DNA of 64,000 nucleotides. It comes from Ginglymostoma cirratum. Its lineage: Eukaryota. Positions 1-64,000 of this stretch are shown piece after piece. The notes below the pieces were generated by a model. The model had not been told where the DNA came from. It did not search any database and saw nothing but the letters and a program-made list of their open reading frames with translations. The stretch covers positions 5,975,618 through 6,039,617 of the forward strand of contig JAHRHZ010000048.1 in NCBI GenBank assembly GCA_024137785.1. The letters are read 5' to 3'. Numbering within the stretch: position 1 is the first letter of the stretch; the number at the start of each line of letters is the position of its first letter. The translations under genes were made by a program, and so were the position numbers.

Positions 1-99
1 TAAACCCTTCTGATGAAGGGTTTAGGCCCGAAACGTCAAGTTTTCCTGCTCCTATGATGCTGCTTGACCTGCTGTGTTCATCCAGCCCCATGCTTGTTA
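1..99 (+). mobile_element. Penelope terminal-repeat mini-element (family A) with intact hammerhead at 7-40
   Basis: Near-identical to 25566-25658; begins with taaacccttc, the end of an inverted arm. Confidence 0.85.
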
Positions 100-433
100 G
101 CTGGACCAATAGTCTGGGACTGCATGCAACAAATGTCACACTCCTAGCTTTCTTTTAAAGCAACAGCTTGTTTTCATGTGGCCAATTCCACAACTTCAGG
201 ATGTCCCAAATTGCTTCACAACCAATAAAGTACTTCTGAAGTAATAACTATTGTAATACAGAAAACAAAGCAGACAACATGCATTCAGCGAAGTCCCACA
301 AAAAGCAAGATAACTGACCAAGTCATTGTCTATTCCCAGATGACTGATCTAATTCAGTGTGTAGATATTGTCCAGGTTACAGGAATAACATTGCTCCACT
401 TCTTTGAATACTGACATTGCTTAATCAAACCAC

Positions 434-761
434 GGGCAGCACAGTGGCTCAGTGCACTGCCGCCGAACAGCACGAGGGACCCGGGCTCAATACTAGCCTC
501 AGGCAGCTGTCTGCGTGGAGTTTGCACATTCGTCCTGTGTCCACATGGGTTTTCTCCCACAGCCCAAAGATGTGCAGGTTAGGTGGACTGGTCATGCCAA
601 ATTGCCCATAGGGTCCAGGAATGTGCAGGTTAGGTGGATTAGCCACGGGAAATGAAGGGTTACAGGGATAGGGTGGGGTGGGATGCTCTTCGAAAGGTCA
701 GTGTGGGCTTGATGGGCTGAATGGCAAGCTTGAGCACTGTAGGGGTTCTATCATTCTATGA
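434..761 (+). mobile_element. HE1-like tRNA-derived V-SINE
   Basis: tRNA head, gtctgcgtggagtttgcacatt V-domain-like core, duplicated gatgtgcaggttaggtgga, tail gattctatga. Confidence 0.85.
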
Positions 762-1641
762 AACCAGAGAGAGCAGTCAGACTGTTGGTTTAACATCTCA
801 TCAGAAAGGCAACAGCACTTTGGTACTGCACTGAAATAGCATTTAAAGCTACAAACTTCTGACTTGGAGAATGTTACCACTGAGCTGATTCATACAAGTC
901 AAATGCCACAGCTGTCTAACAAGGTCTATTATTTCTAGTATGCTTTGTTCTTTTCCTTTCCTTTCCTTTCCTTTCATTTCATCTCAAAGCCTACTGAATG
1001 CTGTAATATCTAGATACTTTTCTCCTTTTTGGGAAGTGACAGATTATTGTTGTGATTGGAAACCAATGATTGTATCAACCTTTGAATATACATGTACCAA
1101 ATAATTACTTAAACACTTGTGTAATCAAAGAAACATAGCAAACTATTGACCTAACAGATTAAAATTGATTGGTAAAGTTAATTAAGCCAGCTGCAAGCGC
1201 TTCATTACAAGTAATTCTAGACAGCTGCACATTGATGCTCCAGAAGTATTCAAATCTGGTATACAATGTACGGTCAATGCTTAAATTTACAAAACCAATG
1301 CATCAGGTTCAAGCACAAGTTTTAAATTTTGACCTTGCTTAACTATTTCCAGGCTCACTGTAAAAAAATATATTTTAATATGGCTATTTACTTCTTCCCT
1401 CCCAACGTAATTCCAGTTCTAAAGCCCTTTCAAGAGGGAGATGTTAGCAATGTAATACCACTGCAGTGGTACACCATAGGCATAAGGTAATGCTCTGGGG
1501 TACAAATTCAAATCACACCTGGAAAGTAGGAGAATTTGAATTCAATGAATAAAATCTGTAATTTAAAGCTAATCTCAGTAATAGCAATCATGACAACCAT
1601 CATTGATTACCATAAAATAAACAATTTGGTTTATTAATGGA

Positions 1642-1881
1642 GACAAAATCAGAAACTGCAGGAAAAGCTCAGCAGGTCTGGTAGTATCTGTGGAGAGGAA
1701 ACAGAGTTAACATTTCACGTCCAGTAACTCTTCATCAGAGCCCTTCTGAAGAAGGATCACTGGACCCGAAACGAGAATTGTGCTTTCTCTCCACTGTTGC
1801 TGCCAAACTTGCTGAGCTTTTCTAGCAATTTCTGTTTTTGTTTCCGATTTCCAGCATCCACAGTTCTTTGGGTATTTTTTC
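1642..1881. mobile_element. Family B Penelope mini-element, head-to-head arms with decayed hammerheads
   Basis: ctgaagaaggatcactggacccgaaac (+) and ctgatgaagagttactggacgtgaaat (-); attaatgga repeated on both flanks. Related single arms at ~3808-3926, 22935-23060, 30290-30415, 54280-54385 and 62960-63065. Confidence 0.75.
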
Positions 1882-1889
1882 ATTAATGG

Positions 1890-2223
1890 AAATGTGGGTT
1901 CAAACATCGGCATGGCAACTGATGGAATTTAAATTCAATTTTAAAAACCTGAAACTAGAAACTTGTCCCAATAATGGCGACCATAAAACCACTAAGTATT
2001 GTCATAGTTACCCTTCAGATTTACTAATATTCCTAAGGGAAGGGAATCTGCCATCCTTATCCGGACTGGCCAAAATGCGACTTCAGATCCACAGAAAAGT
2101 GGGTGACTCTTAACTGTCCTCCGAGAAGGCTGAACAAGTCACTTGTTTCAAGGGTAAGTATGGATGAACAACAAATGCTGCCCTTGCCAGTGATGCTTAC
2201 TTCCCCTCCCATGAAAGAATAAA
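1890..2223 (+). mobile_element. SINE made of the LINE head/body joined to the LINE tail (related pieces at 1465-1640 and 58215-58510 minus)
   Basis: Body matches 8880-9110; ends caaatgctgcccttgccagtgatgc...catgaaagaataaa like the LINE tails at 23320-23385 and 47030-47095. Confidence 0.7.
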
Positions 2224-2734
2224 TATTAGATGAGAAGCAAGTTTTATGTTCATACCAGCTTAACTTGTTGAAAGTAAAGTCAGTAGGTACACAGAATCTC
2301 AATTGTTGAATGCAAGAGGAAAGAAAATTGGGTTTATGACGTGGTGTATCATATCCTCAGGAGCACCAAGAACTTGATATTGAACACATTCTCTGAAGCA
2401 CAGTCACTGTAATCAAATAAAACCGTAAATCATTCCCGCAAAAGCGCCCATAAAGCACAAAAGTGGGTCTAAAATCACAAACATGCAAAGTCCTAACAGG
2501 ATAGAGAAACTTATTTAAAATAAAAAGGAGAAAAAGAACAGAGGCACATTGCCAAAACAAAGAATCCTAAACATAGCATTTAATTGAAGAACACTGTATC
2601 ACCACGGTCCCAACCTCTTATGGCAGTTATGCCAGGACACTGGCAAAACTCTCACAAAATATTTGCACCCTTTCTTTACCTCACAGAGGGTCTCGTTGTT
2701 TAAACAGAAAAACAGTTTTAAAAGACTTCCATAC

Positions 2735-2949
2735 CTGAAGCCCCAGCCATCAATAGCACTTCCAAACACCACATTTCCCTGGTCGGGGGCAAAGTAGAGA
2801 TGCGAATCATCTGTTTCTTCCAGGCCAGCACTCCAGTCATAGAAATGTTCACTGCTCTTGGTGTCTGAACTGGGTTTTTCTGTTTCTTCCATCTCTGCTC
2901 TCTCTTCCAATACTTTTGAAGTAAACAGACTCCCAGTCACTGCATTTAC
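2735..2949 (-). CDS. EFL1: EFL1 coding exon 6 (gene continues beyond the left edge)
   Basis: tttcag acceptor, 215 nt, [19 protein letters not shown]...[37 protein letters not shown]|gtatgg; EFL1-specific insert. Confidence 0.97.
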
Positions 2950-3963
2950 CTGAAACGTTCACATATTAGAGACTAAAATAAGACCAATTTCAAACTTATT
3001 ACTTTCACACACTCAGAAAAATCTTGTCAAGAGACAACAATCTAAATAATGGATGACAACAGTGCAACTGTCACAACGACCATTATCATTTTGGTTTTAG
3101 ATATTATCATGGTTCACTATATGTTCAGTTTTTGCCCCTCTTTGCTCTTGTTCCCAGGCACAGAGAGGAAATGAGGGTTGACACTCGGTACATAAGCTCT
3201 CCCCTGCCACAAGACTGCCCCGGAATTTTCTCGTTGACCTACAAAATTGCATGCCTATTCTTGCGCCAAACATTATAAGCTTTAAGCCTATGGTGTAGAG
3301 GACGTTTACATCAGTTTAATGCAATATTCATTAACTAATTATTAGTTTCCATTTTAATATACAGGAAAAACAACCAGAAAGTATCATTCTAAACATTAAA
3401 GGTATTATCAATTAACAACAGTCTGTCATGTCCTCTGTAAATAACCGTGATGATGGTTTAAATAAATAAACAAACATGGTGTCCTCATTCTTCCAGCATT
3501 TCTCTTGCTCCATAGCTATCTTCCTATTAAGCTAATATGGGCTTTTATCAGAGAAAGTGACCCAATTTCCAATTGTGCGTTGCACCCGTAATCTGCCGAA
3601 CGACCAGCTCATTAAAAGTACCCAACCTGCAGAATATTTTCACAAAAAACAAATTTAAGGGGGAAACGTCCATCCTTGCCCATCTATTTCAACATTTTAT
3701 TTCACAACTTCGATTTGCAGCCTTTCCTTTGGGTTCTGATCCACATTAGACTTCCATTTAGACTAACAATGCTGCAGATCAAAAGAAGCTGCTCCAAACT
3801 CAAACTCTTCTGAAGAGTCACTGGACCTGAAACTGAATTCTACTTTCTCTCCACAGATGCAGCCAGATCAGCTCAGCTTCTCCAGCAATTTCTGTTTTTG
3901 TTTGAGATATTCAGTATCCACAGTTTTATATTAGAATCTCGAGAACTCCCACAACATTGGTCT

Positions 3964-4028
3964 TTATATTATTATTATATTATATTATTATATTATGTTA
4001 TTATTATTTATATTATTATTATTTATAT
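3964..4028. repeat. (TAT)n-like microsatellite
   Basis: Imperfect attattatatt repeats abutting the Penelope inverted arm. Confidence 0.85.
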
Positions 4029-4029
4029 G

Positions 4030-4790
4030 CCTCGGTTTGCTGGGGTGATTGGCATTACTTCCGGTTCTGTTTTTCAGTGGTTTGTATGTCAGGTCCAGTT
4101 CAATTTGTTTGTTGATGGAGTTCTCGTTGGAATGTCAGGCCTCCAGGAATTCCCTGGCATGTCTCTGCTTGGCTTATGCTATTATGGATTTGGTGTCCCA
4201 GTCGAATTTGTGTCCTTCTTCGTCCATGTGTATTGAAGCCAGTGAGAACTGCTCATGTCTCTTGGTGGCTAGTTGGTGTTCGTAAAGGATCCCATGCCCA
4301 CAACCAATGACACTAACATAATATACAAAATACCATACAAGGATTGTACGAAATATTATATCAGCCAAACAGGAAGAAAACCAACAATAAGGATATATGA
4401 ACACCAACCAGTCACGACCAATTCTCACTCATCTCAATACACATGGACAAAGAAGGACACAAATTCGACTGGGACAACACATCCATCATAGCACGAGCCA
4501 AACAGAAACATGCCAGGGAATTCCTGGAGGCCTGACATTCCAACCAGAACTCCATCAATGAACACATTGATCTGGACCTGATAAAGAAACCACTGACAAA
4601 CAGAACTGGAAGTAATGTCAACCACTGGCAAACCGCTGAAGCATTGGTGTTCTGTCCCACTTGCTACTTATATATAGCAAGTGGGACAGAACACCAACGC
4701 TTCACCGGAGGCACACTGACGATGTTATCTAGCAGCCTGTCAAAACGCCTGCAGCCAAACCCACTGGCTCAGCGTGCAAGTCTACAACCC
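4030..4790 (+). mobile_element. Penelope-like element (Poseidon-type) 3' fragment with an inverted 5' segment (4030-4282)
   Basis: NIIYKIPYKDCTKYYISQTGRK...IYEHQ GIY-YIG, FDWD, REFLEAWHS; decayed hammerhead ctgacga...aaaacg near 4716-4747. Confidence 0.85.
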
Positions 4791-5425
4791 CAATCAGATA
4801 TATCAAAGAATAGGGATAAGGTGGGAGTGTGAAATAGTAATGGCAAATGAGATTCAAAGATGGCAGAAATACACCAATCAATGCTATAGATGTTACAAAG
4901 ATAATAAAATGACTCAGTTAAAGGCTCTGCATCTGAATGTGTGCAGCATTCCTAACAAAGTAACCGATAATGCACAGGGAAGTAAGTAAATACGATCTGA
5001 TCCACTACGGAGGAATGGTTTCAGGCTGACAACGACTGGGACCTGAATACTAAACAGAATATGACATTCAAGAAAAATAGAAAGCACTACAAAAGGTGGA
5101 GGGATAGCTTTATTATTCCAAGATAAAAATAGTCATAGTTGAACTTGGTTCCACAGATCAGGATATAGAATCAGTTTGGGTGGAGATGAGAAGCAAGAGG
5201 GGAAAGAAGCCACTAATGGGAGTAAGCTGACAGTAGCAATGATGTGGGACGAAGTGTACAAGAAAAATAACGGCTATTTGGCATAGAAATCATAATAATG
5301 ATAGGTGATTTTACTCTACGTATGAACTGGAAAAGTCATATTGGCAATATTAGCTTGGTTGAAGAGTACTTTCAAGACAATGCCTACGAACATCACAAGT
5401 TGGAAACAAACAGAAAGCAGGATAT

Positions 5426-5551
5426 TTCTGAGGGTTTAGGCCCGAAACGTCAAGTTTTCCTGCTCCTATGATGCTGCTTGACCTGCTGTGTTCATCCAGC
5501 CCCACGCTTGTTATCTCGGATTCTCCAGCATCTGCAGTACCTTTTATCTCC
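5426..5551 (+). mobile_element. Penelope mini-element (family A) inserted into an old CR1
   Basis: Family A sequence; TSD gaaagcaggatat at 5413-5425 and 5552-5564. Confidence 0.88.
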
Positions 5552-8500
5552 GAAAGCAGGATATATTTGACTTGCTATTGTGTAATGTGACAGGATTAGT
5601 TAATGACCTCAGAACAAAGCCAGCCCTCAGTAGCAAAGATCATATGTGGTTGAATTTTGCATCCAGTTTGAAAGGGGAAAGATTGAATCTAACACTAGCA
5701 TTTTAAACCTAAATAACAGCAACTAAAGGGCAAGAAAGCTGAGTTTGTTTAAGTGAACCGGCTTACCAGGCTCAAACTTAGATCAACAGAAACATAGTGG
5801 CAGACATTTAAGGGGATAATTCAGAATTGTCAGGAGAAGAGCACACTCATTAGAAAGAGAAAATTCTAAAAGGGAGGGTCCATCATCTGCGGTTAACTGA
5901 AGTTAGGGAAAGAATTTAAATTAAGGATAAAGCCTAAATGACAAAAGTAATTGTATTACAAAAAAAAAGTTGTGAAAACTATGGTACATCCTTAGAATGT
6001 CAATGTTGTTATTCAAATCCAATCCTTTAGATTTAAAAAGACTAATGGTAGACTATCTATAGACAACCATAAATCTAGAACAGAATTCCAGTCTAGCATG
6101 CAACTTCACATACAATTTATGATCCAAGTGAAGAATGCAATGATGTTTTCCAAGGAGTAACTCAGATAAAATGAAGTCAATCTGTGGTCAAATGACACCA
6201 AGTACACAGTACAGCTTTTACATTTTACCTAGTACATTTCAGCAATTTAATCTCTGTGTAAAACCATGGACTGTTAAGGATGATTCGATGAATTACCAAC
6301 TAAATAGTGTTTCAAGCAAAGCTATTCTCTGGATGCTTGAGATAATACAGGCACATTTCTTGGCCAAACCAAGTTTGCTTTGCACGAAGATTCACCACCA
6401 GAGTGTTGAATCAGTTCCATAACCCAACAGGACACCGACACCAAATCAACTAATTGATACTTAGTTGCATTAAAGTTCATATCCAGTGTGGGTCAAAGGT
6501 GGTCAGGCAAACTGCACAATCCAATTTTATTGTCATCTGTAGGCCACCTGTCGAAATATGTTTTAATGCTCCTTTCACCACTTAAAACGAGCAGAGAAAT
6601 AAATACCTAATATAGCAGGTGACTTTCATTTTCAATACTGTATTCAAACTAATTCGTGCATACTGCAGAATCATTTACTCCATACTGCTCCTTAGACGGT
6701 TGAATCCAAGACTGAGTCCCCATTATGAGAAATTTGTGAAAGGATGTTTGATGATTAAAAGAACTTGAAGTATAGTCAAGTCACCAGCACATTCAACTAC
6801 AGCTTCCATTTATACCTTTTCCCTGTAATGGATATGAAAAGCCTTCCTTCCTCTGTTACATTCCCTTTTACACCCTCAGCCTTGTACACCATGTGTCTGC
6901 TTCTTTTAAAAAAATTCAGCATATCTTCCTTTATTTTTGCTGTACTACTCTCACTGTCTTCATTTTGAGTTGAATTTTTACTTCTCCTCTATTTCTCAAT
7001 CATTTCTCCATCCCTTTTGTTTTCCCTTTAAGCTACAAATTTTGATTCAGTCCATAAATACTACCAACTGACAGTTGCTGTTTTCATTACTATTTCAGTA
7101 ACTATTGAATTGAAGTTGTGGCTCTGGTTCTTGTCTGTAAAATGCAAAAGTATGTGAATTATTTTAAATATATTTTCATTCACATAAATTCACAAGATCA
7201 CAAGTTATTGCAGTTGAGGGAGGTCATTCAGCCCCAATTAATTTATACCTCCATAAACACGCAAAACCACACTCTCCCAAGAAGGCATCCAATTGTTTCT
7301 CAAATGATTTCAGGATTTTGTCTCTGCAGGTCTTCCAGGAAGTCTATTTCATATGTTGATCATTTTTTGTATGAAGTAATTGCTGACATGAGCAGTAAAT
7401 TTATCATTTATTAGTTTGGACCTGTGCCCACTTATCTCACTATTCCAATTTAAGAATAAATCCAGAATAAAATTTTAAATTATCTTAAAAATTCTTCATA
7501 CATTGCATGTGTGCCAGCCCATACATTTCCTTAACTAATGCCACTAAAGCCCGCTCAGTACTGTTTGCGGGAGTTGGCGACGTACAATTCGGTGGTCACG
7601 CTATCCATAGACAAAATTCAGAAGTAATTCATTGGCTGTGAAATGCTACGGCACGTACTTGAATAAGAACGTCGCTACATGAGCAAATGATCGTTGAAGG
7701 CTTCTCTGGAAAGACATGCTTCCTGTTGAAAAGTCCAAGTTCGTCCAGATTTCACCACTGATTCCTTTGACATCCAATCAGTGTTTTTGTGCTGCACTTT
7801 TTCTCAACAGTTTTCTCAACGGTGCTCCGGTTTCCTCCCACAGTCCAACGATGTGTAGGTTAGGTTGTTTGGCCATGCTAAATTGCCCGTAGTGTTCAGG
7901 GAGGCGTAGATTAGGTGTGTTATAGGGGGATGGGTCTGGGTGGGATGGTCTGAGGTTTGGTGTGGACTTGTTGGGCCGAAGGGCCTGTTTCCACACTGTA
8001 GGGATTCTATGAAATCTCTTGATCAGAATGAGTCACAATACTCAAAGCACGTTACTTGAAGCAGCAGAATTTAGGATTCCCCAGTGTTATTCCACACTTT
8101 GCTGATTTTGTTGATTTCTGCCTTTGCATTTTTATCATCATGGTTCAGTCGAAGAAAATTCTGAGGTCTCTTTTGTGACATTAATCATGCGTATGCTGCC
8201 TGACTGTCTGTGAAATTCTTAAGCCAAGGAAATCTTGTTGCATCTTTATAGAGCATTAGTTAGGCACAGGCTCTGACAAACAGTACTGAGCTTTGATTTT
8301 CTTGGCATTGCTTTTCTTGGCATGGCTGGCACACATGCAACATATGCAGAATTTTTAAGATAAGAATAAATCTAGAATATAATTTTAAATTAAGTTGGAA
8401 TGGTAAAACAAATATGCAGTTCTGATCGCCACACTATTGAGAGGATGTGACTGCTCTGGAGAGGGTGCAGAAGAGATTCCAGAGGCTGGTAGAAATATGG

Positions 8501-8807
8501 AACATGCTGCCTGGGAGAGTGGTGGAAACAGATATTCTTGCAGCATTTAAGTAGTATGTGGATGAGCACTTAAAATACCAGGGCATTGTAGGCTATACAC
8601 CAAGTACAAGTCAATGGAATTAGCATAGTTTGGTGCTTATTGACCGGCACAGACATGATGGGCCAAAGAGTCTGGTTGTAGGCTGTACAACTCTATGACT
8701 CAAATTGTTAAGGGAAAAGTTGTGAGTAGTATCTTAGTTGCATTGTGACTACCAAAGAAGAGCCCCACCTCCTTTTACAACAGAGAGAGACCTATCCACT
8801 CCATGTG

Positions 8808-9337
8808 GAGGATGGGGTGAGGTAGTGGTATTGTCACTGGACTAACAATCCAGATACTGAGGCATCATGCTCTGGAAACATAGCTTTGAATCGCATCATC
8901 TAGATGAGGAAATTTGAATTCATTTAGTAAATCTAGAATTAAGAGCTAGTCTAATGGTGGCCATGAAACCATTATCAATGCTATCAAAACCCATCCAGTT
9001 TACTATAAAGTCCTTATGGAATGGAAAATCTGCTATCCTTGCCTAGGCTGGCCTATATGTGGCTCCAGATCCACAGTAATGAGGCTGACTTTTAAATGGC
9101 CTAGCAAGCTGCACAGTTGTATCGGACTGCTGAAGTCTAATAAAAGGAAAGAAACCGGACACACCACCCGACATCAACCAAGACACCAAAAACAACATGG
9201 GCACGCACAGCCTTGTCAACCCTGCAAAACCCCCTCACTAATATCTCGGATATTTTGCCAAAACTGGTCCACAGTCTTGTCCAGAAACAGCCTGACACAG
9301 TCATTCTCACAAAATTATCCATGACACCATCATCAGG
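8808..9337 (+). mobile_element. tRNA-headed LINE, 5' part (head plus start of APE)
   Basis: tRNA-like head, then QPDTVILT endonuclease motif; homologous to 42046-42450 and 10530-10920 (-). Confidence 0.7.
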
Positions 9338-9339
9338 AA

Positions 9340-10920
9340 GAGGTTTCCATGCCTATCTTTAACCTGACACTATGAGGCTTCAGGTATTTTGAGTCAATGT
9401 TGAGGATTCACAGTGCAAGCCTGGCTTGTATACCACCATGCCAAAATGGACAGTTTGGCTAAGATGGATAAGCATTTCTAGCTGAAGACTGCAAATATTT
9501 CAGCCTTATCTTTTGCACTAATGCACTGGGCTACCCCATTATGAGGTTGGGGATGTTTGTGGATTATCCTCCTCCAGTGAGTTGTTTAATTGTCCACCGC
9601 CAGTCATGACTGGATGTGACATGACTACAGAGCTTTGATTTGATCTGTTGGTTGTGGAATTGCATGGCTCTGTCCATCAGTTCCTACATATGTTGTTTGG
9701 CACAAGTAGTCCTGTTTTGTTGCTTCACCAGGTTGAAACCTCATTTTCTGGAATGCTTGGCACTGCTCCTGGCATGCCCTCCTGCACTCATCATTGAACC
9801 AGGGTTGATCCACTGGCTCGATGGTAATGCCAGGCTGAGATCACAGGTTGTGGTTGGAGTACAATTCAGCTGATGGCCAGCGTACAATTCATTTGATGGC
9901 CCACAGGGCCTCATGGATGCCCAATCTTCAGTTGCGAGATCTGTTTGAAGTCTGTCCCATTTAGTTTGGTGATACTGCTACACAGCACGATGGAGGATAT
10001 TCTCAATGTGAAGATGGGACTTTGTATCCAAAATGTCTGTGTGGTGGTCACTTTTACTGATATGGACATGGACAGAGAAATGCATCTGCAGCAGGCAGAT
10101 CTGAGAGAATGAGGTCAACTATGTTTTTTTCCCTTTTGTTGGTTCCCTCGCCAGCTGCTGCACATCCAGTCTAGCAGCAATGGCCTTTAGGACTCGATTT
10201 GTTCCTAACCAGCTTGAGCACTGAACCACTCTTGGTGGTGGTCACGAAAGTCCGAGCGTACATTCTGTACTCTTGGCACTCACAGTGCTTCCTCCAAATG
10301 CTGTTCAACACACACTAATTATAAACCGAGAGGAGCAATATGTGGCAATCAGCAGGTTTCCTTGACCACGTTTGACCTGGCATCAGAAGATATCATGATG
10401 TCAGAGATCAATGTAGAGGATAACATTCAAACCCAGATGTATATACTTATGGCATTACCTTGCTGGGTCTGTTCTACCAGTGGGACAGGACATACCCAGG
10501 GATGGTTTTGGTGCTGTGGAATGTGTGTGTAAGGTATGATTCCTTGAGTATGACGATGTCAGGCTCTTGCTTGACTAGCACTAGGCCCCAGATGATAGTA
10601 AGGAGGACTAACTGGTTGTGTTTGCCATAGTCGATGCCTTATTTCCACTTTTCTAGCAGTTGATACAACTGAATGCTTGTTAGGCCTATTCACAGGGCAA
10701 ATATGAGTCAACCACATTGCTGAGAGTCCAGGGTCAATTCAAGAACCAGAGAGATATTTCCCACAATCGATACTGGCTTCGTGACTTTCAAGTCATTGGA
10801 CACTTAATTCCAGATTTTTATTGATCTGCTGTGGTGGGATTCGAAACCAAGTCCCTAGAACATTAACTGCATCCCTCGACTACTACTTTAACAACAATAC
10901 CACTAGGGCATCGCCTCTCC
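9340..10920 (-). mobile_element. tRNA-headed CR1/L2-group LINE, 5' half
   Basis: Head with ggtttcgaatccc B box at ~10836-10848; VKQEPDIVILKESYL (APE) at ~10530-10575; DQPWFNDECRRA linker. Confidence 0.8.
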
Positions 10921-11015
10921 TGGTGCGCTTAGACTATAAGATGGATAAAGAACAAAGGATACACATGGTGCAAACAAATTTTCAACAAAATATTAGAAGT
11001 TGTTTTTATTTTTAC

Positions 11016-11153
11016 CTGTTCTAGAATCTTCTGTAAGTGAACGTAAGCTTCAAGTGGAGTCAATTTTAGCTCCATTATTAGTCGATCTATTTTGTTAATG
11101 ACTAAAACTGGACGAATATTTTCCAACCAGGCCTGGCGTAACACTGCTTGCGT
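11016..11153 (-). CDS. EFL1: EFL1 coding exon 5
   Basis: ttttcag acceptor, 138 nt, [49 protein letters not shown]|gtaaaa; NKID (G4) motif. Confidence 0.97.
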
Positions 11154-11455
11154 CTGAAAATAGAACAGCAACACTCCTGCTGATTTCCACATGGGAAGAA
11201 TTAATTCAACATTCACAGTACAGCAACTCAAAATGTTTTGGTGGTGCATACTAATTACTCTATTTCACTGCAAAATTTGCTAAAATATTAGTATTGAGAG
11301 TACCTATGAATAGTTAAAAACACATCTGGGTGAGTAAAATATTTCACTCTACTGTATTAAAAATGTCTCTGAAACAAAGGCACTTACAGCTTTGTACGTA
11401 TTTACTGTAAGTTTGAATTCTCAGTGAACAAAGTTTACTTGTTCCTTTTGGTTAC

Positions 11456-11589
11456 CTGAGGACAAACACCTTCAACAACATCGACCACCACGACAGCACC
11501 ATCACATACACGCACAGCAGTCGATACTTCAGAGGAAAAATCCACATGGCCAGGAGAATCTATCATGTTAATGAGGTATTCTTGATTAT
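11456..11589 (-). CDS. EFL1: EFL1 coding exon 4
   Basis: ttcccag acceptor, 134 nt, (D)[47 protein letters not shown]|gtaacc; DSPGH (G3) motif. Confidence 0.97.
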
Positions 11590-11720
11590 CTGGGAAAGAA
11601 GCAACATCTGGCGATCAAAACAATAAAAAAAGTCAACATGTAACATTTTAAGGCCATTTTTACAAATCGAATTTAGGGTACAAATCAGTACCCACTAAAA
11701 TAAACTTTAAACTTTTATGT

Positions 11721-11853
11721 GAGATAACAGGCATGGGGCTGGATGAACACAGCAGGTCAAGCAGCATCATAGGAGCAGGAAAACTTGACGTTTCGGGCCT
11801 AAACCCTTCATCAGAAATCTCGGATTCTCCAGCATCTGCAGTACCTTTTATCT
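11721..11853 (-). mobile_element. Penelope mini-element (family A): inverted arm plus forward tail; intact hammerhead at 11783-11818 (-)
   Basis: Reverse complement of the family A repeat; flanked by ctttaaacttttatgt at 11705-11720 and 11854-11869. Confidence 0.88.
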
Positions 11854-12680
11854 CTTTAAACTTTTATGTTTTCAGTTTCTGATTCTTATTTTTTACCTCA
11901 AGTCCAGCTTAATATTATCCATTACATCAGCAGAACAACTGACAAGATTTATATGATCATTCCTTCTTAGTGAATCGGAATTTTTTGAGAGTTTCTCTTC
12001 AGTCTCAACCACTTCAAGTTATCTTAGTGGTGGATATATTGACAAACAGGTGAACTCGCCTGATTTTTTTTTTTCTCAGTATATTTTCCCAGGATTAAAA
12101 TAAATTCAATCAACATGTTCAGAAATGTAATTATACACCTTTGCAGCAAGTGGGGCTTCACCCTAGCATCTTGACTCAGAGATAGGGACACTACCAATGA
12201 TAGTACCACATACGGACCTTAACTTCAAGGATTAGTCCAAAAGAAAAACATCTGTATTTATAATTAGGAGGAGAGACTTTAGGTACAAGCTCTATTTCTA
12301 CTGGAGAAGTGAACACCATGATACATAGGAGCAGAAGACAGCCAATCAGCCCATCAAGTCTGCTCCACCAATAAGTTAAATCATGGCTCATCTGATAGTC
12401 CTCAACTCTACTTTCCTGCCTTTTCCCCCATACCCTTGATTCCTTTACTGATTAACAAGCTGTCTTATCTCAGCCTCGAATATACTCAAGGACCCAGCCT
12501 CTACTGCCCACAGATTCACTATCCTCTTGATAAAAGAAATTCCACCACATCTGCATCTTAAATGTGTAACCCCGTAGGCTAAGATAATGCCCTCTGGTCC
12601 TTGGCTCTCCCACAAGGGAAAACAACCTCTCAAAATCTACCCTGCGATTCTGTGATGTTTAGGTTTTTGAAATTGCTTAC

Positions 12681-12765
12681 CTGTAGTGAAATGTAGTGAT
12701 ATGGAACTGGATTTCATTGTGATTCCACGGAGTTGCTCATCTTCTCGGCTGTCCATGTACCGCAA
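12681..12765 (-). CDS. EFL1: EFL1 coding exon 3
   Basis: polyT-gtag acceptor, 85 nt, [29 protein letters not shown]|gtaagc; RGIT (G2) motif. Confidence 0.97.
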
Positions 12766-13560
12766 CTACAAAAAAAAACAGGGAAGGCATTAATGTAATA
12801 TTTATTACATTTAATAAAACATTTTAAAATAGCACTTTACTCTCACTGCATTTTCTCTGAACCCATTGCATTAGTTTACAATGCCAGGCCAAGTCTACTT
12901 ATTTGTATGCTTTCAGAGTGTCCATCACTCTCTAGGTATCACATTTTAACTGGAACACCAACAAGTCACAACTAAAAAAATTCACAAAATAGTACATAAA
13001 AAAGGAAAAAAAAACACACAATCTCTTACTATTTTTTACATCCATAAGACGACTTAAGTATATTGAGAGAATGATGAGAGGGAGAAGCGGGTGAAAATTC
13101 AAAAAACCTTTCAAGAAAAATAATCAGCCTGTAACTGACCTCAGGAAATACTTATATAACTTGCCCACAAGGTATTACACAATAGTACCCTTGGAAGGAG
13201 AGATTCAAGTGATGATAATAACTATGTTCCAAAAGCTTTCAAAAAAAAAAAGTTCATTAATGCACTATATTGACCACTAGAAATAGGCATGATGCAAAAT
13301 ACCAACTATTGGGTTTTGAATTCGTCTAAGTTAATATCTGGGACTTTCATGGACTGAAACCATTTCTAAAAGTGACCAAAAACATGCCCTTAAACGGGCT
13401 ACAGGCATCACCTGACCATACAGGTTGGCCAAGTTTCATAGAACCAATGTGGATTGCACAAAGGACAGTCCAAATTGCAATTAACATTACAACTGAAGGC
13501 AATGAAATCAATCATTCCCGCCCTAGGAGGCAGGAAAAGGCTATTTCCCATCTGATCAAA

Positions 13561-13688
13561 GATAACAAAGTGTGGAGCTGGAGGAGCACAGCAGGCTAGG
13601 CAGCATCAGAGGAGCAGGAAAGTTGACGTTTCGAAAAGCTCCACACTGTGTTATCTCTGACTCCAGCATCGGCAGTTTTTACTATCTC
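13561..13688. mobile_element. Diverged family A Penelope mini-element with inverted arms
   Basis: gataacaaagtgtggagct ... agctccacactgtgttatc; includes gacgtttcg (hammerhead 3' half on the minus strand). Confidence 0.75.
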
Positions 13689-14086
13689 CAATCTGACCAG
13701 CGCTATCATTAGAATCTTTCCATGTTGGAGATAAACCATTACCTACAATTACCAAACCTAAACATGAGGAACTTAGCAGCTGGAATATACAAAGAAGCCT
13801 GTATTTCAAGAAGTTCTTTCTATGGCAGGAGGACAGATTGATTTTGATTGCAGAACCAAAATAGGCCAGAGAAGGTTTTTTTCCCTTCTGCCTCTCAAGA
13901 AGCAAGTGCAGTTACAACACCAACTGCAAAGCAACATCAGGAAACCAAGAATGTTAAAAATAAATATTTCTTTTATTTCTACTGATGACTCAAGAAGCCA
14001 GTTAATCAACCATGGTGCCAGGTTAAAATCTTACTACTCAATCCCACTGCTGCCAGGTTACTTTCATTAACAAGTGCTGTTTCTTT

Positions 14087-14345
14087 AGGGGTTGCACAGT
14101 GGCTGATGGTTAGCACCGTTGCTTCACAGTGCCAGAGACCCGGGTTCGATTCCACCCTTGCCTGTCTGTCTGTGTGGAGTTTGCACATTTTCCCAGTGTC
14201 TGTGTAGTTTCCTCCAGGTGCTCCAGTTCCTCCCACAATCCAATGTGCAGGTTAGGTGGATTGGCCATGAGAAATGCAGGGGTGGGTCTAGGTGGGGTGC
14301 TCTTCAGAGAGTCAGCCTGCTTCCATACTATAAGGATTCTGTGAT
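14087..14345 (+). mobile_element. HE1-like SINE (partial copies also at 7822-8011 and 27105-27256)
   Basis: Same head, core and tail as 434-761. Confidence 0.85.
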
Positions 14346-14713
14346 TCAAAAGAGAGTTTATCTTCCTTTTGAAGTTTACATAATGAAACAGAAACTTACT
14401 CAATTAAAGTAACATTTTCAAGGCCAATGATGCATACCAGCACCTGCAGCGTACACTCTAAAAGTCTCTATTGTGCCGGGGAGCAACACACACAGGATGC
14501 CATAGGTCAGGAGCATTTGGCTGAAGCGCAAACAAAATTTAAGAGCCCCTTCAAAAAAAATCAAAAATGGGCTGCAAACAAAACCAATCAGTATAAATTG
14601 TACTGGATACTAGCTCCTTTTTTAAATTTATATGTGCACACACACGTGCACCTACGTGACTGCACAAAGGTTGCATTTTTGATGTTGCATCTATTATTTT
14701 TATTGTGGTTAGC

Positions 14714-15650
14714 TGTGACAATACTTTGCCCTGGTTTGTTTTATGAAGAAAGGTTGAGACAGAGGAGAAGAACAGTCTGCTCAAAGCCCATAAAGTAAAC
14801 AGCTTGTGAGGCCTGGGATTTTTTTTTTTAAATGTAGCAATAATAGGAGCAGCCTGAATGGGTGGGGACACAAAACGGGATTTTTAATTTTACCTTTGAG
14901 CAGTTGTTGGGGTCTTGAAGCTGATGTGGAAGCTCCTGTTCCCCCTCTGTTACAGCTAAAAGCTGAGGCTCTCTTCCGACTGCTAAAGTTGCCTGTGAGA
15001 CAATCTATTTTACCGAATTTGCCTTTGCTAATGGTGCGATTATGGGATGTTACTCTATTGGAACAGTTAATTAGTAGTAGTTAATACATGTACTACTTTG
15101 TTAAGCATTTTGATAGAGTTAGAGTTAAGTCAATTCTTTTGTTTTTGTCTATTTGTACACTACAGTTAAAATACAAAGTGTGTTTTACTTAAAGTTTAGT
15201 AGTTTGACCAATCAAATTGTATTTGGAATGTGACGTTGAAAATACACTTACCTTGAAAATCAGAAAAAGTTAGGGTCTAGGATATTTTCACGGAATCCCT
15301 ACAGTGTGGAAATAGGCCATTCAGCCCAACAAGCCCAACCGCCCCTCCGAAGAGCATCCCACCTTAACTCATTCCCTTACCCCTGCATTTCCCCATGTCT
15401 AACCCACCTAACCTAAACATCCCTGGACACTATGGGGCAATTTAGCATGGCCAATCCACCTACCCTGCACATCTTTGGACTGTGGGAGGAAACTGGAACA
15501 CCCGGAGGAAACCGATGCAGACGTAGGGAGAATGTGCAAACTCCACACAGACAGTTGCCCGAGGGTGGAATTGAACCCGGGTTCCTGGCGCTGTGAGATA
15601 GCGGTGCTAACCACTGATCGACTGTGCCGCATTTGGTCTGATCCATAATA
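14714..15650 (+). mobile_element. Probable solo LTR
   Basis: Starts TGTGAC, ends ATAATA (decayed ATAACA), 4-bp duplication TAGC at 14710-14713 and 15651-15654. Confidence 0.55.
15292..15630 (-). mobile_element. HE1-like SINE nested in a solo LTR
   Basis: Reverse complement of the same SINE family. Confidence 0.85.
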
Positions 15651-15887
15651 TAGCAGAAAATAAACATAATCTTTTTGTAACTCAAGAAAACCTTGCAGTT
15701 GACTCCATACAACTATAGGAAAAATTAGTTAATACGTTTTAATTAGAAAAAGGTATGGTCACGTGCTAAAAACAACTTAAACATTCATCGTGACCAACTG
15801 GTCGAATGAAAAGAATGGAGCCAATGCACCCTACCTCACCTGGTCAGACATCACAAAAATGGCACTCGTACATAAACGTGGGGGAAT

Positions 15888-17399
15888 GGGCAGATGCTGG
15901 TATAGTAGTAATACCACTGGACCAGTAAGTCAGAGGTCCGGGCTATTCCTCTGGGGATGAACCTCCACAAATATCCCCATTCTCAGTGATGGACGAGCCC
16001 AGGACATCAATGAAAAAGGCAAAACTCAAGCATTCATAACTATCCTGAGCCAGATGGCCTGAGAGAATGATCCATCTCCATCTCCCCCAGAGGTACTCAG
16101 GATCACAAATGACAGTCTTCAATCGTTTGGTTCACTCCACATGATGACATTAAATGGATGAAGTCAGTGGATACTGCAAAGGCTATGTATCCTGACAACA
16201 TCTAGCCAACAGTTCTGAAGACATGTGTTGCAGAACAAGCTGCACCCCTAACTAACCTGTTTCAGTACAGATACAACACTGGCATCTAGAAGACCATGTG
16301 GAAGATTGATGAGGTATGTGCTGCCCACAAAAAAAAGGACAAATCCAACATATCCAATTACTGCCTTATCAATCTAGTCTCCATCATCAACAAAGTAATT
16401 GAAGGGGTCACCATCTATACTATTAAGCAGCACAAATAGGAATAACCTGTTCAGTTTGGGCTCTGGCAGGGCCACCAAGATCCTGGCCTCATCACAGCCT
16501 TGGCCAAATATGGCCAACAGAGCTGAGTTACAGAGGTGAGGTGAGAGCAATACCTTTGAACGTGGCCTTGTTGGCAATCAAGTAAGCCACCAAGGAGCCC
16601 CAGCAAAATTTATGTTAATGAAAATCAAGGGGTAAGGTCTCCATAGATTGGGGTCATGCCTAGCACAAAGGAAATTGATTACAGTTAGAAAATCCAGTCA
16701 TTCCATAACAATTCTGTAAATTGCTTCATGTTGGTGACCTATACCCATCACAGAGAATGAGAAACAGATATCCCCCCATCATAAGGTCAGAGTTAAGGAT
16801 GTTTACTTATGATTGTACAATGTTCAGCACTATTCACAATGACGTAAGTACTGACAGGGTGCTTGCTGATATGCAGCAAGATCTGAACGACATTTAGGCT
16901 TGAGCTGATAAGTAACAAGTAACATTTGCATCACACAAGTGCCAAGGAAAGACCATCTGCAATAACAGAGAATCAAACCATCTCCCCCTGATATCAGTGG
17001 CATTACCATCACTGAATCGTCCATTATTAGTGACAAGAAATTAAACTGGGCAAGCCATTTAAATACGCTGGTGGTGAAAGCAGGGGAACAGCTAGATGTA
17101 CTACAGCAACTTGCAAAGGTTCAGCAAAACCATCATTCAAACTGATAAGCACCACCATCTAGAAGAACAAGGGTGCCAGATGCCAGGAAAAACCACCACC
17201 TGCAGTTTCCTCCAAGCCAAACACAACCCTGACTTGGAACTAAAATCGCCATTCCTTTGCTATCACTACGCAAAATCCTCAATCTCCTTCCCTAACAGCA
17301 CAACTTGTGAGTGCACCTGCATCGGACAGACTGCAGCAGTTCAAGAGGCAGCTCACCATCACTTTCTCAAGGGCATCACAAGTGATATCCCACGATAAA
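15888..17399 (+). mobile_element. Internally deleted copy of the tRNA-headed LINE (head, RT, tail)
   Basis: Head followed by degenerate RT collinear with 43330-44300; shared tail gcagcagttcaagaggcagctcacc. Confidence 0.75.
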
Positions 17400-17503
17400 G
17401 CAGAAATACCAGAAAACAGTTATTTCAGATCTATTATTGACAAAGTAATTGTTTGGATAAATCCCCCTCTTGCAAGTAATAGGCATAATTTGTCATGGCT
17501 TAC

Positions 17504-17571
17504 CTTTCCTGCAAGTCGATTAGAAATTATCCCATTGCTAGCAATAAGGCTATCAGCTAACGTGGTTTTTC
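17504..17571 (-). CDS. EFL1: EFL1 coding exon 2
   Basis: tag|GA...AAG|gtaagc, 68 nt, (G)KTTLADSLIASNGIISNRLAGK; completes AHVDHGKT; phase matches the previous exon. Confidence 0.97.
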
Positions 17572-17759
17572 CTAAAAATATGAAAACAATTCATATTAGG
17601 TACAAAAACTTAAATTCATTCCAAAAAGAGAAGTAAATCGTTAAAAATTTATAAGAAAGCATGAATGTTTCTAAATATATGATTAATCACTTATGTAAAT
17701 AACATCAAGTTTGATTTAAATATGCCTTTAACTTGTTGCAAGGCACTGCACAGGAGCAA

Positions 17760-18170
17760 AGTAGAAGAGAAAGAGTTACTTTTAGAGCTTAACGTAGACA
17801 GTTCAAGGCACTGTCAATGGTGGGACAAAGGAATTTGATGATACACAATAGATTAGAACCAGAAGGAGATCATGTTCTCAGAAGGCTGTAAGGGGTCGTA
17901 GATTTGGAGGAACAGGCCTTAGATAGATTTAAACATGACGTTGTTCTGCAACTGGCAGCTAATGTAAATCAGCAAGCACAGGGGCACATGGGTGAATTGG
18001 TGTAGGTTAGGATATGGGTCGCAGAGTTTGGACGCGCTTCAGTTTATGGAGGGTGAAAGATGGGACATTAGCTTTGGTAGCAGTAAAATAGTCAAGTCTG
18101 AGGATAACAAATGCATGGCTGAGGGTTTCGGAAGTAGAATGAGTTGATGCATGGGTTACGAAAGATGATT
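17760..18170 (-). mobile_element. L2-clade LINE remnant
   Basis: ETLSHAFVILRLDY...LHKLKRVQ resembles the L2 motif ETLIHAFVTSRLDYCN...LQLVQN. Confidence 0.7.
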
Positions 18171-18564
18171 TTTTTGGAGGTAGAATGTAGTCATTTTGAG
18201 AAATTATATCCCAAAAGGGGCTGTGGAAAACCAATGGTATAATCTAGCAACTTGCAATCCTAACAGTGGCTCATGGATGACATCATAGTGATCATTTCCT
18301 GATTATTTTCTATGGGGATGCAGGAGAGGAAGACAACTTTCGAACAGAATACAAAGTCCATGATATCATTTACCCATAATGCAAAATCAGGAAGTGTCCC
18401 ATTTCCACAACCAGAAAGCACAGGAGGTCGATACACGAAAAAGAAACAGCTAATACAAAAAAGTGAACTCCACTCTTTAAGAAATATATTCACCACTAAA
18501 ATGCATATTCAATTCAACTATTATTATTAAGAATTCATGACTCTAAAATAAAGAATAAAACCTA

Positions 18565-19397
18565 CCATTGAACTTGGGCCTCTTAACCCAAAGGTAAAGA
18601 CACTACTACTGTGCCACAAGAGCCCACAAGGGCAGCTTTCATGATATTTTCTAGTTTACCTGCTCACAGATGTTATTAGACACGTTCAGAGTATGTGAGC
18701 CTTTTGGCTCAGAGGAAGGGACATTATCATTACACCACAAAAGCCCCTCAACATTGTTTAGCTATAATACACCACTAAATCGGGTGGGACGTTAATGTGT
18801 GCATTCTGGCTCAAAGGTAGGGACACTACCACTGTGACACAAGAGCCCTTAACAGCAGCTTTCCAGATGTTTTTTAAAAATCAACTTGTACAGAAATGTC
18901 GTTGCACACCTCTGGATCAGTTTGGATTTGAACGTGGGATTCTTGGATCTGGTAGGTACACTTCCAATGGCACCACAACAGCCCTCGCAGATTTAAAGTG
19001 CTCCTTGCAGAAAACATACAGGGCATTTAATAATCCAACACTTGAAGTGTGTCTTGAATCCATAACCTTCTGCCCCAAAGACAAGTGCTACCAAAAGAAC
19101 AAACTGTAGACTAACCTGTTAACAATTATTGCCTGACAGTTGATTTAATTGTACTTTCTAATCAACCTATTTGTAGATGTTATTACACACATCTGGAGCA
19201 GGTTGGACTTGAACTCAGGCCTCCTGGCCCAGAGGTAGGGACATAATAATCAGTCACAAGAGCCGTTAAGAGCAGCTTTCCAGATATTTTCTGATCAACC
19301 TGTTCAGGAATGTTATGACACACCTCTGGAGCAGGCAGGACTTCAACCACTGCCTCCTGGCGCAAAGACAGAGTCACTACACTGCGCCACAGAGCCC
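18565..19397 (-). repeat. Tandem array of 6-7 diverged ~130-bp tRNA-derived units
   Basis: Minus-strand consensus gggctcttgTGGCACAGTGGtagtgtccctacctctgagccaggaggcctGGGTTCAAGTCCcacctgctccagaggtgtg...; dispersed monomers at ~12100-12205, 23110-23215, 37577-37683 and 44780-44878. Confidence 0.8.
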
Positions 19398-21290
19398 TCT
19401 TGGCAGTTTGATCATTTTCAGCACTGGATCATGATAATTTAATGGTCTATATCATTATAGATTAATTAATGGAGGGACATTAATTGCTTGAACTTAGATT
19501 GAGATAGTGGCAGTATACAGGGCACTGGGGGAAAGGAGGGGGAACTATCAAGAGTTTTATAAAAAAAAAGTGGGGTGATAAAATATTTTTTTACACAGGT
19601 AGTTAGGATCTTGAATGAACTGCCTGCAACTGTGGTGGAGGCAGACTCAGTTATTATTTAAATAGAAACATGCAGAATCATGGGCAAAAGACAGGAGACT
19701 GGCACTAAGTCAAAATACTCAGAGACCTGATATAGACACCATGAACCTTTCCGCATCATAACAATTGTGTGATTCTATGTACCTGGACTCCCAAATTTCT
19801 TTGGACTTCCACTGTACCTATCTTTTCACCACTTAAAAAGTAGCCAGCTCTATACTTACATTGAAATAAGTTTGCCAATGTTTTGTCCAATCATTTCTTG
19901 GTAATTTTATACTTCAATTTACACTGCGTATAATGCCTCCTACCTGTGTGCCATTGGCATTTTGGATATATGGTTTTCTACCATATTATTCAAGTCATTA
20001 ATAAATATGACTAGTAGTTTGTGAACACAAAATCCTGTAGGATTCTACTATTTAGCCTCACATTAATTAGAGTAGCTGTCCATTAACATTTACTCACACT
20101 CCTGCTGCTCAGTCAATTACCCAACCTGGTCCGTAATTTACCATCACTTTCACCAGTTTTACATCATATTAAATAATTTTGAATAGCTTCCACTGACTGT
20201 CATTTCAACCATTAACAGACTTGTCCAATTTATTGAGGAAAGTTTCAGTCTCATCACATTGAATTCAGTCCTCCCTTAAATCTAGAAACATGGCCACCGT
20301 ATTGTGTATTTCCCTTTCAAGCAGAACACTGAATTCAATCATATTGTGACCAAATGATCATATTACAAGGCTGTTAAATGAATTTAGCTCATTGCTCATT
20401 ATTATCTCTAATGTGGAATGTCCTTTTTTCCCTAGATCATATTGTTGTAGAACTCCATCAAGAGCAGTCACTCTCTGACTTGGTCGCCTGCTACCCAATC
20501 CATATGAATATAAACTTGCCCATCAAAACCCACTGCCTAAACTTTATGCTTATCTAAATCTTAGTTAAGGGGTTTACTTCACATATGCCAACTTGGGCCC
20601 TGCACAAAACTTCCAATACAGTCTTAAATTCTATTTCTTAATTGTACCCATAAAGTTACCATTGTTACTTCATCTCATATCATGTCCTCCCTCATTACTG
20701 CAGTGATTTCATCCTTATTCACTAAAGCTACACGTCCTTACTATCATTTTCCCTATCTTTACTTATAATGTCTATATCTAAATCCAAGTCCTTGTCATTT
20801 TGCAGCCAGAAAGGATTATTTTAACCCTTTATTCCCTCTTTAGACAAGACTCGGTTAATTTGTTGAAACAGTTATTCAAAAATGGCATACAGCTCAAATC
20901 TTTGCTGTAAAAACAACTGTTTTATTCATTTCTTTTAATCAGATAAGCTTCTAATCAACTATTTCTACAGATGACAATTTCCAATTAAAATTTACACATT
21001 TACTCACCCATATTTCTATCCATCAGTGTTCAAATTTCAGTTTAGTGCCCAATCATATTCAAACAAACACACATGTCTATCTTATCCAATCATAACATGG
21101 TCTTACGAAACTGTAAATATATCCAACTGTAGGTACGTACTTGAGACTGTAAGAAAACCTATACTGTCCCTTTAACCTGCTTTCACAGCCACATATCATA
21201 CCAAACATGTTGAGTTTGTAGTTCATTCAGTTTTCTCTTTACAGTCTAAACATTGTGTAAAAATTACTGCTTGGACCACTATCCCCAACC

Positions 21291-21640
21291 AGCGCAGTAG
21301 CTCAGTGGTTAGCACTGCTGCCTCAGTGCCAGGAAGCCGGGTTTGATTCTAGCCTTTAGTGACTGTCTGTGCAAAGTTTGCACTTTGTCCCCGTGTCTGT
21401 GTGGGTTTCCACTGAATGCACAGTTTCTCCCACAGTCCAAAGATGGGCAGGTCAGGTAGATTGGCCGTGTTAAATTGCCCAGTAATGTCCAGAGATGTGC
21501 AGACTAGGTGGATTAGTGATAGCAACTGAGGGGTTACAGGGTTAGGGTAGGGAACTAGGTCTAGGTAAGATGCTCTTCAGAGGGTTGGTACAGACTTGAT
21601 GGGCCAAATGGCCTCTTTCCACAATGTAGGGATTCTATGA
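21291..21640 (+). mobile_element. HE1-like SINE
   Basis: gcagtagctcagtggttagcactgctgcc head, V core, tail. Confidence 0.85.
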
Positions 21641-23511
21641 TCTTATCCTATCCTTTAATGCTAATAGATTATTCAGAAGTTAAATTAATATTTATCTGAC
21701 ATCATTTACTTGTGAACACCCAATTTCTGCTTCCATTAGAAACCTGGTACCAGCCTGATTCAGGTGGAGTCCATTCCAATGGTGCCATTCCTTGCTGTCT
21801 CAATAATGGACCCAGGAGCATATGAATAGCCTGACATAGCCCTCACCCTGGTACTAAGCTGGCATGCAACACATCAGACTCTCAGAATTGCTTAAAAAGG
21901 GTGCTATCATTTCCCCTACAATTATCACATGAAGCTTCCCTCTTCCATGCTTTGGACAACTTCTTGCTGCAAGGTGTCCTGATCTGCATGTTGGTTCTCC
22001 TTCCAGCAGTCTTTATTCCTTATCCTCACAGGTAGCAACTACATTGTACCTGTTGATTAGGATCAATTTCTGTATGTGCATTCTCATTCTCATTCTCATT
22101 CTTTACTTTACCTCTCACCATTGGTCACACAAGCCTCATTATGAAGTTCCATCTCCCTGCAAGATTGACCAAAGTCTGGAGCAAATTATCCTGATGCTTG
22201 GATATATAGGGAACGCAGATCAGTATCTCCAACTTGCATTCCAGCTCTTTGGCTCTCAATCAGAGAGATTCAAGGTAGAGGCAGCTACTCGAAACGTGTT
22301 TACTGAGAACAGTCTTGCTGTCTACTAACTGGAACATACTGCAGTCCAGACACACTGAAGAGTCATTCTGACTTAAAACATAACTCTGTTCTTCTTTTCA
22401 CAGGATGAGCACTAAGCTTGACATGCAGATATGCATTTTTTTTTAAAAGTTACTCACATGTTTTGGCAGAATTTTTGCTCAGCACCAGCAACAAGTTTCA
22501 CTTTAAATAAGTAAATCAATAATAACAAAGTTTTATAACTTTTTTTAAAATAATAAATCATTGTGTTGTGTTTCAGGTGTCTGGTAATTTTTCTAACATG
22601 GAGTAGCAAGTCTCCGAAGCAAAATAGTTGAGAACAGCTTCAACACTGGCACCTACCTGACAATGTGGAAAATTGCCCAGCTATATCACATTCACAAAAA
22701 GCAGCACAAATCCAAACCAGACAATCAGCACCTATCAATCTACTCTCAATCATCAGCACAGTGATTGAAGGTGTCACCAATAGTGCTATCAATCCGCAAT
22801 CATGTTCAGTTTGGATTCTGCCAGAGCTACTCAGCTCCAGACCTCACTAGAGCCTTACACCAAACATGAACAAAAGAGCTGAATTCCAGGAGTGAGGTGA
22901 GAGTGACAGCTGTTAACATCAAGGCTGTTAAGGTGAAACAAAAATGTCTGTGGATGCTGGAAATCTGAAACAAAAGGAAGCACTGGAGAAACTCAGCAGG
23001 TCTGGCAGCATCCAGAGAGAAACCAGAGTTCACATTTTGAGTCCGGTGACCCTTCATCCGAAAAAAAGTCAACTCCAGGACATCTCAACAGTAGTTCCTC
23101 AGGGGAAATATTTTTAGTCAACCTGTTGGATGTATTATGACACAATTCTGGAGGAGGACTTGAACCCAGGTCTCCTGGCTCGGAGGTAAGGACACTACCA
23201 CTGTGCCACAAAAGCCTGACTTCCTAAATTATTTTTTAATTAATCTGGTCAGAGATTAATCCTAATCTCTGGAGTAGGTGGGACTTGAATATGGGTAGAT
23301 ACACTACCACTTTTAGCTGGCAACTGGGGATGAGCAATAAATGCTGGCCCAGCCAGAGACGCCCACATCCCATAAATGAATGAAAAAGGCAACATATAAA
23401 CAAATAATGTCATGGTATCAGGGCCATCTCCTCAAACTTATTTATATTTAATCAAATTTTGGAAGGGTAATAACATAAGCAAACCAGTTAAGAAAAAATG
23501 AGAAACCTTAC

Positions 23512-23602
23512 CATGGTCCACGTGAGCCACAATACAGATATTCCGGATGTTGGCTGTATTCTTTTGTAGATCAACAATATTTTCCAAATTAGTGTGACCC
23601 AT
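23512..23602 (-). CDS. EFL1: EFL1 first coding exon (exon spans 23512-23615 including 13 nt of 5'UTR)
   Basis: ttccag acceptor, ATG at 23602, [32 protein letters not shown]|gtaagg donor; 91 coding nt; start of the translational GTPase G1 motif. Confidence 0.97.
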
Positions 23603-24264
23603 TGTGAATTTGATTCTGGAACAATATATGAAGAAAATAATAGTACTGTACCATTCCACTAACAATCCAAGCTGAATGTTCTAATGTGTTATATTTTACA
23701 TTCAGTATGCTAAATACTATAAATGCATAAAACAGTACAGCAATCCAGGTTAAGTCAAGATGTTACTCTTAAGATTGCTTAAAACTTTTATAATAAAGTG
23801 CTGAAAAATCAGAGGTTGCAGAAAACTAGCAAGTAGCAAATAAAATGAAGTTGCCAGAAGCAGTGAGGATGAGTTTGCAATTACAGGTTGACATTAGCTA
23901 CCGCGATATTATGGCTTCCTAACTGAAGTGATACAATACTATACTTAATTGAGGAATTTCCTAAAGGTATCTCACTCAGAAACTATTACAGGTCTTTGGA
24001 ATAACAATGCATTGCCCTCAGTATTTTGGAGACTAGATGAGTTAACCATGATCCATAGCTATCCCTCAATCACACACAAGTTGCCCATCGTTGACTACAT
24101 TCATAACATGGAAAAATAGTTGGCAGAGTACAAATATCAGCCTCAAAAACAATAAAGGTGTAAGAGCAGGCCGATCTTGCAGCACCACTGGCAATGAACG
24201 TCCCTCATGGCAAGTGTTCCAGGCTCAGCACTGCTTGGCCCTCTACTCCATGAGCAGGGCAACG

Positions 24265-25660
24265 ATGAAGTTCACCTGGACCATCTCCAACACTTCTCTC
24301 TCCTTCCTGGACCTCTCTGTCTCCATCTCGGGCAACCATCGAGACACCAATATCCATTTCAAGCCCACTGACTCCCACAGCTACCTGGAATACACCTCCT
24401 CCCACCCACCTTCCTGCAAAAATGCCATCCCCTATTCCCAATTCCTTCGCCTCCGCCGCATCTGCTCCCAGGATGACACATTCCACTCCCGTACATCTCA
24501 AATGTCCTCATTCTTCAAGGATCGCAACTTCCCCCCCCACAGTGGTTGAGAACACCCTTGACCGTGTCTCCCGCATCTCCCGTAACACATCCCTTACGCC
24601 CCGTCCCTGCAATAATAACCAAAAAAGAATCCCCCTCGTCCTCACATACCACCCCACCAACCTCCGGATCCAACGCATCATCCTCTGACACTTCCGCCAT
24701 CTGCAATCAGACCCCACCACCAAAGACATTTTTCCCTCCCCACCCTTATCTGCCTTCCGGAGGGACCACTCCCTCCGCGACTCCCTTGTCTGCTCCACAC
24801 TCCCCTCCAGCCCCACCACACCCGGCACTTTTCCCTGTAACCGCAGGAAGTGCTACACCTGCCCCCACACCTCCTCCCTTACCCCAATCCCAGGCCCCAA
24901 GAAGACTTTCCACATCAGGCAGATGTTCACCTGCACTTCTGCCAATGTGGTATACTGCATCCGCTGTACCCGTTGTGGCCTCCTCTACAGCGGGGAAACC
25001 AAGCGGAGGCTTGGGGACCGCTTTGCAGAACACCAGAGCTCAGTTCGCAACAAACAACTGCACCTCCCAGTCGCGAACCATTTCAACTCCCCCTCCCATT
25101 CCTCAGATGACATGTCCATCCTGGGCCTCCTGCAATGCCACAGTGATGCCACCCGAAGGCTGCAGGAACAGCAAATCATATTCAGCCTGGGAACCCTGCA
25201 GCCCAATGGTATCAATGTGGATTTCACAAGCTTCAAAATCTCCCCTCCCCCAACCGCATCCCAAAACCAGCCCAGCTCATCTCCACCTCCCTAACCTGTC
25301 CTTCCTCTCACCTATCCCCTCCTTCCCACCTCAAGCCCCACCCCTATCTCCTATCTACTAACATCATCCCGCCCCCTTGACCTGTCCGTCCTCCCTGGAC
25401 TGACCTATCTCCTCCCTACACCCCTTCCTACACTCACCTTTACTGGCTCCATCCCCGCCTCTTCGACTTGTCTGCCTCCTCTCCACCTATCCTCTCCTCT
25501 ATCCATCCTCTATCTGCCTCCCCCTCTCTCCCTATTTATTTCAGAACCCTCTTCCCCTCCCCCATTTCTGATGAAGGGTTTAGGCCCGAAACGTCAAGTT
25601 TTCCTGCTCCTATGATGCTGCTTGACCTGCTGTGTTCATCCAGCCCCAAGCTTGTTATCT
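24265..25660 (+). mobile_element. 5'-truncated Penelope-like element (Neptune-type): RT C-terminus, Cys linker, GIY-YIG endonuclease, pyrimidine-rich tail, hammerhead repeat
   Basis: FLDLSV, KPTDSHSYL, SSHP, AIPYSQFLRLRRICS; PCNRRKCYTC linker; NVVYCIRCTRCGLLYSGETKR...VANHFN; one frameshift in a C-run (~24531-24538) and one stop at 24686-24688. Confidence 0.92.
25564..25599 (+). ncRNA. Minimal type I hammerhead ribozyme motif in the Penelope terminal repeat (family A)
   Basis: ATTT-CTGATGA-A-GGG tttagg CCC-GAAAC-GTC-AAGT: core boxes, stem II, short stem I and GUC site. Confidence 0.8.
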
Positions 25661-25902
25661 TGCACTGAACATATGCTGAGCCTTCAAACACGGGGAGTGA
25701 GGTGAATGGTCTGAGGGACTGGGAGCGGGAACACTGACCCGAAACCCAGGCCCAGTGGGGAAGAAAGAGTGGGAGAGGGGGAAGGGGCCCGTGCGGAGTA
25801 GGGGCAGGTATGGAGGGGAAAGGGGGAGGAACGCTGACCGTCAACCCCATCTCAATGCCTCCCACACCCGGGAGAGTGAAGATGACAGAAAACCGCGCTC
25901 AC

Positions 25903-25990
25903 CGAAACAGGTCTCCTGGCAGATACCAAATCGAGCAGCGGCGCCACGATGACAGTCAGGCTCCAAGGCGCCTGCTCGGGCCTGTACCCT
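25903..25990 (-). other. EFL1: Probable non-coding exon 1 of EFL1 (5' end approximate)
   Basis: Strong minus-strand donor TTCG|gtgagc at 25903/25902 inside the CpG island; no ATG in this stretch on the minus strand; the next exon has an acceptor upstream of its ATG, so an upstream exon is required. Confidence 0.6.
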
Positions 25991-25998
25991 CTGACCTC

Positions 25999-26006
25999 TG
26001 ACGTCA
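25999..26006. promoter_or_regulatory. Palindromic CRE (TGACGTCA)
   Basis: Perfect full CRE in the middle of the CpG island. Confidence 0.65.
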
Positions 26007-26038
26007 CGCCGACGCTGCGCCGTTGCCGAGTCGCGGCG

Positions 26039-26083
26039 GTTGCTGGGCAGCGGTTGCCAGGTGACGGCGGCGTCCCTGGAGAC
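26039..26083. promoter_or_regulatory. Cluster of X-box (RFX)-like motifs
   Basis: GTTGCTGGGCAGC (26039-26051), GTTGCCAGGTGAC (26053-26065) and a weaker GTCCCTGGAGAC (26072-26083), about 200 bp upstream of a ciliary gene ATG. Confidence 0.6.
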
Positions 26084-26267
26084 GGCCCCGACACAATAGG
26101 GGCAGCGGCTCTGAGCGCAGACACCGGCCGCTTCGCAATCACTTCTCACCTGCCGTGCTGACAGCCGTCACCTGCAGACAAATTATTTTCATATAGATAT
26201 ATTTATACATATACACGTGTGTGCGTGCGTGTGTGTAAAACAAAATAGCTAAATACCAACCTCAACG

Positions 26268-26305
26268 ATGACCCGAAAGTGCATCTGTGAGATTTGTAAC
26301 TGTGG
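26268..26305 (+). CDS. SAXO2: SAXO (FAM154) family gene, first coding exon
   Basis: ATG...TGT GG|gtaagt = MTRKCICEICNCG, the Cys-rich SAXO N-terminus; symbol assigned from the head-to-head arrangement with EFL1. Confidence 0.9.
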
Positions 26306-26344
26306 GTAAGTTGAAAAGCTAACAGGTCTTCATTTCAAAGGATT

Positions 26345-26732
26345 ATTTTATATCAGGAGCTTGTTGGTTCAAGACGCAGTGCTCCACGTACATTGTCGAG
26401 ATTGGCATTACAGCACTAAGAGAGTGCTGCACTGTCAGGAGTGCTGTCTTCCTGCTCGGATCCTAAATCCTCCCAGAAGAAACGAAAAATCCCACTGCGC
26501 TATTGCAGGAGAGCAGAAGGGCCGAGTCCTCCCCGGTGTCCCCTGACTTCACTTTCTCGGTCGACAACCCCGAAGCAGCTTGGCCGTTGTCTCAATGCTG
26601 CTTACTCTGTGCAAATTGATTGCCCATTTCCTAGCCGACAACAGTTCCTAACAATTCCAAAGTACTTCATTGGCTTGAAAACCCTTTGGTACACCCCAAG
26701 GTCGAGAAAGGTGTTTTACAATTGCAATTCTT
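26345..26732 (+). mobile_element. Deu-domain SINE (SacSINE1/AmnSINE1-like); related remnants at ~150-890 (-), 7555-7685 and 33500-33580
   Basis: gagagtgctgcactgtcaggagtgctgtctt, aaaatcccactgcgctatt and tail aaagtacttcattggct...ctttgg; matched from recalled consensus. Confidence 0.6.
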
Positions 26733-27914
26733 TCGGAACTGAACTTGAAATCCGTTGTCAGACGGATTACTGATTTCGGGTTGAGCCGTCTATTAATTAC
26801 CTTAGCGTTGCATTCTATCTATTACTGTAAGCTATTTAATCCTTTCTCCTCAAAACTATCGCATTCAGGAGGCATTCTGCTTGAGGCACGTTCCAAGAAA
26901 AACAAGATAAAATTTAGACCTGTACAATTCGTTGAAATTGATACTGGCTGACCAGTAATAATTTTTATCCTGGATGAAGCTTAGTTTAGGGCCACAATTG
27001 TTTTGCACCTTTAAGCCCATCGAATTTTATAACAATCATGTTATGATCAAATTAAATAACTGCTACATTCATACAATGTTGAAGTGTCCCAAAAACCAAG
27101 TTCAGCCGCTGTGTCCAGAGATGTATAGGTTAGGTGGATTAGCTATGGGGTTAAAAACCCCATGTGGGGACGGGATGGAGCCGGGTGGGATGGTCTTCAG
27201 AGAGGCGGTGCAGACTCGATGGACGGAACGCCTTATATCTGCGCTGTAGGGATTCATTTTTTCAATATGTGTCCCACACAAATTGCAATGCAGTTAGTGT
27301 ACATATTGCAAACATAATTAGTGGAAGCGCTGGCTGTGCCCTAGCACAACAATCTGTATCTATAAGTTAAAAGAAAACGTAATGTGCTAGAGAGGTATTA
27401 CTGTTGTTTCGACCAGACTGATTTTACGGCTTTTGACTACAATAGAAATAACTGCAGAGGTAAATTTCTGTCGATGCCTGCATTGCATTGTATTTGCTCC
27501 TTACCTTCACAATTATAACTATTTTATATTTAACCCTTTGCAACAATTGATATTCTTTCTCTTGGTGTATTGTCCTGGAATTAATTGAAAATTCTGTACC
27601 GCATTGAGTACAAGGCTATATGTTGTTATAAAAATGTGCATCTCCTCTGACACGACGAGGTGCGCTGTTTACAAAGACAGAAGCATTGCAGAATGTATTG
27701 TTCCGCTACTCAATGCATTTGTCCCTCATGAAGGCATTCTAACGTTTTAACCAGGAAACAATACGTCCCCCGGGTGTTCCAGAATCAGTCAATTTTTTTT
27801 TGTTTTTCTGTAACCTGACAAGTGAATGTAAATTTCTGGCCCCTTTGCGAGAACAACATAAAAAGCAGGAAATAGTTTATACATTATTCTGAAGTTGAAA
27901 TAATTCTGACACTG

Positions 27915-29320
27915 AGCTTTGACAAGTTGCTACATCAAAGGTTGTTGCAGAAAATAAAAGCTCAAGGTGTAAGGGTAACATATTAAGATGGACTAAAGAT
28001 TAGGTAAAAACTGAAAGAATTGCGGATGCTGTAAATCAGGAACAAAAATAAAGTTGCTGGAAATGTTCAGCAGGTCTGGCAGCATCTGTGAAGGAAAAAA
28101 GAGTTAACGTTTCGGGTCTGGTGACCCATCCTCAGAACTTCTGATCGGGGTCTAGGCCGGAAACGTCAAGCTTTCCGGCTCCTATGATGCTGCTTGGCCT
28201 GCTGTGTTCATCCGGCTCCACACCTTGTTATCTCGGATTCTCCAGCATCTGCAGTTCCTATTATCTCTGAACTTTTCCAGCAACTTTGGTTTTGTTGTGG
28301 ACTAAAGATTGGTTGGTTGGCAGAAAACAGAATGTGCATAAATTAGTCTTTAATTGACATTTTAAGTGGACTGTCACAGGGGATTGTGCTGGGGCCTCAA
28401 CGTTGTACAATTTACATCAATGATGTAGCATGGTCTCAAACAGCACAAAGATAGGTAGGAAAGTATGTTGTGAAAAAGTCAAGGAGTTTGCAGATGAATA
28501 TAGATAGGTTCAGTGAGTGGACAAAAATCTGGCAGAAGAAATGTAATGTGGGAAAATGTGAAGTTGTTGAAGTGGACAGAGTATCACTTAACTAGAGAAA
28601 GACTGCTGAAATCTGATGTACAGAGGGATTTAGGTGTTCTAAAAGTCACTAAAAGTTGACATGCAGGTACAGCACATAATCAGAAAGGCTAATGACGTGG
28701 TCTCATTTATTTTGAGAGGAATTGAACATAAATGTAGGAATGTTATGTTTCAAATATACAAGGGCATCAGTGAGAGCACACCTTAAATATTGTATGCAGT
28801 TGTGGTCTCTTTGTTTGAGGAAGGATGTAATCACATTGGACGCAGTTCAGATGAAGTTTATTAGATTGAAACCCAGAATGAAGAGTTTTCTCATGAGGAA
28901 GGATTGGACAGAAATAACTTGTTTCCACTGTAGTTTAAAAGTGTGAGGAGTGATTCAGTTGAAGTGTATAAGATCTTGAATTGTCTTGACAAAGTGGATG
29001 TGGGAAGGATGTTTCCTCTTGTGTGTCAGTCCAGAACTAGGGAACATTGCTTTGAAATTAGGGGTTGCCCTTTTAAACAGATATGAGGACTTTTTTTCCC
29101 TCAAAGGGTTGTGCCACTTTGGATCTCCCTGTCTCAGAACATGGTAGAAGCAGGGTCATTGAATATTCATAAAGCAAAGGTAGATAGATTTGTTAGGCAA
29201 AGCAATCAAAGGTTATCAGAGCTAGATGGGAATGTGGAATTCAAAACACAAAAAGATAAATCATGATCTTATAGAAGGGTAGATTATGGCCCAAGGGGCC
29301 AAAAGATCTACTTCTGCTTG
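27915..29320 (+). mobile_element. Degenerate CR1 LINE RT and 3' end (host of the composite mini-element)
   Basis: FDKLLH-like start, VRAHLKYCMQLWS, CR1-type 3'UTR. Confidence 0.85.
28002..28297. mobile_element. Composite Penelope mini-element (family B inverted arm, family A forward copy, family B tail); intact hammerhead at 28102-28139 (-)
   Basis: Minus strand AGTT-CTGAGGA-T-GGGTC acca GACCC-GAAAC-GTT-AACT; TSD tggactaaagatt at 27989-28001 and 28298-28310. Confidence 0.85.
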
Positions 29321-31309
29321 TATTTTGAAAGGGTGTGTGTTTATGTGATCTGACATAAACTCAAAATCAAACACCACTTATTAAGCTTATCAGTGACTAA
29401 TAGACAACTGCGCCCATCAATCTGCTGACTGTGACATTTTGTGCATCCTGCCCCTTCTATTGATGATAACATTTTCACATTAGCTTTGACTATATTTTCT
29501 TACTTCCTTTCCCAATCTTCCCTAAATTTCTGCTTCTCATTTCACTTTAAATAAAAACTTCTATAAGAATAGGCACATTATTGATTGTCAATAGTTTAAA
29601 ATATACTTCAGAAAAACACATAGGTTTTTGAGACAGGTCTTTAGCACACAATGGGGTTTGGGAAGGGTGTTGGGGAATGTGATGAAGGAATTTCAATTGT
29701 GGAATGGACTCATGCCGAGACCTTTCTGTCTCATGAGACAATAGTTTGTGCCTTGGTGGTTGACTATGTGTTAAGCAAGGTCAATTGTGGTTGACAAAGC
29801 TCCACTCTGGTATGACAGTCTCTACGGCGTTTGTTGCAGATGAAGATAGAGAACCAAGAAGATGTAGGATTTTTTAGTGTCTCTTTACTCGGACCCTCTT
29901 CTTAGGTGGCTGGGTTTCAATTTTGCCTCGGCTCTTCTAGACAGGCAAGTTTAGAGATCACAACATTGGCAATTGTCTTCAGTTTTCTGTGTCAAAGACC
30001 ATATTGAAGTATAGCAACTTGTGACCAGTGGTTGGTTCACCATGCAGGAGGTTTAGAGCCAATCTGCCGTAGACTCTGCTGGCTTAGCAATGCTGGAATG
30101 AACATACTCCAAGTTGGTGACTTTATCCTGTCAAGAGATGTCAAAGGTATGGCTAAGGAAGAAAAGCTTTAAACTGTTAAACCTTTTCCATCTGCTTGGC
30201 ACATGATGTTTTGGTTACACTGCTATAGGGTAGGAAACGAAGGACACAAGCTTTATAGAGCCATCACTTGGTTAGAAACATATTTTAGAAGAACTGAAAA
30301 ACCCAGTTCCAAAAAAGAATCATTGGACTGAAAATCTTAATTCTGCCTGTCTGTCTCTCTCCACAGATGCTGACAGACCTGCTGAGTTTCTCCAGTACTC
30401 TGTTTTTATTTCAGCATGTTGGAATAAAATTGCTGAAAAGTATTTCTGATTTAAATGTAGTTGATAATATATTGAAGTCTGGTAGCTTTGTGCAGTTTTA
30501 TTAATACAACTGAAAAGGGAGTTTATGAAAATAATCAGTGTCTAGACCAAGGCCTATAATTAGACTGTTTCAGTTAGCTGAAAATGATTTTCTAAAATCC
30601 TGCACAGAACCATTTCTGAGTTTTTGTGCATTCAATAGACAGTTTCATCGAAAAAGTTAAAAGAAGTTTGAAGCCTTCTAAAACCTGCCTATTACTGGTC
30701 CTGAACCAAAAGTAAAGGTTATTTTTAAAATCCTCTCCTTGAAGGATTGTAATAGGCACAGTTAGTGGAAATTCAATATGATGATTAATTTAATCTGGAA
30801 CATGGTAGTTTTGTGTGTGAAGTGGATATCTAGCACAATGAATTTGAACAATGTAATTAGCCCTTGAATATTTATTTAAGTTTGGTGCTAGTGTGTCTGA
30901 TTTAAAGTAAATTACATTGAAAACAAAACTCAAGCCAATAGGAACACACAACATTTATTCCATTAGCCTCAAGCAAATCATTTAAAAGATTTCATTTCAA
31001 TAGTGACAAATGAAGTAATTAGACACGGTACAAGAAATGTCTCGATTGTTCCCAAAATTTAACCAATGAGAAAAGTATTTATCTGGCACTAAATTGAAAG
31101 CATTGTTCATTGTGTGTTGTTGGAACTGTGTTAAGCTGCAACAACATTAGAGCCAGGGTAAGATAGTTCCAGCTACAATGCACTGAGTTGCACTTGCCAA
31201 AATCAGAGCAGGCATGGCAGCCCATATGCATAAATATACAACAGTAATGTCACAGGAAACTGATGAGTACGTTTAGATTATGCAGTGTTAAGATTGCTGA
31301 GAATGAGCG

Positions 31310-32600
31310 CAAGAACATATGAATTAGGTGCAGGAGTAAACAATTCAGACACTTAAGCCTGTTCCATCATTCAATACAATCATGGCTGATTTCATCTAAG
31401 CCTTAATTCTACTTTCCTTCCCTCTCCCTTTAACCTTTTACTAATTAAAAATCAACTATCTCCTCTGTAAATTTATTCAATGCCCTGGCATCTACCACAC
31501 CATGGGAGAGTGAATTCCACAGATTCACAACATTTTGAGAGAAGTAATTTCCCTTCACCTCTGTTTTAAATCTGCTACACCTTATTCCAAAACTATGACC
31601 TCTCATTCTGGATTACTCTACATGAAGAAACATCCTTTCTATTTTGTCAATCCCCCTTTAATATCTTATGATGGATGAGATATAGTATATAAGGTATATG
31701 ATACATAGTCATAGAGATGTTCAGCACGGAAACAGATCCTTTGGTCCAACTCATCCACATCGACCAGATATCCTAAACTGACTTAGTCCTATTTGCTGGT
31801 GTTTTACCCATATCCCTCTAAACCCTTCCTATTCATATACCCATCCAGGTTCCTTTTAAATGTTGTAATTTTACCAGCCTCCATCACTTCCTCTGGCACC
31901 TCATTCTATACATGGACCATCCTCTGCGTGAAAAAGTTGCACCTTATGTACCTTTTAAATCTTTCTCCTCCCATCTTAAAAATATGGCCTCTAGTTTTGA
32001 ACTCCCCTACCTAGGGAAAAAGACCTTGGCTATTCACCCTCTCTGTGCCCCTCATGATTTTGTAAACATCCATAAGGTTACCCTTCAGCCCCTGACACTC
32101 CAGAGAAAATAGCTCCAGCTTATTCAGCCTCTCCCTATTGCTCAAACCCTCCAACCCCGGCAGCATCCTTGTAAATCTTTTCTGAACCCTTTCAAGTTTA
32201 ACAACATCTTTCCTATAGCAAGGAGACCAGAATCAAATGCAGTATTCCAAAAGTGGCCTAACCACTGTCCTGCACAGACGTAACATGACCTTCCAACTTC
32301 TATACTCAATGCACTGACCAAGAAGGCAAGCAGATCAAATATCTTCTTCACTACCCTGTCTGCCTGTAACTCCACTTTCAAGGAACTACAAACCTGCACT
32401 CCAAGGTCTCTTTCTTTGGGAACAGTCCCCAAGACCTTACCATTAAGTCTATAAGTCCTGCCCTGATTTGCTCTACCAGAATGTAGCACCCCACATTTAT
32501 CTCGATTAAACTCCATCTGCCACTCCTCAGCCCATCTGATCAAGGTCCCGTTGTACTCTGAGGGAACCTTCTTTGCTGTCCATTGCACCACAAATTTGTA
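31310..32600 (-). mobile_element. Two adjacent CR1 3' fragments (31310-31660 and 31700-32600)
   Basis: WAEEWQMEFNRDKCGVLH, ERDLGVQV; catagtcatagag tail. Confidence 0.85.
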
Positions 32601-34694
32601 AATGTTTCTTTTGTCCTTCAGCAAATGTTTATTTTGTCCTTCATTTTAAGCTGTGTTCATGTGTAAAATCAAAATCACTGCTACAATTTGTTTCAATACT
32701 GCATATCTTTATGACAAGTTAAAGGTGTTGGTTGGTCTTTGGATAGCCGTAATGTATAGTTTATAGTATTTTACTTCAAATGGGTTTTATAATGCTTATT
32801 TCATTTTTCTAATTTGTACCTAAAATTTTGCACCTAAGATGGTGTTGGAAATAGTGACTTTGTACACTTTTTGCTGTACTTATATATCCCTGTATTTGAA
32901 TACATGTGACAATAAATCTAATTCTGATTCTAAATAAACTAGTGTGCCTTTTGGCAGTTATGGAATGCAGTTATGTTAATATCAGTCTTGACTCTGTGGT
33001 GAAATTCTTATCTCTGAATATCTTGATACATAATGAAGCCATGTGGCAATTTTATTCACAGAAACAGTTAGAACTGATGGTGAGACTTCAGTTCTTCCAG
33101 AAGGTGTCGCTATGAAAGTTGAGGGCTAAAGGAGCTTAACAACAAAGGGCTGGACCAATGTCCTAGACGGCTGAAGTCATCCCTCTAACCAGGCCACCTT
33201 GACCCGTAGTCACTCTGTTACTGCCTCAGAGAGGTGGCAGACCCAAATCTTGCTCACCCACTTCTCTCAGAGCTGGAAATTTTGTGGAAATGGGAGGAAG
33301 TGACAGGTTTGGGATCACAAAGTTGGGGATTCGCCAGACTAGCAGTTCCTAAATTACATTGGAAGATCTGTCCATTAGGTCAGATGAAAGTAGGGTGTGA
33401 GGAGGCTCATTTAGAGCAAGTTACAGTTCTCGAATCTTAACTGAGTACAGAAAATATATTGTGGCCACAGATGAAAAAATAATATTAATCATGTAACCTT
33501 GATGCCATAATAGTTTTGTATTAATTTGACTGTGAAATGTTTTGAAGCATCCTGAATCTGTGAAGGTACTATATAAAAACAAGTTATTTGTTACTATAAA
33601 TAGCAGAGAATAGAGGTTTTTGGGGAAGGAATAAGAACAAATAACTTCATAGCCATTGATAGTTAACAATACAAAATTTGAGTATTGCTGCAAAAACTAT
33701 ACATTTTGTTGAGGTTTTTCATCCTGCAAGACAATTTATAAGAAATAACACCTTTGCTAAATAATCTTAAAAGTACAAAGAATTATGCTGACAACCATCT
33801 TAGGACTGCGCAGTTCACTGTCAGTCATCATTAATTTGTGCATTCTCTCCGTGCCAACTCTGTTACTGATCAGAGTCTACTTGGCAAACAATCAGCACTC
33901 TCCCCTCTCAAAAATTATAAATATTGCTTTTCCTTTACTTTAGTATTTCTTGCAAATTGTCTTGATGACTGCAAGATGAAGAACTTCAACAAAATTTGTC
34001 TTTTCTTCTGCAATACTTGAACAAAATGATTGCAGCTTGAACCAATTTTATGAGGTTGAAGGGAACTGGTACTTCAATTATTATATCTGTGAATCCCTAT
34101 ATCTTTTGATATCAATCGCACATCTATAATTTTATCTTGACAGCTGTGTGATATCTTGTTACAGTAACTTAGCTGTATTGGTGTGAGAAGCAAACTGCTG
34201 TTCTATTTGAGATGCAGTGAAACTCTAGAAAACAAGGGAGTTATACTCCAGCCTGAATCACCCTGCTGAGGAAGTTATTTTATAGTTTAGTTGATACAAA
34301 AGTTTTAAAGTTTGTGTTAACTGTGGAATTCTGGTTTGTGTTCATTTACAGTTAAAATAGAACAACAGATGTTGGATTGCAGTAATTCTAGTGTCAGATT
34401 CAGATATTGTAAAGCTTGATTGAGATGCTTAGGTGGTTTATGAATGTAATATGAACCCTAAGATAGAATTACTGCCCTTAATTCATCTCCTGATATTTGG
34501 ACCAGTGTAGTATATGTATAATTTACTCATTTGATTTTCCTCACATATATTTTTAAGAGTAGACAGATATGATACTATTAAGGTAATGAACAATTGATAA
34601 AACTGCAGACAGGCAGGTTAGGCAGTTTTTCAGAACAGGCCCAATATTGATTGAAATCAGGCACAGAACCCTGAAGCACTTAATGATTTGATTC

Positions 34695-35902
34695 CATAAG
34701 ACCATAAGACATAGGAGTGGAAGTAAGGCCATTCGGCCCATCGAGTCCACTCCGCCATTTAATCATGGCTGATGGGCATTTCAACTCCACTTACCCACAC
34801 TCTCCCCGTAGCCCTTGATTCCTTGCAAGATCAAGAATTTATCAATCTCTGCCTTGAAGACAGTCAACGTCCCGGCCTCCACTGCGCCCCGTGGCAATGA
34901 ATTCCACAGGCCCACCACTCTCTGGCTGAAGAAATGTCTCCTCATTTCCGTTCTAAATTGACCCCCTCTAATTCTAAGGCTGTGCCCACAGGTCCTAGTA
35001 TCCCCACCTAACGGAAACAACTTCCCAGCGTCCACCCTTTCTAAGCCATGCATTATCTTGTAAGTTTCTATTAGATCTCCCCTCAACCTTCTAAACTCTA
35101 ATGAATACAATCCCAGGATCCTCAGCCGTTCATCGTATCTCCTGGACACGCTCCAGTGCCAGTATGTCCTTCCTGAGGTGTGGGGCCCAAAATTGGACAC
35201 AGTATTCTAAATGGGGCCTAACTAGAGCTTTATAAAGTCTCAGAAGCACATCGCTGCTTTTCTATTCCAACCCTCTTGAGATAAATGACAACATTCCATT
35301 CACTTTCTTAATCACAGACTCAACCTGCAAGTTAACCTTTAGAGAATCCTGTACTAGCACTCCCAGATCCCTTTGTACTTCGGCTTTTGAATTTTCTCAC
35401 CGTTCAGAAAATAGTCCATGCCTGTATTCTTTTTTCCAAGGTGCAAGACCTCGCATTTGCTCACGTTGAATTTCATCAGTCATTTCCTGGACCACTCTCC
35501 TCAACTGTCTAAATCATTCTGCAGCCTCCCCACCTCCTCCGCACTACCTGCCTGTCCACCCAACTTCGTATCGTCAGCAAACTTCACCAGAATGCCCCCA
35601 GTCCCTTCATCCAGATCATCAATATATAAAGTGAACAGCTGCGGCCCCAACACTGAACCCTGAGGGACGCCACTTGTCACCGGTTGCCATTCCGAAAAAG
35701 AGCCTTTTATCCCAACTCTCTGCCTTCTGTCAGACAGCCAATCCTCAATCCATGCCAGTAACTCACCTCGAACACCATGGGCCCTCACCTTACTCAGCAG
35801 CCTCCCGTGAGGCACCTTATCAAAGGCCTTTTGGAAGTCTAGATAGATAACATCCACTGGGTTTCCCTGGTCTAACCTACTTGTTACCTCTTCAAAGAAT
35901 TC
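34695..35902 (-). mobile_element. Young 5'-truncated CR1 LINE (RT plus 3'UTR, internal deletion near 35137)
   Basis: [63 protein letters not shown]. Confidence 0.93.
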
Positions 35903-36302
35903 ACCATACTCCTAATGAATACTAATAAAAATTACTCAGCACAGAACAAAGCATGAAAATAAATACATCCTAGTATCCCATTTATTTAATTTACAATAAA
36001 AGTAAAACACATGAAAGAATTCAATATTGAGCTTTTTAATTAGCATCAGGGGACTATTCGGAGTTGGTATTATCAAACAGACCTAATCAACATTTTTGTA
36101 ACAGCCATCAATAACGATTCCAATGTTAAGTCAGATACTTTAATACTGTTTGAGCAATAGTAGAAATAATGGAAAAAACACGCAGTGAAATTTGGCTTCT
36201 CCAACTGTCTCTCAATAATCTCATTGTTTTATAGCTACCATTTATGCAGGATTTGGATATTTTATTCCAAAGCATCGTACTTGCAGTAAGATGTTATCAT
36301 CA

Positions 36303-36642
36303 CAGAATCCCTATAGTGTGGAAACAGGCCATTCAGCCCAACAAGTCCACACCGATTCTCTGAAGAGTATCCGACCTAGACTCACCCCCTTACCCTATCC
36401 CTGCAGTTCCAATGGCTAATCCACCAAACCTACACATCCCTGGACACTATGGGCAATTTAGCATGGCCAATCCACCTAACCTGCACATCTTTGGACTATG
36501 GGACAAAACCGGACCACATGGCAGAAACCCACATAGACACTGGGAGAATGTGCAAACTCCACACAGACAGTTGCCTGAGAGTGGAATTGAACCCAGGTCC
36601 CTGGCTCTGTGAGGCAGCAGTGTTAACCACTGAGCCACCATG
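36303..36642 (-). mobile_element. HE1-like SINE
   Basis: Full-length reverse copy. Confidence 0.85.
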
Positions 36643-37912
36643 GTAAATTTTAGTCATATCACAAAGTTATTAAAGCATCTCCTGGACAGAGCGCAGAAAG
36701 AAATGTCAGGGATGGGGGAATTACACATCCAAAACAGAACCCTCACAGCTTTCCTTCCATTAAAATTATTGCTAATAAATTGAAGCAGTCTTTGAAATAC
36801 TTATAAAATTCTTACCATTTGGTTTTCATCACTGTGTCTCACCAAGATGATTTTTTTCTCAGCTAAGTGGCTGGAGCAGAAATGTAGTTTCATAACACTG
36901 AAACGTGACAGGTACTGTATACTGTTACTTCAGTTTGAATTACAGCAGCACACTACTACCAAAATAATTTTCCATCTAACTATTTATTTTCATGATAGAT
37001 ATCCCGTAATATTTTAAAATGGTAGGAATTGGTTAAATTTTCATTTAAGATGAATCATGTTACCAAATACCATTATATCCCACATTTTGGCTGAACATTT
37101 ATGAATCTCTTAAATTTGTATTTTCATGGATTGCAATATCATTTCAACTCCTCAATGTGCATTTCATGTTTAAAATCATGATGAGAGAATATAGTCAAAT
37201 AAGTAATGCCCCCTCAGTTACTGTAACAGAGACACCACAGTAAAAATCCAGAAATGATAATGCTTAATAATCTGCTTTATTGAAAATTAACTGATCTTTC
37301 TGAATGTAAATGACACGCTACAAACGCTGCAGACCATAAATCTATTATTCAGATTATCCAGATGTTTATGAGCAGACCCAAGCAATTCATGGCATCACTT
37401 TAGTGCAGTACGTTGGAAGTGGAAACGTGGGTGATATAGTATTTGGATGAGTAAAGAAACCCAGTAATTACAGTGATGTTGAAGCTTAATAAAGATTGAT
37501 CCTTGAATGGTGGAGTAGGCTTGAGGGGCTGAGTGGCCATTTCTTGATTCTTTTCCTTTTTTTTGTAAGTAATCTATTTTCTAATCAACCTGTTCAGAGG
37601 TGTTAATACACATCTCTGGAGCAGGTGGGACTTGAACCTGGGCCTCACAGTACAGGGGTAAGGACACTACTATTGTGCCATAAAACCATTGTTAAGTCAT
37701 TTCTAAAGCTTCATTGCTGTTTTACACTTCAGCGAAGTACTTATTTTTGTGATGTTTGTAGTTAGGCTGTCCAATGTCATTTCTATTATCAATTAAATTT
37801 CAAAATTCAGAAATGATTTTGTCCCAAGGATTCTGGACTGGAGAGGAGATGGTGAATAATGTTATTCCTTATGTGAAATACGTGGCTGCTCTTCTAAACA
37901 GCAGGGATTATT

Positions 37913-38562
37913 CACTCAGAGATAGTAGGAACTGCCGATGATGGAGTCTGAGATAACAAGGTGTAGAGCTGGATGAACACAGCAGGCCAAGCTGTATTAC
38001 CTCCTGTAATACCTTCTTCTGAAGATGGGTCTAGACCCTTCTTCAGAAGAAGGTATTNNNNNNNNNNNNNNNNNNNNNNNNNNNNNNNNNNNNNNNNNNN
38101 NNNNNNNNNNNNNNNNNNNNNNNNNNNNNNNNNNNNNNNNNNNNNNNNNNNNNNNNNNNNNNNNNNNNNNNNNNNNNNNNNNNNNNNNNNNNNNNNNNNN
38201 NNNNNNNNNNNNNNNNNNNNNNNNNNNNNNNNNNNNNNNNNNNNNNNNNNNNNNNNNNNNNNNNNNNNNNNNNNNNNNNNNNNNNNNNNNNNNNNNNNNN
38301 NNNNNNNNNNNNNNNNNNNNNNNNNNNNNNNNNNNNNNNNNNNNNNNNNNNNNNNNNNNNNNNNNNNNNNNNNNNNNNNNNNNNNNNNNNNNNNNNNNNN
38401 NNNNNNNNNNNNNNNNNNNNNNNNNNNNNNNNNNNNNNNNNNNNNNNNNNNNNNNNNAATACCTTCTTCTGAAGAAGGGTCTAGACCCATCTTCAGAAGA
38501 AGGTATTACAGGAGGTAATACAGCTTGGCCTGCTGTGTTCATCCAGCTCTACACCTTGTTAT
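37913..38562. mobile_element. Palindromic family A Penelope mini-element spanning a 400-N assembly gap (38058-38457)
   Basis: Arms are reverse complements; TSD agcagggattatt at 37900-37912 and 38563-38575. Confidence 0.8.
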
Positions 38563-41500
38563 AGCAGGGATTATTATTTGTTATTGTCCAAACACCTAAT
38601 TACAATACACAAGGTAGGGCAGTTTCACTGGTTGAAATCAGCCAAAACAGCAGAAAAGGTCAAGGAATTGCAAGTGCAGTCCAGCACAGATTAAGTTTCC
38701 ACAATCTTTTGTATTAGTCCAGAAATATGCTGGACACGGAGCTGAACATGACACTGCCAACCCCTTCAGATTAAACTAAGCACCAATGTGTTTGCGCTAT
38801 TTATAGCTTTTCACAGTTCCTCAATGAGACCATTCAAAAATAACTTTCTTTTATTGGAAGGGTACCAATACCTTCTAAACACCTAAAAAGTATATGATTT
38901 ATAATTATACACTGCTACAAAAGAAAATAATGTTTGGTTTGCACAGTTTTTAGTCATTTTCAGCAGTTAAATTTGGACACTCACCATTGAAATATAGACA
39001 CGCTCTTAAGAATTTTTTTTTCTATTCAAATTACTTTCAACTGTACTACCAAAGCTGCAATAGATAACTACTTGATAAATCAAGTTTTTTTTTTCAAGAA
39101 AAACACTGATTAAGACTTTAAAACACTCCCTGATTGCTCTGGTTTATATGTGACTTCATGTTTGGAATTACACAATATAATTTACCAACTAAGGGTGACT
39201 GATGATGTTTCATGTCCTGGAGAGGTTTTGTGCATTTTTTTAATTAAAAGATTGGTTGCTATAGATTGTTACCTTGAAACTACATGGTACGGTTGAACTG
39301 TAGTATAGTTTCAGCATAGAAGGAATCCATTCAGCCTTTTGTAGCCATACCAGCTCTCTGCAAGATCAGATCAGTTAATCCACTTCTGCATCCATTTACC
39401 ATCGACCCAAATCCCAGAACTCATCCCTTCACTATTGTGGATGTTCCTTTCACTCCAGTAGTTCAAGGTGGCAGCTCTACACCACCTTCTTCAGCACAAT
39501 CAGGAATGGACAATAAATGCTGGAATAGGCAGCAACATCAAAATCCAATTATGAACAAAATTTAAAAAATACTGTTCTGATGTGTTGACACTAACTTCAT
39601 TTTTAATCTTAAAAAGAAATATTTCAGTAGAATAAATCATTGAGTACAAAGTGTATAAATTGTGAAATTAATCTTCAACATCTAATTGCGTTCTTTCACA
39701 ATTTAAGAATTATTAACAGCTTAAATGAATACAAGTACACAAGTATGTGTTCTCAATGATTTATAGGATTTTCACTAAAGTGGGTAAAATACCTTTAAAA
39801 TTGATCAGCCACACAAATAATGAAAAGTAAGTGTGAGCTTTGTTTTCCAAACTCAGGAATAAACAAACATTTGCACATTTGTGAAATGCAAATCTGATCT
39901 GACAAATATGGTTGCACAGAGAAAAATTAAAAATTAACAATCAAACATCAAAGTGCCAGCAACCCTATCTCAATTCCAACCTCCATTATTAATTCTTTTT
40001 AAAAAATGTCCATTTTTAATATGCCATTGCTGGATTAATAACAAGTTTAAAAGCCAGTCTCAGAATTTGCATGTGCTTATTCAATATAGTAATTGAAAAG
40101 CATACCATTTTACATTAGAGCTGCAGAGGTTTAATGGTCCTCTGGGACTGTGGTGACTTTCCTTTTACCTTTATAATCAAAACAGTTGTGAACAATTTTT
40201 AATTCTTGTACAATTTATATCCAGCATGCTGATTTCAATCACCAACCTATTTAATTTTACCCTTGTGTTACTGCCTTAACAATCAGCATATTAGATGTAT
40301 AATTTACCATCATGTTCATGTTTGAAACTTAACATTTTAGAGAGTCGTAACTGCATATGTGTACAAAACTGAAAGAATTATGTTTCCTTTTGTATGTCTG
40401 TGCTTTGTAAAATGCAGTAAGAAGAGTATGAGGTAACACAATTAATAGGGAGAAATAGGCTCAGTGAAACTACAACAAAGCAACGATCAGACTGGGTGAT
40501 ATTATGAGTTCGATCAGAAAGCAAGGTGTTTCATGACAGTGTAATAAAAACAAAAAAATGCTGGAAGTATTCTGCAGGTGGCAGTTAGCATTTGAGGACA
40601 TAGTAACATAACTAATAGGCTGAACTTAATGGCCGCCCTGAAGTGAGTTTAGTTGCATGGGAGTCTTTAATAGGATAGAAAGGTGTGGGTGGGGCCGCTG
40701 CCACCTTCTTACGTCTGCCTGATTAGATCTGAGGCATGAAACTTTCCTGGCTCACTGAAATTAATGGACCTTCAAGGACAACATCCTGCTACCGCTAGCA
40801 CACGATATTCAGGAAGCCTGAAAAGTTGTAGGCACTGGAGGAATTCCTTCCAATCAAAATCAGTAAATGAAAATTCTGGTAGATTAGATGAAAAGACAAA
40901 CTCTAACCCAGAGCTCAACGCTGAGGCAACCATATCAAAGAAGATGCTTTCAGTACTGCAAAGAGTTTGATTTTTGATAGGCACAAACTGCTCTCAATTT
41001 GATTACAAAATAAGTATGTTTGCAGCATGGATCTTTTATGGAAGGACAGTTTCTTTGAGACATTACTAGATCTTTTGTTGAAAGACTAGGCACTCTGTCA
41101 AACACCATAGTGCTTGAAGAAAGCATAGAACTGAAGATAAGGCTACTCACCTGGGAGTCCTGGGGTGGTAGCAGCCTGAAAATGCATCTGGTCATTTACT
41201 GCTCCGTTTTCACAACCCTTCAAAATGCTCTGATAGGACATTGGACGGCTTGCCTAGGCTCCTTTGATGTAGTCATGCAGTCCTTAGCATGTGGCGGAGT
41301 TACATGCTGCCCATTTAGCTGGGCATTGAGAGGCCTAACAAATGGCTAGTACAAATGGATTTCTTGAGGCCACTTGAAAAAAAGCTTCCTTGTAACTTTA
41401 TACCTTTGTGTGTCCAGAAGGTCCAGGATCACTCCTGGGCCCGCAATCAAGAGCTGGCCCAGTGCTTTGCATATGTAAGGTACCTGGCGGGTGGCTCTAC

Positions 41501-42045
41501 TTATCTCTGGCCCAATCTACAGACAGCCCGGTGTGCAGCTAGCCTACTCTTATCTCTCTTACTGAACTGCAACAGGGCTTGGCTCCTGAACTAAGGGCTG
41601 TGCAGGCCTCAAGATGGCTCAAACCTACGACAATAACAATATGCAGACACTGAGCATTTTGTGCCTTGATTTAAAATTGCCCCAGTATGTTAGTGCAAGG
41701 CAATCGTACGATATAAAATACGGGTCATCATAAATAATTTACGTTTTATAATGGCTGTTTCAAACAATCTTCAAATTTTAACAGCAATAGGTACTCAGAT
41801 CTCCATAGGGCTATTGTTTAAAGATAAACAGGTTAGAATATTTTCCCAGTATTGTCACCTAAATATAGTTTGGTTAACTAGATATTTAGGTTTAACAATT
41901 GATAATTACAACGAAAGCTTTTCTACGCCTATATTCTCCTGATTTAAGGTCCTCCAGACAGCTTATGTTCTACAAAACGTTTTGTTTCTCCTCCCGAGCT
42001 CCTTTCATAACTCTCATTCTATTTACTGCATATTGAAGTGTCACT

Positions 42046-45000
42046 GGGGAAGCATTGATGTATTACATTGGACTATGTAATTCAGAGCTAATGCTCTGGG
42101 GACATGGGTTAGAATCCCACCACACAGATGGTGAAATTTGAATTTACTTAATAAATCTAGGATTAAAAGCTAGTCTACTGTCTGAAATGGTGCAATTCAA
42201 TTGCATCAAACTGCTATGAAGCCTAAAATAATGGAATGTAGCAAGTTGGAGTGTCTGGCATCAACTTAAGCACTTGTAATGACAATGGCAAACCCAGCCC
42301 TGTCAACCTTACTGTCCTCCTCACTCCCACCTAGAGAGGTTGTGACAAATGTTGGACATCTGTCCCACAGACTAATCAAGCAGTAACACGACATAGTCAC
42401 ATTCACAGACTGGTAACTTTTAGACAATGTCATCAGCCCTGGGTATATCCTGCTTCGCCAGTGAGACAGACTCACCAGAGGTGGTGGCACAGTGGTATAC
42501 AGACAGAAGGGAGTTTCCCTGGGAGATGCCATAAAGTGTCATGACTTTGTAAGTGTCATGGTCAAACATGGTGAAAGAAACCACTGATTACCACTGATGA
42601 TTCTACACTCCTCCATGTTGAGCACCACTTGGAGGAAGTGCTGAGGGTGGCAAGGGGACAGATTGTACTCTAGTGGGTGACCTCAATGTCTATCACCAAC
42701 AGTAGCTCAGCAGAACCACTGCCAACTAAGTTGGCTGAGTCTGAAAGGATACAATTTCTATGCTGCATCTGTGGCCGGTGTTGAGGAAATCAACAAGAAG
42801 GAAAATATTCTTGATCTCTTCCTGTCCAATCTATCAGCTGCAGATGCATCTGACCGTGACTCTTTGAGTAAGAGTGATCACCATATGTTTTCTTGTGGAG
42901 ACATAGTCCATTTTCGGTTTGAGAGTACCTTCCATTGTGTTGTGCAGCACTACCACTGTGGTAATGGACAGATCCAGTAATTCAACCTTGGGCATCCATT
43001 AACAGGAGCAAAATTGTATTCAAACATCTGTAACCTCATGGCTCACATAAACCCTACTCTACCATTATCGTCAAGCCAGGGGATCAATCTTGATTCAATG
43101 GAAAGTGCAGGAGGGTATACATGAAGCAGTACCAGGCATACCTAAAAATGAGGAATCAACATGGTGAAGCCACCAAACAGGAATAGTTGTGTACCAAACA
43201 GTAGAAGCAGCAAGTGATGCAAAGTATAAAGTGGTCCAATACCACTGGATCAGATCTAGTTCTGCAGTCCTTTGACACCCATTTGTGAACAGTGGTGGAT
43301 AATTAAACAATTAACATGAGGAGGAGGTTTCACAACTATGCCCTACTCAATGATGGGGGCAACAAACATATCAGGGCAAAAATTAGGAGTGAAGCATTTG
43401 CACCCACATTCAGCCTAAAGGGCTGAAGGAATACTCCATCTTGAGCTCTGCTTGAACTCCTCAATATCACAGATGACAGTCTTCAACCAATTCGATTCAC
43501 TCCACATGATGTAAAGAAATGGCTGAATTCAGTGGATACTGCAAAAGCTGTGGACCCTGGCAACATTTCCAGTAATAGTACTGAAGAATGCTATAGAACT
43601 AACTGCAGCCCTAGTCAGACTGTCCCAATGAAGTTACAACACTGACATCTAGCTTACAATGTGGAAAATTGCCTGGGTATTTTCTGTGCCACATAAAGCA
43701 GAACAAATCCACCCCAGCCAAGTACTGCCACAATAGTCCACTCTTGATCATTAGTAAGGCATTTGGGGAGCCGTCTAAACTGGCCATCAAGATGCACTCG
43801 CTCAGAAATAATTAGTCTGCTCATTGATGCTCAGTTTGGGCTTGAATAGAACCATTCAGCTCCTGAACCTATTACAGGCTTCGGCCTAACATAGACAAAA
43901 GATTTGAATTCCAGAGGCAAGTAACACACTTTACATCAAAGCAGTCCAGGAGTGTTTTCGACATGAAGGACTCTAGCAAGAATGGAGTCAATGGGTCTCA
44001 GAGGGAAATCTCTGCTGGTTGGCATCATACCAGGCACGTAGGAAAATGGTGGTGGTTGTCAGAAATCAATCATCTCCGCTCCAGGATATCATTGCAAGAG
44101 TTCCTCAGCGTAGTGTCTTAGGCCCAAAAATCTTCAGCTACTTTATCAACGACCTTCCTTCTAGTGGGAATGTTCCCTATGATTGTACTGTTCAACACTG
44201 TTCACAAATCCTCTGATGCTGAAGCAATCTATGTTCATATACAGCAAGAATTTGACAAAAAAAAATCCAGTTTTGGCTGAAAAGTGACAAGCAACATTTG
44301 TTCATAGACATTTATAGCATTGAAGGAAGCCGTTCAACCTATCATGTCCTTATTGATCAACATAGGTCTGACTACACTACACTAATTCCATCCTCCTGAA
44401 GGCTATGGTATTATCAGTGAATATCTAAAAACTGCTTAAATGTTATGAGAGGTTTTAACTCAATCACCCTTCCAGGCAGTGAGGTCACCCGCTGGGTGAA
44501 ACTATTTCTCCTTGACTCTCCTCTCAGCTTCTAACTGTTACCTTAAATTCACGGCCAGCTTATTGGCCCCTCTACAAATAGAAATAATGTTGTTCTAGCT
44601 ACCTTATCTATGCCCCGCATAATGTTCCACACCTCTATCAGTTCTCCTATCAACCTTCACTGCTCCCAGGACAATAATCCCAGCCTATCCAGCTTTTTTT
44701 CAGAGCTCAGGCCCACCAGCATCCTGGAAAAGTTTCTCTGTGCCCTCTCTGGTGCTATCACATCCTTCATATAACTATGTTCCTAATCAACCTGCTCAGT
44801 GATGTTATTACACACCTCTAGAGCAGGTGGGTCTTGAGCTCAGGTCTCTTGGTTCAGGGCTAGGACCACAAGAGGGCTCCACATCCTTCCTATGATGTGG
44901 TAACAAGAACTACATGCAGCTGTGTCCTAACTCTCATTTTATACAGTTCCAGCATAATCTCTCTGCTCTTGTATTCTATGCCTTTGCTAATAAAGTCATG

Positions 45001-45960
45001 TATCCCATATTCCTTCTTAACCAACTTATCTACCCACCCTGCTGCTTTCAGGGATCTGTGAACTACATATCAAAATGCTTCTGATCATTAGTACTGCCAC
45101 TTACAATGTAATCCCTTGCCTTGTTAACCCTCCCCAAGTGCATTATCTTGCATGTTTCTGATTGAATTCCATTTGCCACTGCTCTGCCCACCTGACCACT
45201 CCATTGATATCCTTCTGTGGTTTATGAAAATTCTCCCATTTTCCACCCTACCAAATTTTGCGTCGGCCACATACATTTTGATCATAATTCCCACACCTAA
45301 GTCCAAATCATTATTGTACATCGTAAATAGCACCATGACCTCTGTGGAACCTTACAACAGACTTTCAATCACAGAGCCATCCGTCCACCAATACCCTCTG
45401 CCTCTTGTCTCTCAGCCATTTTGGATCTAATGTGCCACTTTGCCTTGGATCCCGTGGGCTCTTACTTTCTTGACCAGTTGGCTCGTATCAAAAACCTTCC
45501 TAAAGTCCATGTAGGACCAAATATAATGCCATTATCAACATTCCTGGTTACCTACCTAAAAAAAAAAATCAAAATCATCAAACGTGACATTCCCTTAACA
45601 AGTCCATGCTGACTAGCCTTGATTATCCTTGTCCCTTCAAGTGCAGTTATATTCTGTCCGTTAAAAGTCCTTCTAATAACTTTCCCACCACTGAGGTTAG
45701 ATACACAGGAACACTACCACCTGCAAGTTCACCACAAAGCCACCTAACCCTAACCCTAACCCTAGCCACTCATCATCCTGACTTGGAAACATATCACCAT
45801 TCCTTCACTGTCGCTAGGTCAAAATCCTGGAATTCTCTCCCTTATGGCATTTTATGTGTCAAGCCATAGCAGGTGGACTGCAGCAGTTCAAGAAGGCAGC
45901 TCACCACCACCTTCTCAAAGGCAACTAGGGGTGCAGTCATTCCACAAATGAATATATAAA
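42046..45960 (+). mobile_element. Near full-length degenerate tRNA-headed LINE, interrupted by a minus-strand CR1 (~44303-45695)
   Basis: Head (gggttagaatccc), APE (ENILDLFLSN, SDH), RT (VPQRSVLGPKIFSYFINDLP), tail at ~45705-45960. Confidence 0.8.
45744..45763 (-). repeat. Short interstitial telomeric repeat (TTAGGG)x3.3
   Basis: ctaaccctaaccctaaccct flanked by AGCCAC on both sides. Confidence 0.75.
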
Positions 45961-47788
45961 AACAATTATGGACAAATACTGTAGTGGTTTACCATTTCCT
46001 TCTTAGGCTGTCTGACCTGCTCTCACCGACTGCCATTAGGTGATTTGGAGCGGGACTTGACCCTAGAGGGTTCTGGGCTAGAGTTGGTGATTTACAACAA
46101 TGCCATAAGATCTTCTGCTGAGTTTGTTACATACTTACAATTCTTCCCCTTGCCATAGCTCTGATTTACCTTCACTTCACTAATGGCTGCTATGCTTTTA
46201 GATACCTAAGTTCTAGAACTTCCTCACTAAATGCCTTTATCTCTGTCTTCTTTTTATATCACTTCCTAAAGCCTACTTCTTTGACCAAGTTTTTGATCAA
46301 TGTCCTAATCTTTGTTCAAGCTGCATCTGTGGTCACCCAAGAACATTAATTCCAGAGATGAAAGGCTTGTTTTACGAGGAGACATTGAGCAGCTTGTGGC
46401 TATACTCACTGGAGTTTATAAGGATGAGAGGAGATCTAATGGAAATATAAAAGCTGCTAAAGGGGATTGACAAAGAGAACATCGAATGCTGTTTCCCCTT
46501 GTGCATCAATTTAGAATGAGAGGTCATAATTTTAGGCTAAAGAGTGGCAGAGATGAGGAGGAATTACTTCTATCAAAGCATCGTGACTTTGTGAAATTCC
46601 TTACTCCATAATGCAGTGGACACCAGGGCACAAAATAAACTTAAGGAGGAAATAGACCGATTTTCCAATTATCATCAACTGCTTCATCAATGACTTTCTC
46701 TCCATGATACGATCAGAACTAGGAATGTTCACTCATGTTTGCTCAATGTTCGGTGTCATTTGCAACTCCTTAGATTCTAAAGCAGCCTGTGTCGATATGT
46801 AACAAGACTTGCACAATATTTAAGCCTGAACTGAGAAGTGGCAAGTAATATTCGTGCCACACAAGCATGGGATACCACCACATGCAAGTTCCCCTCCAAG
46901 CTACTCATCATTGTGTCTTGGAAATATATGACTGTTCCTCCAGTGTCATGGGGTGAAATCCTGGAATTCCCTCCCTAACAACACATGGACAGCAACAGTT
47001 CAAGAAGGCAGCTCACCACCACCTTATCAAGGGCAACTGGGGGCCTGCAATAAATGCAGGCCCAGCCAACAACTCCCTCTTCGCACGAGAGAATAAAAAG
47101 AAAAGATTTTTAAAACTCCTTCACTATCACTGGATCTATATCCCACAACCCCCTTCCTTACAGCACTCTAGGTGTATTTACATCAAGCGGATTTGTGTAA
47201 TTCGAGAAGGTGCCTCATCACTACTTACTCAAGGACAGTTTGGGATGGGCAATAAATCTTGGACTTCGCGGCAACATACAAATCCCATTAAATAAGAAAA
47301 TAAAATTCTGATGCATAAGCAAATGTGCCTCAAGCTCTTTATTTATCAGGCATCATCATATTAGCAAGAAGATCTTACAGAAAAACATCAATTTATGCAT
47401 AATTGAAACCAATTCAAAGTTGGTCATTTGTTTTACCATTTCCACTTTTTTCCCAATATTTATGAATATCATGTACAAGATGGGAAGATTACACACTGAC
47501 ATTGCTTTGTCATTTAGTTTATTGTTATGAACATTAAAAAAATCCATTTTTGCTGTTAATATTTTGCTCATTTCTCTTTGCTCTGAATATAACCCTAGTA
47601 CACTAATTTATATGGGGTAATCCTCTAAGTAATTGATCAATACTAACAAAATACATATATTCTAGACTTCATTCTGCACCAGTAAGCGCACTGAAGCTAA
47701 TTGTTTTATAGTTATTTTTATTCTCATCCCTAATCACAATATCAAAAACTGCATCAGTACGTAAACCTTATTCCCTTTCCTTTAACAG

Positions 47789-47968
47789 GCGGCACCACTG
47801 CCCACATATGCCAACAGGATTCCATGACAAAACTCTGCAGCCTTGTCTGCTGACTGAGTACCATGAAAAATACCCTTCATATGGAGATATCAAACCCAGG
47901 GAAAACTACAAACCAAAACCTGAAATTTTGTCTAACCGTGGCAAAATGGAAGGAACGTCAACATTTAG
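47789..47968 (+). CDS. SAXO2: SAXO family gene, second coding exon (no further exon recognised in the window)
   Basis: Polypyrimidine-aacag acceptor, 180 nt, (G)RHHCPHMPTGFHDKTLQPCLLTEYHEKYPSYGDIKPRENYKPKPEILSNRGKMEGTSTF, AG|gtaagt; phase fits exon 1 (CG-RHHCPH). Confidence 0.92.
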
Positions 47969-49149
47969 GTAAGTGTCTTTAGAGTGAGAGGCTAAGTGAG
48001 AGGCATTCAACCATAGAACAATGAAGTTGTTTCTTTAAACAGATTAAATGCACAAATTATATTGCTACTGTTTATGTGTACTACAACTGCAATATTTCAT
48101 GCTCTACCCATGGCATTGTGATATTAATTTGCAATTAAATTTATTAAGCCAGTTTTTTAAACATAGACAAGAAATTCCCCACAGGATGGCATTTTATTTT
48201 TTAACTAACATTAAAGTATAATCTATAAAATAGGACATTAATAGTGACCACACAAAATGAGAATTCACTTTGTGGTTTTGTTAATCTAAACGCAAGATTT
48301 CTCACAGATTTTAATTTTTAAGGGTACAAAATAATTTCTGCTAGATTATTTCACGTTTAAATCTATAAAATATTTTATAAATTAATTATACTGACAGTAT
48401 AAACTAATTTTAAGAAGGCTAAATGCCTCCAGAATGCAAATAAATCTCAACCAAGTTCAATGGTGCTCTGAACATTTGTACACCACTGAAAATGGATTGG
48501 TAAACACTGGCAAAATCAATAAGAAAGAGGCACATTTTATTTCTTAAACCTCATTACAAGTTGTTCATGATGAATGTGTGTAGCACACTGCAGCTATGCA
48601 GTTAACCCAAAGGAAGCACATCATTTAATATGGTGCCAAATTTTCATTTGGTGATGGAGGTGAGAATGTAAAAAATTTATAATCTTTTGGATTTATTTGA
48701 AATTTGCAATGCTCTCAGAATGTTGCACTGGTTTCTTTTTATGGCCTTTTTACTCATCAGGATGGCTTTGGGTTGTGACCTCACATGCTTCTTTTCTGAG
48801 GCTAATGTCACCATTCTAACCCCTTCTGGAAATTTAGCTTTGTTTCTCCTCATTATTTTGATGCGGGCTTTGGAAGCCCTATGAAAAACTGTCTCAAGGG
48901 CAGTTGGTGGTGACTGCAGCATGTCTGCTGAGAAGTCAGGAACAGGTAAGTATCAAATATTCTGACAAAGTTGAATGTCATTATTTGATGTTGTATTGTG
49001 TCGTGGACAGTGTTATAACTGCAGTGATTCATCAATGGGCGCTGCCATTACATTTACCATCATTATTTAGGTTTTATGATATATTGCTTTTCTTAATTTT
49101 AGAGTGAGGGGTGAGGTTTAATGAGCATAGAATGATATTGAGAGCTAGG

Positions 49150-51900
49150 CTGTCAAGCCTAGAAAACTTCCAACCTCCAGTCAACCTCCCTTCCTCAATT
49201 TCTCCTTATAAGACAATGCCATCATGCAAAGGATTAATCTGGTGAAAGTTAATGGTTCTTCCGCTAGGGCAAAGATATCCTCCCTTAGATAAGGAGCCCA
49301 AAACTGTATACAATAGACTAAGTAGGGTCTGACTATGTCTCTACTCACTTGCAAAAAGTCATATTTTCTCCTGGACTTAATTCCCTTTGTGATGCAGCAC
49401 AACATAACACTTGTCTTCCTAATTGTTTTATGCACCTGTATGCTAACTTGTAACAGCTCATGAACAAGGACATCCAGATTCCTTTGAAAACCTGCACTTC
49501 CCAAGCTCCCACTATTCAAGAAATATTCTGTTGTTTTCTTTTCTGTACCAAAGTAACTAATTTAGTATTTATCCACATGATATTCCATTTGCCATATCCT
49601 AGCCCACTCAATTAGTCTCTTGAAGCTTTCTTGCATTCTCGTCACAACTTATACTCCCACCTAGTGTTGATATCATAAATGAATTTGGAAATATTACAAT
49701 TAAACCAAATACCCAAATCAGTTAGTGGATTGTAAACAGCTGTAGATATAGCACTGATACTTTGTGATATGGTATTCACAAGAAAAAGCCAGCCATTCTA
49801 AAACCTTATTAATACTTTCTGTCTTTTAACCAATTACACCCAATCCCATGCAATCCTACTATTTAATACCCTCATGTGTGGGGACTTATCAATAACCTTC
49901 TGAAAATCACATTCACTGGTTCTCCTTTATCTACGCTATTAGCAACATGCTCAGAAAAACTCCCAAGTTGTCAAACATGATTTCTATTTCATAAATCTGT
50001 GTTGATTCTATCAGATTTTGCCAGTTGCTGCTTACTGTTCAGTTATCAAGTTGTTTATAGCAGATGTCAACCTTTTCCATACTTCTAAGGTCAGGCTATT
50101 CTCCTTCACCTTCCCTTCTTAACTAGCAGGATTACATTTACTACCTTCCAGTCTGCAAGAACCTTTCCAGATCCGTAGAACTATGAAATATACTGCCAAT
50201 GCATCCACTATCTCATGACCCAACACTTTCATCACACAGGGATGAAGAACATCTGGTCTAGGGTAGTTACCAAACTTCAGTTCAGTTAACGTTTCAAGCA
50301 CCACCTCTTTACTAATTACATTTAATACTTCAGTATGGCAACAACCTTGGATTTTTGGGATATTTTCTGTATCACCTTCTGTAAATACAGACACAAAGTA
50401 ATTGTTTAGTTTCTCAGCCATTTTTCCTTGTCCAGAACTATAAATTGTCCTGTCTGCACCTGTAATGGGCCATATTTATCCAAGATAATCTTTTCCTTTT
50501 TGCATAGCAGAAGATGCTTTTGTAGTCTACTCTTATGATTCTCGCTGGTCTATCTTCATGTTCACATCTCTTCTTAATTTATTTCTTTGTCTTCCTTTGC
50601 TGGGCTCTAAATTGGACAAAAACTGTTAACTTTTCAATAAATATTTACAGAAACTCATAATTCATGTTTTGATCATTCTGGCTAGGTTTCACTTATTCTC
50701 CCTTCCTTCCTTATTTATTTTTCTGTTATTCTTTGATGCTTTTATATTTCATCCAAACTTCTGACCCTCCATCTGGCTTTGCATGATTCTATGCTTTTTA
50801 AAAATTTAAATATTACTTTTAACATTTCTAGTTAACCACAATGCTAGATTTGTCCCTTGGAATTTTTCTTGCTTGATGGAATATATCTATTCTGTGCATT
50901 ATGAAATATATCCTTAAATGCTTGGCACTGCGTCCGTGTTAACACATGCTTCAATCTAATTTATCCATTCACGTTGTAGCTCTACAGCTTTCATGTCCTC
51001 AAAATTGACCCATTCAAGTTTATTAAAGTCCTCTCAGACCCATTTCTTTTTCCCTCAAACTGAATGTAAAATTCAATCATATTATCACTACTACCCTCGG
51101 GTGCTTCCACTGTGAGATCATAAATTAATTGTATCTCATTGCACCATGTAGTCTGGTATAACCTGCTCTCCTGTTAGTTCCAGAATATGCTGTTTTAGGA
51201 AGTCATCTCAAAAGCATTCTTTAACTCCTTATCTGGCTATCTTTGCCCATCTGACTTTTCCAGTCTAAGTAAATTGAAATCCCCATGATTATCATTGTGT
51301 CTTTCTAGCAATCTTCCATTATTTCTTACTTTACGTTCCATCCTGCTGCCTAGTTACCATTAGGGGTAATATCACTCCCACAAATTCCTTTATCACTTAT
51401 CACTTTCTTATCTCTAACCAAGTCATTTAAATATCCTGGTTTCCTCAATTTAAAACATTTTCTCTATTGTCTTAATTCCATAATTAATGAATAAAGCCAT
51501 ACTTGCACCTTTTTCCTAGCCTCCCATCCTTCCTAAATTCAGGCACCCTTCACTATTCAGGTACCACTCCATGTTATCCTGCATCTATGTCTTTGTAATT
51601 GCTGCCCAATAAGACTTTTTTCCCTATTTGAAATCTTAGTTCATCTGTTCTGTTTCAAACGCATCATGCATTCAGGTATCGTCCTTAGTTTTATCCCTTT
51701 TGTTTTTTTGTAACCTGTAGGGATATTTGTAGACTCAATCTTAGATTTATACTCTCTATATATCTCTTCTATCATAGATTGTTTGTCATTTCTCATATTA
51801 ATACCATTCTTGTTTGGCTAGTCTCTCCTCTTTGGTTTATCACACCTTACCAAATTTGATACCTTGCTTCCATTCTTTAAGTTAAAACTTCTCTACTTCC
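49150..51900 (-). mobile_element. Old CR1 LINE ORF2 remnant
   Basis: MAEKLNNYFVSVFT, PRPDVLHPCVMK, VRPYLVYCIQFWAPYLRED. Other CR1 pieces at ~4900-5940 (+), 8410-8700 (+), 12325-12640 (-), 19480-20810, 46345-46665 (+), 54805-55510 (-) and 55810-56070 (+). Confidence 0.8.
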
Positions 51901-51960
51901 CTAGTTAAGTAGCTCCCAAGAACACCAGCCCCAGCTTGGTTCAGTTGGAGACTTTCACAA

Positions 51961-53660
51961 TGTTGATAAATTGGTATAGTACTTGTGGATTGAAAGGCAG
52001 GATGTTAGAATTTGTTTGTAAAATGATGGTGAGCTGGGGTGGGGGGGAGAGGGGGTGTGGGTGGGGGGGCAGTGTGTGGTGGTGGTGAAAGGGGGAATAA
52101 GTGTGTGGTCCCGATAAAAGATGTGTTTCTTTTAGGCTTGGAGATTAAAAACAATGTCTGCAGCCATCAGCAGATGACCAGAGAGTTCTTGAAATTGAAA
52201 CATTGCATCAAAAAGCTATACTGTTATCAGACAAAGCAGCATTTTTACCAAGACAACAGGTTTTAAACTTAGCGAATTAATTTAAACCAGGTCCTAGGTA
52301 CCAAAGCCCAATCAAATTTAAATCTGATGATTTGACAACTTCGGACCGATCCTATTACAAGAAATTAATAAGTCATTAAGGGTATAAAAGAAGATGGCAT
52401 TTGAAAATCGAGGTGAGAGCAAACTACCATCTGTTAAGAGAGCAGCTCTCAACCACCATCAGCTCTAAAGAAAAAGAAAAGCCCTGGCTTTCACAGAAAT
52501 TTCTAAGCTCACTGGCTGTCAGAAATCTCTAAGCTCTCAGAGTAAGGACCATCAAGACAAAGGTACTACAGCACTCTTAGCTAATATTCCTGACAGGAGG
52601 ACAGCGGAGAAGGCAAAGAACGTTCTGAAGACTTATCCTGGCTGTAATTTCGAGAGATTAAGCTTTAATTTTTTTCAATTAATTCAGTTTATGTGTGGGA
52701 ATTGTATCTAATGGAATAGCATGCCAGTAGAATTTTATTTTACTTGTGAATAGTTAGGAGTTAGGTGCGGAATTGTTCGGTTTGTTAGTAGTTCTGTTAA
52801 TTTGTTCACTGTTAGAGTTAGATAAATAAATAGTTACTTGTTGATTATAGAGTGACCATCAGGGTTTTCTTTCATTTAACCACTCCTTCATAACAGATTG
52901 GGAGCTAGTCTGGGATCTGGTTGGTTCCGATACGGGATCTGACCGCATCTGAATGGATTTGGACAGATTTGAACAGATTTGGGGTATGGAAGGTCCCAGC
53001 AGATATAAACAGACTTGGGGATTAGTGTGCTAGATCTTTGAAATAAAGCTTAGGTGAGAAGTGGAAAATCTCAGTTACTTGTGGTTGGTTAAATCAAAAG
53101 TGGGGGAAATAGCTCTTAAAATTGCTAAAGAGGTTCTGGGGTTTGAGGATGCTTCCCAAATTTGCCAACAAAGTTTAGAAATTCAGAGCTAGTTAGACTT
53201 AGCAAACAGGTTAGATTTGAATTTAACAAGGGACAAGAGGAAAGCTGAAACTGTATAGGATTTAGCCAAGCATTTCGGTATACCAGATAAACAGGCAAGT
53301 GCAGTAGAGTTAGAAAAAATTAAACTGAAAATTAGATAATGGGAGTTAGATGATAAAGAAAAGGAGAGCCAGGGCAGAAGAAAAGAAAAAGAAAGAGAAG
53401 AAAGGAGGAAAGAAAGAGAGTTTGAACTTCGGAAGTTGCAAATTAGATAGGATAGCTGACTTAAAATGATGGAAATGAAGATAGAAGATAGGCTTAGTGA
53501 GGAGGAGAATGATAATGAGCAAACCCACCGTAGCCAAAGACTTGGTAGGGATATATACAAATATATCAAAACATTACCAAAATTTGATGAAAAAGATGTA
53601 GAAGCCTTTCTCGTGTTGTTTGAGAAATTAGCTAAACAGATGACCTGGCCAGAGAATATG
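51961..53660 (+). mobile_element. Gypsy-type LTR retrotransposon 5' fragment: LTR (51961-52895), tRNA-Pro-like PBS (52899-52916), decayed gag
   Basis: TGTT...AACA termini, TATAAAA at 52383, AATAAA at ~52825; TGGGAGCTAGTCTGGGAT matches the tRNA-Pro PBS TGGGGGCTCGTCCGGGAT at 15/18; gag-like LPKFDEKDVEAFLVLFEKLA..MTWP. Confidence 0.8.
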
Positions 53661-53849
53661 GGGGTCGTGTTAATTTGGAGTGTGGTTTGCAGTTGGGCGC
53701 AGGGAGATCAAAAGTTGTTCGAATTTATGATGAAGCCTGATGCATCACCATTAGTGACAGGACTGTGTTGTAGTGTCTGTGGACCTGTTGCATTCGTCAT
53801 CTGAATTATGTCACTATTCCTCGAAATAGGTCAAACAGCCCATATATTT

Positions 53850-54760
53850 ATTGCATCTATTAACACTCCATAGTAGCTATAGAATTCACCTCTAGAAGAA
53901 GATGATCACATTCGTCATCTGGGATGTTTGGTGGGATTCTGGTGTATACATAGGTGACTGCTAAGGCTGATTTGGGCTCAAAGGTTCTGCTGTGAGGATA
54001 CTACAGAGGATTACATTTTGGGTGATTCAGTGGCCAGGGTTTCCCCTTGTTTCTCCTGTCTGTCTGCCATATGTGCTTTCAAAGGAGGCTGCACTGTCTT
54101 TTTTAACTCATTGTGCTAGATGCAGTGTTGTCAGGACATGAAACTGATATCAAAACTTCTATGTAAAACCTTCAGATTGCCTTAGAACCCCTCCTTTGAC
54201 TGTCAGGAGTGTACTACTGACTCAGGCTCTCCCTAGTTAGTGAGTGTCAAGCATTCTGGCTGCAAGACCAAACCAGTTCAGCTCTGATTCTGTTTCTCTT
54301 TCCACAGATGCTGCCAGACCTGATGAGTTTCCCTCGCACATTGTACGTGTAATTCCAGTTTCCAGAATTTGTAGTACTTTGCTTTTAGTTGAGCATTTAA
54401 TTCACTGCCACTTCTCTTCCAGGTGTGCCCACACTGAAGAAGTTCTGCTGTCCTCTCCAGTGGGATTGCCAATTGAATCTTTCAGCTTGGTTCTCCTTCA
54501 TTGCTTTCTATTTCCCTCCTACTGTTTGACTAAGTGTTTACCAAAACTTGTTTTCACACCAACATCTCCTTCCTTGATGACTGTCTCTGGCTCCAACTTA
54601 ACCCCTGTGGATTACAACGGCTCCAACTTAACTCATGTGGATTACAACCAAAGTTCCATCCTTTATTTTTTGAATCCACCCAGGATTGCAGGTATCTCCA
54701 AGCCATTTACTGTTCTTTGGACAGTTGTTCTTGCCACATCCTGAGATCCACAATCAGTGC
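53850..54760 (-). mobile_element. Possible RTE-clade LINE remnant containing a 30-bp tandem duplication (54589-54648)
   Basis: Weak resemblance to RTE 3' ORF; the duplication is seen directly. Confidence 0.35.
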
Positions 54761-56164
54761 CATGAGCTGCCACATGCACACTTTCCATTCGACAATAAGA
54801 CCACAAAATGTAGAAGTAGAAGTAGGCCATTCAGCCCATCAAGACTACTCTGTCAGTTGATGAAATCATGGCTGATCTGATAATCCTCAACTCCACTTTC
54901 CTTCACTTTCCACACACCCTTTAATTCACTTACTGATTAAAGATCTGCCTATCTCAGCCTTGAATACACTTAATAACCCAACATCCACAGCCCACTGTTG
55001 TAAAGAATTCCACAGATTTACTACTCTCTGAGAGAAAAAAAATCCTCCACACTTTGGTCTTAAAAGTGAAATTCCTTATTCTGAGACTATGCCCTCTGGT
55101 CCTAGACTCTCCTATGAGGAGTAACACATATCTGTGTTTACCCTTTCAAGGCTCCTAATAATCTTGTATGTTTCAGTAAAGTTGCCTCTCATTCATTTAA
55201 ATTCCAATGAGTACAAGCCCAAACTACTCAACCTTTTGTGCCCCTCCATACCTGGTATCAGCCTAGAGAACCGTCTCTTGTCTGCCTCCATTGTATTTGC
55301 CTTCCCTATTACCTGATGCATTTAGATACTAGCTTTTTGTGGATTCACGGATGAGGACTCTCAATCCTTTTGTTCCGTCGCCTTCTGTAGTCTTTCTCAA
55401 TTTAAATAATATTCAGCTGCTCTATTCTTCCTACTAAAGTTCCAGCCCATCAATTTGGCACTGCTATTCAATTAAATTATAGTTGATCTGATAATCTTCA
55501 AAACCATGTTGTCTCAAGCTCTTCATTAGAACTGCCCCATGTAACCACAAAGCTGTCCTGGTCCCTAGTTCCATGTCATTCTTCACTTCATTTGACGCCT
55601 TAACAAGAAACATTTTCCCGTCCTGTCTGGTATTAAAAATTGCAAGCTCCAATAACTCACAGATACCAATATCAGTCAGTATCGTTCATCCATGCCCAAT
55701 CCCTCTGAATCAATACTTTCTTCTAATCCATATCTTATCATGTATTTGCTATACTTGCTGACCTTCTGCTGTCTGATACTGAGCAATCTGTTATCAGTAA
55801 AGGTAGCAGTCATATATTTAAGGTGAGAGGGAACGATTTAAAGGGACCTGAGGGTGGTGCGGGTATGGACTGAACTGCCAGAGAAAGTGGTATAGATGGG
55901 TATAATTACAACAGTTAAAATATATTTGGACAGGTATATGAATGGGAAAGATTTAGAGGGATCTGGGCTAAACAAAAGCAAATAGAATTAGTTCAGTTTA
56001 GGATACCTGGTTGGCATGGCTGTGTTGGGCCATAGGATCTGTTTTTGTGCCTTATGACCCTATGACTCAATGACTCTGTTTTAACCCTTTATTCCCTCAC
56101 TTCATTGCATAATCAGGCACAAAATGTCATTAAAAGTTTTTTCAACGCCTTGGCATCTGTACTC

Positions 56165-58185
56165 ACATCTTAGGATAGGAGTTCTCTGTCTACTGACCTT
56201 TTCATCCACCTGCAATAGTTTCCCTCCACTTGGGCCCTCCCTCTGGCATCTTACCTCGCTTTGATCTCTTCATCAGTGACATCAGTCTCCTTAATTTCTG
56301 TGCTGTCCTCACCTGCTCTAACCTGTCTCCCTCTGAATTTGTTGCACTCTGTTCTCTCAGGCCTAAACCTGACTTTATTATCAAATTTGCTGACAAGAGC
56401 TGTGGTGTTGTTGCCCGGTGTACTAGCATCTACCTTGCAGGGGCTGAATGCCAACTCCTAGACTTCTTACTTTCCCTTAAACCATGACTCCACCCCACAG
56501 TATCAAGCTGTAGTTTCCAGAACTATCATTGATCTCATCTCCTTTGGAGATCTTCCTTCCATAGCTTCCTACCTCACAGCCCTCCAATGCAGCCCAACCT
56601 GCTTCTACCCCCTTCCCAAAACCCACAAACAGGATTGCTCCGGAAGAGCCATTGTTTAAGCCTGTTCCTTTGCCTTGAACTTATTTATTCCTATCTTGAT
56701 CCTATTTTTCCTTCCCTCGTCCAGTCTCTTCCCATTTAAATTTTTGATTCTTCTGATGCTTTATTTTCCCATTTCCATTTTCCTGGCCTCAGCCGCCTCC
56801 TCTTCACTACATATGTATAATTCTTCTACCTGTCTGTCTCCATCAATAATGTCAAGGCTCTTTACTTCTTCTTTGAAAGGAGGCCTGAACAGTTTCCATC
56901 CAACCACCATCCTCTTTCACCTGGTTGAGTTCATTCTCATGTTGAATAATTTCTCCTTGAACTCATCTCACTTTCTCCAAGTACAAGGTGTGACCCACAT
57001 GGGTCCTAATGTCTGTCTGTCTCTGCGGTGTGGTGAGCTTTACTTGTTTCAGTGTGACTTGGACCCCCTCATATATCTTTTCCTCTGATTTGACAATGGT
57101 ATCATCAGTGCCTCTTCCTGCTGACCTCCAGAACAGGAAAAATTCATCAGTTTAGCATTTAATTTCTATCCTTCTCTCACCTTCCTCTGGAACATCTTTG
57201 ACTATTCCCTTCCCTTCTTTGTTCTCACTTCTGGGGTAGGCTGCCCAGTGAATTCCATTACAAACCCAGCAACTCCCATAGTTACCCTGACTATACTTCG
57301 TCACATCCTGGTTTCAGCAAAGGTTCCATTCCATTCTCCCAGTTCTCCTATTTCCGTTGCATCTGTTCCAATGTTGTCAACTCCCATAGGGGTGCTTCCG
57401 ACATGTCCTCCTTTTTCCTCAACTGAGGATTCTTTCCCTCTTCACTGCAGTTGTCAGGGCCCTGAGCTGTGTTGAACCCATTTCCACACTTCTTCCCTCA
57501 CCCCTTCTCCTCTGTCCTAGAACAATGATAGGGTTCCCATGTCTTCACTTTCCATCCCATCAGTTCCTGCATTGAAAGGATCCTCTGCCACTTCTTCCAC
57601 CTCCAGCAGGATGTCAATACCAAAGACATCTTCCCCCTCTACTTCCCTTCCGTGTCAACATACCACAGGAAATATTCACTCTGCAATGTCCTGGTCTACT
57701 CCTATGTCACTCCAAATACCTCTTCATCACACCTTCCCTCCACCACCCCCCACATCCCTGCCCCACCCCCACAATTACCCCTTCCCATTCAATTGCTGAA
57801 GGAGCCAAGCTTGCCTTTTTACCTCCTTCTACCTCATTATCCAAGACCTCCAAACTCACCTTCCAAGTGAAGCAAAATTTACATGTACTTCCACCAGTTT
57901 AGTCTACTGTATTCATTGCTCATAACATGGTCTCCTATGCACTGGGAAGACCAAATCTAGACAGGGTGAACACTTTGCAGAACACCTCCACTCTGTCTGT
58001 AAGAATGACCCCAACTTTCCGGTTTCTTGCAATTTTATTACACCATTTTGTTCTCATGCTAACAGTTGGTACTGACCTGCTGCAGTGTTTCAATGATGCC
58101 CAACACAAGCTGGAAAACAGTACCTTACTTTCTGCATAGGCACTCAAGAGTTTTTAAGGGCTCAAAATTGAGTTCAAAAACTTTT
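56165..58185 (+). mobile_element. Old degenerate Neptune-type Penelope element (RT to GIY-YIG)
   Basis: IIKFADKSCGVV (IIKPADKGGAVV-like); 57180-58180 is collinear with the younger copy at 24270-25230. Confidence 0.8.
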
Positions 58186-58660
58186 TCAAAATTCATTCCC
58201 TAACTGCTGCGTGAACTGACTGGCTTGACAGGACCACTTCAGAGGGCAGTTAATTAAGAGTCAACCACATTGCTGTAGGTCTGGAGTCACATGTAGGCCA
58301 GCTTGAGTAAGGACAACAGATTTCCTTCCCAAAAAAAGTTAACCAAGTTTACAAAATTCACAATGGTTACATGGTTGACATTTGGCTAACTTTTAATTCC
58401 AGATAATAATTGATTAAAATTTTACCACCTGCCACGATAGGATTTGAACCCAGAGCATTAGCGTGGTTCTCTGGATTACTAGTCCAGTCACAATACCATC
58501 AAGTCAACAGCCCTCATCATTCAGTCCACGAACTCTTGTCCTCCATTTTGATTACACTTTGCTCTCCAAACCCTGTACCTTGTTTCTATGGGTTTGCTCT
58601 TAGCAGAGTTGACTTTATTCTCTGCTATTAACACCTACCTTTAACAACTATCCTGCATTT

Positions 58661-58800
58661 ACAAAAACAGAAATTGCTGGAAAAGCTCAGCAGGTCTGGG
58701 AGCATCTGTGAAGAGAAAATTAGAGTAAACATTTCAGGTCCGGTGACCCTTCCTCAGAACTTCTGAGGAAGGGTCACCGGACCTGAAATGTTAACTCTAA
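58661..58800. mobile_element. Family B Penelope mini-element ending in an 81-bp palindrome
   Basis: 40-bp arms at 58720-58759 and 58761-58800 (1 mismatch, 1-nt spacer); CTGAGGA...GAAA on both strands. Confidence 0.85.
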
Positions 58801-61129
58801 GTTTCACAGAGAGTGGCCATCTTCAGAAATCCACTAGCTACAGAGAGACGGGCATAATCAGACGGTGACTCACTAACACTGGTAGTCCTTTGAAAACAGG
58901 CTTTTCAGATTAGTGGCAGCATGCATGGAGGATTGGCCTTTGTAATTACCAAAAAAGGCAGGAGCTATTCTATTTTTGAATATTGTTTATTTGTTTATGT
59001 ACCAGATGATTTTATTTAGTCTTTTTACAACATACCACTTGATTGATCAATTCTCTCAAGCAGCAGAAAATGCCACGGTAAAAAGAGAACTACTAAAGCT
59101 ATTGGACAGATTCATTAATTATATGTAAAATTATCCATAAAAGCAAAAAGAGATGCAAGTGTCTCAGCAGTGTTTTCCTTATGTAACGTATGTGAACTGA
59201 AACCACAATACAATAATAATAGGAACTATATACTGTTCTGATGATAGGTCAGAGACCTGAATTGGGATGACTCAGAAGATTTTTAAAAGTGGCAGATGGG
59301 ACTGAGGTACAGTAGTTCTGCGTCTATTTTTGTCAGATTCCATTTTTTTTTGGCAGGGAGAAGAGGGTGGATTGAATAACGCAGGAATAAAACCCAATAT
59401 TGGTGAGGCCATTTGATTTGACTACTGATCAAAAATACACCCAATTTTGATGTTCCAATGGCCTTAATCCACAATGTGGGAACAATAATTTTATAGAGAA
59501 GATATAAACATTGCAAAGGGGTCTTTTTAAGTATCATGATTTTAAATCCCCAACCTTTTAAAATTGAAAAAATACCGCATCTTTCAGGCCCTTCAGGAGT
59601 GCATTGATTGACAAGCAATCTGGTGCAGCTCAGAAAGATGCCATTAGCCACCTGTTTTCACAATTTCAGTAGACTCCAGTCTTTAAATCTCCCAAAGTCC
59701 GTTATTATATTTGAACCCTTTATGAATGATTGGCTGAGTTTCAAAGGATACAGAACCGTTAGTAGGGGCCATGTTCACTTTTTGATTGACAATACAAGGA
59801 AGTTATTAAAGAGCAATTTGTCTTTTATGTAGCAAGGGAGATAGATGTTTTTGTAACAGAATAATCATGGGAAGGTAAATTTAAGAACCGGAAAGCATTA
59901 AAAATTTCTGAAAGGATTTTATGAATTAGCAGGTTTTTAATATGGAATACACATAAGTGAGAGCTGTATCTGATTGTTAGAAGTTGTTTTCATCATTTCT
60001 ATTTCAAATCCATGGCTTCTAGAGATTTGCTCTTTAATGATACTAGAAAAGTATCATTATTATGGACCACACAAAGAAGTCAGATTGGAACTATGATGGC
60101 ATGTAGGAACCATGCATAATGTAAAGGGGTGTAGAGGTAGCATGTGGAATATGAAGCTGCATGGACAGTAAGAAAGGGCAAGGGGAGATTTAGCAGGGTC
60201 ATGGGCAACATGAAGAGTTTTGGAGCTGGCAGATGTGAAGATGAAAGTGCATGGAGGATGAAGAAAAATAGAGGGATGACCATCGTGAATATGAGGGGAC
60301 ATATGGATATGACTGGCATGGAGATGGTATGAAGGCATTGACATACATGTGGCCAGGGAGGGTGCACAAGATACATGGAGGGATGAACGAAAGCCCACGC
60401 AATACAGCTGCAATCAGAGGTTGGCAGCCATGTATTCAGAGGGAGTGGTGTCTGCTGCCAACAATGCTGCCACCAGAGACCCGAGATCAGTGAGGAATCC
60501 TGGCTACAATTGAGTGATGGTGGGATCAGGTTGCAAAATGCAGTTTTGGTAGAGGGGGTGGGGGGTGGGGAGGGAGTTGGGCTCAGCAGCAAAGGCTGTC
60601 AGTGGGCAACCTCTCTTCATGATGCTAGGTCCCTTGATGAGCGACCTATCCTTGACATCTACAGTCAATCTTGACAGGGTTAACTTAGTAGGTTTCCCAC
60701 ATGGAGGGCCCCTTGCATTGTCACTAGGGTGGGGGGGACCTTTAATTGCCATAGAGGCAGGTGAGATTCCCAGTTGTAATTAAATAACCCTTCCAGACCA
60801 CCAGACACCTGAGAGAAGGCATTAATTCCAGCCAATGAATCTTCACTTATGTGTGAACTACTTACGTCTGAACTACTCCTCATATTTGAATTCTTTGAAG
60901 ACCATGCTGTCAATCACATTCAAAATATGAAAATATCCTTTGAAAGTATAACATCCAGAATCTCAAACCCCTGCTAAAGCCAACTGTCCTGCCCAACACA
61001 AATAACAAAATATACTTAATTTATTTCAGCTTCTGATCTGCAATTTCATAAGGATGATAGATTTCCTAGCCTCTATTTTGACAGAGTGAGAACAAAGAAG
61101 AAAATATGAATTTTAAGCATTAATTTCAA

Positions 61130-62455
61130 ACTCAACTGAGTAGGCAAAATTTCCAATCCTCATCAATTTCATCTGCTATCTTTGCAGCAGGTATTCCATA
61201 TCTTGCACAAACCAACTTTGCACACGCTTTCAACTTGAAAACCATGGAATGCTTTACTGCAGAGAAAATTAGTCTCCTGAGCATTTCACAGGAAAGGGGC
61301 ATTACCTCTATAAACACGCGGCTTTGGTCACATGCCATCAACATGTCCATGTAGCATGAAATTTGTTCTGTTGATTAAAGGGAGAGAAGTGCCTACAAAA
61401 ACATCATGGATTATTTGACTGCAATCAGCAGAGCCCTGTAATCAGAGTTTAGCACATCTAAAACAAATTGAGTCTGCCTTGCCATGTGTCTCTACATTCC
61501 ACTGTACTTTATGCATCAGCTGCATGTTGAAATGGACCATATGTTACCTCTGTACTGTAATAGTAAACTGCATTCTAATTCACTCTAATGATGTGTCCTA
61601 CTGCATTTAAGGATTCACTAGTGTAAAGGCTTATTGCACTTCACAATGGTCTTTAGTGCATCTAGCTACTTATCACACAGTGGCCACAACAGGTGGAATT
61701 CTACTCCTGCACCTATTGTCTATTGTCTACTGTCTAATTCCAGGGAATGACCCATTTCTCTTAGAGTATACTTGGTATGCAACCTTGAAGCTACCGTACA
61801 TAATAACATCCCATGTATGCATTAAAAGCCTTCAATTCCTTGTTCTGTCTTACGACAACTGCTGGCTGCTAACATAGGAACATACTGGTCAATACCTGTC
61901 TTTCAAGCAGCAGTCTTATTGCCATAATCTTGATAAAATCCTTTGAACCTGGACAGAAAGCAATGAAAGCTTTGAAGGACCCGTTGACACATTCATCACC
62001 TTTTCTCATGTCAGCTAAGAATAATATTAGAACAAAGGCACCACAAGGTGCATAGAGCTCCTGGGATGACCATCAGCCATACTCGACATTTTGCAGCAAC
62101 ATTTCCAGATCAAGAGAACAAATCAGGATACCTTCAACAATATCAATCTACCATGGTTTTGAAGAGCTTCATAATTTTGTCATCAAACATCTGTTGGAAA
62201 TAAACCAGATGAAGGAGCAGTGAACTTATCCACAGCTTAAAGCAGAACAAGATTGGCCACTGCATGCTATCATATTCCCGATGAGTCCTCTATGTAGAGT
62301 GCATAACTTGTCTTCTAGTATCTCTAAAGATCAGATCTCTAAAAGCTATGGATTTGAAATAGAAATAATGAGAACAACTTCTAACAATCAGATAAAGCTC
62401 TCACTTAAGCATATTTCACATTACAAACCTGCTAATTCATAAAATTCTTTCAGAA
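61130..62455 (-). mobile_element. Heavily decayed Gypsy-like pol remnant
   Basis: SRVFIEVMPL...LKAC...ARYGIP resembles an integrase core; upstream RNaseH/RT-like traces are only weakly readable. Confidence 0.4.
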
Positions 62456-63273
62456 GATGTCCACACTGAGATGCAGTTTCAGATAACTCGAACTAAACAG
62501 CCGTTTTTTTTTTATACAGGGAATGCTCAACCGAGTGCCACATCAGCCTGAGGTGCTCTGATGAAACGTTAGCTTGCTCTCCATGGATGCTGACCCATTG
62601 TGAAATCCAGCATTTTTTGTTTTCAGTAGATTCCAGCATCTGCAGTAATTTGCTCCAGCTGCCATGTCAGCCTGATGTACTAAACAGCACAGGAGCACAC
62701 TTTGTATCCTCCCAAATCATTCTCATCAATTGTCCTCAACACCAAATCAATTCAGATATCAATTCATTCATCTACTGTTAACATATCCATTCAGAAAGAA
62801 AATATCTGGGTGCAGTTTAAATGCAATTTAACTAAATATAATTATTTTGATTAGAATATTTGGTTAAAGATTATTATCCCCAAGGCTTTCCCTTTATGAT
62901 GATATTTGTTTTATGTATTACAATGTTGAGAAGCATCTAAAAGCAGTAAACAAAAAAAAAAATCCAGGAACTGCAGATGCTGGAAATCAGAAACAAAAAC
63001 AGAAATTGTTGGAAAAGCCCAGCAAGCCTGGCAGCATCTGTCGAGCCAAGGAAGAGTTAACGTTAATATTTCTGTTTTTGTTTCTAAAAGCAGTACCAGT
63101 GACAAGAGTAAGTCATGTTCTTGGTTGTATGTAGTCAAATCCATTTGTGATCCAGTTAACTCTGTAATTGGCACCATGATTTCAGTAATTTGTTCTTAGA
63201 ACTTGCCTACATAAATGAAGAGGAATAAATGTTATAATCTAGCTGCAAGACAGCCCTTCACATTTGGAGGTTA

Positions 63274-63427
63274 GAGATAAAAGGTACTGCAGATGCTGGA
63301 GAATCCGAGATAACAAGCATGGGGCTGGATGAACACAGCAGGTGTTCATATTAGGCCCGAAACGTCAAGTTTTCCTGCTCCTATGATGCTGCTTGACCTG
63401 CTGTGTTCATCCAGCCCCATGCTTGTT
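63274..63427. mobile_element. Family A Penelope mini-element, inverted plus forward arms
   Basis: TSD acatttggaggtta at 63260-63273 and 63428-63441. Confidence 0.88.
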
Positions 63428-64000
63428 ACATTTGGAGGTTATATAGTTAGTAATGTGTCTTATAATGTAGCAGTGTGTATGTGTGAGTCCCCACCCCCTT
63501 AAGCTTTTCAGAATGCTCCAGCCTCTTTTGTACGATGTTCCCTGTCACTCTGGCAAAAAAATCCTGAAAGTACAAAGAGAAAAATGGTTCTTTATCCTTC
63601 CTAGCTTTTTTTAAAATTATAACTTAAGCATTACAGCAGTAGTGTCTCTACAACTAGAGTAATACGTCATAGAGTCATACAGCATTGAAACAGACCCTTT
63701 GATCTAACTCATCCATGCTGACCAGGAATCGCAAACTAAACTAGTCCCATTTTCCTGAACTAATTTTATGAAAGAATATAGTTTCTCTGCTCATTTGAAT
63801 CATCTGATTTGTGTATCCAAATTGTCCTTTTTCAAATTAATTCACAGGATATGAACATGATTGGCAGGGCCAGTATTTGTTATCCATCCCTATTCGCCCT
63901 TGAGAAGGTCATGGTGAGCTGCCTTCTTGAACCGCTCCATTGCTATAGGTGGACCCACAACGTTGTTAGGGGAGGAATTCCAAGATTTTGACCCAGCCAC

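Follow-up and report, generated by a model that had tools for sequence, protein, structure and literature searches.

Published insertions of Penelope-like elements (PLEs) combine an inverted pLTR, a tail on one side and a target duplication (PMC3846280, PMC8557442), and the origin of these tandem and inverted structures and of the one-sided tail has been called undefined in the literature. Neptune-clade EN+ PLEs have a pLTR with a minimal hammerhead, a head-to-head inverted 5'-truncated copy, a 30–40-bp tail at one end only, duplications of variable length and a CX2-5CxxC motif before the GIY-YIG domain (PMC3846280, PMC8557442). Penelope is transcribed from an internal promoter, with a start within the upstream pLTR (PMC2377424). 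For PAc, a Poseidon element of Anolis carolinensis, the protein is a predicted dimer that cuts and extends both strands, and reverse transcription starts on uncleaved RNA at two internal sites that bound the tail; the main text does not tie these sites to the two ends of a single insertion (PMC11167929). Dispersed minimal hammerheads, in the part of the survey covered here, are mostly single motifs or opposite-strand pairs ascribed to truncated PLEs, with ~4,000 in coelacanth and ~9,000 in Xenopus; that part of the text mentions no shark and tabulates neither end points nor duplications (PMC4209133). Non-LTR retrozymes combine a type I hammerhead with pLTR ancestry, long duplications and many dispersed monomers, and their defining features are tandem repeats arranged head-to-tail and a circular RNA that runs from one cleavage site to the next (PMC7229834; bioRxiv 10.64898/2026.07.22.740005).

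Here we analysed the EFL1 region of a carpet shark in a single stretch of 64 kb (the window). The inserts found there share with Neptune-clade elements all the features listed above, including a one-sided tail (here 33 nt) and the cysteine motif. With the dispersed hammerheads described in that part of the survey they share a short stem I, an extra base between A9 and G10.1 and a palindromic minimal stem III, and with retrozymes the hammerhead type, ancestry, long duplications and dispersed monomers, although the window lacks tandem repeats of the unit. The resemblance to PAc lies in two apparent start sites bounding the tail, a template that appears uncleaved and the probable cutting and extension of both strands, whereas PAc belongs to another clade and has a pLTR that reaches ~145 nt upstream of the ribozyme (PMC11167929). 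Unlike known EN+ PLE insertions, the shark copies are nearly all pLTR-only (100–300 bp), their 5' edge is sharply set at stem I and their duplications measure 12–16 bp, compared with 8–10 bp in rotifer examples. The class, PLE insertions, is already known, and the shark minis are a useful mechanistic lead; a literature search, mostly of papers outside subscription, returned nothing on shark pLTR minis or on the pairing of two start sites within one insert.

Results

A profile search of the window identified 18 copies of one homologous 100–135-nt unit at 17 sites (E 3e-34 to 2e-3; top match in the reversed window, E 1.5), the eighteenth being a unit of subfamily A' nested within another insert at 28139. 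We number the unit from C3 of the hammerhead, taken as 0. The original prediction of at least 13 insertions in 64 kb of a shark genome, at high density, was borne out for this one window, as was the near identity of family A, whose five copies (1, 5426, 11721, 25564 and 63274) are 97–100% identical. Its description of the system as recently active applies to family A, the only family with young copies, but not to family B, whose copies are ~65–90% identical to each other. No ORF is linked to A', B or the divergent copy C within the window.

The family A unit is the 3' repeat (pLTR) of an RT-thumb/GIY-YIG element at 24265..25660, which supports its predicted origin from a Penelope-like terminal repeat of a Neptune-type element. 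The + strand ORF (24265..25293) is dead and 5'-truncated; its RT thumb could be aligned, its GIY-YIG domain (E 6e-5) contains a CxxC, and the CX4CxxC linker that precedes this domain agrees with the CX2-5CxxC criterion for EN+ PLEs. The domain content also agrees with the other EN+ PLE criterion, an RT with a GIY-YIG endonuclease and CCHH motif on its C-terminal side. A whale-shark relative carries RVT_1 and GIY-YIG, and the linker together with the vertebrate distribution points to Neptune rather than Nematis. Downstream on the same strand, 25294..25660 comprises a CT-rich 3' UTR and the family A pLTR (25564–25660), which stops at the proximal end described below, has neither tail nor duplication and contains an intact hammerhead (C3 at 25568, +). 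This segment lies antisense to EFL1, ahead of the gene's first coding exon and probably in intron 1. The copies in the window resemble inert debris with respect to the host.

We considered this element as the active source of the minis and rejected it, because it is 5'-truncated, carries a frameshift near 24534 and a stop at 24686, and has 15 amino-acid changes of its own in 336 columns. The A minis differ from it by 0–1 base in 78 and form no separate clade. The proposed coding parent is, however, a broken sibling that itself lacks a duplication. We also weighed a link of the old Neptune ORF at 56190–58210 to the family B insert at 58661, which was not demonstrated.

The predicted mini-retroelements are real insertions but not simple ones, since nine of the 17 sites hold two arms in head-to-head inversion that had been missed. 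All 12 visible 3' arm ends in A and A' fall at +89..+93 (proximal, n = 6) or +126..+129 (distal, n = 6), two sites ~33 nt apart that bracket the ~33-nt tail. In family A, the insert at 1..99 (+), cut by the window edge, has an inverted arm at 1–10 (unit +5..+14), a forward arm at 8–99 (−2..+89, proximal end) and an intact minimal hammerhead (C3 at 10, +). At 11705..11869 an inverted arm (11721–11818, −4..+93; intact hammerhead, C3 at 11814, −) and a forward tail arm (11817–11854, +89..+126) tile the unit approximately once, with 2 nt of microhomology, inside an exact 16-bp duplication. The third, at 63260..63441, joins an inverted arm (63274–63343, +57..+126) through ~7 nt of filler to a forward arm (63351–63428, +12..+89), has no complete ribozyme and is flanked by an exact 14-bp duplication.

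Both two-armed A' inserts are similarly built. That at 13546..13698 (inverted arm 13560–13632, +19..+92; forward arm 13638–13688, +74..+126) has a possible 12-bp duplication whose 2 mismatches place it in the chance range, and that at 37900..38575 (inverted arm 37916–37992, +51..+129; forward arm 38523–38562, +51..+90) spans a 400-N gap, has a palindromic middle folding at stem II and carries an exact 13-bp duplication. Family B contributes four: 1630..1890, with an inverted arm (1639–1739, proximal end), a forward arm (1744–1877, distal end), decayed cores in both and a 12-bp duplication with 1 mismatch; 27989..28310, with an inverted arm (28004–28139; intact hammerhead, C3 at 28135, −), a short forward arm (28267–28296), an exact 13-bp duplication and, at the arm junction, the nested full A' unit (28139–28268), its core dead; 58661..58798, with an inverted arm (58661–58761, −4..+93) and a forward arm (58761–58798, −2..+35) followed by unrelated sequence, both cores being borderline; and 62936..63095, with an inverted arm (~62950–63064, distal end), a short forward arm reaching the proximal end, a snap-back at the stem III palindrome and an exact 13-bp duplication.

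Single arms make up the remainder. The family A insert at 5413..5564 (+; arm 5424–5551, −4..+127) has a 4-bp deletion in its catalytic core and an exact 13-bp duplication (5413–5425 / 5552–5564). Family B arms with tails and dead cores lie at 3806..3926 (+) and 22941..23062 (−); 30305..30414 (+) has a decayed core and a proximal end; and 40543..40598 (−) is a short, old fragment and the weakest match (E 0.002). In the old B arm with tail at 54275..54383 (+) the ribozyme core is absent, which is ambiguous between an internal deletion and a start near the cleavage site. The divergent arm C (62552–62659 within 62536..62675, +) has lost stem II and has a 16-bp duplication whose 2 mismatches fit the decay of one CpG.

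The five duplications named at the outset (13, 16, 13, 13 and 14 bp around 5426, 11721, 28004, 37918 and 63274) are all exact, and a sixth of 13 bp, absent from that list, flanks 62952. Exact duplications thus occur at 6 of 17 intervals tested, with 1–2 bases assignable equally to the element end in some, while none of 300 random controls reached ≥11 exact bases. Insertion by retrotransposition with 13–16-bp duplications is supported. The search found no convincing duplication at the ORF-bearing copy, 3807, 22948, 30315, 40543, 54287 or 58661, and the nick-site contexts of nine targets revealed no clear motif (local AT 0.48–0.75; window 0.60).

In all seven two-armed inserts whose outer ends can both be read, one arm ends proximally and the other distally (P = 0.008 if ends are independent). 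At the other end, 14 of the 15 arms that reach C3 stop ≤7 nt upstream of it, at the first ribozyme stem (stop rate within the unit, 0.005 per nt), which argues against the smooth 5'-truncation continuum that had been named as the contrary outcome. Two family A copies match the parent exactly up to −4, where matching ceases. For family A alone, where the upstream UTR is known, three of four arms end at this boundary (P ~2e-4). The stop-rate model is a crude one, as joining too determines where arms end, and the count leaves out the central part of the 37918 palindrome. Family B has no parent UTR in the window, so its 5' ends were judged by where mutual similarity is lost, and the ends of 30315, 54287 and 62552 were placed by eye. 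Arms appear to be joined by 1–6 nt of microhomology, by snap-back or by filler, with palindromes at the junctions of 13560, 37918 and 62952. No internal lesion or A-family junction was common to several loci in this small sample of window copies.

The pLTR was predicted to carry a minimal type I hammerhead, and four intact motifs (C3 at 10+, 11814−, 25568+ and 28135−) agree with this under a strict descriptor (0.03 matches per window in shuffles), corresponding to 17–160 per Mb (95% range, one window). With a stem I of 3–4 bp and a stem III of 1 bp they are of the minimal PLE type; canonical type I hammerheads with loop 1–loop 2 contacts were not found among the unit copies. Contrary to the claim that cores are kept, the core is deleted, mutated or missing in the rest of the copies, with borderline cases in both arms at 58661. 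The stem sequences had been read correctly (stem II GGG/CCC versus GGGTC/GACCC; stem I ATTT/AAGT versus AGTT/AACT), except that stem II of family A has 4 bp with a closing G.U. Their co-variation was not upheld: 88% of cells pair (24–38% when slid), but the covariation is weak, its observed values being matched in 22–168 of 500 shuffles.

An Rfam search of the window matched no hammerhead family and returned just chance microRNA-type matches on hairpins, and none of eight folded units was unusually stable (z −1.6 to +1.2). When the ribozyme regions of A and B were folded to minimum energy, as monomers and as two copies, the hammerhead fold did not appear, so ribozyme activity has no computational support. 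Several folds pair the tail with +46..+52, which is uninformative on structure because the seven core pairs are nearly invariant. The ribozyme is probably a passenger: the unit is not defined by it, and most copies have lost it.

Discussion

On balance, we favour the reading that the pLTR-only inserts were made by the RT/GIY-YIG protein of a shark Neptune-clade PLE from uncleaved linear RNA, and they are probably by-products of Neptune activity. Given duplications of 13–16 bp, the endonuclease would cut the target strands 13–16 nt apart. Reverse transcription would start inside the RNA at two fixed sites near +90 and +126, flanking the ~33-nt tail, where arm ends are observed and where the anole element suggests priming. 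In two-armed inserts both nicked strands would act as primers, one cDNA starting at the proximal site and the other at the distal site, and the two cDNAs would be joined by microhomology, snap-back or filler into a head-to-head insert with a single tail. cDNAs not joined earlier would run off at the first base of stem I. The simplest view is that the element transcript begins there, so that an ordinary PLE RNA primed within its 5' pLTR would yield a 100–130-nt product. The end-point rules come from one window that holds no full-length 5' pLTR, so this start is not directly observed; an initiator-like match at −4 is weak, as the 277-nt UTR has four.

Two-ended insertion of this kind resembles L1 twin priming, in which a further cDNA is primed from the second nicked strand and a 5' inversion arises within one duplication. 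L1 priming depends on homology, at poly(A) and at internal sites that vary, whereas the shark starts are two fixed sites with no clear target homology, and the arms can overlap.

More tentatively, we propose a specific form of this mechanism, recorded perhaps 10^5–10^6 times in the shark genome, in which a PLE dimer primes one cDNA per nicked strand at two fixed RNA sites, on a transcript starting at the hammerhead's first base. The ~145 nt of anole pLTR upstream of the ribozyme count against the favoured reading (PMC11167929), as does D. virilis, where helix I marks an intron end rather than a start site. The junction palindromes are also compatible with the published antisense self-priming model.

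The same insertion chemistry could instead use a dedicated short RNA from solo-pLTR masters, as a self-propagating non-autonomous family that Neptune mobilises in trans; this is the original proposal stripped of its retrozyme part, and we regard it as rather unlikely. The window has 17 minis but a single ORF copy with a pLTR, which is compatible with such an independent family, and no ORF accompanies A', B or C there. The unit has discrete boundaries, with 14 of 15 arms at the 5' edge and two fixed 3' sites, and a sharp 5' boundary is expected of a discrete transcript; in rotifers pLTR sequences are enough for trans-mobilisation, and Chlamydomonas has non-autonomous PLEs. Against it, the A minis form no clade apart from the ORF-bearing copy, shared internal lesions are absent from the small window sample, and no pair of Pol III A/B boxes is usable (one-mismatch matches occur in A only, abutting, and none in A' or B). 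The anole protein, moreover, requires RNA to +172 of its ORF, with its mapped start loop at +111–118 (PMC11167929), so copies ending at the priming sites may lack the binding site.

We consider it improbable that on long RNAs RT tends to stop or switch templates where the ribozyme of the 3' pLTR meets the CT-rich UTR, or that the RNA is spliced or processed there, which would set the 5' boundary and make the minis extreme 5' truncations. In favour, PLE insertions are mostly 5'-truncated, B has an AG at −4/−3, the D. virilis intron ends at helix I and the 25564 copy shows RT able to pass the boundary on an RNA with UTR upstream. Against it, A lacks this AG, the arms have no upstream exon in common and RT would already have unwound the whole ribozyme at that point.

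Least credible by far is that tandem non-LTR retrozyme units self-cleaved as dimers, circularised and were reverse-transcribed: minimal type I hammerheads with a palindromic stem III in four copies, long duplications, pLTR derivation and a report from one chondrichthyan accord with it, but in the window the unit is in none of 11 tandem-repeat rows, no tail-to-ribozyme (head-to-tail) junction occurs, the junction is uncleaved in six of six A/A' copies matching the post-cleavage motif, and ends lie at −4 and +90/+126 rather than +28, with only the old copy 54287 readable as a cleavage-site start. The retrozyme reading is largely refuted for these copies, and the predicted retrozyme-like character fails because head-to-tail arrays and arms clearly starting at the cleavage site (+28/+30) are lacking and only four hammerheads are intact. 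The copies are mostly dead leftovers of ribozyme-bearing PLE ends.

Such very short inserts expose both ends and the junction of single insertion events, and the rule seen in them, that each insert pairs a proximal start with a distal one and stops 5' at stem I, gives a sharp, testable prediction. If correct, the more tentative form of the two-ended mechanism would explain why Penelope elements have an inverted pLTR and a tail on one side only, and the ribozyme would become a device for processing 5' ends. If the density of this window holds genome-wide, minimal hammerheads in the shark would far exceed the coelacanth or Xenopus counts, and sharks would have among the largest hammerhead loads of vertebrates.

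A Penelope-derived repeat unit

Self-comparison and a profile search recovered one homologous 100-135-nt unit in 18 copies at 17 sites of the window. The profile drew on arms (single copies within an insert) from 16 of the 17 sites and hence partly matches itself; 40543 was an independent find, and the reversed-sequence control gave no match below E 1.5. Copies of family A (starting at 1, 5426, 11721, 25564 and 63274) are 97-100% identical, subfamily A' is 80-92% identical to A, and family B copies share ~65-90% with one another and ~66-78% with A in the longer alignments. A tree splits A and A' from B and the divergent arm C with full support. Exact flanking repeats of 13-16 bp were present at 6 of 17 intervals tested, whereas none of 300 random intervals had one of at least 11 bp, and the five duplication lengths in the original prediction are correct. 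Imperfect flanking repeats at 1640 and 62552 have chance counterparts in 2/300 and 1/300 random intervals, and that at 13560 is within the chance range.

The predicted derivation from Penelope terminal repeats was borne out by a coding copy at 24265-25660, which contains an RT thumb, a CX4CxxC linker, a GIY-YIG domain, a CT-rich UTR and, as its 3' repeat, a family A unit. The endonuclease ORF of this copy (24689-25291) matches a whale-shark protein at 93% identity, and the linker, of a kind described as a mark of Neptune/Nematis (PMC8557442), suggests a Neptune-type element. Being 5'-truncated, frameshifted, interrupted by one stop and without a duplication, this copy is a dead sibling; though dead, it links the unit to the pseudo-LTR (pLTR) of Penelope-like elements (PLEs). 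An old, heavily decayed Neptune-type RT and endonuclease ORF without attached pLTR lies at 56190-58210 (plus strand). A second PLE-like insert, putatively 'Poseidon-type', occupies 4033-4830. Its two arms, placed head-to-head, derive from an endonuclease-like C-terminal ORF and are 86% identical over 236 bp; the insert also has a hairpin of 76 bp (4632-4709) and, near 4717-4750, the decayed remains of a motif resembling a hammerhead. The one relative found is from zebra shark.

Two arms and two 3' ends

Two head-to-head arms share one insert at nine of the 17 sites, resembling L1 twin priming. Counting from hammerhead C3 as 0, all 12 visible 3' ends of A and A' arms fell at +89 to +93 or +126 to +129, and both stop sites are copies of one 7-nt motif, 33 nt apart, bounding a tail. 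Family B arms have equivalent stop sites, the distal one less sharp. Where both outer ends of a two-armed insert were readable, one was proximal and one distal (7/7), the tail lying in the forward arm in three and the inverted arm in four. The arms at 11721 tile the unit once; in the other two-armed inserts, 20-100 nt of the unit are present in both arms. The arms meet at short stretches of microhomology, by snap-back at a short palindrome, or with filler between them. Inverted pLTRs, an often one-sided tail and duplications are already published for PLEs (PMC3846280, PMC8557442).

At 28004-28297, a full A' unit with a flanking 6-bp repeat sits at the junction of a two-armed B insert, reflecting either one insert nested in the other or reverse transcription that switched from one family's RNA to the other's in a single event. 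A perfect 105-bp inverted repeat at 37953-38562 surrounds a 400-N gap and includes a hairpin stretch of ~24 nt that matches no pLTR of the window; its apparent length may be an artefact of the assembly. The two B arms at 58731-58830 share, on opposite strands, identical C-to-T departures from the consensus, through either a common template or arm-to-arm conversion. After them comes a core-like motif on the minus strand that lacks stem II.

5' edge and proposed mechanism

Among 27 arms listed, 12 stop within the unit and 15 reach C3. In 14 of these 15 (the exception is the ORF-bearing copy) the 5' end lies at most 7 nt upstream of C3; three of the 14 ends were placed by eye, and the count is 13/14 without 54287, whose start could instead be the cleavage site. 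Family A arms stop there in 3/4 cases, two of them on the very first base of stem I. With these fractions ending at a discrete edge, the copies do not form a smooth 5'-truncation continuum.

This shared edge differs from the cleavage site at ~+28, and no tandem or head-to-tail arrangement of the unit was found in the window, so the description 'retrozyme-like' did not hold. The copies derive from uncleaved linear RNA. They fail the definition of non-LTR retrozymes as given in PMC7229834 and bioRxiv 10.64898/2026.07.22.740005, and the shark repeat may be among the chondrichthyan families of the latter.

An anole PLE protein, a dimer by prediction, is reported to cut and extend both strands, with two internal start sites bounding the tail and uncleaved RNA as template (PMC11167929). 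Combined with the anatomy of the window, this biochemistry would suggest two-ended target-primed reverse transcription, with one start site per strand and run-off at an RNA 5' end located at stem I. By analogy, stem I is a plausible transcript start because Penelope is described as having an internal promoter in its pLTR (PMC2377424), although the anole and Drosophila PLE layouts differ from such a start. Alternatively, the template may be a separate short master RNA, or RT may stop on reaching the border of the UTR. Self-priming on an antisense template, a published alternative for the inversions (PMC3846280), does not obviously predict the one-proximal-plus-one-distal rule.

Ribozyme and host locus

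A strict descriptor found four intact minimal type I hammerheads in the window (0.03 expected), all with two features described in PLE hammerheads, an additional base following A9 and a minimal, palindromic stem III (PMC4209133). That source already attributes such hammerheads to truncated PLEs, where they occur mostly singly or as pairs on opposite strands, and reports their activity as low, dimers included. Pairing across the alignment is 88% and covariation is not significant; since the core is gone from most copies, nothing indicates that cleavage is under selection once a copy has inserted. Just downstream of the ribozyme in family B (~+28 to +49, e.g. 28086-28105, minus strand) lie branch-point-like, polypyrimidine and CAG acceptor-like sequences, seen in 2/3 B copies tested and absent in A.

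Minus-strand EFL1 exons, with closest matches in zebra shark and whale shark, occupy the left part of the window. Together with the whale-shark match of the endonuclease ORF, they identify the host as a shark, most likely a carpet shark. One intact minimal hammerhead (11786-11818, minus strand) lies between two EFL1 coding exons in the sense of the pre-mRNA; no second intact sense-strand hammerhead was found in the EFL1 part within the window. GC-rich sequence at 25690-26150 probably represents the first exon of EFL1 with its promoter, and the Neptune copy stops just before it, oriented towards it. Unrelated ~350-bp dispersed repeats, 67-84% identical (424-754, 7809-8014, 14094-14281, 15278-15642, 21290-21650, 36299-36638), are probably an ordinary shark SINE, and fragments of another LINE-type reverse transcriptase occur at 31300-35911 and 54795-55221 (RVT_1 E 3.5e-16 at 35504-35911).

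Age and density

Family A copies show two non-CpG differences in 390 nt and one 4-bp deletion, corresponding to millions of generations, with wide error, at a reported 7e-10 per generation (PMC10587355). By this estimate the family is young for a shark; 'recently active' in the original prediction holds for family A only, and two differences in 390 nt do not demonstrate activity. For this one window, the 95% ranges of density per Mb are 167-444 for copies and 17-160 for intact ribozymes. Scaled up to a genome of 3.2 Gb, like that of the whale shark, this would give 5e4-5e5 intact motifs, an extrapolation from a single stretch that may not be representative. A Penelope-like expansion is already noted for the whale shark genome (bioRxiv 10.1101/443036).

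The repeats are real and their origin in a PLE terminal repeat is correct, and they are not retrozymes. They are a further case of an already known class, PLE pLTR insertions, and their end-pairing rule and stem I boundary merit a genome-wide test.

Follow-up and report, generated by a model that had tools for sequence, protein, structure and literature searches.

[quoted passage not shown] They have no ORF1 and an A-rich tail. The best explanation overall would be, with the odds slightly in its favour, that elasmobranch Zenon is a Pol III-driven coding LINE and that a SINE in the same window consists of its 5′ and 3′ ends.

Three copies pass from the head to the start of APE, as the preliminary description had proposed; their mutual alignment covers the head, the junction and the endonuclease start (69–71% pairwise over 346–380 aligned bases; scores of 142–183, compared with a best shuffle of 78–88 in 100 shuffles). 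The copy at 8808 (8808..9330, forward strand; A box at 8818–8828, degraded B box at 8883–8893) is a 3′-truncated 5′ part with the head, a body that extends to about 9115, a basic leader and the first APE codons. Facing it is the copy at 10920 (9465..10920, reverse strand; A box at 10910–10900, B box at 10847–10837), with the head, a body with a deletion of about 50 nt, APE and the linker, 3′-truncated before RT. A mid-APE piece of the same family lies between the two (9335..9460, reverse strand) and is inverted relative to the 8808 copy. The longest copy, at 42046 (42044..44310, forward strand; B box at 42107–42117, A box broken), has the head, a body with a deletion of about 150 nt, APE, the linker and RT. 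It is interrupted by an unrelated CR1-type piece with a short nested repeat inside (44310..45700, reverse strand), beyond which lies a Zenon 3′ end with the last ORF codons, 3′ UTR and A-rich end (45705..45960, forward strand). Approximately 430 nt of Zenon are absent across this piece, and we infer that the two sides are one element. The A-rich ends at about 45950–45960 and, in a SINE-type copy, at about 2215–2223 are both decayed, and inspection by eye found no target-site duplication at 42046/45960.

From the start of the head to the PD-x-V-I-L motif the distance is 483 nt at 8808, 357 nt at 10920 and 341 nt at 42046, the latter two carrying the body deletions. A profile of full-length relatives found APE, linker and RT pieces in order in the 42046 and 10920 copies; it missed the first ~30 APE codons of the 8808 copy, the only ones present there, which were found by alignment. 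The 500 nt upstream of six heads were unrelated in 14 of 15 pairs (the remaining pair beat 100 of 100 shuffles). The short distance from head to APE, the unrelated flanks and the domain order bear out the earlier claim that there is no room for an ORF1. A relative, P0166, bears PF14529 and PF00078. We checked the assembly against contigs of public runs (14,636 and 19,469 in two runs), which are silent on RNA start, strand and level. Contig depth falls to one beyond 10950, and there is therefore nothing multi-copy upstream of the 10920 head. Contigs also bridge both insertions to their flanks in an organism that is about 4% different, so these are not assembly artefacts.

Other copies are more reduced. 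The internally deleted copy at 15887..17400 (forward strand) runs from a head into the linker, RT, the C-terminus and the tail. It had been described as a head joined to RT; the join lies in the linker, roughly 50 codons ahead of the RT block, and the head has no B box and ends at about 15957 (15887–15957). Further pieces comprise a headless RT fragment (22606..22926, forward strand), two headless 3′-end fragments (46871–47056 and 47116–47257, together 46871..47257, forward strand), a short 3′-end fragment (39407..39519, forward strand; E = 1.8 × 10−9) and a 3′-end fragment that runs off the window (63874..64000, reverse strand).

The LINE family and its absence of ORF1 are already published. 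Seven elasmobranch Zenon consensus sequences of 2,886–3,314 nt are available from five species: white shark (CarCar_Zenon-1), stingray (HypSab_Zenon-1), whale shark (RhiTyp_Zenon-1), catshark (ScyCan_Zenon-1) and three from dogfish (SquAca_Zenon-1 to 3) (Stuart et al. 2026, Table S2, PMC13343379); lack of ORF1 is normal for Zenon (PMC13343379). All seven begin with the head, followed by the same body and then the leader, so that the junction is shared by three window copies and every consensus, and neither a difference between junctions nor an ORF1 upstream of the head was seen. Within the first 400 nt of each consensus, five of six window words of 13–23 nt match only the seven Zenon rows and the sixth matches nothing; a further 12-mer matches only Zenon rows, the order of the words agrees and an exact 23-mer from the 8808 head is present in CarCar_Zenon-1. 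We see no difference in sequence between the window copies and this family, which share words in the head, body and junction as well as length, single frame, lack of ORF1 and, as far as the decayed ends show, an A-rich tail. In an RT tree (FastTree), the window RT joins shark fragments with a support of 1.0; this clade is nested among single-frame relatives and a Branchiostoma protein, with weak deeper nodes, and the placement in Zenon rests on PMC13343379. The words ‘tRNA’ and ‘promoter’ occur zero times in the main text and preprint of that study, which takes up neither the head nor the Pol III reading nor the partner SINE.

The boxes of the head are better preserved in the published sequences than in the window. 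The A-box word first reported is exact in the 8808 and 10920 copies but broken at 42046, and the B-box word is exact in no copy (one mismatch in 10920 and 42046, three in 8808). Both boxes are canonical in the published consensus sequences, except that the stingray B box is degenerate. Six B-box words searched against the first 400 nt of about 1,003 CR1-group consensus sequences gave six matching rows, at the start of six of the seven elasmobranch Zenons and in none of the other ~996. The majority sequence of five window heads is called as a tRNA by ARAGORN at 90% of its threshold, with a 5-bp anticodon stem and a long variable arm (0 of 2,000 dinucleotide shuffles called). The call held in 43 of 50 random tie-breaks and in 11–36 of 50 for leave-one-out sets; this relaxed call is labelled a possible pseudogene. 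It is also made at 58498, in the copy at 58190..58514 (reverse strand), one of only two calls at this setting across the whole window. At default settings no window head is called, and the Rfam tRNA model matched nothing in the window or on two single heads. The acceptor and T stems pair poorly, and RNAalifold on five decayed heads gave only a 6-bp hairpin without covariation. A box-matrix test was passed by 1 of 1,000 shuffles, but the B box drove it and the A box was misplaced. Real phage tRNAs were not picked up by a profile built from the heads (best E about 1), and in pairwise comparison with 40 phage tRNAs the highest similarity lay within the range of shuffles (37 of 500). A phage-tRNA profile run with nhmmer gave no hit in any sequence and is hence uninformative.

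The short form joins the body of the LINE to its tail. This had been described as a SINE at 1890–2223, and in the copy (1887..2223, forward strand) the body is indeed joined to the Zenon tail, which comprises the last codons, the 3′ UTR and an AATAAA-like end; the copy starts near the B box, at profile position 64 of 290, without an A box of its own. A separate head with the first part of the body (1436..1638, forward strand; E = 8.7 × 10−6, outside the profile training set) is parted from it by a palindromic repeat (1639–1886). Compared with four LINE-type tails, the tail at 1890 matched two well (0 and 1 of 500 shuffles) and two poorly (27 and 33 of 500). A second SINE-type copy, missed earlier, has a complete head and body and about 20 nt of tail (58514–58190, reverse strand); it departs from the LINE path at the same point, and its short tail is not significant alone. 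The shared breakpoint is represented by two window copies and by at least one public-run contig with a tail-like loose end there, among the best 24 of 3,773; the full tail is present in only one window copy, the one without an A box. Of the features of a tRNA-derived SINE (SINE2), the short element shows a tRNA-related head with A and B boxes and a 3′ tail common to its partner LINE. It would be the head, body and tail minus the coding frame, mobilised in trans by the LINE protein, and any deletion that kept head and tail would at once be a working SINE.

The preliminary description offered a choice between a LINE that captured a SINE head and a SINE that arose by deletion from the LINE; one family with a constitutive head, and a SINE that shares head, body and tail with it, stands, and either order of events is plausible. 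There is about an even chance that the LINE came first: a tRNA would have been added at the end of its 5′ UTR, and an internal deletion would later have brought this 5′ UTR and the tail together to give the SINE. The family yields deletion forms that break elsewhere (for example, at 15888), a deep contig skips from the end of the body to the start of APE (at least one record, among the best 24 of 3,773 loose ends), lepidopteran Zenon yielded deletion derivatives at least four times (PMC6740152), and, as Zenon-library matches are scarce in chimaera, a SINE of this head and body is unlikely to have been older and widespread. However, the body was traced to the 5′ UTR of no headless relative, a weak test at 23–47% protein identity. 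Somewhat less probable, but still plausible, is that a tRNA SINE with a Zenon tail came first and that template switching or recombination attached a Zenon coding frame to the end of its body, after which the headed LINE displaced its headless parent. The point at which the SINE breaks is also the 5′ limit of the APE–RT frame; read by eye, the stingray, white-shark and catshark consensus sequences have the stop that opens this frame just ahead of the breakpoint and no in-frame AUG in their visible 400 nt, as if the original start had been replaced, and relatives start with an AUG-led basic leader of similar length. Yet no headless elasmobranch Zenon is listed among the seven, and the body is unlike the Deu, Meta and UCON3 alignments compared with it and the V-type SINE copies in the window. 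These two histories split the question of direction, and each is compatible with the Pol III reading.

Under that reading, Pol III would start at the +1 of the head and read the whole element, the sense strand of which would avoid T-run terminators; translation of the uncapped RNA would be cap-independent or begin at a non-AUG codon, and target-primed reverse transcription would then copy it. We regard this sequence of steps as evenly poised. Pol III RNAs are uncapped, and translation of the element thus needs an extra assumption; 3.3 kb is also long for Pol III. On the sense strand of 6,629 nt of LINE copies, runs of T4 or longer number 9 against 17.1 expected (12 of 1,000 base shuffles as low) and runs of T5 or longer 0 against 4.2 (13 of 1,000), whereas CR1 copies in the same window are not depleted (25 against 19.8 and 11 against 5.3, respectively). 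None of 12 headless relatives falls in the lowest 5%. For five T4 runs a second copy covers the position, and in no case does it have the run too, so that these runs look like decay. By eye, T4 runs are absent from the first 400 nt of the seven headed consensus sequences and occur in all three headless vertebrate Zenons. Dinucleotide shuffles give no depletion (13 against 14.1); with head and body excluded, T4+ runs number 10 against 15.3 (103 of 1,000) and T5+ runs 0 against 3.7 (18 of 1,000), and C3 runs are low too (12 of 1,000). The depletion is thus modest, borderline for T4 and dependent on null and cut.

It is less likely, although a serious alternative, that Pol II read-through from host genes or flanks makes the long element, that the head is a remnant or serves in 5′ processing, through tRNA-like cleavage at +1, and that Pol III drives only the SINE. 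This would explain the fixed 5′ end without a 3.3-kb Pol III transcript and sits well with the borderline T4 signal, and the head would match the self-cleaving ribozymes of R2, RTE and Ingi in its role; one report describes ribozymes that free 5′ ends in six LINE clades (PMC5786205), and another places 39% of whale-shark CR1-Zenon-like sequence in introns (10.1101/443036). Read-through does not predict the absent T5 runs, the unshared T4 runs or canonical A and B boxes in six of seven consensus sequences despite poorly paired acceptor and T stems.

Zenon makes up 0.7–6.8% of four elasmobranch genomes compared with 0.018% in chimaera, with hundreds to thousands of long copies per genome. Three non-elasmobranch vertebrate Zenons, hagfish and coelacanth among them, begin otherwise and without the head, and none of 28 metagenome relatives has it; the head would have been gained in the elasmobranch line. 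Intact frames are rare (0 of 2,313, 1 of 1,419 and 3 of 612), which, with no in-frame AUG seen, could suggest that the headed form is no autonomous element but a defective chimera that depends on another LINE to spread it in trans. We consider this improbable: few intact frames are normal in old LINE families, the tail of the headed form is its own and that of the SINE, no headless partner is listed among the consensus sequences, the frame is recognisable from APE to the C-terminus and the shark fragments form one fully supported clade. Separate insertions of SINEs upstream of truncated LINEs, or chance, might account for the varying body deletions but are ruled out by the junction shared across the window copies and five species; nor does any SINE tail separate the body from APE.

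In Lepidoptera, Zenon derivatives with internal deletions are already known: Persaeus combines the 5′ and 3′ ends of a single-ORF Zenon of 3.1–3.7 kb and has a poly-A (Wang et al. 2019, PMC6740152); it lacks tRNA, 5S or 7SL homology and a Pol III promoter, whereas the long and short shark forms both carry a tRNA-type head. Bov-tA, WALLSI2 and CoeSINE4 likewise join a tRNA head to LINE 5′ and 3′ parts, but there the head is on the SINE only (Kojima 2018, PMC5786205), the LINE is taken as Pol II-driven and only RTE and Vingi contribute to SINEs on bipartite LINEs; here the coding LINE has the head. ZenoSINE (PMC6685494) and the bivalve V, Core, Meta and Deu SINEs (PMC11481361) are mobilised through a Zenon tail, and only that tail is common to the LINE. 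SacSINE1 and the Deu-SINEs of sharks are tRNA-headed, but SacSINE1 ends in an L2 tail and numbers 218,294 copies in chimaera (PMC5499810), where this Zenon family is nearly absent. A first guess that the body is the SacSINE1 Deu domain with an L2 partner was rejected, as body words are absent from the published Deu alignment (PMC7245038, supplement) and a 20-nt Deu word has no match in the window at three mismatches; the L2 clade was rejected on the indirect ground that the family matches consensus sequences placed in the CR1/Zenon clade (PMC13343379). Viral, metagenome and prokaryote collections gave no match to a 23-base body pattern, a 15-base junction pattern hit 120 chance loci among viral contigs, none resembling the copies, and a shark protein fragment gave nothing useful against prokaryote and viral contigs. 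Pfam on 14 short frames, at least two of them mis-set, gave no APE or RT family; a word-based protein search with the RT fragment listed 42 candidates, none scored, and a literature search for a BovB/SINE-fusion precedent found nothing relevant.

LINEs are by textbook definition coding and transcribed by Pol II, and SINEs non-coding and transcribed by Pol III. From sequence, it is possible, at just under an even chance, that elasmobranch Zenon is an autonomous, protein-coding LINE that gave up Pol II transcription in favour of a tRNA-type Pol III promoter, cleared its 3.3-kb coding strand of T-run terminators, is translated without a cap or in-frame AUG, reached about 7% of some shark genomes and yielded a SINE from its own two ends. 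With consensus sequences already in print, the key tests would be cheap. Should the head be no more than a remnant or processing signal, what is left would be an unremarked matter of annotation, with SINE copies masked as Zenon LINE and inflating its genome share. If the reading is true, a family that makes up as much as 6.8% of shark genomes, with a tRNA-type promoter kept across both sharks and rays, would break the LINE/SINE split; a natural Pol III RNA would encode a 1,000-residue enzyme, and there would be a direct route from LINE to SINE, or back, with a bearing on the origin of SINE bodies.

The head-bearing copies in the window, at 8808 (+), 10920 (−) and 42046 (+), belong to a single repeat family, as indicated by self-comparison and alignment. 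As proposed in the preliminary description, they share a tRNA-like head that runs into an AP endonuclease (APE): they can be aligned from head through body and junction to the endonuclease start at 69–71% over 346–380 bases, with scores roughly double the highest from 100 shuffles. The head start lies 483 nt (8808), 357 nt (10920) and 341 nt (42046) from the PD-x-V-I-L motif, the shorter distances reflecting deletions within the body. APE, linker, reverse transcriptase (RT) and C-terminal pieces follow in order (profile built from nine relatives); both the endonuclease and the RT Pfam families are present in one relative (P0166), and neither was found by Pfam in the short, decayed frames of the window. 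Pairwise comparison of the 500 nt upstream of six heads shows no relationship in 14 of 15 pairs, and contig depth drops to a single record beyond 10950; there is therefore no ORF1 upstream of the head, as had been claimed. The insertions at 8808 and 10920 are both bridged to their flanks in public runs of an organism that is about 4% different, and are thus old and not assembly errors.

Some details of that description required revision. The promoter boxes are degenerate in the copies; the A-box word it quoted is exact in two of the three, the B-box word in none. The deleted copy at 15888 does carry a head on part of the LINE frame, but has no B box, and the join is to the linker ahead of RT. 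The SINE-type copy at 1890 has the body fused to a Zenon tail (significant matches to 2 of 4 LINE-type tails), but itself starts only near the B box; another, separate piece of head lies at 1436–1638. A second SINE-type copy lies at 58514–58190, its tail too short for scoring. Several rearrangements are visible. Between 8808 and 10920, two opposite, 3′-truncated copies face each other across an inverted mid-APE piece (9335–9460), which suggests an inversion or a deletion between inverted copies. At 1436–2223, a head and body piece is followed by a palindromic repeat of about 250 nt and then by the copy beginning near the B box, the join being located at a short word found in head and body alike. 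Within a Zenon tail, three and a half CCCTAA units of telomere type (45745–45767), accompanied by what looks like a short duplication of the adjoining bases, may mark a break that telomerase patched.

The repeats surround exons (2599–2958 and 10929–11264, minus strand) of a translation-factor-like GTPase gene, probably EFL1; the 10920 head, which shares their strand, begins about 90 nt past one of these exons. Short and often palindromic repeats form two families (1639–1886, 3807–3925, 22948–23062, 28006–28144, 58661–58805 and 62955–63064; 7–102, 5421–5554, 11721–11865, 25564–25660 and 63273–63428); they are young, as some copies are 97–100% alike. Another tRNA-headed SINE family (424–754, 7809–8014, 14094–14281, 15278–15642, 21290–21650 and 36299–36638), presumably V-type HE1, has a body unrelated to that of the Zenon SINE, and the Zenon body matched none of these V-type copies. 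GC-rich, nearly intact RT/GIY-YIG-like frames at 24050–25400 (+), which we assume to be a Penelope-like element, are younger than the Zenon copies. A short repeat of approximately 90-nt units, often tandem, occurs at 18568–18933, 19152–19367, 23109–23295, 37575–37685 and 44775–44866. An assembly gap of N between the arms of a 105-nt perfect inverted repeat (37912–38564) is likely to be an artefact.

The LINE family and its absence of ORF1 are already known: ORF1-less, poly-A-tailed Zenon elements, absent so far from repeat repositories, have been described in sharks and rays (Stuart et al. 2026, PMC13343379). They make up 6.8% of the white shark and whale shark genomes, 3.0% in sawfish, 0.75% in skate and 0.018% in chimaera (PMC13343379). 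We compared the window with the first 400 letters of each of the approximately 1,003 consensus sequences in Table S2 of that study. A 12-base word from the window body matches exactly seven rows, all elasmobranch Zenon (2886–3314 nt, five species); five of six further words match elasmobranch Zenon rows only and the sixth matches none. All seven consensus sequences open with the head, followed by the same body and then the leader; the junction is therefore invariant across sharks and rays, with no ORF1 ahead of the head. The window copies are elasmobranch Zenon by sequence and anatomy, RT placement resting on PMC13343379. The named proteins closest to the RT fragment belong to elasmobranchs (Heptranchias, Heterodontus, Rhincodon, Pristiophorus and Mobula), which identifies the window as elasmobranch DNA. 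Zenon RT–linker pieces are also spliced into predicted shark genes (P0162–P0169; aldo-keto reductase, LRRC32, anoctamin and DMBT1-like models), and these are probably gene-prediction errors.

The head is not remarked on in that study: ‘tRNA’ and ‘promoter’ have no occurrences in the text of PMC13343379 or its preprint. By eye, both boxes are canonical in the consensus heads, the A box lying near +9 and the B box near +73, except that the B box of the stingray is degenerate. Six B-box words (exact matches only, one word picked after being seen) match six rows, which are all elasmobranch Zenon; none of the other CR1-group consensus sequences contains any of them. At 90% of the ARAGORN threshold, the majority sequence of five window heads folds into a cloverleaf in which the 5-bp anticodon stem is perfect, the anticodon is AGT and the variable arm is long, and none of 2000 shuffles was called; the default threshold gave no head calls. 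The SINE-type copy at 58498 is called singly, as one of two calls across the entire window. The call, to Thr or Ile, is kept in 43 of 50 tie-breaks and in 11–36 of 50 per leave-one-out set; Ser and Leu tRNAs typically have a long variable arm. Rfam matched no single copy, likeness to 40 phage tRNAs was not significant and no covariation was found in the heads. We take the head to be tRNA-derived.

Head, body, single frame and tail are all present in the element, and on the most likely reading Pol III would transcribe it from its head. Sense-strand T-runs, the check proposed in the preliminary description, lend this modest support. Against base shuffles, the LINE copies (6629 nt) contain 9 runs of T4 or longer versus 17.1 expected (12 of 1000 as low) and none of T5 or longer versus 4.2 (13 of 1000), whereas four CR1 stretches of the window (5114 nt) contain 25 versus 19.8 and 11 versus 5.3. 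None of 12 headless relatives, the long, non-redundant ones from 28 metagenome sequences, falls in the lowest 5%. A second copy covers five of the nine T4 runs, and none of the five is common to both. The depletion vanishes under dinucleotide shuffles (13 versus 14.1), which preserve the low TT rate; with head and body excluded it is 10 versus 15.3 (103 of 1000) for T4 and 0 versus 3.7 (18 of 1000) for T5, and C3 is low too. By eye, T4 is absent from the first 400 nt of all seven headed consensus sequences, which are related to one another, and present in three of three headless vertebrate Zenons. Translation is the weak step, because Pol III RNA is uncapped. A stop about 12 nt ahead of the SINE breakpoint opens the APE–RT frame, which has no in-frame AUG in the first 400 nt (three consensus sequences, by eye), and an out-of-frame AUG follows soon after the breakpoint in six of seven (by eye), a pattern that suggests a start at a non-AUG codon, an internal start or a frameshift. 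The main rival, in which Pol II reads through and the head is a vestige or 5′ processing signal, seems to us less probable.

The short element consists of the entire 5′ untranslated part of the LINE plus its last codons and 3′ end. We give an even chance to its being a derivative of a headed Zenon LINE: further deletion forms exist (15888, and a joint in one deep contig), Zenon has repeatedly produced deletion derivatives in Lepidoptera (PMC6740152) and chimaera is nearly devoid of head and body. That an existing SINE acquired the LINE frame is a serious possibility at somewhat less than even odds, favoured by a breakpoint at the 5′ limit of the frame, where the AUG was apparently lost. SINE and LINE copies are equally decayed (64–74%), which gives no order between them, and the basis for a self-amplifying SINE family is two window copies and one contig. 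Zenon-tailed SINEs are already known (PMC6685494, PMC11481361). In RTE and Vingi, SINEs with a tRNA head and a LINE-derived remainder have been described, the LINE itself being presumed Pol II-driven (PMC5786205). SacSINE1 is a different element (PMC5499810, PMC4824008), and Deu, Meta and UCON3 were rejected as the body against the alignments in the PMC7245038 supplement (by eye and with three words), in which one word, a 10-mer, matched a UCON3 row with no likeness otherwise.

Searches of the open-access literature returned neither a report of an autonomous LINE headed by a tRNA-type Pol III promoter nor one of the SINE studied here; Repbase, Dfam, SINEBase, subscription journals, Zenodo files and bioRxiv supplements may contain either. 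Two hagfish and one coelacanth Zenon begin with unrelated sequence (the coelacanth 5′ end being of low confidence), and the Zenon-derived lepidopteran Persaeus is described as being without a Pol III promoter (PMC6740152). ARAGORN at the 90% setting, blastn and a head model all failed to detect a head in the 28 metagenome relatives (23–40% identity to the query), many on contigs that may be missing the true 5′ end, as did Rfam in 18 of them. Shark fragments form one clade nested among headless relatives (FastTree, 50 sequences). The head was therefore gained in the elasmobranch line. The observation is real and the family is known; what is new is that a coding LINE carries a head of the Pol III type.
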